64,000 nucleotides of DNA from Anthoceros angustus (lineage: Eukaryota > Plantae > Anthocerotophyta). This document shows, piece after piece, positions 1-64,000 of the stretch; position 1 is the first letter of the stretch, and each line of letters begins with the position of its first letter. The stretch lies in contig MU008217.1 in NCBI GenBank assembly GCA_010909165.1, positions 1 to 64,000 of the forward strand, given 5' to 3'. The notes beneath the pieces are model-generated. The model ran no database searches and was not told the origin of the DNA. It saw only the letters and a list, made by a program, of their open reading frames with translations. A program made the position numbers and the translations under genes.

Positions 1-611
1 CTTGATGAACTTTGTGGCGTGAACTAAGCAATGTCATGCCTAACACTTCAGCCCAAATGTGGTAACATGGTCATAGTTTTAACCTTATTAATGTTATGAA
101 TTGCGTGCTAAACTTACGTCAACTTAAGGCTGGCCTTGATTGCCACGAACCTCTTATGTTGAAGCTCACGATGGCCTCCCAAAACTGCTTCTTACTAAGG
201 GCTGTCCATGGCATTCAAACCTTCATCAAAAGGAGCCATTCGTATATCTAGTTTGCACACCAAATCTTTATCAAGGTGCCCAATATTGCAAGGTGCAAGC
301 GGCAATTAGGAGACCCCAATACTTTAGTGTAGATGAGACCATCCAATTTGTACACCTTTGACATAAAGAACTACTCATCATATTATGATTTCAAGGATGA
401 GCAATTTTACCGACCACTTATTGTTTGATAGATGTTCAATTTTACCTTTGACATAAAGAACTACTCATCATATTATGATTTCAAGGATGATTTCAAGGAC
501 TATCAAACTCGTGAGGCGGAAAAACAAAACCTAGACTTGTAGGATAAGAGGTTAGTCGTAGAGACTTTGCGTTGTGGAATAGCAGGTTTGACCTACTTTG
601 GGCTTTTCTTG

Positions 612-810
612 TGAATACATAAGCATTGGGATTCTCATCTTATCTCCATTTTCAAATTTCATGGCCAAACGGAAAAAACATTACTACAATAATATAAATT
701 AAACCACTAGCACAACAAAAATTAAGGCATAATAAAGCAAAAAAGAATAAAACATAAAACATAAAACAAAACAAAACCTCAAACAACGGCAAAACAAAAC
801 AATAGAGAAC
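612..810 (-). other. Intron remnant downstream of ALY exon 2
   Basis: GT start, then very T-rich minus strand (GTTTTGTTTTATGTTTTATG...). The lower boundary is approximate. Confidence 0.6.
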
Positions 811-880
811 CTTGTGCATCTTTTGAATCTTTAGACATTTGGCTTGGGCTCGATATCGATCCCCGCTCCTTCTTGTCTGG
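811..880 (-). pseudogene. ALY: ALY/REF exon 2 remnant (AGIDIEPKPNV*), followed by a GT donor
   Basis: 866-831 reads A G I D I E P K P N V stop. It aligns with plant ALY AGIETGTKLY[IV]S, and each mismatched codon is one base from a plausible ancestral codon. It ends ...CACAAG|GTTCTC at 810, like ...EDIK|GT. Copies also lie near 5640, 6200, 10740, 14800 and 16381. Confidence 0.65.
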
Positions 881-2190
881 TGGTAACACAATATCGGCCC
901 TTCTTGTTCTTCTTGTTTCCACCTTTAAATTTGCATACTAAATTGTGCTAACATGAAGTCTTGCGATATGCAATCTCGCATCACTTGACCATGGTACATC
1001 TAGCTCGCATCCAAGACCTCTGCACTTTTGACTATGGCGGAGGTCGTTGGTTTGCCATCAAGATCCAAGTGGTTGTTTGGCTTGGAAAGGATCTTTGGTA
1101 GAGACCGCATATTGATTATGACTTTTCACTCCATGGATGATCGCCTCCAGTTATGAAGGCTAGGTCTATGTTACAGACGACTCGGTTATATATCAATCGA
1201 TCTTACACCATTGCAATGGAAGATTAAGAAGGAGAAGTTACCGCTTTCTTTTATTGAGCTTGATCAAGTCAACGGCTTTTCTTTCATGGGGATGAATTTG
1301 TGGTGTTTAGCCCTCGTTCATGCATTTCATTAACATTATTGATTGATTGAAGATTATTTGTCTTGTTTGAATTTTACCTTTGCATTCGTCTAGACCATTT
1401 TACCGCAATCTATGTAGTTGCCATATTTCAATCCTATGACGAAGATCCGTCCTTAGTGGACTTGAATAAATTTCTTCTTCTTCCTCTTCATCTTCTTCAT
1501 TTGTTCTTCTTGTTCTTCTTGTTCTTCTTGTTCTTCTTCTTCCTCTTCATCTTCTTCATTTGTTCTTCTTGTTCTTCTTGTTCTTCTTCTTCCTCTTCAT
1601 CTTCTTCTCTTCTTCTTCTTCTTACAGTTATTAATTGTATTTAGAAAACTATGAAACTTCTTCACCTCTAGGTATTGTATGTATACATGTTTAGTATAGT
1701 GATTATTTTCACTAGCATAGTAAATAAAAATTATTTATTTAATTATTTATGTATGCTATTCTTTGCAACAACAAAGAAACATACAACCATATTACATACA
1801 TATCAGGCCCTTCTTGTTTCCACCTTTAAATTTGCATACTGACTAAATTGTGCTAACATGAAGTCTTGCGATATGCAATCTCGCATCACTTGACCATGGT
1901 ACACATCTAGCTCCGCATCCAAGACCTCTGCACTTTTGACTATGGCGGAGGTGGTTGGCTACCTCCTCTTCCTATAACATGTGCCGCCACACTCCCATTT
2001 GGGGTCGTTGGTTTGCCATCAAGATCAAACAACGGCAAAACAATAGAGACCGCATATTGATTATGACTTTTCACTCCATGGATGATCGCCTCCAGTTATG
2101 AAGGCTAGGTCTATGTTACAGACGACTCGGTTATATATCAATCGATCTTACACCATTGCAATGGAAGATTAAGAAGGAGAAGTTACCGCT

Positions 2191-2370
2191 TTCTTTCATG
2201 GGGATGAATTTGTGGTGTTTAGCCCTCGTTCATGCATTTCATTAACATTATTGATTGAAGATTATTTGTCTTGTTTGAATTTCTTTCATGGGGATGAATT
2301 TGTGGTGTTTAGCCCTCGTTCATGCATTTCATTAACATTATTGATTGATTGAAGATTATTTGTCTTGTTT
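2191..2370 (+). repeat. ~90-bp loop repeat (TTCTTTCATGGGGATGAATTTGTGG...GTCTTGTTTGAAT)
   Basis: TTCTTTCATG at 2191 and 2281. Repeated at ~36535-36770, 46615-46750 and 57235-57385. Confidence 0.88.
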
Positions 2371-2882
2371 GAATTTTACCTTTGCATTCGTCTAGACCAT
2401 TTTACCGCAATCTATGGAGTTGCCATATTTCAATCCTATGACGAAGATCCGTCCTTAGTGGACTTGAATAAATTTCTTCTTCTTCTCTTCATCTTCTTCA
2501 TTTGTTCTTCTTGTTCTTCTTGTTCTTCTTCTTCCTCTTCATCTTCTTCATTTGTTCTTCTTGTTCTTCTTGTTCTTCTTCTTCCTCTTCATCTTCTTCA
2601 TTTGTTCTTCTTCTTCTTCTTACAGTTATTAATTGTATTTAGAAAACTATGAAACTTCTTCACCTCTAGGTATTGTATGTATACATGTTTAGTATAGTGA
2701 TTATTTTCACTAGCATAGTAAATAAAAATTATTTATTTAATTATTTATGTATGCTATTCTTTGCAACAACAAAGAAACATACAACCATATTACATACATA
2801 TCAGGCCCTTCTTGTTTCCACCTTTAAAATTTGCATACTGACTAAATTGTGCTAACATGAAGTCTTGCGATATGCAATCTCG

Positions 2883-2936
2883 CATCACTTGACCATGGTA
2901 CACATCTAGCTCCGCATCCAAGACCTCTGCACTTTT
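2883..2936 (-). pseudogene. ALY: ALY/REF C-terminal motif remnant (KSAEVLDAELDVYHGQVM)
   Basis: Matches the REF-C/UAP56-binding motif pattern SAExLDAxLDxYH..M of plant ALY proteins. About 13 copies occur in the window (e.g. 15918-15959, 60718-60759), some frameshifted (e.g. ~985-1030). Confidence 0.88.
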
Positions 2937-3037
2937 GACTATGGCGGAGGTGGTTGGCTACCTCCTCTTCCTATAACATGTGCCGCCACACTCCCATTTG
3001 GGGTCGTTGGTTTCGCTTGTATTATCATTCGCATATC

Positions 3038-3108
3038 AATTGCCTCAATGGTCATTGGTTTGCCATCAAGATCAAGTGGTTGTTTGGCTTAGTGGTTCGA
3101 CGAGCTTT
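3038..3108 (-). pseudogene. ALY: ALY/REF RRM C-terminal remnant (LDGKPMTIEAI)
   Basis: 3070-3038 reads LDGKPMTIEAI, like the plant ALY (YNNVQ)LDGKPMKIEI. In the GATCCAAGTGG variant (near 1062, 12072, 60895) the upstream frame gives KPNNHLDLDGKPM. Confidence 0.8.
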
Positions 3109-3179
3109 CTTTTATTGAGCTTGATCAAGTCATCCACATTCTTTTATTGAGCTTGATCAAGTCATGCTTATTCTTTGCA

Positions 3180-3384
3180 ACAAAGTCGGGCTCAAGTATC
3201 ACAAAGTTAGAGACTTCAACTTAAAGCGTGAGACAAGATCAAACAACAAAATCCAAATGTAAAATTGAAGTTCAAAACCGCCCAATCATATATCGACAAG
3301 CTAGGCACAAGTAACACTAAATATGCACAAGTTCCACTAAGTACTTAAGCATCTAACTGCACACCAAAGTGTGTAGTTACAAAC
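3180..3384 (-). other. Intron remnant downstream of ALY exon 1
   Basis: Begins with GT directly after the AAG codon and is T-rich on the minus strand. The lower boundary is approximate. Confidence 0.65.
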
Positions 3385-3567
3385 CTTGGAGGTTAAGTAG
3401 GGTGCGATTCGTCTTGCTACACGGTTATCTGTAAGTCGTGTGTCAACACCTCCGGAGCCCGCCTCGAGAACCTCTCGTCCTTGGCAGCGATTCGTCCGCA
3501 TTGGATGACGAGCACCGCCACGCCTTGCTTTCTTTTTATTGAGCTTGATCAAGTCATCAAGACTCAA
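3385..3567 (-). pseudogene. ALY: ALY/REF-family exon 1 remnant (REF-N motif to APY..K, followed by a GT donor)
   Basis: Reads LSLDDLIKLNKKKARRGG...RRIAPYLTSK. This resembles ALY/REF N-termini (MSLDD[IL]IK..., R/G-rich linker, APYxxxK). The frame starts at TTG, not ATG. AAG|GTTTGT donor at 3384, then T-rich sequence. This is the only uninterrupted copy. Confidence 0.85.
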
Positions 3568-4015
3568 TTTGCCTTCCTTAGCGCAACGGTTCCATACATA
3601 TGGTGACCGCCACCGTGGTCCTTTGCCTTAAGCTTGATCAAGTCATGCTTATTCTTTTATTGAGCTTGATCAAGTCATCAAGACTCAATTTGCCTTCCTT
3701 AGCAGCGGTTTCATGCATGTGGTGACCGCCACCGTGGTCCTTTGCCTTAAGCTTGATCAAGTCATCCACATTCTTTTATTGAGCTTGATCAAGTCATCAA
3801 GACTTAGATGACCACAACGTTGTCTTAGGTCCTCGAGCAACTCATAATTATTGCTTGGTCGCGAGGAATTCATTATTGCTTGGATGTTTGTGCTCTATAA
3901 TGTATTTAAAATTGGTCAATATGGATTATTTTTGTGAAAATATATTCAACCGTGGTGGTTGCTCTCAATATCCTAGGCAAATCAATTGTTAACCGTTGCA
4001 AGGATGAGCAATTTT

Positions 4016-4357
4016 ACCGACCACTTATTGTTTGATAGATGTTCAATTTTACCGACCACTTATTGTTTGATAGATGTTCAATTTTATAGACCACTTATTG
4101 TTTGATAGATGTTCAATTTTATGGACCACTTATTGTTTGATAGATGTTCAATTTTATAGACCACTTATTGTTTGATAGATGTTCAATTTCTTGACCACTT
4201 ATTGTTTGATAGATGTTCAATTTTACCGAGCACTTATTGTTTGATAGATGTTCAATTTTATAGACCACTTATTGTTTGATAGATGTTCAATTTTACGAGC
4301 ACTTATTGTTTGATAGATGTTCAATTTTATACACCACTTATTGTTTGATAGATGTTC
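4016..4357 (+). repeat. 35-bp tandem array (CCACTTATTGTTTGATAGATGTTCAATTTT plus a variable ~5 nt), 10 units
   Basis: Period 35 (4021, 4056, 4091, 4126, 4161). Ordered sister arrays at ~8925-9335, 13065-13475, 25745-26170, 50715-51065 and 62570-62920. It is also the most abundant module of the scrambled domain. Confidence 0.97.
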
Positions 4358-4503
4358 ACGAGGTGGAGCGTGGCGAGGATGAGCAACAACAAACCACTTC
4401 TTGTTAGGCTTTCCTAAGGTGCAGCGTTGCGAAGGTGGGCAACTCAACCAACCACTTAGATGATGGCTCCTTTATAGATGACCTTGAATACTAGATACTA
4501 TAC

Positions 4504-4700
4504 AGGATATTTGATATTTCCTTTCTAGCATCTTCAAATTGTTTTCTTGTGATAGGTACTATAAATGGATATTTGATATTTCCTTTATGGCACGTTCAAG
4601 TTGTTTTCTTGTAATACATACTATTAATGGATATATGATATTTCCTTTCCAGATGTTCTAATTGTTTTCTTGTGGTAGCGATATTATATTTATATTTGGT
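4504..4700 (+). repeat. Degenerate ~62-bp triplet (GGATAT[T/A]TGATATTTCCTTT...TTGTTTTCTTGT)
   Basis: Three copies with true substitutions. Re-expanded at ~29690-29940, 51220-51480, 55665-55865 and 59745-60065. Confidence 0.9.
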
Positions 4701-4919
4701 ATTTTCTTTTGTGGTATCTTTGAATTTCTTTCACGCTCGTATTGGTCCATCTTAGTAACAAAATGGCATGGTTGTGCAACTTAATAATTAAGTCTCCTCA
4801 CTTGCCTTCTTAATGTACAACATGTCAATTGAGAACTAAACTACACCAAATCTTGTAGGAATAGAAGTTGATGTGGGAAATAGTTACCACGTGATTAGAC
4901 AAAGGCATTTGTTTCGTTC

Positions 4920-7417
4920 CTTGATGAACTTTGTGGCGTGAACTAAGCAATGTCATGCCTAACACTTCAGCCCAAATGTGGTAACATGGTCATAGTTTTA
5001 ACCTTATTAATGTTATGAATTGCGTGCTAAACTTACGTCAACTTAAGGCTGGCCTTGATTGCCACGAACCTCTTATGTTGAAGCTCACGATGGCCTCCCA
5101 AAACTGCTTCTTACTAAGGGCTGTCCATGGCATTCAAACCTTCATCAAAAGGAGCCATTCGTATATCTAGTTTGCACACCAAATCTTTATCAAGGTGCCC
5201 AATATTGCAAGGTGCAAGCGGCAATTAGGAGACCCCAATACTTTAGTGTAGATGAGACCATCCAATTTGTACACCTTTGACATAAAGAACTACTCATCAT
5301 ATTATGATTTCAAGGATGATTTCAAGGACTATCAAACTCGTGAGGCGGAAAACAAAACCTAGACTTGTAGGATAAGAGGTTAGTCGTAGAGACTTTGCGT
5401 TGTGGAATAGCGAGGTTTGACCTACTTTGGGCTTTTCTTGTGAATACATAAGCATTGGGATTCTCATCTTATCTCCATTTTCAAATTTCATGGCCAAACG
5501 GAAAAAACATTACTACAATAATATAAATTAAACCACTAGCACAACAAAAATTAAGGCATAATAAAGCAAAAAAAGAATAAAACATAAAACATAAAACAAA
5601 ACAAAACCTCAAACAACGGCAAAACAATAGAGAACCTTGTGCATCTTTGAATCTTTAGACATTTGGCTTGGGCTCGATATCGATCCCCGCTCCTTCTTGT
5701 TAGGCTTTCCTAAGGTGCAGCGTTGCGGTGGGCAACTCAACCAACCACTTAGATGATGGCTCCTTTATAGATGACCACAACGTTGTCTTAGGTCCTCGAG
5801 CAACTCATAATTATTGCTTGGATGTTTGTGCTCTATAATGTATTTAAAATTGGTCAATATGGATTATTTTCACTAGCATAGTAAATAAAAATTATTTATG
5901 TATGCTATTCTTTGCAACAAAGTCTTGTAGGATAAGAGGTTAGTCGTAGAGACTTTGCGTTGTGGAATAGCGAGGTTTGACCTACTTTGGGCTTTTCTTG
6001 TGAATACATAAGCATTGGGATTCTCATCTTATCTCCATTTTCAAATTTCATGGCCAAACGGAAAAAACATTACTACAATAATATAAATTAAACCACTAGC
6101 ACAACAAAAATTAAGGCATAATAAAGCAAAAAAAGAATAAAACATAAAACATAAAACAAAACAAAACCTCAAACAACGGCAAAACAATAGAGAACCTTGT
6201 GCATCTTTTGAATCTTTAGACATTTGGCTTGGGCTCGATATCGATCCCCGCTCCTTCTTGTTCTTCTTCTTGTTAGGCTTTCCTAAGGTGCAAGCGGCAA
6301 TTAGGAGACCCCAATACTTTAGTGTAGATGAGACCATCCAATTTGTACACCTTTGACATAAAGAACTACTCATCATATTATGATTTCAAGGATGATTTCA
6401 AGGATGATTTCAAGGATGATTTCAAGGATGATTTCAAGGATGAGCAATTTTACCTTTGCATTCGTCTAGACCATTTTACCGAGCACTTATTGTTTGATAG
6501 ATGTTCAATTTTACCTTTGCATTCGTCTAGACCATTTTACCGAGCACTTATTGTTTGATAGATGTTCAATTTTATACACCACTTATTGTTTGATAGATGT
6601 TCAATTTTACCTTTGCATTCGTCTAGACCATTTTACCGAGCACTTATTGTTTGATAGATGTTCAATTTATGGACCACTTATTGTTTGATAGATGTTCAAT
6701 TTATGGACCACTTATTGTTTGATAGATGTTCAATTTTACCTTTGCATTCGTCTAGACCATTTTACCGACCACTTATTGTTTGATAGATGTTCAATTTTAC
6801 CGAGCACTTATTGTTTGATAGATGTTCAATTTATGGACCACTTATTGTTTGATAGATGTTCAATTTTACCTTTGCATTCGTCTAGACCATTTTACCGACC
6901 ACTTATTGTTTGATAGATGTTCAATTTTATACACCACTTGTGGCTGCAAAGGAGTTTCTCAATAGGCTAGAGGTCGATGTGGTGTTTAGCCCTCGTTCAT
7001 GCATTTCATTAACATTATTGATTATGACTTTTCACTCCATGGATGATCGCCTCCAGTTATGAAGGCTAGGTCTATGTTACAGACGACTCGGTTATATATC
7101 AATCGATCTTACACCATTGCAATGGAAGATTATTTGTCTTGTTTGAATTTTACCGACCACTTATTGTTTGAATTTCTTTCATGGGGATGAATTTGTGGTG
7201 TTTAGCCCTCGTTCATGCATTTCATTAACATTATTGATTGATTGAAGATTATTTGTCTTGTTTGAATTTTACCTTTGCATTCGTCTAGACCATTTTACCG
7301 CAATCTATGTAGTTGCCATATTTCAATCCTATGAAGATCCGTCCTTAGTGGACTTGAATAAATTTCTTCTTCTTCCTCTTCATCTTCTTCATTTGTTCTT
7401 CTTGTTCTTCTTGTTCT

Positions 7418-7449
<32 letters not shown>

Positions 7450-9900
7450 TTCTTCTTCTTCTTCTTCTTCTTCTTCTTCTTCTTCTTCTTCTTCATCTTC
7501 TTCTTCTTCTTCCTCTTCATCTTCTTCTTCTCTTCTTCTTCTTCTTACAGTTATTAATTGTATTTAGAAAACTATGAAACTTCTTCACCTCTAGGTATTG
7601 TATGTATACATGTTTAGTATAGTGATTATTTTTCACTAGCATAGTAAATAAAAATTATTTATTTAATTATTTATGTATGCTATTCTTTGCAACAACAAAG
7701 AAACATACAACCATATTACATACATATCGGCCCTTCTTGTTTCCACCTTTAAAATTTGCATACTAAATTGTGCTAACATGAAGTCTTGCGATATGCAATC
7801 TCGCATCACTTGACCATGGTACATCTAGCTCGCATCCAAGACCTCTGCACTTTTGACTATGGCGGAGGTCGTTGGCTACCTCCTCTTCCTATAACATGTG
7901 CCACACTCCCATTTGGGGTCGTTGGTTTGCCGCTTGTATTATCATTCGCATATCAATTGCCTCAATGGTCATTGGTTTGCCATCAAGATCAAGTGGTTGT
8001 TTGGCTTAGTGGTTCGACGAGCTTTCTGCGATATGCAATCTCGCATCACTTGACCATGGTACACATCTAGCTCGCATCCAAGACCTCTGCACTTTTGACT
8101 ATGGCGGAGGTCGTTGGTTTGCCATCAAGATCAAACAACAAAATCCAAATGTAAAATTGAAGTTCAAAACCGCCCAATCATATATCGACAAGCTAGGGCA
8201 CAAGTAACACTAAATATGCACAAGTTCCACTAAGTACTTAAGCATCTAACGCACACCAAAGTGTGTAGTTACAAACCTTGGAGGTTAAGTAGGGTGCGAT
8301 TCGTCTTGCTACAGTTATTAATTGTATTTAGAAAACTATGAAACTTCTTCACCTCTAGGTATTGTATGTATACATGTTTAGTATAGTGATTATTTTTCAC
8401 TAGCATAGTAAATAAAAATTATTTATGTATGCTATTCTTTTATTGAGCTTGATCAAGTCATCAAGACTCAATTTGCCTTCCTTAGCAGCGGTTCCATACA
8501 TATGGTGACCGCCACCGTGGTCCTTTGCCTTAAGCTTGATCAAGTCATGCTTATTCTTTTATTGAGCTTGATCAAGTCATCAAGACTCAATTTGCCTTCC
8601 TTAGCAGCGGTTTCATGCATGTGGTGACCGCCACCGTGGTCCTTTGCCTTAAGCTTGATCAAGTCATCCACATTCTTTTATTGAGCTTGATCAAGTCATC
8701 AAGACTTAGATGACCACAACGTTGTCTTAGGTCCTCGAGCAACTCATAATTATTGCTTGGTCGCGAGGAATTCATTATTGCTTGGATGTTTGTGCTCTAT
8801 AATGTATTTAAAATTGGTCAATATGGATTATTTTTGTGAAAATATATTCAACCGTGGTGGTTGCTCTCAATATCCTAGGCAAATCAATTGTTAACCGTTG
8901 CAAGGATGATTTCAAGGATGAGCAATTTTACCGACCACTTATTGTTTGATAGATGTTCAATTTTACCGACCACTTATTGTTTGATAGATGTTCAATTTTA
9001 TAGACCACTTATTGTTTGATAGATGTTCAATTTTATGGACCACTTATTGTTTGATAGATGTTCAATTTTATAGACCACTTATTGTTTGATAGATGTTCAA
9101 TTTTACCACTTATTGTTTGATAGATGTTCAATTTTATAGACCACTTATTGTTTGATAGATGTTCAATTTTAGACCACTTATTGTTTGATAGATGTTCAAT
9201 TTTACCGAGCACTTATTGTTTGATAGATGTTCAATTTTATAGACCACTTATTGTTTGATAGATGTTCAATTTTACCACTTATTGTTTGATAGATGTTCAA
9301 TTTTATGGACCACTTATTGTTTGATAGATGTTCACGAGGTGGAGCGTGGCGAGGATGAGCAACAACAAACCACTTCTTGTTAGGCTTTCCTAAGGTGCAG
9401 CGTTGCGAAGGTGGGCAACTCAACCAACCACTTAGATGATGGCTCCTTTATAGATGACCTTGAATACTAGATACTATACAGGATATTTGATATTTCCTTT
9501 CTAGCATCTTCAAATTGTTTTCTTGTGATAGGTACTATAAATGGATATTTGATATTTCCTTTATGGCACGTTCAAGTTGTTTTCTTGTAATACATACTAT
9601 TAATGGATATATGATATTTCCTTTCTAGCATCTTCAAATTGTTTTCTTGTGGTAGCGATATTATATTTATATTTGGTATTTTCTTTTGTGGTATCTTTGA
9701 ATTTCTTTCACGCTCGTATTGGTCCATCTTAGTAACAAAATGGCATGGTTGTGCAACTTAATAATTAAGTCTCCTCACTTGCCTTCTTAATGTACAACAT
9801 GTCAATTGGAGAACTAAACTACACCAAATCTTTGTAGGAATAGAAGTTGATGTGGGAAATAGTTACCACACGTGATTAGACAAAGGCATTTGTTTCGTTC
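4920..9900 (+). repeat. Macro-unit 2 (4981 bp)
   Basis: Same start word at 4920, next at 9901. Same terminal modules (35-bp array, ~62-bp triplet, TTCACGCTCG...GTTTCGTTC). Internal order partly rearranged. Confidence 0.9.
5383..5445 (-). pseudogene. ALY: Possible ALY exon 3 remnant (KVG...RYS...YD)
   Basis: Follows the intron-2 remnant. GTA GGT (5425-5420), CGC TAT TCC (5412-5404) and TAC GAC (5388-5383) echo plant ALY EVGxLKRYSIHYD, but a frameshift is needed. Weak. Confidence 0.4.
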
Positions 9901-12900
9901 CTTGATGAACTTTGTGGCGTGAACTAAGCAATGTCATGCCTAACACTTCAGCCCAAATGTGGTAACATGGTCATAGTTTTAACCTTATTAATGTTATGAA
10001 TTGCGTGCTAAACTTACGTCAACTTAAGGCTGGCCTTGATTGCCACGAACCTCTTATGTTGAAGCTCACGATGGCCTCCCAAAACTGCTTCTTACTAAGG
10101 GCTGTCCATGGCATTCAAACCTTCATCAAAAGGAGCCATTCAGATATCTAGTTTCATGCATTTCATTAACATTATTGATTGAAGATTATTTGTCTTGTTT
10201 GAATTTCTTTCACGCTCGTATTGGTCCATCTTAGTAACAAAATGGCATGGTTGTGCAACTTAACAAAACCACTTCTTGTTAGGCTTTCCTAAGGTGCAAG
10301 CGGCAATTAGGAGACCCCAATACTTTAGTGTAGATGAGACCATCCAATTTGTACACCTTTGACATAAAGAACTACTCATCATATTATGATTTCAAGGATG
10401 ATTTCAAGGACTATCAAACTCGTGAGGCGGAAAACAAAACCTAGACTTGTAGGATAAGAGGTTAGTCGTAGAGACTTTGCGTTGTGGAATAGCGAGGTTT
10501 GACCTACTTTGGGCTTTTCTTGTGAATACATAAGCATTGGGATTCTCATCTTATCTCCATTTTCAAATTTCATGGCCAAACGGAAAAAACATTACTACAA
10601 TAATATAAATTAAACCACTAGCACAACAAAATTAAGGCATAATAAAGCAAAAAAAGAATAAAACATAAAACATAAAACATAAAACATAAAACATAAAACA
10701 AAACAAAACCTCAAACAACGGCAAAACAATAGAGAGAACCTTGTGCATCTTTTGAATCTTTAGACATTTGGCTTGGGCTCGATATCGATCCCCGCTCCTT
10801 CTTGTCTGGTGGTAACACAATATCAAGGCGATGCTCGCCGTGCATTGAACTTGAGAATTTATGGTCTTGGTAATGACATTGTTGCACCACTTGTGGCTGC
10901 AAAGGAGTTTCTCAATAGGCTAGAGGTCGATGTGGTGTTTAGCCCTCGTTCATGCATTTCATTAACATTATTGATTGATTGATTGATTGATTGATTATGA
11001 CTTTTCACTCCATGGATGATCGCCTCCAGTTATGAAGGCTAGGTCTATGTTACAGACGACTCGGTTATATATCAATCGATCTTACACCATTGCAATGGAA
11101 GATTAAGAAGGAGAAGTTACACCTTTGACATAAAGAACTACTCATCATATTATGATTTCAAGGATGAGCAACTTAACAAAACCACTTCTTGTTGTTCTTC
11201 TTCTCTTCTTCTTCATCTTCTTCATCTTCTTCTTTCATGGGGATGAATTTGTGGTGTTTAGCCCTCGTTCATGCATTTCATTAACATTATTGATTGATTG
11301 AAGATTATTTGTCTTGTTTGAATTTTACCTTTGCATTCGTCTAGACCATTTTACCGCAATCTATGTAGTTGCCATATTTCAATCCTATGAAGATCCGTCC
11401 TTAGTGGACTTGAATAAATTTCTTCTTCTTCCTCTTCTTCTTGTTCTTCTTGTTCTTCTTCTTCTTCATCTTCTTCTTCTTCTTCTTCTTCTTCTTCTTC
11501 CTCTTCATCTTCTTCATCTTCTTCTTCTTCTTCTTACAGTTATTAATTGTATTTAGAAAACTATGAAACTTCTTCACCTCTAGGTATTGTATGTATACAT
11601 GTTTAGTATAGTGATTATTTTCACTAGCATAGTAAATAAAAATTATTTATTTAATTATTTATGTATGCTATTCTTTGCAACAACAAAGAAACATACAACC
11701 ATATTACATACATATGGTGACCGCCACCGTGGTCCTTTGCCTTAAGCTTGATCAAGTCATCCACATTCTTTTATTGAGCTTGATCAAGTCATGCTTATTC
11801 TTTTATTGAGCTTGATCAAGTCATCCACATTCTTTTATTGAGCTTGATCAAGTCATCCACATTCTTTTATTGAGCTTGATCAAGTCATCCACATTCTTTT
11901 ATTGAGCTTGATCAAGTCATGCTTATTCTTTTATTGAGCTTGATCAAGTCATGCTTATTCTTCTTCCTCTTCCTATAACATGTGCCACACTCCCATTTGG
12001 GGTCGTTGGTTTGCCGCTTGTATTATCATTCGCATATCAATTGCCTCAATGGTCATTGGTTTGCCATCAAGATCCAAGTGGTTGTTTGGCTTAGTGGTTC
12101 GACGAGCTTTTGCAACAACAAAATCCAAATGTAAAATTGAAGTTCAAAACCGCCCAATCATATATCGACAAGCTAGGGCACAAGTAACACTAAATATGCA
12201 CAAGTTCCACTAAGTACTTAAGCATCAAGTCATCAAGATCAAACAACAAAATCCAAATGTAAAATTGAAGTTCAAAACCGCCCAATCATATATCGACAAG
12301 CTAGGCACAAGTAACACTAAATATGCACAAGTTCCACTAAGTACTTAAGCATCTAACGCACACCAAAGTGTGTAGTTACAAACCTTGGAGGTTAAGTAGG
12401 GTGCGATTCGTCTTGCTACAGTTATTAATTGTATTTAGAAAACTATGAAACTTCTTCACCTCTAGGTATTGTATGTATACATGTTTAGTATAGTGATTAT
12501 TTTCACTAGCATAGTAAATAAAAATTATTTATGTATGCTATTCTTTGCAACAACAAACCACTTCTTGTTCTTCTTCTTTTATTGAGCTTGATCAAGTCAT
12601 CAAGACTCAATTTGCCTTCCTTAGCAGCAGCGGTTCCATACATATGGTGACCGCCACCGTGGTCCTTTGCCTTAAGCTTGATCAAGTCATGCTTATTCTT
12701 TTATTGAGCTTGATCAAGTCATCAAGACTCAATTTGCCTTCCTTAGCAGCGGTTTCATGCATGTGGTGACCGCCACCGTGGTCCTTTGCCTTAAGCTTGA
12801 TCAAGTCATCCACATTCTTTTATTGAGCTTGATCAAGTCATCAAGACTTAGATGACCACAACGTTGTCTTAGGTCCTCGAGCAACTCATAATTATTGCTT

Positions 12901-14040
12901 GGTCGCGAGGAATTCATTATTGCTTGGATGTTTGTGCTCTATAATGTATTTAAAATTGGTCAATATGGATTATTTTTGTGAAAATATATTCAACCGTGGT
13001 GGTTGCTCTCAATATCCTAGGCAAATCAATTGTTAACCGTTGCAAGGATGATTTCAAGGATGAGCAATTTTACGAGCACTTATTGTTTGATAGATGTTCA
13101 ATTTTACCGACCACTTATTGTTTGATAGATGTTCAATTTTATAGACCACTTATTGTTTGATAGATGTTCAATTTTATGGACCACTTATTGTTTGATAGAT
13201 GTTCAATTTTATAGACCACTTATTGTTTGATAGATGTTCAATTTTAGACCACTTATTGTTTGATAGATGTTCAATTTTAGACCACTTATTGTTTGATAGA
13301 TGTTCAATTTTATAGACCACTTATTGTTTGATAGATGTTCAATTTTACGAGCACTTATTGTTTGATAGATGTTCAATTTTATACACCACTTATTGTTTGA
13401 TAGATGTTCAATTTTACCACTTATTGTTTGATAGATGTTCAATTTTATACACCACTTATTGTTTGATAGATGTTCACGAGGTGGAGCGTGGCGAGGATGA
13501 GCAACAACAAACCACTTCTTGTTAGGCTTTCCTAAGGTGCAGCGTTGCGAAGGTGGGCAACTCAACCAACCACTTAGATGATGGCTCCTTTATAGATGAC
13601 CTTGAATACTAGATACTATACAGGATATTTGATATTTCCTTTCTAGCATCTTCAAATTGTTTTCTTGTGATAGGTACTATAAATGGATATTTGATATTTC
13701 CTTTATGGCACGTTCAAGTTGTTTTCTTGTAATACATACTATTAATGGATATATGATATTTCCTTTCTAGCATCTTCAAATTGTTTTCTTGTGGTAGCGA
13801 TATTATATTATATTTGGTATTTTCTTTTGTGGTATCTTTGAATTTCTTTCACGCTCGTATTGGTCCATCTTAGTAACAAAATGGCATGGTTGTGCAACTT
13901 AATAATTAAGTCTCCTCACTTGCCTTCTTAATGTACAACATGTCAATTGAGAACTAAACTACACCAAATCTTTGTAGGAATAGAAGTTGATGTGGGAAAT
14001 AGTTACCACACGTGATTAGACAAAGGCATTTGTTTCGTTC
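9901..14040 (+). repeat. Macro-unit 3 (4140 bp)
   Basis: Start word at 9901, next at 14041. Shorter, with internal deletions and a rare insert at ~10820-10930. Confidence 0.9.
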
Positions 14041-14897
14041 CTTGATGAACTTTGTGGCGTGAACTAAGCAATGTCATGCCTAACACTTCAGCCCAAATGT
14101 GGTAACATGGTCATAGTTTTAACCTTATTAATGTTATGAATTGCGTGCTAAACTTACGTCAACTTAAGGCTGGCCTTGATTGCCACGAACCTCTTATGTT
14201 GAAGCTCACGATGGCCTCCCAAAACTGCTTCTTACTAAGGGCTGTCCATGGCATTCAAACCTTCATCAAAAGGAGCCATTCGTATATCTAGTTTGCACAC
14301 CAAATCTTTATCAAGGTGCCCAATATTGCAAGGTGCAAGCGGCAATTAGGAGACCCCAATACTTTAGTGTAGATGAGACCATCCAATTTGTACACCTTTG
14401 ACATAAAGAACTACTCATCATATTATGATTTCAAGGATGATTTCAAGGACTATCAAACTACGTGAGGCGGAAAACAAAACCTAGACTTGTAGGATAAGAG
14501 GTTAGTCGTAGAGACTTTGCGTTGTGGAATAGCGAGGTTTGACCTACTTTGGGCTTTTCTTGTGAATACATAAGCATTGGGATTCTCATCTTATCTCCAT
14601 TTTCAAATTTCATGGCCAAACGGAAAAAACATTACTACAATAATATAAATTAAACCACTAGCACAACAAAAATTAAGGCATAATAAAGCAAAAAAAGAAT
14701 AAAACATAAAACATAAAACAAAACAAAACCTCAAACAACAAAAATTAAGGCATAATAAAGCAAAAAAAGAATAAAACATAAAACAAAACAATAGAGAGAA
14801 CCTTGTGCATCTTTTGAATCTTTAGACATTTGGCTTGGGCTCGATATCGATCCCCGCTCCTTCTTGTCTGGTGGTAACACAATATCGGCGGAGGTCG

Positions 14898-15060
14898 TTG
14901 GTTTGCCGCTTGTATTATCATTCGCATATCAATTGCCTCAATGGTCATTGGTTTGCCGCTTGTATTATCATTCGCATATCAATTGCCTCAATGGTCATTG
15001 GTTTGCCGCTTGTATTATCATTCGCATATCAATTGCCTCAATGGTCATTGGTTTGCCGCT
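14898..15060 (+). repeat. 50-bp tandem repeat (TTGGTTTGCCGCTTGTATTATCATTCGCATATCAATTGCCTCAATGGTCA)
   Basis: Period 50 (14901, 14951, 15001, 15051). Also at ~16540-16735 and ~30375-30535. Confidence 0.95.
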
Positions 15061-15905
15061 TGGAAAGGATCTTTGGTAGAGACCGCATATTGATTATGAC
15101 TTTTCACTCCATGGATGATCGCCTCCAGTTATGAAGGCTAGGTCTATGTTACAGACGACTCGGTTATATATCAATCGATCTTACACCATTGCAATGGAAG
15201 ATTAAGAAGGAGAAGTTACACCTTTGACATAAAGAACTACTCATCATATTATGATTTCAAGGATGAGCAATTTTACCGAGCACTTATTGTTTGAATTTCT
15301 TTCATGGGGATGAATTTGTGGTGTTTAGCCCTCGTTCATGCATTTCATTAACATTATTGATTGATTGAAGATTATTTGTCTTGTTTGAATTTTACCTTTG
15401 CATTCGTCTAGACCATTTTACCGCAATCTATGTAGTTGCCATATTTCAATCCTATGACGAAGATCCGTCCTTAGTGGACTTGAATAAATTTCTTCTTCTT
15501 CCTCTTCATCTTCTTCATTTGTTCTTCTTGTTCATTTGTTCTTCTTGTTCTTCTTCTTCCTCTTCATCTTCTTCATTTGTTCTTCTTGTTCTTCTTGTTC
15601 TTCTTCTTCCTCTTCATCTTCTTCATCTGCATCTTCTTCTTCTTACAGGTTATTAATTGTATTTAGAAAACTATGAAACTTCTTCACCTCTAGGTATTGT
15701 ATGTATACATGTTTAGTATAGTGATTATTTTTCACTAGCATAGTAAATAAAAATTATTTATTTAATTATTTATGTATGCTATTCTTTGCAACAACAAAGA
15801 AACATACAACCATATTACATACATATCAGGCCCTTCTTGTTTCCACCTTTAAATTTGCATACAGCTAAATTGTGCTAACATGAAGTCTTGCGATATGCAA
15901 TCTCG

Positions 15906-16440
15906 CATCACTTGACCATGGTACACATCTAGCTCCGCATCCAAGACCTCTGCACTTTTGACTATGGCGGAGGTCGTTGGCTACCTCCTCTTCCTATAAC
16001 ATGTGCCGCCACACTCCCATTTGGGGTCGTTGGTTTGCCGCTTGTATTATCATTCGCATATCAATTGCCTCAATGGTCATTGGTTTGCCATCAAGATCAA
16101 GTGGTTGTTTGGCTTAGTGGTTCGACGAGCTTTCTGCGAAGAGAACCACAATAGCAGGTTTGACCTACTTTGGGCTTTTCTTGTGAATACATAAGCATTG
16201 GGATTCTCATCTTATCTCCATTTTCAATTTCATGGCCAAACGGAAAAACATTACTACAATAATATAAATTAAACCACTAGCACAACAAAAATTAAGGCAT
16301 AATAAAGCAAAAAAAGAATAAAACATAAAACATAAAACAAAACAAAACCTCAAACAACAAAACAAAACAATAGAGAGAACCTTGTGCATCTTTTGAATCT
16401 TTAGACATTTGGCTTGGGCTCGATATCGATCCCCGCTCCT
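15906..16440 (-). pseudogene. ALY: Collinear ALY remnant: exon 2, intron, VG, AIVV, LDGKPM, REF-C
   Basis: Exon 2 at 16440-16381, GT at 16380, T-rich intron, KVG ~16170, AIVV ~16155, LDGKPM 16095-16078, KSAEVLDAELDVYH 15959-15918. The pieces are in native gene order. Confidence 0.75.
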
Positions 16441-17569
16441 TCTTGTTCTTCTTGTCTGGTGGTAACATGGTCATAGTTTTAACCTTATTAATGTTATGAA
16501 GGCTAGGTCTATGTTACAGACGACTCGGTTATATATCAATTGCCTCAATGGTCATTGGTTTGCCGCTTGTATTATCATTCGCATATCAATTGCCTCAATG
16601 GTCATTGGTTTGCCGCTTGTATTATCATTCGCATATCAATTGCCTCAATGGTCATTGGTTTGCCGCTTGTATTATCATTCGCATATCAATTGCCTCAATG
16701 GTCATTGGTTTGCCGCTTGTATTATCATTCGCATATTGATTATGACTTTTCACTCCATGGATGATCGCCTCCAGTTATGAAGGCTAGGTCTATGTTACAG
16801 ACGACTCGGTTATATATCAATCGATCTTACACCATTGCAATGGAAGATTAAGAAGGAGAAGTTACACCTTTGACATAAAGAACTACTCATCATATTATGA
16901 TTTCAAGGATGATTTCAAGGATGATTTCAAGGATGATTTCAAGGATGATTTCAAGGATGAGCAATTTTACCACTTATTGTTTGATAGATGTTCAATTTTA
17001 CCACTTATTGTTTGATAGATGTTCAATTTTATGGACCACTTATTGTTTGATAGATGTTCAATTTTACCTTTGCATTCGTCTAGACCATTTTACCGCAATC
17101 TATGTAGTTGCCATATTTCAATCCTATGACGAAGATCCGTCCTTAGTGGACTTGAATAAATTTCTTCTTCTTCCTCTTCATCTTCTTCATTTGTTCTTCT
17201 TGTTCTTCTTGTTCTTCTTCTTCTTCCTCTTCATCTTCTTCATTTGTTCTTCTTGTTCTTCTTGTTCTTCTTCTTCCTCTTCATCTTCTTCATCTTCTTC
17301 TTCTTCTTACAGTTATTAATTGTATTTAGAAAACTATGAAACTTCTTCACCTCTAGGTATTGTATGTATACATGTTTAGTATAGTGATTATTTTCACTAG
17401 CATAGTAAATAAAAATTATTTATTTAATTATTTATGTATGCTATTCTTTGCAACAACAAAGAAACATACAACCATATTACATACATATCAGGCCCTTCTT
17501 GTTTCCACCTTTAAATTTGCATACTGACTAAATTGTGCTAACATGAAGTCTTGCGATATGCAATCTCGC

Positions 17570-18110
17570 ATCACTTGACCATGGTACACATCTAGCTCCG
17601 CATCCAAGACCTCTGCACTTTTGACTATGGCGGAGGTCGTTGGCTACCTCCTCTTCCTATAACATGTGCCGCCACACTCCCATTTGGGGTCGTTGGTTTG
17701 CCGCTTGTATTATCATTCGCATATCAATTGCCTCAATGGTCATTGGTTTGCCATCAAGATCAAGTGGTTGTTTGGCTTAGTGGTTCGACGAGCTTTCTGC
17801 GAAGAGAACCACAATAGCAGATAGGGTTGCAACAAAGTCGGGCTCAAGTATCACAAAGTTAGAGACTTCAACTTAAAGCGTGAGACAAGATCAAACAACA
17901 AAATCCAAATGTAAAATTGAAGTTCAAAACCGCCCAATCATATATCGACAAGCTAGGGCACAAGTAACACTAAATATGCACAAGTTCCACTAAGTACTTA
18001 AGCATCTAACGCACACCAAAGTGTGTAGTTACAAACCTTGGAGGTTAAGTAGGGTGCGATTCGTCCGCATTGGATGACGAGCACCGCCACGCCTTGCTTT
18101 CTTTCATGGG
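17570..18110 (-). pseudogene. ALY: ALY remnant: internally deleted exon 1, intron, SAIVV, LDGKPM, REF-C
   Basis: Exon 1 ends at 18037 with GT at 18036. SAIVV at 17821-17807 resembles ALY TAEVV. The RRM end and REF-C follow. Confidence 0.7.
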
Positions 18111-18784
18111 GATGAATTTGTGGTGTTTAGCCCTCGTTCATGCATGTGGTGACCGCCACCGTGGTCCTTTGCCTTAAGCTTGATCAAGTCATCCACATTC
18201 TTTTATTGAGCTTGATCAAGTCATGCTTATTCTTTTATTGAGCTTGATCAAGTCATCAAGACTCAATTGCCTTCCTTAGCAGCGGTTCCATACATATGGT
18301 GACCGCCACCGTGGTCCTTTGCCTTAAGCTTGATCAAGTCATGCTTATTCTTTTATTGAGCTTGATCAAGTCATCAAGACTCAATTGCCTTCCTTAGCGG
18401 TTTCATGCATGTGGTGACCGCCACCGTGGTCCTTTGCCTTAAGCTTGATCAAGTCATCCACATTCTTTTATTGAGCTTGATCAAGTCATCAAGACTTAGA
18501 TGACCACAACGTTGTCTTAGGTCCTCGAGCAACTCATAATTATTGCTTGGTCGAGGAATTCATTATTGCTTGGATGTTTGTGCTCTATAATGTATTTAAA
18601 ATTGGTCAATATGGATTATTTTTGTGAAAATATATTCAACCGTGGTGGTTGCTCTCAATATCCTAGGCAAATCAATTGTTAACCGTTGCAAGGATGATTT
18701 CAAGGATGAGCAATTTTACCGACCACTTATTGTTTGATAGATGTTCAATTTTACCGACCACTTATTGTTTGATAGATGTTCAAT

Positions 18785-18812
18785 TTCTTCTTCTTCTTCT
18801 TCTTCTTCTTCT

Positions 18813-18859
<47 letters not shown>

Positions 18860-18970
18860 TTCTTCTTCTTCTTCTTCTTCTTCTTCTTCTTCTCTTCTTC
18901 TCTTCTTCTTCTTCTTCTTCTTCTTCTTCTTCTTCTTCTTCTTCTTCTCTTCTTCTTCTTCTTCTTCTTG
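18785..18970 (+). repeat. (TTC)n/(GAA)n microsatellite, nearly pure
   Basis: Direct reading. Other long pyrimidine tracts at ~1471-1622, 7370-7545, 22450-22720, 23540-23820, 28200-28455, 43975-44210 and 60275-60448. Confidence 0.97.
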
Positions 18971-21794
18971 TTAGGCTTTCCTAAGGTGCAAGCGGCAATT
19001 AGGAGACCCCAATACTTTAGTGTAGATGAGACCATCCAATTTGTACACCTTTGACATAAAGAACTACTCATCATATTATGATTTCAAGGATGAGCAACTT
19101 AACAAACCACTTCTTGTTCTTCTTGTTAGGCTTTCCTAAGGTGCAAGCGGCAATTAGGAGACCCCAATACTTTAGTGTAGATGAGACCATCCAATTTGTA
19201 CACCTTTGACATAAAGAACTACTCATCATATTATGATTTCAAGGATGATTTCAAGGATGATTTCAAGGATGATTTCAAGGATGATTTCAAGGATGATTTC
19301 AAGGATGATTTCAAGGATGAGCAACAACAAAGAAACATACAACCATATTACATACATATGGTGACCGCCACCGTGGTCCTTTGCCTTAAGCTTGATCAAG
19401 TCATGCTTATTCTTTTATTGAGCTTGATCAAGTCATCAAGACTTAGATGACCACAACGTTGTCTTAGGTCCTCGAGCAACTCATAATTATTGCTTGGATG
19501 TTTGTGCTCTATAATGTATTTAAAATTGGTCAATATGGATTATTTTTGTGAAAATATATTCAACCGTGGTGGTTGCTCTCAATATCCTAGGCAAATCAAT
19601 TGTTAACCGTTGCAAGGATGATTTCAAGGATGATTTCAAGGATGATTTCAAGGATGATTTCAAGGATGATTTCAAGGATGAGCAATTTTACCTTTGCATT
19701 CGTCTAGACCATTTTACCGCAATCTATGTAGTTGCCATATTTCAATCCTATGACGAAGATCCGTCCTTAGTGGACTTGAATAAATTTCTTCTTCTTGTTC
19801 TTCTTGTTCTTCTTGTTAGGCTTTCCTAAGGTGCAAGCGGCAATTAGGAGACCCCAATACTTTAGTGTAGATGAGACCATCCAATTTGTACACCTTTGAC
19901 ATAAAGAACTACTCATCATATTATGATTTCAAGGATGAGCAACTTAACAAACCACTTCTTGTTCTTCTTGTTCTTCTTGTTAGGCTTTCCTAAGGTGCAA
20001 GCGGCAATTAGGAGACCCCAATACTTTAGTGTAGATGAGACCATCCAATTTGTACACCTTTGACATAAAGAACTACTCATCATATTATGATTTCAAGGAT
20101 GATTTCAAGGATGATTTCAAGGATGAGCAATTTTACCGCAATCTATGTAGTTGCCATATTTCAATCCTATGACGAAGATCCGTCCTTAGTGGACTTGAAT
20201 AAATTTCTTCTTCTTGTTAGGCTTTCCTAAGGTGCAAGCGGCAATTAGGAGACCCCAATACTTTAGTGTAGATGAGACCATCCAATTTGTACACCTTTGA
20301 CATAAAGAACTACTCATCATATTATGATTTCAAGGATGAGCAATTTTACCTTTGCATTCGTCTAGACCATTTTACCGACCACTTATTGTTTGATAGATGT
20401 TCACGAGGTGGAGCGTGGCGAGGATGAGCAATTTTACCGAGCACTTATTGTTTGATAGATGTTCAATTTTATACACCACTTATTGTTTGATAGATGTTCA
20501 CGAGGTGGAGCGTGGCGAGGATGAGCAATTTTACCGACCACTTATTGTTTGATAGATGTTCAATTTTACCGCAATCTATGTAGTTGCCATATTTCAATCC
20601 TATGACGAAGATCCGTCCTTAGTGGACTTGAATAAATTTCTTCTTCTTGTTAGGCTTTCCTAAGGTGCAAGCGGCAATTAGGAGACCCCAATACTTTAGT
20701 GTAGATGAGACCATCCAATTTGTACACCTTTGACATAAAGAACTACTCATCATATTATGATTTCAAGGATGATTTCAAGGATGATTTCAAGGATGATTTC
20801 AAGGATGAGCAATTTTACCTTTGCATTCGTCTAGACCATTTTACCGAGCACTTATTGTTTGATAGATGTTCAATTTTACCGAGCACTTATTGTTTGATAG
20901 ATGTTCAATTTTACCTTTGCATTCGTCTAGACCATTTTACCGACCACTTATTGTTTGATAGATGTTCAATTTATGGACCACTTATTGTTTGATAGATGTT
21001 CACGAGGTGGAGCGTGGCGAGGATGAGCAACAACAAAATTAAGGCATAATAAAGCAAAAAAAGAATAAAACATAAAACATAAAACAAAACCTCAAACAAC
21101 AAAATCCAAATGTAAAATTGAAGTTCAAAACCGCCCAATCATATATCGACAAGCTAGGCACAAGTAACACTAAATATGCACAAGTTCCACTAAGTACTTA
21201 AGCATCTAACTGCACACCAAAGTGTGTAGTTACAAACCTTGGAGGTTAAGTAGGGTGCGCCTTGCTTTCTTTCATGGGGATGAATTTGTGGTGTTTAGCC
21301 CTCGTTCATGCATGTGGTGACCGCCACCGTGGTCCTTTGCCTTAAGCTTGATCAAGTCATGCTTATTCTTTTATTGAGCTTGATCAAGTCATCCACATTC
21401 TTTTATTGAGCTTGATCAAGTCATCAAGACTTAGATGATGGCTCCTTTATAGATGACCACAACGTTGTCTTAGGTCCTCGAGCAACTCATAATTATTGCT
21501 TGGATGTTTGTGCTCTATAATGTATTTAAAATTGGTCAATATGGATTATTTTTCACTAGCATAGTAAATAAAAATTATTTATGTATGCTATTCTTTGCAA
21601 CAACAAACCACTTCTTGTTCTTCTTCATCTTCTTCATCTTCTTCATCTTCTTCATCTTCTTCTCTTCTTCTTGTTCTTCTTGTTCTTCTTGTTAGGCTTT
21701 CCTAAGGTGCAAGCGGCAATTAGGAGACCCCAATACTTTAGTGTAGATGAGACCATCCAATTTGTACACCTTTGACATAAAGAACTACTCATCA

Positions 21795-22015
21795 TATTAT
21801 GATTTCAAGGATGAGCAATTTTACCGAGCACTTATTGTTTGATAGATGTTCACGAGGTGGAGCGTGGCGAGGATGAGCAATTTTACCGAGCACTTATTGT
21901 TTGATAGATGTTCACGAGGTGGAGCGTGGCGAGGATGAGCAATTTTACCGAGCACTTATTGTTTGATAGATGTTCACGAGGTGGAGCGTGGCGAGGATGA
22001 GCAATTTTACCGCAA
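21795..22015 (+). repeat. 62-bp loop repeat (35-bp core + CACGAGGTGGAGCGTGGCGAGGATGAGC)
   Basis: CACGAGG at 21851, 21913, 21975. Dense again at ~41085-41320 and ~53490-54530. A related 61-bp loop carries CCTTTGCATTCGTCTAGACCA (6452, 6513). Confidence 0.92.
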
Positions 22016-24857
22016 TCTATGTAGTTGCCATATTTCAATCCTATGACGAAGATCCGTCCTTAGTGGACTTGAATAAATTTCTTCTTCTTCATCTTCTTCA
22101 TCTTCTTCTTCATCTTCTTCATTTGTTCTTCTTGTTCTTCTTGTTCTTCTTGTTCTTCTTGTTCTTCTTCCTCTTCATCTTCTTCTTGTTAGGCTTTCCT
22201 AAGGTGCAAGCGGCAATTAGGAGACCCCAATACTTTAGTGTAGATGAGACCATCCAATTTGTACACCTTTGACATAAAGAACTACTCATCATATTATGAT
22301 TTCAAGGATGAGCAATTTTACCGAGCACTTATTGTTTGATAGATGTTCACGAGGTGGAGCGTGGCGAGGATGAGCAATTTTACCGCAATCTATGTAGTTG
22401 CCATATTTCAATCCTATGACGAAGATCCGTCCTTAGTGGACTTGAATAAATTTCTTCTTCATTTGTTCTTCTTCATCTTCTTCATTTGTTCTTCTTCTCT
22501 TCTTCTTCCTCTTCATCTTCTTCATTTGTTCTTCTTGTTCTTCTTCTCTTCTTCTTCTTCTTGTTCTTCTTCTTCATTTGTTCTTCTTGTTCTTCTTCTT
22601 CCTCTTCATCTTCTTCTTCATCTTCTTCTTCTTGTTCTTCTTCTCTTCTTCTTGTTCTTCTTCATTTGTTCTTCTTCATTTGTTCTTCTTCCTCTTCATC
22701 TTCTTCTTGTTCTTCTTGTTAGGCTTTCCTAAGGTGCAAGCGGCAATTAGGAGACCCCAATACTTTAGTGTAGATGAGACCATCCAATTTGTACACCTTT
22801 GACATAAAGAACTACTCATCATATTATGATTTCAAGGATGATTTCAAGGATGATTTCAAGGATGATTTCAAGGATGATTTCAAGGATGATTTCAAGGATG
22901 AGCAATTTTACCGAGCACTTATTGTTTGATAGATGTTCAATTTTATACACCACTTATTGTTTGATAGATGTTCAATTTTACCTTTGCATTCGTCTAGACC
23001 ATTTTACCGAGCACTTATTGTTTGATAGATGTTCAATTTATGGACCACTTATTGTTTGATCGCGAGGAATTCATTATTGCTTGGTCGCGAGGAATTCATT
23101 ATTGCTTGGTCGCGAGGAATTCATTATTGCTTGGATGTTTGTGCTCTATAATGTATTTAAAATTGGTCAATATGGATTATTTTTCACTAGCATAGTAAAT
23201 AAAAATTATTTATGTATGCTATTCTTTGCAACAACAAAGAAACATACAACCATATTACATACATATGGTGACCGCCACCGTGGTCCTTTGCCTTAAGCTT
23301 GATCAAGTCATCCACATTCTTTTATTGAGCTTGATCAAGTCATGCTTATTCTTTTATTGAGCTTGATCAAGTCATGCTTATTCTTTTATTGAGCTTGATC
23401 AAGTCATCAAGACTCAATTTGCCTTCCTTAGCAGCGGTTTCATGCATGTGGTGACCGCCACCGTGGTCCTTTGCCTTAAGCTTGATCAAGTCATCAAGAC
23501 TCAATTTGCCTTCCTTAGCAGCGGTTCCATACATATCGGCCCTTCTTGTTCTTCTTGTTCTTCTTCATCTTCTTCATTTGTTCTTCTTCTCTTCTTCTTC
23601 CTCTTCATCTTCTTCATTTGTTCTTCTTGTTCTTCTTCTCTTCTTCTTCTTGTTCTTCTTCTTCTTCATTTGTTCTTCTTGTTCTTCTTCTTCCTCTTCA
23701 TCTTCTTCTTCATCTTCTTCTTCTTGTTCTTCTTCTCTTCTTCTTGTTCTTCTTCATTTGTTCTTCTTCATTTGTTCTTCTTCTCTTCATCTTCTTCTTG
23801 TTCTTCTTGTTCTTCTTGTTAGGCTTTCCTAAGGTGCAAGCGGCAATTAGGAGACCCCAATACTTTAGTGTAGATGAGACCATCCAATTTGTACACCTTT
23901 GACATAAAGAACTACTCATCATATTATGATTTCAAGGATGATTTCAAGGATGATTTCAAGGATGATTTCAAGGATGATTTCAAGGATGATTTCAAGGATG
24001 AGCAATTTTACCGAGCACTTATTGTTTGATAGATGTTCAATTTTATAGACCACTTATTGTTTGATAGATGTTCAATTTTACCTTTGCATTCGTCTAGACC
24101 ATTTTACCGAGCACTTATTGTTTGATAGATGTTCAATTTTACCTTTGCATTCGTCTAGACCATTTTACCGAGCACTTATTGTTTGATAGATGTTCAATTT
24201 TACCGAGCACTTATTGTTTGATAGATGTTCAATTTTACCTTTGCATTCGTCTAGACCATTTTACCGACCACTTATTGTTTGATAGATGTTCAATTTTACC
24301 GCAATCTATGTAGTTGCCATATTTCAATCCTATGACGAAGATCCGTCCTTAGTGGACTTGAATAAATTTCTTCTTCATTTGTTCTTCTTGTTCTTCTTCA
24401 TTTGTTCTTCTTGTTCTTCTTGTTCTTCTTCATCTTCTTCTCTTCTTCTTGTTTCCACCTTTAAATTTGCATACTAAATTGTGCTAACATGAAGTCTTGC
24501 GATATGCAATCTCGCATCACTTGACCATGGTACACATCTAGCTCCGCATCCAAGACCTCTGCACTTTTGACTATGGCGGAGGTCGTTGGCTACCTCCTCT
24601 TCCTATAACATGTGCCGCCACACTCCCATTTGGGGTCGTTGGCTACCTCCTCTTCCTATAACATGTGCCGCCACACTCCCATTTGGGGTCGTTGGTTTGC
24701 CATCAAGATCAAACAACAAAGAAACATACAACCATATTACATACATATCGGCCCTTCTTGTTCTTCTTCCTCTTCATCTTCTTCTCTTCTTCTCTTCTTC
24801 TTCATTTGTTCTTCTTCATTTGTTCTTCTTCCTCTTCATCTTCTTCTTGTTCTTCTT

Positions 24858-25015
24858 CTTCCTCTTCCTATAACATGTGCCGCCACACTCCCATTTGGGG
24901 TCGTTGGCTACCTCCTCTTCCTATAACATGTGCCGCCACACTCCCATTTGGGGTCGTTGGCTACCTCCTCTTCCTATAACATGTGCCGCCACACTCCCAT
25001 TTGGGGTCGTTGGTT
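24858..25015 (+). repeat. 53-bp tandem repeat (GGCTACCTCCTCTTCCTATAACATGTGCCGCCACACTCCCATTTGGGGTCGTT)
   Basis: ORF starts spaced 53 nt apart (24612/24665; 28465/28518). Runs also at ~24590-24700 and ~28450-28600. Confidence 0.93.
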
Positions 25016-27224
25016 TGCCATCAAGATCAAACAACAAAAATTAAGGCATAATAAAGCAAAAAAAGAATAAAACATAAAACAAAACCTTGGAGGTTAAGTA
25101 GGGTGCGATTCGTCTTGCTACACCACTTATTGTTTGATAGATGTTCAATTTTACCTTTGCATTCGTCTAGACCATTTTACCGAGCACTTATTGTTTGATA
25201 GATGTTCAATTTTACCTTTGCATTCGTCCGCATTGGATGACGAGCACCGCCACGCCTTGCTTTCTTTTATTGAGCTTGATCAAGTCATCAAGACTCAATT
25301 TGCCTTCCTTAGCAGCAGCGGTTCCATACATATGGTGACCGCCACCGTGGTCCTTTGCCTTAAGCTTGATCAAGTCATGCTTATTCTTTTTATTGAGCTT
25401 GATCAAGTCATCAAGACTCAATTTGCCTTCCTTAGCAGCAGCGGTTTCATGCATGTGGTGACCGCCGCCGTGGCCCTTTGCCTTAAGCTTGATCAAGTCA
25501 TCCACATTCTTTTTATTGAGCTTGATCAAGTCATCAAGACTTAGATGACCACAACGTTGTCTTAGGTCCTCGAGCAACTCATAATTATTGCTTGGTCGCG
25601 AGGAATTCATTATTGCTTGGATGTTTGTGCTCTATAATGTATTTAAAATTGGTCAATATGGATTATTTTTGTGAAAATATATTCAACCGTGGTGGTTGCT
25701 CTCAATATCCTAGGCAAATCAATTGTTAACCGTTGCAAGGATGAGCAATTTTACCGACCACTTATTGTTTGATAGATGTTCAATTTTACCGACCACTTAT
25801 TGTTTGATAGATGTTCAATTTTATAGACCACTTATTGTTTGATAGATGTTCAATTTATGGACCACTTATTGTTTGATAGATGTTCAATTTTATAGACCAC
25901 TTATTGTTTGATAGATGTTCAATTTTACCGACCACTTATTGTTTGATAGATGTTCAATTTTACCGAGCACTTATTGTTTGATAGATGTTCAATTTTATAG
26001 ACCACTTATTGTTTGATAGATGTTCAATTTTACCGAGCACTTATTGTTTGATAGATGTTCAATTTTATACACCACTTATTGTTTGATAGATGTTCAATTT
26101 ATGGACCACTTATTGTTTGATAGATGTTCAATTTTATACACCACTTATTGTTTGATAGATGTTCAATTTTATAGATGACCACAACGTTGTCTTAGGTCCT
26201 CGAGCAACTCAACCAACCACTTAGATGATGGCTCCTTTATAGATGACCTTGAATACTAGATACTATACAGGATATTTGATATTTCCTTTCTAGCATCTTC
26301 AAATTGTTTTCTTGTGATAGGTACTATAAATGGATATTTGATATTTCCTTTATGGCACGTTCAAGTTGTTTTCTTGTAATACATACTATTAATGGATATA
26401 TGATATTTCCTTTCTAGCATCTTCAAATTGTTTTCTTGTGGTAGCGATATTATATTTATATTTGGTATTTTCTTTTGTGGTATCTTTTGAATTTCTTCTT
26501 CATTTGTTCTTCTTCTTGTTTCCACCTTTAAATTTGCATACTAAATTGTGCAACTTAATAATTAAGTCTCCTCACTTGCCTTCTTAATGTACAACATGTC
26601 AATTGGAGAACTAAACTACACCAAATGTAAAATTGAAGTTCAAAACCGCCCAATCATATATCGACAAGCTAGGCACAAGTAACACTAAATATGCACAAGT
26701 TCCACTAAGTACTTAAGCATCTAACTGCACACCAAAGTGTGTAGTTACAAACCTTGGAGGTTAAGTAGGGTGCGATTCGTCCGCATTGGATGACGAGCAC
26801 CGCCACGCCTTGCTTTCTTTCATGGGGATGAATTTGTGGTGTTTAGCCCTCGTTCATGCATTTCATTAACATTATTGATTGATTGATTGAAGATTATTTG
26901 TCTTGTTTGAATTTTACCGAGCACTTATTGTTTGATAGATGTTCAATTTATGGACCACTTATTGTTTGATAGATGTTCAATTTTATGTTGAAGCTCACGA
27001 TGGCCTCCCAAAACTGCTTCTTACTAAGGGCTGTCCATGGCATTCAAAACCTTCATCAAAAGGAGCCATTCGTATATCTAGTTTCATGCATGTGGTGACC
27101 GCCACCGTGGTCCTTTGCCTTAAGCTTGATCAAGTCATCAAGACTCAATTTGCCTTCCTTAGCAGCGGTTTCATGCATGTGGTGACCGCCACCGTGGTCC
27201 TTTGCCTTAAGCTTGATCAAGTCA

Positions 27225-27450
27225 TCCACATTCTTTTATTGAGCTTGATCAAGTCATCCACATTCTTTTATTGAGCTTGATCAAGTCATCCACATTCTTT
27301 TATTGAGCTTGATCAAGTCATCCACATTCTTTTATTGAGCTTGATCAAGTCATCCACATTCTTTTATTGAGCTTGATCAAGTCATCCACATTCTTTTATT
27401 GAGCTTGATCAAGTCATCCACATTCTTTTATTGAGCTTGATCAAGTCATC
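27225..27450 (+). repeat. 32-bp tandem repeat (TTTTATTGAGCTTGATCAAGTCAT + CCACATTC or GCTTATTC)
   Basis: Period 32 (27241, 27273...). Similar runs at ~11755-11965, 47100-47285 and 49270-49440. Confidence 0.95.
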
Positions 27451-30400
27451 AAGACTCAATTTGCCTTCCTTAGCAGCGGTTTCATGCATGTGGTGACCGC
27501 CACCGTGGTCCTTTGCCTTAAGCTTGATCAAGTCATCAAGACTCAATTTGCCTTCCTTAGCAGCGGTTTCATGCATGTGGTGACCGCCACCGTGGTCCTT
27601 TGCCTTAAGCTTGATCAAGTCATCCACATTCTTTTATTGAGCTTGATCAAGTCATCAAGACTTAGATGACCACAACGTTGTCTTAGGTCCTCGAGCAACT
27701 CATAATTATTGCTTGGTCGCGAGGAATTCATTATTGCTTGGTCGCGAGGAATTCATTATTGCTTGGTCGCGAGGAATTCATTATTGCTTGGTCGCGAGGA
27801 ATTCATTATTGCTTGGTCGCGAGGAATTCATTATTGCTTGGTCGCGAGGAATTCATTATTGCTTGGATGTTTGTGCTCTATAATGTATTTAAAATTGGTC
27901 AATATGGATTATTTTTCACTAGCATAGTAAATAAAAATTATTTATGTATGCTATTCTTTGCAACAACAAAATCCAAATGTAAAATTGAAGTTCAAAACCG
28001 CCCAATCATATATCGACAAGCTAGGGCACAAGTAACACTAAATATGCACAAGTTCCACTAAGTACTTAAGCATCTAACTTTGTGGTATCTTTGAATTTTA
28101 CCGAGCACTTATTGTTTGATAGATGTTCAATTTTACGAGCACTTATTGTTTGATAGATGTTCACGAGGTGGAGCGTGGCGAGGATGAGCAACAACAAACC
28201 ACTTCTTGTTCTTCTTCATCTTCTTCTTCATTTGTTCTTCTTGTTCTTCTTCCTCTTCATCTTCTTCTTGTTCTTCTTCCTCTTCATCTTCTTCATTTGT
28301 TCTTCTTCTTGTTCTTCTTCATTTGTTCTTCTTCCTCTTCATCTTCTTCTTCTTCTTCTTCTTCTTCCTCTTCATCTTCTTCATCTTCTTCATTTGTTCT
28401 TCTTCATTTGTTCTTCTTCCTCTTCATCTTCTTCTTGTTCTTCTTCTTCCTCTTCCTATAACATGTGCCGCCACACTCCCATTTGGGGTCGTTGGCTACC
28501 TCCTCTTCCTATAACATGTGCCGCCACACTCCCATTTGGGGTCGTTGGCTACCTCCTCTTCCTATAACATGTGCCGCCACACTCCCATTTGGGGTCGTTG
28601 GTTTGCCGCTTGTATTATCATTCGCATATCAATTGCCTCAATGGTCATTGGTTTGCCATCAAGATCAAACAACAAACCACTTCTTGTTTCCACCTTTAAA
28701 ATTTGCATACTAAATTGTGCTAACATGAAGTCTTGCGATATGCAATCTCGCATCACTTGACCATGGTACACATCTAGCTCCGCATCCAAGACCTCTGCAC
28801 TTTTGACTATGGCGGAGGTCGTTGGCTACCTCCTCTTCCTATAACATGTGCCGCCACACTCCCATTTGGGGTCGTTGGTTTGCCATCAAGATCAAACAAC
28901 AAACCACTTCTTGTTCTTCTTCATCTTCTTCTTGTTCTTCTTCATCTTCTTCTTGTTTCCACCTTTAAAATTTGCATACTAAATTGTGCTAACATGAAGT
29001 CTTGCGATATGCAATCTCGCATCACTTGACCATGGTACACATCTAGCTCCGCATCCAAGACCTCTGCACTTTTGACTATGGCGGAGGTCGTTGGTTTGCC
29101 ATCAAGATCAAACAACAAAGAAACATACAACCATATTACATACATATGGTGACCGCCACCGTGGTCCTTTGCCTTAAGCTTGATCAAGTCATCAAGACTC
29201 AATTTGCCTTCCTTAGCAGCGGTTTCATGCATGTGGTGACCGCCACCGTGGTCCTTTGCCTTAAGCTTGATCAAGTCATCCACATTCTTTTATTGAGCTT
29301 GATCAAGTCATCAAGACTTAGATGACCACAACGTTGTCTTAGGTCCTCGAGCAACTCATAATTATTGCTTGGTCGCGAGGAATTCATTATTGCTTGGTCG
29401 CGAGGAATTCATTATTGCTTGGTCGCGAGGAATTCATTATTGCTTGGTCGCGAGGAATTCATTATTGCTTGGTCGCGAGGAATTCATTATTGCTTGGTCG
29501 CGAGGAATTCATTATTGCTTGGATGTTTGTGCTCTATAATGTATTTAAAATTGGTCAATATGGATTATTTTTGTGAAAATATATTCAACCGTGGTGGTTG
29601 CTCTCAATATCCTAGGCAAATCAATTGTTAACCGTTGCAAGGATGAGCAATTTTACCGAGCACTTATTGTTTGATAGATGTTCTAATTGTTTTCTTGTAA
29701 TACATACTATTAATGGATATTTGATATTTCCTTTATGGCACGTTCAAGTTGTTTTCTTGTAATACATACTATTAATGGATATTTGATATTTCCTTTATGG
29801 CACGTTCAAGTTGTTTTCTTGTAATACATACTATTAATGGATATTTGATATTTCCTTTCCAGATGTTCTAATTGTTTTCTTGTGATAGGTACTATAAATG
29901 GATATTTGATATTTCCTTTCCAGATGTTCTAATTGTTTTCTTGTTCTTCTTCTTCCTCTTCATCTTCTTCATCTTCTTCTCTTCATCTTCTTCATTTGTT
30001 CTTCTTGTTCTTCTTCATTTGTTCTTCTTCATTTGTTCTTCTTCATTTGTTCTTCTTCTTACAGTTATTAATTGTATTTAGAAAACTATGAAACTTCTTC
30101 ATCTTCTTCATCTTCTTCATCTTCTTCATCTTCTTCATCTTCTTCTTGTTCTTCTTCCTCTTCCTATAACATGTGCCGCCACACTCCCATTTGGGGTCGT
30201 TGGTTTGCCATCAAGATCAAACAACAAACCACTTCTTGTTTCCACCTTTAAAATTTGCATACTAAATTGTGCTAACATGAAGTCTTGCGATATGCAATCT
30301 CGCATCACTTGACCATGGTACACATCTAGCTCCGCATCCAAGACCTCTGCACTTTTGACTATGGCGGAGGTCGTTGGTTTGCCGCTTGTATTATCATTCG

Positions 30401-33400
30401 CATATCAATTGCCTCAATGGTCATTGGTTTGCCGCTTGTATTATCATTCGCATATCAATTGCCTCAATGGTCATTGGTTTGCCGCTTGTATTATCATTCG
30501 CATATCAATTGCCTCAATGGTCATTGGTTTGCCATCAAGATCAAACAACAAACCACTTCTTGTTTCCACCTTTAAAATTTGCATACTAAATTGTGCTAAC
30601 ATGAAGTCTTGCGATATGCAATCTCGCATCACTTGACCATGGTACACATCTAGCTCCGCATCCAAGACCTCTGCACTTTTGACTATGGCGGAGGTCGTTG
30701 GCTACCTCCTCTTCCTATAACATGTGCCGCCACACTCCCATTTGGGGGTCGTTGGTTTGCCATCAAGATCAAACAACAAACCACTTCTTGTTCTTCTTGT
30801 TAGGCTTTCCTAAGGTGCAAGCGGCAATTAGGAGACCCCAATACTTTAGTGTAGATGAGACCATCCAATTTGTACACCTTTGACATAAAGAACTACTCAT
30901 CATATTATGATTTCAAGGATGAGCAACAACAAACCACTTCTTGTTCTTCTTCTTCTCTTCTTCTTCTCTTCTTCTTGTTAGGCTTTCCTAAGGTGCAAGC
31001 GGCAATTAGGAGACCCCAATACTTTAGTGTAGATGAGACCATCCAATTTGTACACCTTTGACATAAAGAACTACTCATCATATTATGATTTCAAGGATGA
31101 GCAACAACAAACCACTTCTTGTTAGGCTTTCCTAAGGTGCAAGCGGCAATTAGGAGACCCCAATACTTTAGTGTAGATGAGACCATCCAATTTGTACACC
31201 TTTGACATAAAGAACTACTCATCATATTATGATTTCAAGGATGATTTCAAGGATGAGCAATTTTACCGAGCACTTATTGTTTGATAGATGTTCAATTTTA
31301 CCGACCACTTATTGTTTGATAGATGTTCACGAGGTGGAGCGTGGCGAGGATGAGCAATTTTACCGAGCACTTATTGTTTGATAGATGTTCACGAGGTGGA
31401 GCGTGGCGAGGATGAGCAACTTAACAAACCACTTCTTGTTAGGCTTTCCTAAGGTGCAAGCGGCAATTAGGAGACCCCAATACTTTAGTGTAGATGAGAC
31501 CATCCAATTTGTACACCTTTGACATAAAGAACTACTCATCATATTATGATTTCAAGGATGAGCAATTTTACGAGCACTTATTGTTTGATAGATGTTCAAT
31601 TTTACCGAGCACTTATTGTTTGATAGATGTTCAATTTTACCGACCACTTATTGTTTGATAGATGTTCAATTTTACCGAGCACTTATTGTTTGATAGATGT
31701 TCACGAGGTGGAGCGTGGCGAGGATGAGCAACTTAACAAACCACTTCTTGTTCTTCTTCATTTGTTCTTCTTGTTAGGCTTTCCTAAGGTGCAAGCGGCA
31801 ATTAGGAGACCCCAATACTTTAGTGTAGATGAGACCATCCAATTTGTACACCTTTGACATAAAGAACTACTCATCATATTATGATTTCAAGGATGATTTC
31901 AAGGATGATTTCAAGGATGAGCAACTTAACAAACCACTTCTTGTTCTTCTTCTTGTTAGGCTTTCCTAAGGTGCAAGCGGCAATTAGGAGACCCCAATAC
32001 TTTAGTGTAGATGAGACCATCCAATTTGTACACCTTTGACATAAAGAACTACTCATCATATTATGATTTCAAGGATGATTTCAAGGATGATTTCAAGGAT
32101 GATTTCAAGGATGAGCAACAACAAACCACTTCTTGTTCTTCTTGTTCTTCTTGTTAGGCTTTCCTAAGGTGCAAGCGGCAATTAGGAGACCCCAATACTT
32201 TAGTGTAGATGAGACCATCCAATTTGTACACCTTTGACATAAAGAACTACTCATCATATTATGATTTCAAGGATGAGCAATTTTACCGAGCACTTATTGT
32301 TTGATAGATGTTCACGAGGTGGAGCGTGGCGAGGATGAGCAATTTTACGAGCACTTATTGTTTGATAGATGTTCAATTTTACCGACCACTTATTGTTTGA
32401 TAGATGTTCACGAGGTGGAGCGTGGCGAGGATGAGCAATTTTACCTTTGCATTCGTCTAGACCATTTTACCGAGCACTTATTGTTTGATAGATGTTCAAT
32501 TTTACCTTTGCATTCGTCTAGACCATTTTACCGACCACTTATTGTTTGATAGATGTTCACGAGGTGGAGCGTGGCGAGGATGAGCAATTTTACCGAGCAC
32601 TTATTGTTTGATAGATGTTCAATTTTATGGACCACTTATTGTTTGATAGATGTTCACGAGGTGGAGCGTGGCGAGGATGAGCAACAACAAACCACTTCTT
32701 GTTCTTCTTCATCTTCTTCATCTTCTTCATCTTCTTCTTCCTCTTCATCTTCTTCATCTTCTTCTTCATCTTCTTCATTTGTTCTTCTTCTTCTTGTTAG
32801 GCTTTCCTAAGGTGCAAGCGGCAATTAGGAGACCCCAATACTTTAGTGTAGATGAGACCATCCAATTTGTACACCTTTGACATAAAGAACTACTCATCAT
32901 ATTATGATTTCAAGGATGATTTCAAGGATGATTTCAAGGATGATTTCAAGGATGATTTCAAGGATGATTTCAAGGATGATTTCAAGGATGAGCAACTTAA
33001 CAAAACCACTTCTTGTTAGGCTTTCCTAAGGTGCAAGCGGCAATTAGGAGACCCCAATACTTTAGTGTAGATGAGACCATCCAATTTGTACACCTTTGAC
33101 ATAAAGAACTACTCATCATATTATGATTTCAAGGATGATTTCAAGGATGATTTCAAGGATGATTTCAAGGATGATTTCAAGGATGATTTCAAGGATGAGC
33201 AATTTTACCGACCACTTATTGTTTGATAGATGTTCAATTTATGGACCACTTATTGTTTGATAGATGTTCAATTTTATAGACCACTTATTGTTTGATAGAT
33301 GTTCAATTTTATACACCACTTATTGTTTGATAGATGTTCAATTTTACCTTTGCATTCGTCTAGACCATTTTACCGACCACTTATTGTTTGATAGATGTTC

Positions 33401-36400
33401 AATTTTACCTTTGCATTCGTCTAGACCATTTTACCGAGCACTTATTGTTTGATAGATGTTCAATTTTACCTTTGCATTCGTCTAGACCATTTTACCGAGC
33501 ACTTATTGTTTGATAGATGTTCAATTTTACCGAGCACTTATTGTTTGATAGATGTTCAATTTTACCTTTGCATTCGTCTAGACCATTTTACCGACCACTT
33601 ATTGTTTGATAGATGTTCTAATTGTTTTCTTGTAATACATACTATTAATGGATATATGATATTTCCTTTATGGCACGTTCAAGTTGTTTTCTTGTGATAG
33701 GTACTATAAATGGATATTTGATATTTCCTTTCTAGCATCTTCTTCTTGTTAGGCTTTCCTAAGGTGCAAGCGGCAATTAGGAGACCCCAATACTTTAGTG
33801 TAGATGAGACCATCCAATTTGTACACCTTTGACATAAAGAACTACTCATCATATTATGATTTCAAGGATGATTTCAAGGATGATTTCAAGGATGATTTCA
33901 AGGATGATTTCAAGGATGAGCAACTTAACAAAACCACTTCTTGTTAGGCTTTCCTAAGGTGCAAGCGGCAATTAGGAGACCCCAATACTTTAGTGTAGAT
34001 GAGACCATCCAATTTGTACACCTTTGACATAAAGAACTACTCATCATATTATGATTTCAAGGATGATTTCAAGGATGAGCAACTTAACAAAACCACTTCT
34101 TGTTCTTCTTCTTCTTCTTCTTGTTAGGCTTTCCTAAGGTGCAAGCGGCAATTAGGAGACCCCAATACTTTAGTGTAGATGAGACCATCCAATTTGTACA
34201 CCTTTGACATAAAGAACTACTCATCATATTATGATTTCAAGGATGAGCAATTTTACCTTTGCATTCGTCTAGACCATTTTACCGAGCACTTATTGTTTGA
34301 TAGATGTTCAATTTTACCGAGCACTTATTGTTTGATAGATGTTCAATTTTACCTTTGCATTCGTCTAGACCATTTTACCGAGCACTTATTGTTTGATAGA
34401 TGTTCAATTTTATAGACCACTTATTGTTTGATAGATGTTCAATTTATGGACCACTTATTGTTTGATAGATGTTCAATTTTACCGACCACTTATTGTTTGA
34501 TAGATGTTCAATTTATGGACCACTTATTGTTTGATAGATGTTCAATTTTATAGACCACTTATTGTTTGATAGATGTTCAATTTTACCGACCACTTATTGT
34601 TTGATAGATGTTCAATTTTACCGACCACTTATTGTTTGATAGATGTTCTAATTGTTTTCTTGTGATAGGTACTATAAATGGATATATGATATTTCCTTTA
34701 TGGCACGTTCAAGTTGTTTTCTTGTGAATACATAAGCATTGGGATTCTCATCTTATCTCCATTTTCAAATTTCATGGCCAAACGGAAAAAACATTACTAC
34801 AATAATATAAATTAAACCACTAGCACAACAAAATGGCATGGTTGTGCAACTTAATAATTAAGTCTCCTCACTTGCCTTCTTAATGTACAACATGTCAATT
34901 GGAGAACTAAACTACACCAAATCTTTATCAAGGTGCCCAATATTGCAAGGATGAGCAACTTAATAATTAAGTCTCCTCACTTGCCTTCTTAATGTACAAC
35001 ATGTCAATTGGAGAACTAAACTACACCAAATCTTTATCAAGGTGCCCAATATTGCAAGGTGCAAGCGGCAATTAGGAGACCCCAATACTTTAGTGTAGAT
35101 GAGACCATCCAATTTGTACACCTTTGACATAAAGAACTACTCATCATATTATGATTTCAAGGATGAGCAACTTAACAAAACCACTTCTTGTTTGATAGAT
35201 GTTCAATTTTACCACTTATTGTTTGATAGATGTTCAATTTTACCGAGCACTTATTGTTTGATAGATGTTCAATTTCTTTCATGGGGATGAATTTGTGGTG
35301 TTTAGCCCTCGTTCATGCATGTGGTGACCGCCACCGTGGTCCTTTGCCTTAAGCTTGATCAAGTCATGCTTATTCTTTTATTGAGCTTGATCAAGTCATG
35401 CTTATTCTTTTATTGAGCTTGATCAAGTCATCAAGACTCAATTTGCCTTCCTTAGCAGCGGTTCCATACATATGGTGACCGCCACCGTGGTCCTTTGCCT
35501 TAAGCTTGATCAAGTCATCAAGACTCAATTTGCCTTCCTTAGCAGCGGTTCCATACATATGGTGACCGCCACCGTGGTCCTTTGCCTTAAGCTTGATCAA
35601 GTCATGCTTATTCTTTTATTGAGCTTGATCAAGTCATCCACATTCTTTTATTGAGCTTGATCAAGTCATCAAGACTCAATTTGCCTTCCTTAGCAGCGGT
35701 TTCATGCATGTGGTGACCGCCACCGTGGTCCTTTGCCTTAAGCTTGATCAAGTCATCCACATTCTTTTATTGAGCTTGATCAAGTCATCCACATTCTTTT
35801 ATTGAGCTTGATCAAGTCATGCTTATTCTTTTATTGAGCTTGATCAAGTCATCCACATTCTTTTATTGAGCTTGATCAAGTCATCAAGACTCAATTTGCC
35901 TTCCTTAGCAGCGGTTTCATGCATGTGGTGACCGCCACCGTGGTCCTTTGCCTTAAGCTTGATCAAGTCATGCTTATTCTTTTATTGAGCTTGATCAAGT
36001 CATCAAGACTCAATTTGCCTTCCTTAGCAGCGGTTCCATACATATGGTGACCGCCACCGTGGTCCTTTGCCTTAAGCTTGATCAAGTCATGCTTATTCTT
36101 TTATTGAGCTTGATCAAGTCATCAAGACTCAATTTGCCTTCCTTAGCAGCGGTTTCATGCATGTGGTGACCGCCACCGTGGTCCTTTGCCTTCCTTAGCA
36201 GCGGTTCCATACATATGGTGACCGCCACCGTGGTCCTTTGCCTTAAGCTTGATCAAGTCATCAAGACTCAATTTGCCTTCCTTAGCAGCGGTTTCATGCA
36301 TTTCATTAACATTATTGATTGAAGATTATTTGTCTTGTTTGAATTTTACCGAGCACTTATTGTTTGATAGATGTTCAATTTTACCGAGCACTTATTGTTT

Positions 36401-39400
36401 GATAGATGTTCAATTTTATACACCACTTATTGTTTGATAGATGTTCAATTTTACCACTTATTGTTTGATAGATGTTCAATTTTACCACTTATTGTTTGAT
36501 AGATGTTCAATTTTACCGAGCACTTATTGTTTGAATTTCTTTCATGGGGATGAATTTGTGGTGTTTAGCCCTCGTTCATGCATTTCATTAACATTATTGA
36601 TTGATTGATTGAAGATTATTTGTCTTGTTTGAATTTCTTTCATGGGGATGAATTTGTGGTGTTTAGCCCTCGTTCATGCATTTCATTAACATTATTGATT
36701 GATTGAAGATTATTTGTCTTGTTTGAATTTCTTTCATGGGGATGAATTTGTGGTGTTTAGCCCTCGTTCATGCATGTGGTGACCGCCACCGTGGTCCTTT
36801 GCCTTAAGCTTGATCAAGTCATCAAGACTCAATTTGCCTTCCTTAGCAGCGGTTTCATGCATTTCATTAACATTATTGATTGATTGAAGATTATTTGTCT
36901 TGTTTGAATTTCTTTCATGGGGATGAATTTGTGGTGTTTAGCCCTCGTTCATGCATGTGGTGACCGCCACCGTGGTCCTTTGCCTTAAGCTTGATCAAGT
37001 CATCAAGACTTAGATGATGGCTCCTTTATAGATGACCACAACGTTGTCTTAGGTCCTCGAGCAACTCATAATTATTGCTTGGTCGCGAGGAATTCATTAT
37101 TGCTTGGTCGCGAGGAATTCATTATTGCTTGGTCGCGAGGAATTCATTATTGCTTGGTCGCGAGGAATTCATTATTGCTTGGTCGCGAGGAATTCATTAT
37201 TGCTTGGTCGCGAGGAATTCATTATTGCTTGGATGTTTGTGCTCTATAATGTATTTAAAATTGGTCAATATGGATTATTTTTGTGAAAATATATTCAACC
37301 GTGGTGGTTGCTCTCAATATCCTAGGCAAATCAATTGTTAACCGTTGCAAGGATGAGCAATTTTACCTTTGCATTCGTCTAGACCATTTTACCGAGCACT
37401 TATTGTTTGATAGATGTTCAATTTTACCGACCACTTATTGTTTGATAGATGTTCAATTTTACCTTTGCATTCGTCTAGACCATTTTACCGAGCACTTATT
37501 GTTTGATAGATGTTCAATTTTACCTTTGCATTCGTCTAGACCATTTTACCGAGCACTTATTGTTTGATAGATGTTCAATTTCGACCACTTATTGTTTGAT
37601 AGATGTTCAATTTATGGACCACTTATTGTTTGATAGATGTTCAATTTTATAGACCACTTATTGTTTGATAGATGTTCAATTTTACCGAGCACTTATTGTT
37701 TGATAGATGTTCAATTTATGGACCACTTATTGTTTGATAGATGTTCAATTTTATAGACCACTTATTGTTTGATAGATGTTCAATTTTACCACTTATTGTT
37801 TGATAGATGTTCAATTTTACCGAGCACTTATTGTTTGATAGATGTTCAATTTTACCTTTGCATTCGTCTAGACCATTTTACCGAGCACTTATTGTTTGAT
37901 AGATGTTCAATTTTACCTTTGCATTCGTCTAGACCATTTTACCGACCACTTATTGTTTGATAGATGTTCTAATTGTTTTCTTGTGATAGGTACTATAAAT
38001 GGATATTTGATATTTCCTTTATGGCACGTTCAAGTTGTTTTCTTGTGGTAGCGATATTATATTTATATTTGGTATTTTCTTTTGTGGTATCTTTTGAATT
38101 TTACCGAGCACTTATTGTTTGATAGATGTTCAATTTATGGACCACTTATTGTTTGATAGATGTTCAATTTTACCACTTATTGTTTGATAGATGTTCAATT
38201 TCTTTCATGGGGATGAATTTGTGGTGTTTAGCCCTCGTTCATGCATGTGGTGACCGCCACCGTGGTCCTTTGCCTTAAGCTTGATCAAGTCATGCTTATT
38301 CTTTTATTGAGCTTGATCAAGTCATGCTTATTCTTTTATTGAGCTTGATCAAGTCATCAAGACTCAATTTGCCTTCCTTAGCAGCGGTTTCATGCATGTG
38401 GTGACCGCCACCGTGGTCCTTTGCCTTAAGCTTGATCAAGTCATGCTTATTCTTTTATTGAGCTTGATCAAGTCATCAAGACTTAGATGACCACAACGTT
38501 GTCTTAGGTCCTCGAGCAACTCAACCAACCACTTAGATGATGGCTCCTTTATAGATGACCACAACGTTGTCTTAGGTCCTCGAGCAACTCATAATTATTG
38601 CTTGGTCGCGAGGAATTCATTATTGCTTGGTCGCGAGGAATTCATTATTGCTTGGATGTTTGTGCTCTATAATGTATTTAAAATTGGTCAATATGGATTA
38701 TTTTTGTGAAAATATATTCAACCGTGGTGGTTGCTCTCAATATCCTAGGCAAATCAATTGTTAACCGTTGCAAGGATGATTTCAAGGATGAGCAATTTTA
38801 CCGAGCACTTATTGTTTGATAGATGTTCAATTTTACCTTTGCATTCGTCTAGACCATTTTACCGACCACTTATTGTTTGATAGATGTTCACGAGGTGGAG
38901 CGTGGCGAGGATGAGCAACAACAAACCACTTCTTGTTTCCACCTTTAAAATTTGCATACTAAATTGTGCTAACATGAAGTCTTGCGATATGCAATCTCGC
39001 ATCACTTGACCACTTATTGTTTGATAGATGTTCACGAGGTGGAGCGTGGCGAGGATGAGCAATTTTACCACTTATTGTTTGATAGATGTTCACGAGGTGG
39101 AGCGTGGCGAGGATGAGCAACAACAAACCACTTCTTGTTCTTCTTCATCTTCTTCTTGTTAGGCTTTCCTAAGGTGCAAGCGGCAATTAGGAGACCCCAA
39201 TACTTTAGTGTAGATGAGACCATCCAATTTGTACACCTTTGACATAAAGAACTACTCATCATATTATGATTTCAAGGATGATTTCAAGGATGAGCAATTT
39301 TACCGAGCACTTATTGTTTGATAGATGTTCAATTTTACCACTTATTGTTTGATAGATGTTCAATTTTATAGACCACTTATTGTTTGATAGATGTTCACGA

Positions 39401-42400
39401 GGTGGAGCGTGGCGAGGATGAGCAATTTTACCTTTGCATTCGTCTAGACCATTTTACCGACCACTTATTGTTTGATAGATGTTCACGAGGTGGAGCGTGG
39501 CGAGGATGAGCAACAACAAACCACTTCTTGTTCTTCTTCTTCTTCTTGTTTGAATTTTACCTTTGCATTCGTCTAGACCATTTTACCGAGCACTTATTGT
39601 TTGATAGATGTTCACGAGGTGGAGCGTGGCGAGGATGAGCAATTTTACCACTTATTGTTTGATAGATGTTCACGAGGTGGAGCGTGGCGAGGATGAGCAA
39701 TTTTACCTTTGCATTCGTCTAGACCATTTTACCGAGCACTTATTGTTTGATAGATGTTCACGAGGTGGAGCGTGGCGAGGATGAGCAACAACAAACCACT
39801 TCTTGTTCTTCTTCATCTTCTTCATTTGTTCTTCTTCATCTTCTTCTTCCTCTTCATCTTCTTCTTCCTCTTCATCTTCTTCTTCTTCTTCCTCTTCATC
39901 TTCTTCATTTGTTCTTCTTGTTCTTCTTCTTCTTCATCTTCTTCTTCATCTTCTTCTTGTTAGGCTTTCCTAAGGTGCAAGCGGCAATTAGGAGACCCCA
40001 ATACTTTAGTGTAGATGAGACCATCCAATTTGTACACCTTTGACATAAAGAACTACTCATCATATTATGATTTCAAGGATGATTTCAAGGATGAGCAATT
40101 TTACCACTTATTGTTTGATAGATGTTCAATTTTACCTTTGCATTCGTCTAGACCATTTTACCGAGCACTTATTGTTTGATAGATGTTCAATTTTACCGAG
40201 CACTTATTGTTTGATAGATGTTCACGAGGTGGAGCGTGGCGAGGATGAGCAACTTAACAAACCACTTCTTGTTCTTCTTCCTCTTCATCTTCTTCTTGTT
40301 AGGCTTTCCTAAGGTGCAAGCGGCAATTAGGAGACCCCAATACTTTAGTGTAGATGAGACCATCCAATTTGTACACCTTTGACATAAAGAACTACTCATC
40401 ATATTATGATTTCAAGGATGATTTCAAGGATGAGCAATTTTACCGACCACTTATTGTTTGATAGATGTTCAATTTTACCTTTGCATTCGTCTAGACCATT
40501 TTACCGAGCACTTATTGTTTGATAGATGTTCAATTTTACCGAGCACTTATTGTTTGATAGATGTTCACGAGGTGGAGCGTGGCGAGGATGAGCAATTTTA
40601 CCGACCACTTATTGTTTGATAGATGTTCACGAGGTGGAGCGTGGCGAGGATGAGCAACTTAACAAACCACTTCTTGTTAGGCTTTCCTAAGGTGCAAGCG
40701 GCAATTAGGAGACCCCAATACTTTAGTGTAGATGAGACCATCCAATTTGTACACCTTTGACATAAAGAACTACTCATCATATTATGATTTCAAGGATGAT
40801 TTCAAGGACTATCAAACAACAAACCACTTCTTGTTCTTCTTGTTCTTCTTGTTCTTCTTGTTCTTCTTCATTTGTTCTTCTTCATTTGTTCTTCTTGTTA
40901 GGCTTTCCTAAGGTGCAAGCGGCAATTAGGAGACCCCAATACTTTAGTGTAGATGAGACCATCCAATTTGTACACCTTTGACATAAAGAACTACTCATCA
41001 TATTATGATTTCAAGGATGATTTCAAGGATGATTTCAAGGATGATTTCAAGGATGATTTCAAGGATGATTTCAAGGATGAGCAATTTTACCGACCACTTA
41101 TTGTTTGATAGATGTTCACGAGGTGGAGCGTGGCGAGGATGAGCAATTTTACCGACCACTTATTGTTTGATAGATGTTCAATTTTACCACTTATTGTTTG
41201 ATAGATGTTCACGAGGTGGAGCGTGGCGAGGATGAGCAATTTTACCGAGCACTTATTGTTTGATAGATGTTCACGAGGTGGAGCGTGGCGAGGATGAGCA
41301 ATTTTACCGACCACTTATTGTTTGATAGATGTTCAATTTTACCTTTGCATTCGTCTAGACCATTTTACCGAGCACTTATTGTTTGATAGATGTTCAATTT
41401 TACCGCAATCTATGTAGTTGCCATATTTCAATCCTATGACGAAGATCCGTCCTTAGTGGACTTGAATAAATTTCTTCTTCTTGTTAGGCTTTCCTAAGGT
41501 GCAAGCGGCAATTAGGAGACCCCAATACTTTAGTGTAGATGAGACCATCCAATTTGTACACCTTTGACATAAAGAACTACTCATCATATTATGATTTCAA
41601 GGATGAGCAATTTTACCGAGCACTTATTGTTTGATAGATGTTCACGAGGTGGAGCGTGGCGAGGATGAGCAACAACAAACCACTTCTTGTTCTTCTTCTT
41701 CTTCTTCATCTTCTTCTTGTTAGGCTTTCCTAAGGTGCAAGCGGCAATTAGGAGACCCCAATACTTTAGTGTAGATGAGACCATCCAATTTGTACACCTT
41801 TGACATAAAGAACTACTCATCATATTATGATTTCAAGGATGAGCAACAACAAACCACTTCTTGTTCTTCTTCTCTTCTTCTTGTTTGAATTTTACCGACC
41901 ACTTATTGTTTGATAGATGTTCAATTTTACCTTTGCATTCGTCTAGACCATTTTACCGAGCACTTATTGTTTGATAGATGTTCACGAGGTGGAGCGTGGC
42001 GAGGATGAGCAATTTTACCACTTATTGTTTGATAGATGTTCAATTTATGGACCACTTATTGTTTGATAGATGTTCACGAGGTGGAGCGTGGCGAGGATGA
42101 GCAATTTTACCGCAATCTATGTAGTTGCCATATTTCAATCCTATGACGAAGATCCGTCCTTAGTGGACTTGAATAAATTTCTTCTTCATCTTCTTCTCTT
42201 CTTCTTCATCTTCTTCTTGTTAGGCTTTCCTAAGGTGCAAGCGGCAATTAGGAGACCCCAATACTTTAGTGTAGATGAGACCATCCAATTTGTACACCTT
42301 TGACATAAAGAACTACTCATCATATTATGATTTCAAGGATGATTTCAAGGATGATTTCAAGGATGATTTCAAGGATGATTTCAAGGATGATTTCAAGGAT

Positions 42401-44315
42401 GAGCAATTTTACCGAGCACTTATTGTTTGATAGATGTTCACGAGGTGGAGCGTGGCGAGGATGAGCAACAACAAAGAAACATACAACCATATTACATACA
42501 TATGGTGACCGCCACCGTGGTCCTTTGCCTTAAGCTTGATCAAGTCATCCACATTCTTTTATTGAGCTTGATCAAGTCATGCTTATTCTTTTATTGAGCT
42601 TGATCAAGTCATGCTTATTCTTTTATTGAGCTTGATCAAGTCATCCACATTCTTTTATTGAGCTTGATCAAGTCATCAAGACTTAGATGACCACAACGTT
42701 GTCTTAGGTCCTCGAGCAACTCATAATTATTGCTTGGTCGCGAGGAATTCATTATTGCTTGGTCGCGAGGAATTCATTATTGCTTGGATGTTTGTGCTCT
42801 ATAATGTATTTAAAATTGGTCAATATGGATTATTTTTCACTAGCATAGTAAATAAAAATTATTTATGTATGCTATTCTTTGCAACAACAAACCACTTCTT
42901 GTTCTTCTTCATCTTCTTCTCTTCTTCTTGTTTGAATTTTACCGAGCACTTATTGTTTGATAGATGTTCAATTTTACCTTTGCATTCGTCTAGACCATTT
43001 TACCGACCACTTATTGTTTGATAGATGTTCACGAGGTGGAGCGTGGCGAGGATGAGCAATTTTACCACTTATTGTTTGATAGATGTTCAATTTATGGACC
43101 ACTTATTGTTTGATAGATGTTCAATTTTACCTTTGCATTCGTCTAGACCATTTTACCGAGCACTTATTGTTTGATAGATGTTCACGAGGTGGAGCGTGGC
43201 GAGGATGAGCAACTTAACAAACCACTTCTTGTTCTTCTTCATTTGTTCTTCTTCTTCCTCTTCATCTTCTTCATCTTCTTCATCTTCTTCATCTTCTTCT
43301 TACAGTTATTAATTGTATTTAGAAAACTATGAAACTTCTTCACCTCTAGGTATTGTATGTATACATGTTTAGTATAGTGATTATTTTTGTGAAAATATAT
43401 TCAACCGTGGTGGTTGCTCTCAATATCCTAGGCAAATCAATTGTTAACCGTTGCAAGGATGATTTCAAGGATGAGCAATTTTACCGAGCACTTATTGTTT
43501 GATAGATGTTCACGAGGTGGAGCGTGGCGAGGATGAGCAACAACAAAGAAACATACAACCATATTACATACATATGGTGACCGCCACGCCTTGCTTTCTT
43601 TCATGGGGATGAATTTGTGGTGTTTAGCCCTCGTTCATGCATGTGGTGACCGCCACCGTGGTCCTTTGCCTTAAGCTTGATCAAGTCATCCACATTCTTT
43701 TATTGAGCTTGATCAAGTCATCCACATTCTTTTATTGAGCTTGATCAAGTCATCCACATTCTTTTATTGAGCTTGATCAAGTCATCCACATTCTTTTATT
43801 GAGCTTGATCAAGTCATCAAGACTCAATTTGCCTTCCTTAGCAGCGGTTTCATGCATTTCATTAACATTATTGATTGAAGATTATTTGTCTTGTTTGAAT
43901 TTTACCGCAATCTATGTAGTTGCCATATTTCAATCCTATGACGAAGATCCGTCCTTAGTGGACTTGAATAAATTTCTTCTTCATTTGTTCTTCTTCATTT
44001 GTTCTTCTTCCTCTTCATCTTCTTCTTCATTTGTTCTTCTTGTTCTTCTTCATCTTCTTCATTTGTTCTTCTTGTTCTTCTTCATCTTCTTCATTTGTTC
44101 TTCTTCATCTTCTTCTCTTCTTCTTCTCTTCTTCTTCATTTGTTCTTCTTCTTCATCTTCTTCTCTTCTTCTCTTCTTCTTCCTCTTCATCTTCTTCTCT
44201 TCTTCTTGTTAGGCTTTCCTAAGGTGCAAGCGGCAATTAGGAGACCCCAATACTTTAGTGTAGATGAGACCATCCAATTTGTACACCTTTGACATAAAGA
44301 ACTACTCATCATATT

Positions 44316-44448
44316 ATGATTTCAAGGATGATTTCAAGGATGATTTCAAGGATGATTTCAAGGATGATTTCAAGGATGATTTCAAGGATGATTTCAAGGA
44401 TGATTTCAAGGATGATTTCAAGGATGATTTCAAGGATGATTTCAAGGA
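44316..44448 (+). repeat. 12-bp tandem repeat (GATGATTTCAAG), 11 copies (longest run)
   Basis: Direct reading. The copy number after the same upstream module varies from 1 to 11 across the window (e.g. ~6385, 19232, 45395, 52325, 53105). Confidence 0.97.
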
Positions 44449-47400
44449 CTATCAAACAACAAAGAAACATACAACCATATTACATACATATGGTGACCGC
44501 CACCGTGGTCCTTTGCCTTAAGCTTGATCAAGTCATCCACATTCTTTTATTGAGCTTGATCAAGTCATGCTTATTCTTTTATTGAGCTTGATCAAGTCAT
44601 CAAGACTCAATTGCCTTCCTTAGCAGCGGTTTCATGCATGTGGTGACCGCCACCGTGGTCCTTTGCCTTAAGCTTGATCAAGTCATCAAGACTCAATTGC
44701 CTTCCTTAGCAGCGGTTTCATGCATTTCATTAACATTATTGATTGAAGATTATTTGTCTTGTTTGAATTTTACCGCAATCTATGTAGTTGCCATATTTCA
44801 ATCCTATGACGAAGATCCGTCCTTAGTGGACTTGAATAAATTTCTTCTTCATTTGTTCTTCTTCATCTTCTTCTCTTCTTCTTCTTGTTTGAATTTCTTT
44901 CATGGGGATGAATTTGTGGTGTTTAGCCCTCGTTCATGCATGTGGTGACCGCCACCGTGGTCCTTTGCCTTAAGCTTGATCAAGTCATCAAGACTCAATT
45001 GCCTTCCTTAGCAGCGGTTTCATGCATTTCATTAACATTATTGATTGAAGATTATTTGTCTTGTTTGAATTTTACCGACCACTTATTGTTTGATAGATGT
45101 TCAATTTTACCTTTGCATTCGTCTAGACCATTTTACCGAGCACTTATTGTTTGATAGATGTTCAATTTTACCGCAATCTATGTAGTTGCCATATTTCAAT
45201 CCTATGACGAAGATCCGTCCTTAGTGGACTTGAATAAATTTCTTCTTCTTCCTCTTCATCTTCTTCATCTTCTTCATCTTCTTCTTGTTAGGCTTTCCTA
45301 AGGTGCAAGCGGCAATTAGGAGACCCCAATACTTTAGTGTAGATGAGACCATCCAATTTGTACACCTTTGACATAAAGAACTACTCATCATATTATGATT
45401 TCAAGGATGATTTCAAGGATGATTTCAAGGATGATTTCAAGGATGATTTCAAGGATGATTTCAAGGATGATTTCAAGGATGATTTCAAGGATGATTTCAA
45501 GGATGATTTCAAGGATGAGCAACTTAACAAAACCACTTCTTGTTCTTCTTCATTTGTTCTTCTTCTTCTTCTTCATTTGTTCTTCTTGTTAGGCTTTCCT
45601 AAGGTGCAAGCGGCAATTAGGAGACCCCAATACTTTAGTGTAGATGAGACCATCCAATTTGTACACCTTTGACATAAAGAACTACTCATCATATTATGAT
45701 TTCAAGGACTATCAAACAACAAAGAAACATACAACCATATTACATACATATGGTGACCGCCACCGTGGTCCTTTGCCTTAAGCTTGATCAAGTCATCCAC
45801 ATTCTTTTATTGAGCTTGATCAAGTCATCCACATTCTTTTATTGAGCTTGATCAAGTCATCCACATTCTTTTATTGAGCTTGATCAAGTCATGCTTATTC
45901 TTTGCAACAACAAAACCACTTCTTGTTCTTCTTGTTCTTCTTCATCTTCTTCATCTTCTTCTTCCTCTTCATCTTCTTCATTTGTTCTTCTTCATCTTCT
46001 TCTCTTCTTCTTCTCTTCTTCTTCATTTGTTCTTCTTCTTCATCTTCTTCTCTTCTTCTCTTCTTCTTCCTCTTCATCTTCTTCTCTTCTTCTTGTTAGG
46101 CTTTCCTAAGGTGCAAGCGGCAATTAGGAGACCCCAATACTTTAGTGTAGATGAGACCATCCAATTTGTACACCTTTGACATAAAGAACTACTCATCATA
46201 TTATGATTTCAAGGATGAGCAACTTAACAAAACCACTTCTTGTTCTTCTTGTTCTTCTTGTTCTTCTTGTTAGGCTTTCCTAAGGTGCAAGCGGCAATTA
46301 GGAGACCCCAATACTTTAGTGTAGATGAGACCATCCAATTTGTACACCTTTGACATAAAGAACTACTCATCATATTATGATTTCAAGGATGAGCAATTTT
46401 ACCTTTGCATTCGTCTAGACCATTTTACCGAGCACTTATTGTTTGATAGATGTTCAATTTTACCTTTGCATTCGTCTAGACCATTTTACCGAGCACTTAT
46501 TGTTTGATAGATGTTCAATTTTACCGCAATCTATGTAGTTGCCATATTTCAATCCTATGACGAAGATCCGTCCTTAGTGGACTTGAATAAATTTCTTCTT
46601 CTTCTTGTTTGAATTTCTTTCATGGGGATGAATTTGTGGTGTTTAGCCCTCGTTCATGCATTTCATTAACATTATTGATTGAAGATTATTTGTCTTGTTT
46701 GAATTTCTTTCATGGGGATGAATTTGTGGTGTTTAGCCCTCGTTCATGCATGTGGTGACCGCCACCGTGGTCCTTTGCCTTAAGCTTGATCAAGTCATCA
46801 AGACTCAATTGCCTTCCTTAGCAGCGGTTTCATGCATGTGGTGACCGCCACCGTGGTCCTTTGCCTTAAGCTTGATCAAGTCATGCTTATTCTTTTATTG
46901 AGCTTGATCAAGTCATCAAGACTCAATTGCCTTCCTTAGCAGCGGTTTCATGCATGTGGTGACCGCCACCGTGGTCCTTTGCCTTAAGCTTGATCAAGTC
47001 ATCCACATTCTTTTATTGAGCTTGATCAAGTCATCAAGACTCAATTGCCTTCCTTAGCAGCGGTTTCATGCATGTGGTGACCGCCACCGTGGTCCTTTGC
47101 CTTAAGCTTGATCAAGTCATCCACATTCTTTTATTGAGCTTGATCAAGTCATCCACATTCTTTTATTGAGCTTGATCAAGTCATGCTTATTCTTTTATTG
47201 AGCTTGATCAAGTCATCCACATTCTTTTATTGAGCTTGATCAAGTCATGCTTATTCTTTTATTGAGCTTGATCAAGTCATCAAGACTCAATTGCCTTCCT
47301 TAGCAGCGGTTTCATGCATGTGGTGACCGCCACCGTGGTCCTTTGCCTTAAGCTTGATCAAGTCATGCTTATTCTTTTATTGAGCTTGATCAAGTCATCA

Positions 47401-47468
47401 AGACTTAGATGATGGCTCCTTTATAGATGACCACAACGTTGTCTTAGGTCCTCGAGCAACTCATAATT

Positions 47469-47698
47469 ATTGCTTGGTCGCGAGGAATTCATTATTGCTT
47501 GGTCGCGAGGAATTCATTATTGCTTGGTCGCGAGGAATTCATTATTGCTTGGTCGCGAGGAATTCATTATTGCTTGGTCGCGAGGAATTCATTATTGCTT
47601 GGTCGCGAGGAATTCATTATTGCTTGGTCGCGAGGAATTCATTATTGCTTGGTCGCGAGGAATTCATTATTGCTTGGTCGCGAGGAATTCATTATTGA
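47469..47698 (+). repeat. 25-bp tandem repeat (TTGCTTGGTCGCGAGGAATTCATTA), 9 copies
   Basis: Period 25. Other runs: 6 copies at ~27710, ~29370 and ~37080; 1 copy at 3848; 0 copies at ~5810. Confidence 0.97.
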
Positions 47699-50600
47699 TT
47701 GATTGATTGATTGAAGATTATTTGTCTTGTTTGAATTTTACCGACCACTTATTGTTTGAATTTCTTTCATGGGGATGAATTTGTGGTGTTTAGCCCTCGT
47801 TCATGCATGTGGTGACCGCCACCGTGGTCCTTTGCCTTAAGCTTGATCAAGTCATGCTTATTCTTTTATTGAGCTTGATCAAGTCATCAAGACTCAATTG
47901 CCTTCCTTAGCAGCGGTTTCATGCATGTGGTGACCGCCACCGTGGTCCTTTGCCTTAAGCTTGATCAAGTCATCAAGACTCAATTGCCTTCCTTAGCAGC
48001 GGTTTCATGCATGTGGTGACCGCCACCGTGGTCCTTTGCCTTAAGCTTGATCAAGTCATCAAGACTCAATTGCCTTCCTTAGCAGCGGTTTCATGCATGT
48101 GGTGACCGCCACGCCTTGCTTTCTTTTATTGAGCTTGATCAAGTCATCAAGACTCAATTGCCTTCCTTAGCAGCGGTTTCATGCATGTGGTGACCGCCAC
48201 CGTGGTCCTTTGCCTTAAGCTTGATCAAGTCATGCTTATTCTTTTATTGAGCTTGATCAAGTCATCAAGACTCAATTGCCTTCCTTAGCAGCGGTTTCAT
48301 GCATGTGGTGACCGCCACCGTGGTCCTTTGCCTTAAGCTTGATCAAGTCATCAAGACTTAGATGACCACAACGTTGTCTTAGGTCCTCGAGCAACTCATA
48401 ATTATTGCTTGGTCGCGAGGAATTCATTATTGCTTGGATGTTTGTGCTCTATAATGTATTTAAAATTGGTCAATATGGATTATTTTTGTGAAAATATATT
48501 CAACCGTGGTGGTTGCTCTCAATATCCTAGGCAAATCAATTGTTAACCGTTGCAAGGATGAGCAATTTTACCGAGCACTTATTGTTTGATAGATGTTCAA
48601 TTTTACCGACCACTTATTGTTTGATAGATGTTCAATTTATGGACCACTTATTGTTTGATAGATGTTCAATTTTACCGACCACTTATTGTTTGATAGATGT
48701 TCAATTTATGGACCACTTATTGTTTGATAGATGTTCAATTTTATAGACCACTTATTGTTTGATAGATGTTCAATTTTACCGACCACTTATTGTTTGATAG
48801 ATGTTCAATTTTATACACCACTTATTGTTTGATAGATGTTCAATTTTACCGACCACTTATTGTTTGATAGATGTTCAATTTTATAGACCACTTATTGTTT
48901 GATAGATGTTCACGAGGTGGAGCGTGGCGAGGATGAGCAATTTTACCGAGCACTTATTGTTTGATAGATGTTCACGAGGTGGAGCGTGGCGAGGATGAGC
49001 AACAACAAACCACTTCTTGTTCTTCTTCATCTTCTTCTCTTCTTCTTCCTCTTCATCTTCTTCTTCTCTTCTTCTTCTCTTCTTCTTGTTTGAATTTCTT
49101 TCATGGGGATGAATTTGTGGTGTTTAGCCCTCGTTCATGCATGTGGTGACCGCCACCGTGGTCCTTTGCCTTAAGCTTGATCAAGTCATCAAGACTCAAT
49201 TTGCCTTCCTTAGCAGCGGTTTCATGCATGTGGTGACCGCCACCGTGGTCCTTTGCCTTAAGCTTGATCAAGTCATCCACATTCTTTTATTGAGCTTGAT
49301 CAAGTCATCCACATTCTTTTATTGAGCTTGATCAAGTCATGCTTATTCTTTTATTGAGCTTGATCAAGTCATCCACATTCTTTTATTGAGCTTGATCAAG
49401 TCATGCTTATTCTTTTATTGAGCTTGATCAAGTCATCAAGACTCAATTTGCCTTCCTTAGCAGCGGTTTCATGCATGTGGTGACCGCCACCGTGGTCCTT
49501 TGCCTTAAGCTTGATCAAGTCATGCTTATTCTTTTATTGAGCTTGATCAAGTCATCAAGACTTAGATGATGGCTCCTTTATAGATGACCACAACGTTGTC
49601 TTAGGTCCTCGAGCAACTCATAATTATTGCTTGGTCGCGAGGAATTCATTATTGCTTGGTCGCGAGGAATTCATTATTGCTTGGTCGCGAGGAATTCATT
49701 ATTGCTTGGATGTTTGTGCTCTATAATGTATTTAAAATTGGTCAATATGGATTATTTTTGTGAAAATATATTCAACCGTGGTGGTTGCTCTCAATATCCT
49801 AGGCAAATCAATTGTTAACCGTTGCAAGGATGAGCAATTTTACCGACCACTTATTGTTTGATAGATGTTCAATTTTACCTTTGCATTCGTCTAGACCATT
49901 TTACCGACCACTTATTGTTTGAATTTCTTTCATGGGGATGAATTTGTGGTGTTTAGCCCTCGTTCATGCATGTGGTGACCGCCACCGTGGTCCTTTGCCT
50001 TAAGCTTGATCAAGTCATCAAGACTCAATTTGCCTTCCTTAGCAGCGGTTTCATGCATTTCATTAACATTATTGATTGATTGAAGATTATTTGTCTTGTT
50101 TGAATTTCTTTCATGGGGATGAATTTGTGGTGTTTAGCCCTCGTTCATGCATGTGGTGACCGCCACCGTGGTCCTTTGCCTTAAGCTTGATCAAGTCATG
50201 CTTATTCTTTTATTGAGCTTGATCAAGTCATGCTTATTCTTTTATTGAGCTTGATCAAGTCATCAAGACTCAATTTGCCTTCCTTAGCGCAACGGTTCCA
50301 TACATATGGTGACCGCCACCGTGGTCCTTTGCCTTAAGCTTGATCAAGTCATGCTTATTCTTTTATTGAGCTTGATCAAGTCATCAAGACTCAATTTGCC
50401 TTCCTTAGCAGCGGTTTCATGCATGTGGTGACCGCCACCGTGGTCCTTTGCCTTAAGCTTGATCAAGTCATCCACATTCTTTTATTGAGCTTGATCAAGT
50501 CATCAAGACTTAGATGACCACAACGTTGTCTTAGGTCCTCGAGCAACTCATAATTATTGCTTGGTCGCGAGGAATTCATTATTGCTTGGATGTTTGTGCT

Positions 50601-53600
50601 CTATAATGTATTTAAAATTGGTCAATATGGATTATTTTTGTGAAAATATATTCAACCGTGGTGGTTGCTCTCAATATCCTAGGCAAATCAATTGTTAACC
50701 GTTGCAAGGATGAGCAATTTTACCGACCACTTATTGTTTGATAGATGTTCAATTTTACCGACCACTTATTGTTTGATAGATGTTCAATTTTATAGACCAC
50801 TTATTGTTTGATAGATGTTCAATTTTATGGACCACTTATTGTTTGATAGATGTTCAATTTTATAGACCACTTATTGTTTGATAGATGTTCAATTTTATAC
50901 ACCACTTATTGTTTGATAGATGTTCAATTTTACCGAGCACTTATTGTTTGATAGATGTTCAATTTTATAGACCACTTATTGTTTGATAGATGTTCAATTT
51001 TATGGACCACTTATTGTTTGATAGATGTTCAATTTTATACACCACTTATTGTTTGATAGATGTTCACGAGGTGGAGCGTGGCGAGGATGAGCAACAACAA
51101 ACCACTTCTTGTTAGGCTTTCCTAAGGTGCAACGCGTTGCGGTGGGCAACTCAACCAACCACTTAGATGATGGCTCCTTTATAGATGACCTTGAATACTA
51201 GATACTATACAGGATATTTGATATTTCCTTTATGGCACGTTCAAGTTGTTTTTCTTGTGATAGGTACTATAAATGGATATATGATATTTCCTTTATGGCA
51301 CGTTCAAGTTGTTTTCTTGTGATAGGTACTATAAATGGATATATGATATTTCCTTTCTAGCATCTTCAAATTGTTTTCTTGTGAATACATAAGCATTGGG
51401 ATTCTCATCTTATCTCCATTTTCAAATTGTTTTCTTGTAATACATACTATTAATGGATATTTGATATTTCCTTTCTAGCATCTTCAAATTGTTTTTCTTG
51501 TGGTAGCGATATTATATTTATATTTGGTATTTTCTTTTGTGGTATCTTTGAATTTTACCGCAATCTATGTAGTTGCCATATTTCAATCCTATGACGAAGA
51601 TCCGTCCTTAGTGGACTTGAATAAATTTCTTCTTCTCTTCATCTTCTTCTTGTTTGAATTTCTTTCACGCTCGTATTGGTCCATCTTAGTAACAAAATGG
51701 CATGGTTGTGCAACTTAACAAACCACTTCTTGTTTGAATTTCTTTCATGGGGATGAATTTGTGGTGTTTAGCCCTCGTTCATGCATGTGGTGACCGCCAC
51801 CGTGGTCCTTTGCCTTAAGCTTGATCAAGTCATGCTTATTCTTTTATTGAGCTTGATCAAGTCATCAAGACTTAGATGATGGCTCCTTTATAGATGACCT
51901 TGAATACTAGATACTATACAGGATATTTGATATTTCCTTTATGGCACGTTCAAGTTGTTTTCTTGTGGTATCTTTGAATTTTACCGAGCACTTATTGTTT
52001 GATAGATGTTCAATTTTATAGACCACTTATTGTTTGATAGATGTTCAATTTTACCTTTGCATTCGTCTAGACCATTTTACCGAGCACTTATTGTTTGATA
52101 GATGTTCACGAGGTGGAGCGTGGCGAGGATGAGCAACAACAAACCACTTCTTGTTCTTCTTCATCTTCTTCATCTTCTTCATTTGTTCTTCTTCATCTTC
52201 TTCATTTGTTCTTCTTGTTAGGCTTTCCTAAGGTGCAAGCGGCAATTAGGAGACCCCAATACTTTAGTGTAGATGAGACCATCCAATTTGTACACCTTTG
52301 ACATAAAGAACTACTCATCATATTATGATTTCAAGGATGATTTCAAGGATGATTTCAAGGATGATTTCAAGGATGATTTCAAGGATGATTTCAAGGATGA
52401 TTTCAAGGATGATTTCAAGGATGAGCAATTTTACCGAGCACTTATTGTTTGATAGATGTTCAATTTTATGGACCACTTATTGTTTGATAGATGTTCAATT
52501 TTATACACCACTTATTGTTTGATAGATGTTCAATTTTACCGAGCACTTATTGTTTGATAGATGTTCAATTTTATAGACCACTTATTGTTTGATAGATGTT
52601 CAATTTTACCGACCACTTATTGTTTGATAGATGTTCAATTTTACCGAGCACTTATTGTTTGATAGATGTTCAATTTTATGGACCACTTATTGTTTGATAG
52701 ATGTTCAATTTTACCGACCACTTATTGTTTGATAGATGTTCAATTTTACCGACCACTTATTGTTTGATAGATGTTCACGAGGTGGAGCGTGGCGAGGATG
52801 AGCAACTTAATAATTAAGTCTCCTCACTTGCCTTCTTAATGTACAACATGTCAATTGAGAACTAAACTACACCAAATCTTTATCAAGGTGCCCAATATTG
52901 CAAGGATGATTTCAAGGATGATTTCAAGGATGATTTCAAGGATGAGCAACAACAAAGAAACATACAACCATATTACATACATATCAGCCCTTCTTGTTAG
53001 GCTTTCCTAAGGTGCAAGCGGCAATTAGGAGACCCCAATACTTTAGTGTAGATGAGACCATCCAATTTGTACACCTTTGACATAAAGAACTACTCATCAT
53101 ATTATGATTTCAAGGATGATTTCAAGGATGATTTCAAGGATGATTTCAAGGATGATTTCAAGGATGATTTCAAGGATGATTTCAAGGATGATTTCAAGGA
53201 TGAGCAATTTTACCGAGCACTTATTGTTTGATAGATGTTCACGAGGTGGAGCGTGGCGAGGATGAGCAATTTTACCTTTGCATTCGTCTAGACCATTTTA
53301 CCGACCACTTATTGTTTGATAGATGTTCAATTTTACCGAGCACTTATTGTTTGATAGATGTTCAATTTTATAGACCACTTATTGTTTGATAGATGTTCAA
53401 TTTTACCGACCACTTATTGTTTGATAGATGTTCAATTTTACCGACCACTTATTGTTTGATAGATGTTCAATTTTATGGACCACTTATTGTTTGATAGATG
53501 TTCACGAGGTGGAGCGTGGCGAGGATGAGCAATTTTACCGACCACTTATTGTTTGATAGATGTTCACGAGGTGGAGCGTGGCGAGGATGAGCAACTTAAT

Positions 53601-56600
53601 AATTAAGTCTCCTCACTTGCCTTCTTAATGTACAACATGTCAATTGAGAACTAAACTACACCAAATCTTTATCAAGGTGCCCAATATTGCAAGGATGATT
53701 TCAAGGATGATTTCAAGGATGATTTCAAGGATGATTTCAAGGATGAGCAATTTTACCGACCACTTATTGTTTGATAGATGTTCACGAGGTGGAGCGTGGC
53801 GAGGATGAGCAATTTTACCGAGCACTTATTGTTTGATAGATGTTCACGAGGTGGAGCGTGGCGAGGATGAGCAATTTTACCACTTATTGTTTGATAGATG
53901 TTCAATTTTATGGACCACTTATTGTTTGATAGATGTTCACGAGGTGGAGCGTGGCGAGGATGAGCAATTTTACCACTTATTGTTTGATAGATGTTCAATT
54001 TTACCGAGCACTTATTGTTTGATAGATGTTCAATTTTATACACCACTTATTGTTTGATAGATGTTCAATTTTATACACCACTTATTGTTTGATAGATGTT
54101 CACGAGGTGGAGCGTGGCGAGGATGAGCAATTTTACCTTTGCATTCGTCTAGACCATTTTACCGAGCACTTATTGTTTGATAGATGTTCACGAGGTGGAG
54201 CGTGGCGAGGATGAGCAATTTTACCACTTATTGTTTGATAGATGTTCAATTTTACCGAGCACTTATTGTTTGATAGATGTTCACGAGGTGGAGCGTGGCG
54301 AGGATGAGCAATTTTACCGAGCACTTATTGTTTGATAGATGTTCAATTTTACCTTTGCATTCGTCTAGACCATTTTACCGAGCACTTATTGTTTGATAGA
54401 TGTTCACGAGGTGGAGCGTGGCGAGGATGAGCAATTTTACCGACCACTTATTGTTTGATAGATGTTCAATTTTATGGACCACTTATTGTTTGATAGATGT
54501 TCACGAGGTGGAGCGTGGCGAGGATGAGCAATTTTACCTTTGCATTCGTCCGCATTGGATGACGAGCACCGCCACGCCTTGCTTTCTTTCACGCTCGTAT
54601 TGGTCCATCTTAGTAACAAAATGGCATGGTTGTGCAACTTAACAAACCACTTCTTGTTAGGCTTTCCTAAGGTGCAAGCGGCAATTAGGAGACCCCAATA
54701 CTTTAGTGTAGATGAGACCATCCAATTTGTACACCTTTGACATAAAGAACTACTCATCATATTATGATTTCAAGGATGAGCAATTTTACCGACCACTTAT
54801 TGTTTGATAGATGTTCACGAGGTGGAGCGTGGCGAGGATGAGCAATTTTACCACTTATTGTTTGATAGATGTTCAATTTTACCACTTATTGTTTGATAGA
54901 TGTTCTAATTGTTTTCTTGTGATAGGTACTATAAATGGATATATGATATTTCCTTTATGGCACGTTCAAGTTGTTTTCTTGTAATACATACTATTAATGG
55001 ATATTTGATATTTCCTTTATGGCACGTTCAAGTTGTTTTCTTGTGGTATCTTTGAATTTCTTTCATGGGGATGAATTTGTGGTGTTTAGCCCTCGTTCAT
55101 GCATTTCATTAACATTATTGATTGAAGATTATTTGTCTTGTTTGAATTTTACCTTTGCATTCGTCTAGACCATTTTACCGAGCACTTATTGTTTGATAGA
55201 TGTTCAATTTTACCGCAATCTATGTAGTTGCCATATTTCAATCCTATGACGAAGATCCGTCCTTAGTGGACTTGAATAAATTTCTTCTTCTTGTTCTTCT
55301 TCATTTGTTCTTCTTCATTTGTTCTTCTTGTTAGGCTTTCCTAAGGTGCAAGCGGCAATTAGGAGACCCCAATACTTTAGTGTAGATGAGACCATCCAAT
55401 TTGTACACCTTTGACATAAAGAACTACTCATCATATTATGATTTCAAGGATGAGCAATTTTACCGAGCACTTATTGTTTGATAGATGTTCAATTTATGGA
55501 CCACTTATTGTTTGATAGATGTTCAATTTATGGACCACTTATTGTTTGATAGATGTTCAATTTTATAGACCACTTATTGTTTGATAGATGTTCAATTTTA
55601 TACACCACTTATTGTTTGATAGATGTTCAATTTATGGACCACTTATTGTTTGATAGATGTTCTAATTGTTTTCTTGTGATAGGTACTATAAATGGATATT
55701 TGATATTTCCTTTATGGCACGTTCAAGTTGTTTTCTTGTAATACATACTATTAATGGATATTTGATATTTCCTTTATGGCACGTTCAAGTTGTTTTCTTG
55801 TGATAGGTACTATAAATGGATATTTGATATTTCCTTTATGGCACGTTCAAGTTGTTTTCTTGTGGTAGCGATATTATATTTATATTTGGTATTTTCTTTT
55901 GTGGTATCTTTGAATTTTACCGAGCACTTATTGTTTGATAGATGTTCAATTTTACCTTTGCATTCGTCTAGACCATTTTACCGACCACTTATTGTTTGAT
56001 AGATGTTCAATTTATGGACCACTTATTGTTTGATAGATGTTCAATTTTACCTTTGCATTCGTCTAGACCATTTTACCGCAATCTATGTAGTTGCCATATT
56101 TCAATCCTATGACGAAGATCCGTCCTTAGTGGACTTGAATAAATTTCTTCTTCTTGTTCTTCTTCTTGTTTGAATTTTACCGAGCACTTATTGTTTGATA
56201 GATGTTCAATTTATGGACCACTTATTGTTTGATAGATGTTCTAATTGTTTTCTTGTGATAGGTACTATAAATGGATATTTGATATTTCCTTTCTAGCATC
56301 TTCAAATTGTTTTCTTGTGAATACATAAGCATTGGGATTCTCATCTTATCTCCATTTTCAAATTTCATGGGGATGAATTTGTGGTGTTTAGCCCTCGTTC
56401 ATGCATTTCATTAACATTATTGATTGATTGAAGATTATTTGTCTTGTTTGAATTTCTTTCATGGGGATGAATTTGTGGTGTTTAGCCCTCGTTCATGCAT
56501 GTGGTGACCGCCACCGTGGTCCTTTGCCTTAAGCTTGATCAAGTCATCCACATTCTTTTATTGAGCTTGATCAAGTCATGCTTATTCTTTTATTGAGCTT

Positions 56601-58369
56601 GATCAAGTCATGCTTATTCTTTTATTGAGCTTGATCAAGTCATGCTTATTCTTTTATTGAGCTTGATCAAGTCATCAAGACTTAGATGACCACAACGTTG
56701 TCTTAGGTCCTCGAGCAACTCATAATTATTGCTTGGTCGCGAGGAATTCATTATTGCTTGGATGTTTGTGCTCTATAATGTATTTAAAATTGGTCAATAT
56801 GGATTATTTTTGTGAAAATATATTCAACCGTGGTGGTTGCTCTCAATATCCTAGGCAAATCAATTGTTAACCGTTGCAAGGATGATTTCAAGGATGATTT
56901 CAAGGATGAGCAATTTTACCGAGCACTTATTGTTTGATAGATGTTCAATTTTATAGACCACTTATTGTTTGATAGATGTTCAATTTTATAGACCACTTAT
57001 TGTTTGATAGATGTTCAATTTTACCTTTGCATTCGTCTAGACCATTTTACCGAGCACTTATTGTTTGATAGATGTTCAATTTTATAGACCACTTATTGTT
57101 TGATAGATGTTCAATTTTACCGCAATCTATGTAGTTGCCATATTTCAATCCTATGACGAAGATCCGTCCTTAGTGGACTTGAATAAATTTCTTCTTCCTC
57201 TTCATCTTCTTCTTCATCTTCTTCTTCTTGTTTGAATTTCTTTCATGGGGATGAATTTGTGGTGTTTAGCCCTCGTTCATGCATTTCATTAACATTATTG
57301 ATTGATTGATTGATTGAAGATTATTTGTCTTGTTTGAATTTCTTTCATGGGGATGAATTTGTGGTGTTTAGCCCTCGTTCATGCATGTGGTGACCGCCAC
57401 CGTGGTCCTTTGCCTTAAGCTTGATCAAGTCATCAAGACTCAATTGCCTTAAGCTTGATCAAGTCATCCACATTCTTTTATTGAGCTTGATCAAGTCATC
57501 AAGACTTAGATGACCACAACGTTGTCTTAGGTCCTCGAGCAACTCATAATTATTGCTTGGTCGCGAGGAATTCATTATTGCTTGGATGTTTGTGCTCTAT
57601 AATGTATTTAAAATTGGTCAATATGGATTATTTTTGTGAAAATATATTCAACCGTGGTGGTTGCTCTCAATATCCTAGGCAAATCAATTGTTAACCGTTG
57701 CAAGGATGATTTCAAGGATGATTTCAAGGACTATCAAACAACAAAATCCAAATGTAAAATTGAACATCTATCAAACAACAAAATCCAAATGTAAAATTGA
57801 ACATCTATCAAACAACAAAACCACTTCTTGTTTGAATTTTACCTTTGCATTCGTCTAGACCATTTTACCGAGCACTTATTGTTTGATAGATGTTCAATTT
57901 TATACACCACTTATTGTTTGATAGATGTTCAATTTTACCTTTGCATTCGTCCGCATTGGATGACGAGCACCGCCACGCCTTGCTTTCTTTTATTGAGCTT
58001 GATCAAGTCATGCTTATTCTTTTATTGAGCTTGATCAAGTCATCCACATTCTTTTATTGAGCTTGATCAAGTCATCAAGACTTAGATGACCACAACGTTG
58101 TCTTAGGTCCTCGAGCAACTCATAATTATTTATGTATGCTATTCTTTGCAACAACAAAATCCAAATGTAAAATTGAACATCTATCAAACAACAAACCACT
58201 TCTTGTTCTTCTTCTTGTTTGAATTTCTTTCATGGGGATGAATTTGTGGTGTTTAGCCCTCGTTCATGCATTTCATTAACATTATTGATTGATTGATTGA
58301 TTGAAGATTATTTGTCTTGTTTGAATTTCTTTCATGGGGATGAATTTGTGGTGTTTAGCCCTCGTTCAT

Positions 58370-58590
58370 GCATGTGGTGACCGCCACCGTGGTCCTTTGC
58401 CTTAAGCTTGATCAAGTCATCAAGACTCAATTTGCCTTCCTTAGCAGCGGTTTCATGCATGTGGTGACCGCCACCGTGGTCCTTTGCCTTAAGCTTGATC
58501 AAGTCATCAAGACTCAATTTGCCTTCCTTAGCAGCGGTTTCATGCATGTGGTGACCGCCACCGTGGTCCTTTGCCTTAAGCTTGATCAAG
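58370..58590 (+). repeat. 87-bp tandem repeat carrying the REF-N codons on the minus strand
   Basis: The minus-strand ORF repeats the 29-aa unit HETAAKEGKLSLDDLIKLKAKDHGGGHHM. Also at ~27455-27630, 47880-48110 (86-bp variant) and 61270-61640 (mixed 87/119 bp). Confidence 0.93.
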
Positions 58591-59462
58591 TCATGCTTAT
58601 TCTTTTATTGAGCTTGATCAAGTCATCCACATTCTTTTATTGAGCTTGATCAAGTCATCAAGACTCAATTTGCCTTCCTTAGCAGCGGTTTCATGCATTT
58701 CATGGCCAAACGGAAAAAACATTACTACAATAATATAAATTAAACCACTAGCACAACAAAATCCAAATGTAAAATTGAACATCTATCAAACAACAAACCA
58801 CTTCTTGTTTGAATTTTACCTTTGCATTCGTCTAGACCATTTTACCGAGCACTTATTGTTTGATAGATGTTCAATTTTATGGACCACTTATTGTTTGATA
58901 GATGTTCAATTTTATAGACCACTTATTGTTTGATAGATGTTCAATTTTACCTTTGCATTCGTCTAGACCATTTTACCGACCACTTATTGTTTGATAGATG
59001 TTCTAATTGTTTTCTTGTAATACATACTATTAATGGATATATGATATTTCCTTTCTAGCATCTTCAAATTGTTTTCTTGTGAATACATAAGCATTGGGAT
59101 TCTCATCTTCTTCATCTTCTTCTTCATCTTCTTCATCTTCTTCTTCTTGTTTGAATTTTACCTTTGCATTCGTCTAGACCATTTTACCGAGCACTTATTG
59201 TTTGAATTTCTTTCATGGGGATGAATTTGTGGTGTTTAGCCCTCGTTCATGCATGTGGTGACCGCCACCGTGGTCCTTTGCCTTAAGCTTGATCAAGTCA
59301 TGCTTATTCTTTTATTGAGCTTGATCAAGTCATCAAGACTCAATTTGCCTTCTTAATGTACAACATGTCAATTGAGAACTAAACTACACCAAATGTCTAA
59401 GAAACAAAGTCGTGGCTCAAGTATCACAAAGTTAGAGACTTCAACTTAAACTGTGAGACAAG

Positions 59463-59579
59463 ATCAAACAATAAGTGGTCTATAAAAATTGAACATCTAT
59501 CAAACAATAAGTGGTCTATAAAAATTGAACATCTATCAAACAATAAGTGGTCTATAAAAATTGAACATCTATCAAACAA
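59463..59579 (-). repeat. Inverted copies of the 35-bp repeat (three 36-bp units)
   Basis: ATCAAACAATAAGTGGTCTATAAAAATTGAACATCT is the reverse complement of the 35-bp unit with one extra A. ATCAAACAA recurs at 59463, 59499, 59535 and 59571. Confidence 0.95.
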
Positions 59580-60119
59580 CAAACCACTTCTTGTTCTTCT
59601 TCTTGTTTGAATTTTACCGACCACTTATTGTTTGATAGATGTTCAATTTTATAGACCACTTATTGTTTGAATTTTACCGAGCACTTATTGTTTGATAGAT
59701 GTTCAATTTTACCGAGCACTTATTGTTTGATAGATGTTCTAATTGTTTTCTTGTGATAGGTACTATAAATGGATATATGATATTTCCTTTATGGCACGTT
59801 CAAGTTGTTTTCTTGTAATACATACTATTAATGGATATATGATATTTCCTTTCCAGATGTTCTAATTGTTTTCTTGTAATACATACTATTAATGGATATA
59901 TGATATTTCCTTTCCAGATGTTCTAATTGTTTTCTTGTAATACATACTATTAATGGATATATGATATTTCCTTTATGGCACGTTCAAGTTGTTTTCTTGT
60001 GATAGGTACTATAAATGGATATATGATATTTCCTTTATGGCACGTTCAAGTTGTTTTCTTGTGAATACATAAGCATTGGGATTCTCATCTTCTTCTTCCT
60101 CTTCATCTTCTTCATCTTC

Positions 60120-63100
60120 TTCATGCATTTCATTAACATTATTGATTGATTGAAGATTATTTGTCTTGTTTGAATTTTACCTTTGCATTCGTCTAGACCA
60201 TTTTACCGCAATCTATGTAGTTGCCATATTTCAATCCTATGACGAAGATCCGTCCTTAGTGGACTTGAATAAATTTCTTCTTCTTCCTCTTCATCTTCTT
60301 CTTCTTCTTGTTCTTCTTGTTCTTCTTCTCTTCTTCTTCTTCTTCTTCTTCTTCTTCTTCTTCTTCTTCTTCTTCTTCTTCTTCTTCTCTTCTTCTTCAT
60401 CTTCTTCTTCTTCTTCTTCATCTTCTTCTTCTTCATCTTCTTCTTCTTACAGTTATTAATTGTATTTAGAAAACTATGAAACTTCTTCACCTCTAGGTAT
60501 TGTATGTATACATGTTTAGTATAGTGATTATTTTCACTAGCATAGTAAATAAAAATTATTTATTTAATTATTTATGTATGCTATTCTTTGCAACAACAAA
60601 GAAACATACAACCATATTACATACATATCAGGCCCTTCTTGTTTCCACCTTTAAAATTTGCATACTAAATTGTGCTAACATGAAGTCTTGCGATATGCAA
60701 TCTCGCATCACTTGACCATGGTACACATCTAGCTCCGCATCCAAGACCTCTGCACTTTTGACTATGGCGGAGGTCGTTGGCTACCTCCTCTTCCTATAAC
60801 ATGTGCCGCCACACTCCCATTTGGGGTCGTTGGTTTGCCGCTTGTATTATCATTCGCATATCAATTGCCTCAATGGTCATTGGTTTGCCATCAAGATCCA
60901 AGTGGTTGTTTGGCTTAGTGGTTCGACGAGCTTTCTTTTATTGAGCTTGATCAAGTCATGCTTATTCTTTGCAACAAAGTCGTGGCTCAAGTATCACAAA
61001 GTTAGAGACTTCAACTTAAACTGTGAGACAAGATCAAACAACAAAATCCAAATGTAAAATTGAAGTTCAAAACCGCCCAATCATATATCGACAAGCTAGG
61101 CACAAGTAACACTAAATATGCACAAGTTCCACTAAGTACTTAAGCATCTAACTGCACACCAAAGTGTGTAGTTACAAACCTTGGAGGTTAAGTAGGGTGC
61201 GATTCGTCTTGCTACACTTGCTTTCTTTTATTGAGCTTGATCAAGTCATCCACATTCTTTTATTGAGCTTGATCAAGTCATCAAGACTCAATTTGCCTTC
61301 CTTAGCAGCGGTTTCATGCATGTGGTGACCGCCACCGTGGTCCTTTGCCTTAAGCTTGATCAAGTCATGCTTATTCTTTTATTGAGCTTGATCAAGTCAT
61401 CAAGACTCAATTTGCCTTCCTTAGCAGCGGTTTCATGCATGTGGTGACCGCCACCGTGGTCCTTTGCCTTAAGCTTGATCAAGTCATGCTTATTCTTTTA
61501 TTGAGCTTGATCAAGTCATCAAGACTCAATTTGCCTTCCTTAGCAGCGGTTTCATGCATGTGGTGACCGCCACCGTGGTCCTTTGCCTTAAGCTTGATCA
61601 AGTCATCAAGACTCAATTTGCCTTCCTTAGCAGCGGTTTCATGCATTTCATTAACATTATTGATTGAAGATTATTTGTCTTGTTTGAATTTTACCTTTGC
61701 ATTCGTCTAGACCATTTTACCGAGCACTTATTGTTTGATAGATGTTCAATTTTACCTTTGCATTCGTCTAGACCATTTTACCGAGCACTTATTGTTTGAT
61801 AGATGTTCAATTTTACCGCAATCATATATCGACAAGCTAGGCACAAGTAACACTAAATATGCACAAGTTCCACTAAGTACTTAAGCATCTAACTGCACAC
61901 CAAAGTGTGTAGTTACAAACCTTGGAGGTTAAGTAGGGTGCGATTCGTCTTGCTACACTTATTGTTTGATAGATGTTCAATTTTACCTTTGCATTCGTCT
62001 AGACCATTTTACCGAGCACTTATTGTTTGATAGATGTTCAATTTTACCTTTGCATTCGTCCGCATTGGATGACGAGCACCGCCACGCCTTGCTTTCTTTT
62101 ATTGAGCTTGATCAAGTCATCAAGACTCAATTTGCCTTCCTTAGCAGCGGTTTCATGCATGTGGTGACCGCCACCGTGGTCCTTTGCCTTAAGCTTGATC
62201 AAGTCATGCTTATTCTTTTATTGAGCTTGATCAAGTCATCAAGACTCAATTTGCCTTCCTTAGCAGCGGTTTCATGCATGTGGTGACCGCCACCGTGGTC
62301 CTTTGCCTTAAGCTTGATCAAGTCATCCACATTCTTTTATTGAGCTTGATCAAGTCATCAAGACTTAGATGACCACAACGTTGTCTTAGGTCCTCGAGCA
62401 ACTCATAATTATTGCTTGGTCGCGAGGAATTCATTATTGCTTGGATGTTTGTGCTCTATAATGTATTTAAAATTGGTCAATATGGATTATTTTTGTGAAA
62501 ATATATTCAACCGTGGTGGTTGCTCTCAATATCCTAGGCAAATCAATTGTTAACCGTTGCAAGGATGAGCAATTTTACCGACCACTTATTGTTTGATAGA
62601 TGTTCAATTTTACCGACCACTTATTGTTTGATAGATGTTCAATTTTATAGACCACTTATTGTTTGATAGATGTTCAATTTTATGGACCACTTATTGTTTG
62701 ATAGATGTTCAATTTTATAGACCACTTATTGTTTGATAGATGTTCAATTTCTTGACCACTTATTGTTTGATAGATGTTCAATTTTACCGAGCACTTATTG
62801 TTTGATAGATGTTCAATTTTATAGACCACTTATTGTTTGATAGATGTTCAATTTTACCGAGCACTTATTGTTTGATAGATGTTCAATTTTATACACCACT
62901 TATTGTTTGATAGATGTTCACGAGGTGGAGCGTGGCGAGGATGAGCAACTTAACAAACCACTTCTTGTTAGGCTTTCCTAAGGTGCAACGTTGCAAGGAT
63001 GAGCAACTTAACAAACCACTTAGATGATGGCTCCTTTATAGATGACCTTGAATACTAGATACTATACAGGATATTTGATATTTCCTTTCTAGCATCTTCA

Positions 63101-63230
63101 AATTGTTTTCTTGTGATAGGTACTATAAATGGATATTTGATATTTCCTTTATGGCACGTTCAAGTTGTTTTCTTGTAATACATACTATTAATGGATATAT
63201 GATATTTCCTTTCTAGCATCTTCAAATTTC
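60120..63230 (+). repeat. Re-ordered part-unit resembling 2330-4680 of macro-unit 1
   Basis: Mostly the same module order, with some scrambled insertion at ~61.6-62.1 kb. ORF pairs 2365/60166 and 2673/60500. The 35-bp cassette has the same variant order, including the rare CTTGA unit. Confidence 0.8.
60705..61290 (-). pseudogene. ALY: ALY remnant in the re-ordered part-unit
   Basis: SLDDLIKL ~61290, exon 1 end 61180 with GT at 61179, in-frame NNHLDLDGKPMTIEAI ~60900-60860, REF-C 60759-60718. Confidence 0.72.
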
Positions 63231-64000
63231 ATGGCCAAACGGAAAAAACATTACTACAATAATATAAATTAAACCACTTCTTGTTCTTCTTGTTCTTCTT
63301 CATCTTCTTCTTGTTCTTCTTGTTAGGCTTTCCTAAGGTGCAAGGATGATTTCAAGGATGAGCAATTTTACCTTTGCATTCGTCTAGACCATTTTACCGA
63401 CCACTTATTGTTTGATAGATGTTCAATTTTACCTTTGCATTCGTCTAGACCATTTTACCGACCACTTATTGTTTGATAGATGTTCAATTTTATGGACCAC
63501 TTATTGTTTGATAGATGTTCAATTTTACCGAGCACTTATTGTTTGATAGATGTTCAATTTTACCTTTGCATTCGTCTAGACCATTTTACCGACCACTTAT
63601 TGTTTGATAGATGTTCTAATTGTTTTCTTGTGAATACATAAGCATTGGGATTCTCATCTTCTTCTCTTCTTCTTCCTCTTCATCTTCTTCTTGTTCTTCT
63701 TCATCTTCTTCTTCTTCTTCTTCTTGTTTGAATTTTACCGACCACTTATTGTTTGATAGATGTTCAATTTTATACACCACTTATTGTTTGATAGATGTTC
63801 AATTTTATACACCACTTATTGTTTGATAGATGTTCAATTTTACCGCAATCATATATCGACAAGCTAGGGCACAAGTAACACTAAATATGCACAAGTTCCA
63901 CTAAGTACTTAAGCATCTAACTGCACACCAAAGTGTGTAGTTACAAACCTTGGAGGTTAAGTAGGGTGCGATTCGTCTTGCTACACTTATTGTTTGATAG

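Follow-up and report, generated by a model that had tools for sequence, protein, structure and literature searches.

Introduction

Satellite change is debated between unequal exchange on the one hand and break-induced or microhomology-based repair on the other. Rearrangement of satellites at microhomologies has been described for maize CEN10 (summarised in PMC8997354) and for the hybrid Rsp-like/1.688 repeats of Drosophila (PMC7403614), while microhomology-mediated tandem duplication is a source of tandem repeats (PNAS 2021, PMC8639346; bioRxiv 10.64898/2026.02.28.708716) and in yeast proceeds through Okazaki-fragment maturation (PMC8639346). In plants, polymerase-theta end joining with filler DNA is described for T-DNA insertion and the repair of CRISPR breaks in Arabidopsis (PMC10923293, PMC9299229). 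The evidence on satellite change has so far come mostly from few junctions per array. Here we analyse a window of 64,000 nucleotides, the whole stretch of Anthoceros angustus DNA under study (contig MU008217.1), in which a small vocabulary of sequence modules has been joined over and over at short shared words.

Results

A closed vocabulary in a regular and a scrambled part

A sequence-only reading of the window had taken it to be 64 kb assembled from a few kb of modules, and word counts bear this out. There are 4,361 distinct 12-mers in the 64,000 bases, repeated 12-mers cover 99.75% of positions, and the growth curve of the vocabulary shows almost no rise beyond ~16 kb; the distinct sequence content is ~4.4 kb, tandemly repeated across the 64 kb. 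Just 69 of the 4,361 12-mers are also present as reverse complement, and hence the vocabulary lies almost wholly in one orientation. The array falls into two parts:

1..18790, forward strand: comparatively regular part of the array, with four units in a common order of anchors (anchor map, offset peaks and jumping alignment).
18791..64000, forward strand: scrambled part, with modules amplified, lost and re-joined (jumping alignment).

The anchor map places the unit anchor at 128, 5047, 10028 and 14168, so that the periods are 4919, 4981 and 4140 bp, and self-comparison of the window yields offset peaks at 4142, 4919 and 4981. Within 1-18,790 the array is therefore a tandem satellite or macrosatellite with head-to-tail units of 4140-4981 bp in one orientation; beyond 18.8 kb the order of the unit is gone and its vocabulary is retained, at ~99.1% identity to that of the regular units. 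Private rearrangements are already found in each regular unit, with a non-homologous junction every ~313 bp compared to every ~135 bp in the scrambled part, where the copy numbers of 138-bp bins of the unit reach 36-38 for some bins and fall to 0.1-0.6 for others.

Microhomology at junctions between unrelated parts of the unit

Junctions were identified by jumping alignment to a reference consisting of the first 18,790 bp and one reversed unit, with the self diagonal excluded; a single 4,140-bp unit as reference was dropped for its spurious short tiles, since each unit is without some of the modules. Maximal microhomology was sought over all parent copies and the null was handled identically, whereas exact extension from the alignment's own parents was abandoned, since any one parent copy is an arbitrary pick and microhomology is then underestimated. 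Homologous classes of jump were taken out before counting (94 alignment jumps with at least 25 nt of approximate homology, and 196 more that are copy switches or changes of array register), and a local alignment filter retained those types for which it detected no similarity between the parents within 30 nt outside the shared word.

The 64-kb window contains 241 distinct non-homologous junction types by these rules, with a maximal microhomology of median 9 nt and mode 8-11. Microhomology of at least 4 nt is present in 86% of the types, compared to 3.2% in the matched random-join null, and of at least 6 nt in 75% compared to 0.5%, an excess over random joins of the kind that marks MMEJ, MMBIR or FoSTeS. 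It is stable to changes of the alignment parameters (jump/mismatch cost ratios of 1.5 and 10). When a junction is aligned with both its left and its right parent, the triple alignment is clean, the joined parts being unrelated outside the shared word. The sequence-only reading had proposed comparing overlaps with a null, and they prove longer than chance; its statement that almost every junction sits on a short shared word does not fit the 7% of types with 0-1 nt. Its further point that the joins link distant parts of the unit agrees with the jump distances, which in unit coordinates are near-uniform and spread over the whole unit. Of the jumps, 87 are duplication-like and 80 deletion-like, a near balance. 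Microhomology-mediated joining is strongly supported.

The seven words that the sequence-only reading gave as examples were all found where it had placed them. Jumping alignment and the maximal-microhomology search exactly reproduce TAGAGA at 2044-2049 and the following junctions:

444..450, forward strand: ACCTTTG junction of 7 nt, with the end of the 35-bp-repeat region joined to a module that is normally behind a different ...CACCTTTG context.
18056..18065, forward strand: GCGATTCGTC junction of 10 nt, with a copy of it at 26772.
29676..29683, forward strand: AGATGTTC junction of 8 nt, of a type that recurs at least 7 times (e.g. at 34646, 37967, 54903, 55660 and 56239).

For GCTTG the jumping alignment places the jump at 15058, and CATTATTG at 47690-47697 was confirmed by direct reading of both parent contexts. 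The word CAATC is present at 61819-61823 and allows a possible parse, but a more economical one, with one junction, falls on CCG at 61816-61818.

Orientation and rounds of copying

The sole robust inversion in the window is a short block:

59463..59574, reverse strand: 112 nt of the 35-bp repeat, reversed.

Three further matches to the reverse strand, at 57798, 58174 and 58776, have lengths of just 13-16 nt and are not reliable. Inverted words of 8-12 nt are about half as available as direct ones. Shattering followed by random re-ligation (chromothripsis-like, by NHEJ) was rejected, given one robust inverted block despite the available inverted words and a share of 11% for types with 2 nt or less.

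Junction types present in multiple copies number 77, with 2-16 occurrences each, and 40 of them are copied along with another junction, from which it follows that joins formed and were then re-duplicated over several rounds; about a third of all junction types recur in different surroundings. Most single-copy junctions are isolated, runs of size 1 making up 77 of 101, and clustering is modest, with 32% having a single-copy neighbour within 40 nt compared to 16-21% expected. Parental adjacencies lie a median of 1.9-5.5 kb away, slightly nearer than random, and this weak locality does not favour simple short-range slippage. There are 8 private base substitutions, compared to 164 single-copy junction types, and 728 of the 772 single-copy 12-mers lie at alignment jumps.

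We consider it moderately probable that the window is a real land-plant macrosatellite remodelled by many separate replication- or repair-associated microhomology joins; on this reading, structural joins outnumber base substitutions by about twenty to one in the recent history of the array. A 3' end or resected end would re-pair at a word of ~4-28 nt (median 9) that unrelated parts of the unit happen to share. When it re-pairs backward a duplication would result, in some cases a microhomology-mediated tandem duplication that is later expanded by slippage, and when it re-pairs forward, a deletion. Each new join would put its word in a new context, whereby a few words may become hubs and be reused, and the events would have accumulated over several rounds with strand orientation kept. 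Candidate pathways are template switching at forks that have stalled or broken, break-induced replication out of register, microhomology-mediated tandem duplication and end joining; the sequence alone does not separate them and names no enzyme.

The sequence-only reading had invoked polymerase-theta (TEBICHI) end joining and iterated switching on one local template. Such theta-mediated joining, or one or a few chromoanasynthesis-like episodes of serial switching on a single local template, would explain why most junctions carry microhomology and why a quarter of the inter-junction segments are 40 nt or shorter, and the excess of close neighbours fits some multi-switch events. Nevertheless, it is unlikely as an explanation of the whole, as the 77 types that were re-copied after forming, 40 of them with a neighbour, need several rounds, most single-copy junctions are isolated, and parental adjacencies are barely nearer than random; neither a single run of switching nor its locality is thus supported. 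Theta-mediated joining typically uses microhomologies of 1-6 nt and inserts copied from right beside a single break, and the microhomologies of theta fillers are mostly shorter than the ones seen here, so that the median of 9 nt and mode of 8-11 do not support this polymerase specifically. Serial template switching, moreover, usually gives inversions too, and these are almost absent here.

Hub words and sub-repeats

The claim that a few hubs branch into many modules proved correct: GATGAGCAA has 119 occurrences, in 5 contexts on its left and 12 on its right, and for AATTTTACC the corresponding figures are 222, 8 and 7. A few hubs supply many of the junction types, as in the following case:

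20421..20431, forward strand: one use of hub AGGATGAGCAA (core GATGAGCAA); 12 different junction types have this hub as their microhomology.

The hub TTGATCAAGTCAT, present in 175 copies, contains a 10-nt palindrome.

The hubs could alternatively be conserved cores of old, related sub-repeats, in which case the array would have changed by ordinary homologous exchange, through unequal crossing-over or gene conversion, and the apparent microhomology would be residual homology. The tracing of many junction types to few hubs is consistent with this, as are the abundant nested sub-repeats of the unit (periods of 12, 25, 32, 35, 50, 53, 61-62 and 119 bp) and the jumps with approximate homology, copy switches and register changes enumerated above. 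These homologous classes were, however, excluded beforehand, the parents of the 241 types are unalike in the 30 nt past the shared word, and the jump distances span the entire unit. Eukaryotic homologous recombination, moreover, usually needs tracts longer than words of 8-11 nt. We regard homologous exchange as a distinctly unlikely origin of these junctions.

Tandem duplications

Among the joins that would arise in a macrosatellite remodelled at microhomologies, the ancestral and derived states can be compared for one array:

47466..47697, forward strand: array of 9 identical 25-bp copies, ending in the CATTATTG junction.

At 3847, 8749 and 12891 the regular units each carry the 25-bp unit once, between the two copies of a 12-nt direct repeat (ATTATTGCTTGG), and in the scrambled zone the copy numbers of the 25-bp unit are 2, 3, 6, 6, 6 and 9. 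The flanking pair is hence ancestral and the tandem, with a single copy of the word between units, derived, and the array reads as a textbook microhomology-mediated tandem duplication with subsequent expansion. Such events are a minority of the joins overall. Clean, full tandem duplications, with periods of 12-87 bp, account for 14 of the 241 junction types, and purely nested tandem duplications were rejected as a general model on this count.

Independent reads and the assembly

As an independent check we used short-read contigs (Logan) from a 2019 data set; module order and copy number in the window are those of the assembly alone. In a 6-kb test stretch, 29 of the 30 bins are covered by these contigs, with depths in the hundreds to thousands, and the contigs contain alternative joined forms of the same modules. 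Word depth ranges from hundreds to ~10,000, compared to ~6-16 for rare variants, and points to the high genomic copy number of a macrosatellite, with the number itself being roughly inferable. The short-read set contains 39% of the sampled 31-mers, and many single-copy junctions are therefore without independent support. The short-read contigs thus confirm the vocabulary, the order of modules being as assembled only. In three further read sets, matches were confined to the TTC run at 63273-63300, with none to the array proper.

That the mosaic is an artefact of the assembler or of chimeric library-amplification molecules, the true locus being a regular array, would fit the 1-bp differences between window and short-read contigs and the two 200-bp bins of the test stretch with a depth of 0-7, but is very unlikely, as long-read assemblers would switch at kb-long overlaps rather than every 135 bp at words of 9 nt, random chimeras would be lost in the consensus, a third of the junction types recur in varied surroundings, the short-read set covers nearly all test bins and itself carries alternative joins, and the strict orientation bias and clean tandem-duplication signatures look biological.

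Possible gene origin of the unit

Two stop-free stretches of the unit have sub-threshold matches to motifs of ALY/REF proteins, collinear on the minus strand:

3340..3627, reverse strand: stop-free stretch with the LSLDDLIKLNKK motif (Pfam FYTT, E 0.04-0.07, below significance).
2793..2957, reverse strand: stop-free stretch with the SAEVLDAELDVYHGQ motif (Pfam PF13865, E 0.046-0.084, below the curated cut-off), a weak match to the C-terminal FoP duplication domain of ALY/REF proteins.

The first is likely to be what is left of an ALY/REF-type gene's N-terminal UAP56-binding motif. Its matches in PDB consist of REF2 alone (E 1.4, below significance), and a LSLDDLIKLNKK-type motif is also encoded by the 175-copy hub TTGATCAAGTCAT; further copies of the SAEVLDAELDVYHGQ-motif stretch lie at 1806-1958 and elsewhere. 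In ALY/REF mRNA-export adaptors an RRM domain lies between two such motifs; no match to an RRM was found here, and phmmer with a 76-aa ALY-like ORF against 1.8 billion representatives returned three long repetitive proteins and no ALY-like protein. Pfam searches with the longest ORFs found no transposon and no other solid domain, and an Rfam search of the window found no RNA family. The 4-5 kb unit probably derives from a decayed gene segment.

Discussion

If the assembly is right, 241 independent junctions can be studied within this one window, in a small vocabulary almost free of mutation. Their number suffices for direct measurement of how long the microhomologies are, which orientation rule holds, how duplication and deletion balance, how hub words grow and what the ratio of rearrangement to point mutation is. 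With its probable gene origin, the array also illustrates how a satellite may arise from a decayed gene segment. Should the assembly prove wrong, the window would still serve as a caution about repeat regions in noisy long-read assemblies.

A tentative extension, which we hold to be possible but doubtful, is that a microhomology-driven pathway of restart or re-pairing is unusually active in this plant lineage and scrambles its gene-derived macrosatellites genome-wide. Joins in such arrays would then be at least 20 times as frequent as base substitutions, each array would keep a natural record of template switches, and their satellite evolution would be distinct, taking the form of a walk through a small word graph instead of monomer homogenisation.

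The separate microhomology joins that we favour can be set beside the described systems. Plant polymerase-theta end joining likewise makes patchwork joins at microhomologies, in its case with short templated pieces, but the fillers of that pathway are tens of nt at a single break, whereas here the joins extend over tens of kb, arose in several rounds and were re-copied. The replicative microhomology-joining model of 2009 (cited in PMC7403614) has replicative joins at microhomology, allows several switches per event and, like this array, yields both duplications and deletions. Inverted segments are common in its events, which mostly appear as single complex rearrangements, in contrast to the orientation kept almost without exception here and to joins that mostly look separate.

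The maize and Drosophila satellites and the break-induced replication model share with this array joins at short common words beyond in-register unequal exchange. That out-of-register restart leads to both expansion and deletion, and that hybrid repeats are propagated, is alike. The difference is one of number: in those megabase arrays between a few and some dozens of events have been reported, and here there are 241 joins in 64 kb, with a join per 135 bp over 45 kb of scrambled array at microhomologies of mostly 8-11 nt. The sequence-only reading had spoken of an unusual mode of satellite remodelling, which is apt for this density of junctions but not for the principle, already in the literature (PMC8997354, PMC7403614, bioRxiv 10.64898/2026.02.28.708716). 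Microhomology-mediated tandem duplication, too, has a pair of short direct repeats flanking a segment that is duplicated head to tail and can expand, as do the 25-bp array and several arrays of 12-87 bp here, but just 14 of the 241 types are clean cases, most joins linking parts of the unit 0.5-2 kb apart and about half being deletion-like. Altogether, the window is an extreme case of the microhomology-driven satellite remodelling and microhomology-mediated tandem duplication that have already been described.

Composition and origin of the array

GC content in the 64-kb window is 35-40%, the + strand is T-rich, and Rfam gave no match. Its 64,000 bases hold 4,361 distinct 12-mers, only 69 of them present also as the reverse complement, and 7,003 distinct 20-mers; repeated words cover about 99.7% of positions, and the vocabulary, at 3,827 distinct 12-mers after 16 kb, had grown to no more than 4,309 after 60 kb. 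Tandem Repeats Finder returned 293 rows (periods 3, 12, 25, 32, 35, 50, 53, 61-62, 87, 96, 119 and more), with 100% identity within many arrays. A map of thirteen anchor words laid out the first 18.8 kb as four units with one common anchor order:

128, 5047, 10028 and 14168: unit anchor, with periods of 4919, 4981 and 4140 bp

Beyond 18.8 kb, in the scrambled zone (18791-64000), the map showed blocks with a few modules multiplied and other modules gone, and over the last 45 kb the 138-bp bins of the unit range from 36-38 copies to 0.1-0.6.

Three minus-strand stretches bear on the origin of the unit:

3340-3627, minus strand: stop-free stretch with the LSLDDLIKLNKK motif and a weak, sub-threshold match to Pfam FYTT (UAP56-binding motif)
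2793-2957 and 1806-1958, minus strand: stop-free stretches with the LDAELDVYH motif and a weak, sub-threshold FoP_duplication match

Both motifs lie in collinear order on the minus strand, and PDB searches matched the LSLDDLIKLNKK-motif stretch only to REF2, below threshold. RRM gave no match in these stretches, a search of 1.8 billion representatives for an ALY/REF-like protein was blank, and Pfam gave no transposon domain in the longest ORFs. Derivation of the unit from a decayed ALY/REF-like gene is plausible from these motif matches.

Modules are joined at shared words

We ran a jumping alignment of the whole window against a reference made of its bases 1-18,790 and one reversed unit. Matches were scored, mismatches were penalised, jumps to any point of the reference carried a fixed cost, and the self diagonal was excluded. 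From the 777 jumps found, we set apart small indels, jumps across approximate homology of 25 nt or more, switches between copies or changes of register in sub-repeat arrays whose flanks could still be aligned, and jumps adjoining very short segments; 393 events, of 241 distinct types, were true non-homologous junctions. Microhomology was taken as the longest exact word shared at the join by both parents (the two source contexts), over all parent copies, and simulated random joins were treated in the same way.

Microhomology at junction types, observed and in simulated random joins
Median: observed 9 nt; random 0-1 nt
At least 4 nt: observed 86%; random 3.2%
At least 6 nt: observed 75%; random 0.5%
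At least 10 nt: observed 41%; random 0.07%
0-1 nt: observed 7%; random about 79%

Overlaps at the 241 types are therefore longer than chance gives, and a closed vocabulary with microhomology junctions, as reported in the sequence-only reading, is confirmed. The excess persists without TC-rich contexts, in single-copy and multi-copy types, and in the long-flanked junctions of the scrambled zone, where alignment cost ratios of 1.5 to 10 gave 179-191 types with a median of 9 nt and at least 4 nt in 90-92%. At 12 randomly drawn junctions, each flank, left and right, was identical at 30/30 positions to the parent of its own side, and the parents were without similarity beyond the shared word. All seven words which that reading had offered as examples were found in place; five of the junctions were recovered by the census, the one at CATTATTG was borne out by its two parental contexts, and the parse with a junction at CAATC, though possible, is not the most economical.

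The hub words also branch into many modules, as had been claimed: GATGAGCAA (n=119) has 5 left and 12 right contexts in 26 combinations, AATTTTACC (n=222) has 8 left and 7 right, TTCTTGT (n=246) occurs in 93 combinations, and AGGATGAGCAA is common to 12 different junction types. Another hub, TTGATCAAGTCAT, includes the 10-nt palindrome CTTGATCAAG with a TGATCA site, yet no inversion junction uses it, despite 175 copies of the hub in the window (e.g. 3107-3176, 27210-27450). The array also contains long, impure TTC/CTT runs that reach ~95 triplets (22452-22717, 23542-23817, 18785-18969, 28202-28455); these act as junction sites, with TC-rich contexts in 19 junction types.

Among the joins are textbook cases of microhomology-mediated tandem duplication, and full tandem duplications make up 14 types with periods of 12-87 bp. 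In all three regular units examined, a single 25-bp unit lies between 12-nt direct repeats; in the scrambled zone it is present in 2, 3, 6, 6, 6 and 9 copies, all perfect, and the array is a clean microhomology-mediated tandem duplication that then expanded.

3847-3883, 27705-27866, 29361-29522, 37071-37220 and 47466-47690: 12-nt direct-repeat pair/25-bp array
6380-6443, 19233-19320, 32904-32991 and others: 12-bp unit ATGATTTCAAGG

The latter unit, found twice in regular units and in 3-7 always perfect copies at many places in the scrambled zone, is a second slippage-type expansion.

Vocabulary and order in independent reads

We compared 57301-63300 with Logan contigs of public runs (pieces of 58-109 nt). 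One 2019 short-read run held 39% of the sampled 31-mers and covered 29 of 30 bins, with 631 of 824 pieces at least 99% alike and word depths that ran from hundreds up to about 10,000 (rare variants, about 6-16); three other runs matched only a TTC run of this stretch. An independent data set thus shows the vocabulary to be real and highly repeated. Its word depth points to hundreds of copies across the genome, which makes further arrays of the family probable. The same run has 1-bp differences from the window at a dozen places and holds alternative joins of the same modules (57905 to 61955, 62750 to 62894, 62857 to 62894). Junction order is beyond the reach of such short pieces and rests on the assembly; that the mosaic is an artefact rather than biological is nevertheless improbable, as an assembler would not be expected to switch every 135 bp, and at words of 9 nt, nor random chimeras to enter the consensus.

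Mode and history of joining

Duplication-like jumps (87) are as common as deletion-like ones (80). Jump spans are near-uniform across the unit, those of up to 250 bp being only twofold in excess, and simple short-range slippage is thus not enough. The sole robust inversion is a short block:

59463-59574, reverse: segment of the 35-bp repeat, 112 nt long, with ATCAAACAA (9 nt) as the word at its entry and AACAA (5 nt) at its exit

Another three reverse-strand matches nearby (13-16 nt) are too short to trust. In the reference, inverted words of 8-9 and 10-12 nt occur at about half the frequency of direct words. Near-absence of inversions, together with microhomology, excludes random shattering and re-ligation.

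Junctions formed over several rounds: 77 types are present 2-16 times, and 40 of these were copied in one block with another junction (block lengths are underestimates because the extension used stops at small indels). Single-copy junctions show modest clustering, and some events were therefore probably compound. Parental adjacencies of these junctions are only slightly nearer than random (mean quantile 0.39-0.43, median distance 1.9-5.5 kb). Novelty in the array comes from re-joining and not from substitution, with only 8 private substitutions vs 164 single-copy junction types and 728 of 772 single-copy 12-mers falling at alignment jumps. Microhomology-mediated joining of modules is thus the part of the earlier interpretation that is supported, but not its attribution to polymerase theta or to a single local episode.

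Comparison with known systems

Repair at microhomologies has been put forward for maize CEN10 and for human centromeres, and the break-induced replication model incorporates it (PMC8997354); it has likewise been invoked for Drosophila hybrid satellites (PMC7403614). A general role in generating tandem repeats has been proposed for microhomology-mediated tandem duplication (PMC8639346; bioRxiv 10.64898/2026.02.28.708716), so that the principle of such remodelling is already known. If the assembled order holds in long reads, the A. angustus array is this known principle in an unusual form, differing from the known satellite cases in how densely it is joined (241 distinct joins within 64 kb), its 8-11-nt mode, its strict direct orientation, its hub words and its excess of joins over substitutions.

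Follow-up and report, generated by a model that had tools for sequence, protein, structure and literature searches.

A long-monomer plant tandem repeat whose unit very probably carries a truncated, frame-broken ALY/REF relic

Repeat unit and array structure

The analysed window, a stretch of 64 kb, consists to 98.6% of same-orientation pieces of a single repeat unit (Table 1). In public DNA contigs, this unit runs from position 4914/4916 directly back into position 1, and kilobase-sized units lying head to tail on a single strand, as in a satellite or macrosatellite, were found in the window as well as in public contigs. The window is nevertheless a same-strand mosaic of one unit's rearranged pieces and no regular satellite: even spacing (4.1-5.7 kb) of a marker at the end of exon 1 is confined to the first 18 kb, the marker is absent from 26.8 to 61.2 kb, and no regular period was found along the array. 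Summed over public contigs, word depth amounted to 1,700-16,000 across most of the unit and to only 7-18 for contigs running on into other DNA, values which reflect contig depth and not copy number. An Rfam search gave no match, no relatives of the window were found among metagenome contigs, and no contigs encoding two called ORFs were on record among recorded sequences.

Table 1 Features of the repeat unit and of a sister copy (window coordinates)
Feature	Position	Strand	Basis or remark
One repeat unit	1..4919	+	head-to-tail joint of 4914/4916 with position 1 in public DNA contigs
Piece formerly claimed as exon 2	811..866	-	ALY derivation unsupported
Third, more deleted RRM-end/C-motif copy	976..1083	-	translation; LDLDGKP fused directly to ..SAEVLDAS
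Second RRM-end/GRGG/C-motif block, internally deleted	1884..2023	-	internal duplication of the unit
C-terminal UAP56-binding motif	2883..2936	-	tblastn with L085 last exon; Pfam; frame break common to copies
ALY exon-4-like block	2942..3088	-	tblastn with L086 exon 4; shuffles
32-bp tandem units, 2.2 copies, encoding DDLIKLNKR	3107..3176	-	TRF
Intron-1-like sequence	3170..3384	-	starts GTTTGT, T 41%
ALY exon 1 relic	3385..3567	-	tblastn with plant ALY exon 1; shuffles; boundary match
119-bp tandem units, 2.3 copies	3534..3804	-	TRF and translations
GT...AG stretch, 240 nt, T 42%	17797..18036	-	sister copy, between exon-1 remnant and exon-4-like block

ALY-like pieces on the minus strand

Comparator ALY loci were retrieved with a degenerate MSLDDIIK pattern, excluding L076, which lies on a human-gut metagenome contig. 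All searches were performed exon by exon, with ALY loci of other genomes as comparators. Locus L018 is a bona fide ALY (THO complex subunit 4 in the PDB, E 4e-34; RRM_1 and FoP_duplication in Pfam). As null distribution we used 200 dinucleotide shuffles of the window, which gave mean scores of 16-17 bits and maxima of 22-23 bits.

The most extensive match was found for exon 1, where translation of 3567-3385 yields LSLDDLIKLNKK...APYLTSK followed by GT. The piece comprises an N-terminal UAP56-binding motif (..SLDD[IL]IK..), an Arg/Gly-rich linker, ..NRVARRIAPYLTSK and an AAG/GT end, and aligned from end to end, motif included, with the plant exon 1 of L073 (33.9 bits, E 3e-6, tblastn), while a second plant exon 1 query, L069, gave an E-value of 4e-5. 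It is the sole complete, single-frame copy of exon 1 within the 64-kb window. REF2 provided the only named matches in a PDB search, located at the N-terminal UAP56-binding motif, and the best Pfam match was FYTT. The relic's exon 1 ends with APYLTSK and AAG/GT in phase 0, and the plant ALY1/2-type loci L073, L118 and L086 end theirs with ...APY, three further residues and K, again at AAG/GT; the exon-1/intron-1 boundary (window 3385/3384) hence occupies the same codon and phase, as the original prediction would have it for plant ALY genes.

The sequence behind this boundary (3170-3384) contains 41% T, versus 20% in exon 1, and its 3' end is replaced by 32-bp units that represent the UAP56-binding motif in multiplied form. 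The same motif (..KEGKLSLDDLIKLNK..) recurs together with an ATG in each of the 119-bp units. Sister copies read this ATG in the frame of the motif (MYGTAAK...); in the units listed in Table 1 it is shifted by one base. Altogether, the pattern DD[LIV][IV]K matches 107 times in the window, in every case on the minus strand. Excision of the 240-nt GT...AG stretch from the sister copy at 17.8 kb would fuse an exon-1 remnant to the exon-4-like block in frame, and this stretch may be an intron. Further upstream in the same copy, a candidate RNP1 relic ('SAIVVLFA') and an alternative match to ..DIRELFAE.. were both at noise level and are discounted.

The exon-4-like block encodes the end of the RRM (..KPNNHLDLDGKPMTIEAI..; 3070-3038 reads LDGKPMTIEAI) and a short GRGG stretch, after which a stop follows. 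With exon 4 of L086 as query, the sister copy at 12113-12012 scored 27.3 bits (E 1e-3, tblastn), with the RRM end LDG[KR]PM.I present; the block alone gave no ALY match in PDB or Pfam. The adjoining C-terminal UAP56-binding motif (2936-2883, KSAEVLDAELDVYHGQVM) showed 70.6% identity over 17 aa to the last exon of L085 (SAE.LDA.LD.Y; 26.6 bits, E 2e-3), its best Pfam match being FoP_duplication (E 0.046). In all copies this motif lies in a frame different from that of the GRGG stretch. The C-terminal Arg/Gly-rich region is reduced to GRGG, and LDGKPM and the C-terminal motif are separated by ~44 codons versus ~96 in L018. The sequence linking RRM end and C-terminal motif shows no intron, and the 3' half of the relic is therefore uninformative as to a genomic or processed copy; removal of a 23-nt GT...AG between GRGG and the motif would restore the frame in one copy, but the stretch was dismissed as too short for an intron.

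Nothing above noise was obtained with plant exon 2 and exon 3 queries (WxHD motif, RNP2, RNP1) anywhere in the window, and Pfam RRM_1 had no match among 149 ORFs. The piece previously proposed to supply a further exon, 866-811, indeed translates as AGIDIEPKPNV followed by a stop, and the other three peptides also read exactly as predicted. No alignment of this piece to exon 2 or 3 of plant ALY emerged, not even with the threshold relaxed to E<=100 and a word length of 2, and the PDB contained no ALY among its matches, only unrelated chance ones. It is also out of order, as the C-terminal motif precedes it by 2 kb. Hits of the RRM-end and 811-866 pieces to xylose isomerase, ribosomal protein S7 and winged bean albumin in the PDB were regarded as chance. 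Of the ALY/REF alignment predicted across four motifs, three thus stand beyond chance (E 3e-6, 1e-3 and 2e-3) and the one at 811-866 does not; likewise, a GT with T-rich, intron-like sequence behind it was confirmed at 3385 and the K/GT at 811-866 is left devoid of ALY support.

The scores of exon 1, RRM end and C-terminal motif were each reached by none of the 200 shuffles. All three share a strand, follow one another in N-to-C order and fall within 700 bp, and non-plant ALYs hit these three sites as well, likewise in that order. As a search of exon 1 against a protein representatives database returned no ALY, its sole match being a spurious one to a bacterial repeat protein, and searches for homologous proteins with the 96-aa and 115-aa frames, under a length filter that excludes full-length ALYs, gave no match, the assignment rests on these targeted comparisons. 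The Pfam E-values of 0.05-0.07 do not exceed the noise of a blind scan, in which 45 families appeared at E<0.1 among the 149 ORFs, and are taken as no more than concordant with the targeted tests. FoP_duplication and FYTT were also the named neighbours among atlas look-alikes, where all scores were <0.9 and are taken as leads only; both families carry a UAP56-binding motif (PMC5095910).

Decay, origin and competing explanations

Overall, we consider it very probable that the window belongs to a long-monomer plant tandem repeat (macrosatellite) with a unit of ~4-5 kb, whose minus strand carries what is left of an ALY/REF mRNA-export adaptor gene after truncation and frame breaks. That the monomer as such derives from ALY, as originally put, is an overstatement, given that the relic is one part of it and that an ALY origin can be traced for only ~24% of the ~4.9-kb unit. 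Where the family has its intron, exon 1 gives way to GT and a T-rich, non-coding stretch of 215-240 nt, and no poly(A) run was seen after the relic's 3' end in the sequence read. Because the family's exon-1 boundary is kept with T-rich, intron-like DNA behind it, the sequence argues for a genomic DNA origin of at least the relic's 5' part and against a retrocopy.

The copies are ~99% alike where they can be aligned, the truncation is common to all of them, and the exons for WxHD and the RRM core are absent from every one. As near-identical copies have the truncation in common, the gene was probably cut down before it was amplified, in agreement with the predicted order of decay and amplification. 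The suggestion that decay proceeded by substitution first did not hold, since the visible lesions are deletions and frameshifts, with stops and frame breaks common to copies. The remaining exon 1 copies are either cut off or carry an 83-bp deletion bounded by two 10-bp repeats, and minisatellites with 32/119-bp, 50-bp and 53-bp units have formed from three parts of the relic. A working ALY gene would be recognized by an unbroken frame and transcripts; here, stops and frame breaks interrupt the frames, and no RNA contigs were found on the unit in one small, presumed RNA run of uncertain kind. The relic itself looks like dead DNA. Homopolymer lengths differ in public contigs at 3072, 3013 and 2999, so that this need not hold for every copy in the genome, and variation between copies or errors of assembly may account for some of the 1-2 nt frame breaks.

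We propose that an ALY gene was duplicated at the DNA level and may have lost its middle exons by deletion, upon which unequal exchange or replication slippage would have amplified the reduced locus. The array would then have been scrambled through short-direct-repeat deletions, such as the 83-bp loss in exon 1, while nested tandem duplications presumably produced the minisatellites from the three relic pieces. The relic would be passenger DNA without a function of its own.

This passenger DNA could instead be a family of 'mini-ALY' genes, still or once in use, forming an ampliconic array and specifying a protein from two exons that lacks the RRM, has UAP56-binding motifs and could titrate UAP56. 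The in-frame connection of exon 1 and the exon-4-like block upon removal of the 240-nt stretch, the ATG that precedes the motif in the same frame in sister copies, the presence of several motifs in open frames of 115-139 aa and the position of some frame breaks at variable homopolymers are all in favour of such a protein. However, an in-frame join is expected by chance in one of three cases, exon 1 is complete just once in the 64 kb with the others deleted or cut off as described, no copy has the C-terminal motif in frame, and RNA contigs on the unit were none in the one small run of uncertain kind, which together make a used family unlikely. Were the unit nonetheless such a gene, and one of several nuclear-regulator genes amplified as macrosatellites, this would suggest genomic conflict or an ampliconic system on a sex or accessory chromosome of a bryophyte. 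A shade less probable still is the capture of an ALY fragment by a Pack-MULE, Helitron or CACTA-type transposon prior to tandem amplification. Such elements are known to take up exon-plus-intron fragments of host genes, and ~76% of the unit has no traced origin; on the other hand, no transposase, helicase or reverse-transcriptase domains were detected among the 149 ORF representatives (E<=0.1), the unit lacks inverted repeats of at least 18 bp, and all pieces share a single orientation.

Finally, the motifs might reflect chance likeness in low-complexity repeats, or descend from a different gene that has a UAP56-binding motif, of the UIF/UIEF or CHTOP type. The N-terminal motif alone does not separate ALY from UIF, the Pfam E-values (0.046-0.074) are within the above blind-scan noise, and the atlas scores stay <0.9. 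Yet the alignment spans the whole of exon 1, with NRV.R.APY and the end of the exon comprised in it, ALY is characterized by both the final RRM strand, LDGKPM.IE, and a SAE.LDAELD.YH ending, and the three matches are collinear, each beyond all shuffles, which renders chance or a source other than ALY highly improbable.

Relation to known systems

The truncated ALY/REF relic provides a documented case of a kilobase-monomer plant repeat that stems in part from a host protein-coding gene with an intact intron boundary rather than from a retrotransposon, and its pieces illustrate that exon fragments can seed minisatellites. Anthoceros assemblies have been published as being without long tandem arrays (PMC8075897), a statement on which long arrays like that in the window bear if the genome is that of a hornwort.

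Compared with plant ALY/REF genes (THO complex subunit 4) of the ALY1/2 type, the relic is alike in its N- and C-terminal UAP56-binding motifs, the Arg/Gly linker with its ..NR..R.APY end, codon and phase of the exon-1 end at AAG/GT, the LDGKPM.IE end of the RRM and the ..YH..M ending. In contrast to them, it is devoid of WxHD, RNP2 and RNP1 (exons 2-3), its RGG region comprises a few residues, its frames are broken, its N-terminal motif is multiplied by the 119-bp and 32-bp tandem duplications, and transcripts were not seen in the one small run of uncertain kind. Long-monomer plant satellites have been traced to retrotransposons (e.g. PMC7004042, PMC3648361) and resemble the present repeat in their kilobase-scale monomers, nested short tandem repeats and complex arrays, whereas no transposon protein domains were detected among the ORF representatives here, and a host protein-coding gene is the unit's sole identifiable source. 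Mammalian gene-bearing macrosatellites such as D4Z4 with its DUX4 retrogene, which is intronless with an intact frame (PMC5687341, PMC3018141), likewise consist of head-to-tail kilobase units that each contain a reading frame derived from a host gene. Unlike D4Z4, the relic keeps an intron boundary and is truncated and broken, and it resides in a heavily scrambled array with nested minisatellites.

Alignment of the relic to plant ALY exons

A degenerate DNA pattern of the N-terminal ALY motif, searched against metagenome contigs, yielded 120 loci (L-numbers), including cDNA-like full-length ALYs (L037, L053, L062, L066, L067, L109) and plant-type genomic ALY genes (L073, L118, L086, L069/L085, L004/L061, L021/L033/L083); L076, from a human-gut metagenome, was excluded. 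The plant contig L018 is a true ALY (THO complex subunit 4, E 4e-34, PDB; RRM_1 and FoP_duplication, Pfam). Its exons 2 to last are contiguous in a 208-aa frame (L018:1171-1794), with ~800 bp between them and exon 1, so that the contig is a transcript retaining intron 1 or else a copy that has been partly processed.

The four peptides that the original prediction assigned to an ALY gene are all present on the minus strand, exactly as claimed. Plant ALY exons, each used singly rather than in joined models, were compared with the window by tblastn, which revealed matches to exon 1, to the RRM end in exon 4 and to the C-terminal motif (see table). When the window was shuffled 200 times with dinucleotides preserved, none of these three scores was reached (null means 16-17 bits, maxima 22-23). 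Non-plant ALYs aligned with these three sites as well, in identical order, and exon 1 of L069 was also matched (E 4e-5). The best Pfam matches, FYTT for the N-terminal and FoP_duplication for the C-terminal piece, had E-values of 0.05-0.07, which is noise level in a blind scan of 149 frames, and were counted only as agreeing; both families have the UAP56-binding motif of ALYREF (PMC5095910). Alignment to plant ALY exons upheld the proposed origin for three of the four motifs, but not for the piece at 811-866, which lies downstream of the C-terminal motif and is matched by neither exon 2 nor exon 3. Because these two exons match nothing elsewhere in the window either, the WxHD motif and RRM core are missing from all of its copies. 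The relic is a real ALY derivative. An exhaustive protein search with relic exon 1 returned solely a bacterial repeat protein, a spurious result, and a metagenome scan seeded with the relic protein found no relative.

Features of the relic and of its derivatives in the window
Feature	Position	Strand	Description
Exon 1 relic	3567-3385	minus	L073 exon 1, residues 7-54; 33.9 bits, E 3e-6
Exon-4-like block (RRM end)	12113-12012		L086 exon 4; 27.3 bits, E 1e-3
C-terminal motif			L085 last exon; 70.6% identity, 17 residues; 26.6 bits, E 2e-3
Putative intron, sister copy	18036-17797		240 nt, GT to pyrimidine-rich ..CGCAG
10-bp direct repeats	3496-3487, 3413-3404		GACGAATCGC
50-bp tandem units	14893-15062, 16533-16736, 30369-30533		identical to LDGKPM/TIEAIDMRM segment
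53-bp tandem units	24581-25013, 28448-28601		identical to PNGSVAAHVIGRGGSQ segment
Open frame, 115 aa	28945-29289	minus	UAP56-binding motif copies, LDGKP and C-terminal motif
Open frame, 139 aa	25215-25631	minus	UAP56-binding motif copies

Genomic copy or retrocopy

Exon 1 of L073, L118 and L086 ends in ..APY plus four residues, with AAG/GT in phase 0, and the relic (..APYLTSK, AAG/GTTTGT) ends at the identical codon; exon 1 of L069 ends two codons earlier. Loci of the ALY3/4 type also end exon 1 in AAG, with a GC donor. Three such plant genes (L004, L065, L116) read AAG/GCAAGC, and a GC donor at intron 1 is apparently conserved. The 215 nt that follow relic exon 1 contain 41% T versus 20% in the exon. 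Without the corresponding stretch of the sister copy, exon 1 and the exon-4-like block would be in frame, and this stretch may be an intron. In a retrocopy the WxHD exon would directly follow exon 1, so the 5' part descends from genomic DNA, as predicted. The 3' half, by contrast, is uninformative on this question, as no intron is visible in the ~44 codons from LDGKPM to the C-terminal motif (~96 codons in L018).

Order of events and structure of the array

All five collinear relic copies (~3.4, 8.3, 12.4, 18.0 and 61.2 kb) lack exons 2-3, and all full copies share a frame break ahead of the C-terminal motif. Where properly aligned, copies are ~99% identical, differing almost entirely by indels and junction partners. 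The shared losses and high identity imply either that the ALY gene had already been truncated when amplification of the unit (positions 1-4919) began, or that exchange keeps the copies alike. A decay by substitution first, as originally proposed, is not supported by the visible lesions, which are deletions and frameshifts. Exon 1 occurs complete only once in the window, the remaining copies carrying an 83-bp deletion or being cut off. The 83 bp missing from most other copies lie between two 10-bp direct repeats, the hallmark of deletion by slippage or microhomology.

ALY-derived sequence makes up ~1,170 of the 4,919 bases of the unit (24%), a figure that takes in the intron-like stretch, the repeats of the motif and two partial duplicates inside the unit; the rest is made up of arrays with 12-, 35- and 62-bp units, runs of (TTC)n and sequence of no assigned origin. 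No transposon protein domains were found among 149 frames, no inverted repeats of at least 18 bp in the unit, and no Rfam families. Same-orientation pieces of the first 4,919 bases cover 98.6% of the 64 kb, with nested short arrays in 293 rows (Tandem Repeats Finder). Three exon fragments have given rise to minisatellites, counting the 32-bp/119-bp units of the N-terminal motif (107 matches in the window, minus strand only) beside the 50-bp (LDGKPM) and 53-bp (GRGG) units. Two open frames string together two to five UAP56-binding motif copies and are probably chance products of rearrangements. Between 26.8 and 61.2 kb no exon-1-end marker occurs over 34 kb, the sequence being mainly motif units, (TTC)n runs of up to ~95 copies and arrays with 12-, 35- and 61/62-bp units, and the array there is thus far from a regular satellite.

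Public reads and status of the relic

Contigs of one public DNA run, which may be the assembly's own source sample, link 4914/4916 to position 1 head to tail. In this run the summed word depth of the unit reaches thousands, with 7-18 for contigs continuing into unlike DNA, which fits a high-copy repeat, depth not being equal to copy number. A run guessed to be RNA contained nothing on the unit beyond scraps of 34-42 nt. In public short-read contigs the homopolymers at 3072, 3013 and 2999 are longer by one or two bases, in all of the depth at 3072 and in roughly one quarter of it at 3013 and 2999. Given these differing lengths, assembly errors or variation among copies may account for some frame breaks of 1-2 nt, but not for the large deletions.

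Embedded as a single component in a scrambled tandem repeat of long monomers, the relic is most probably dead DNA.
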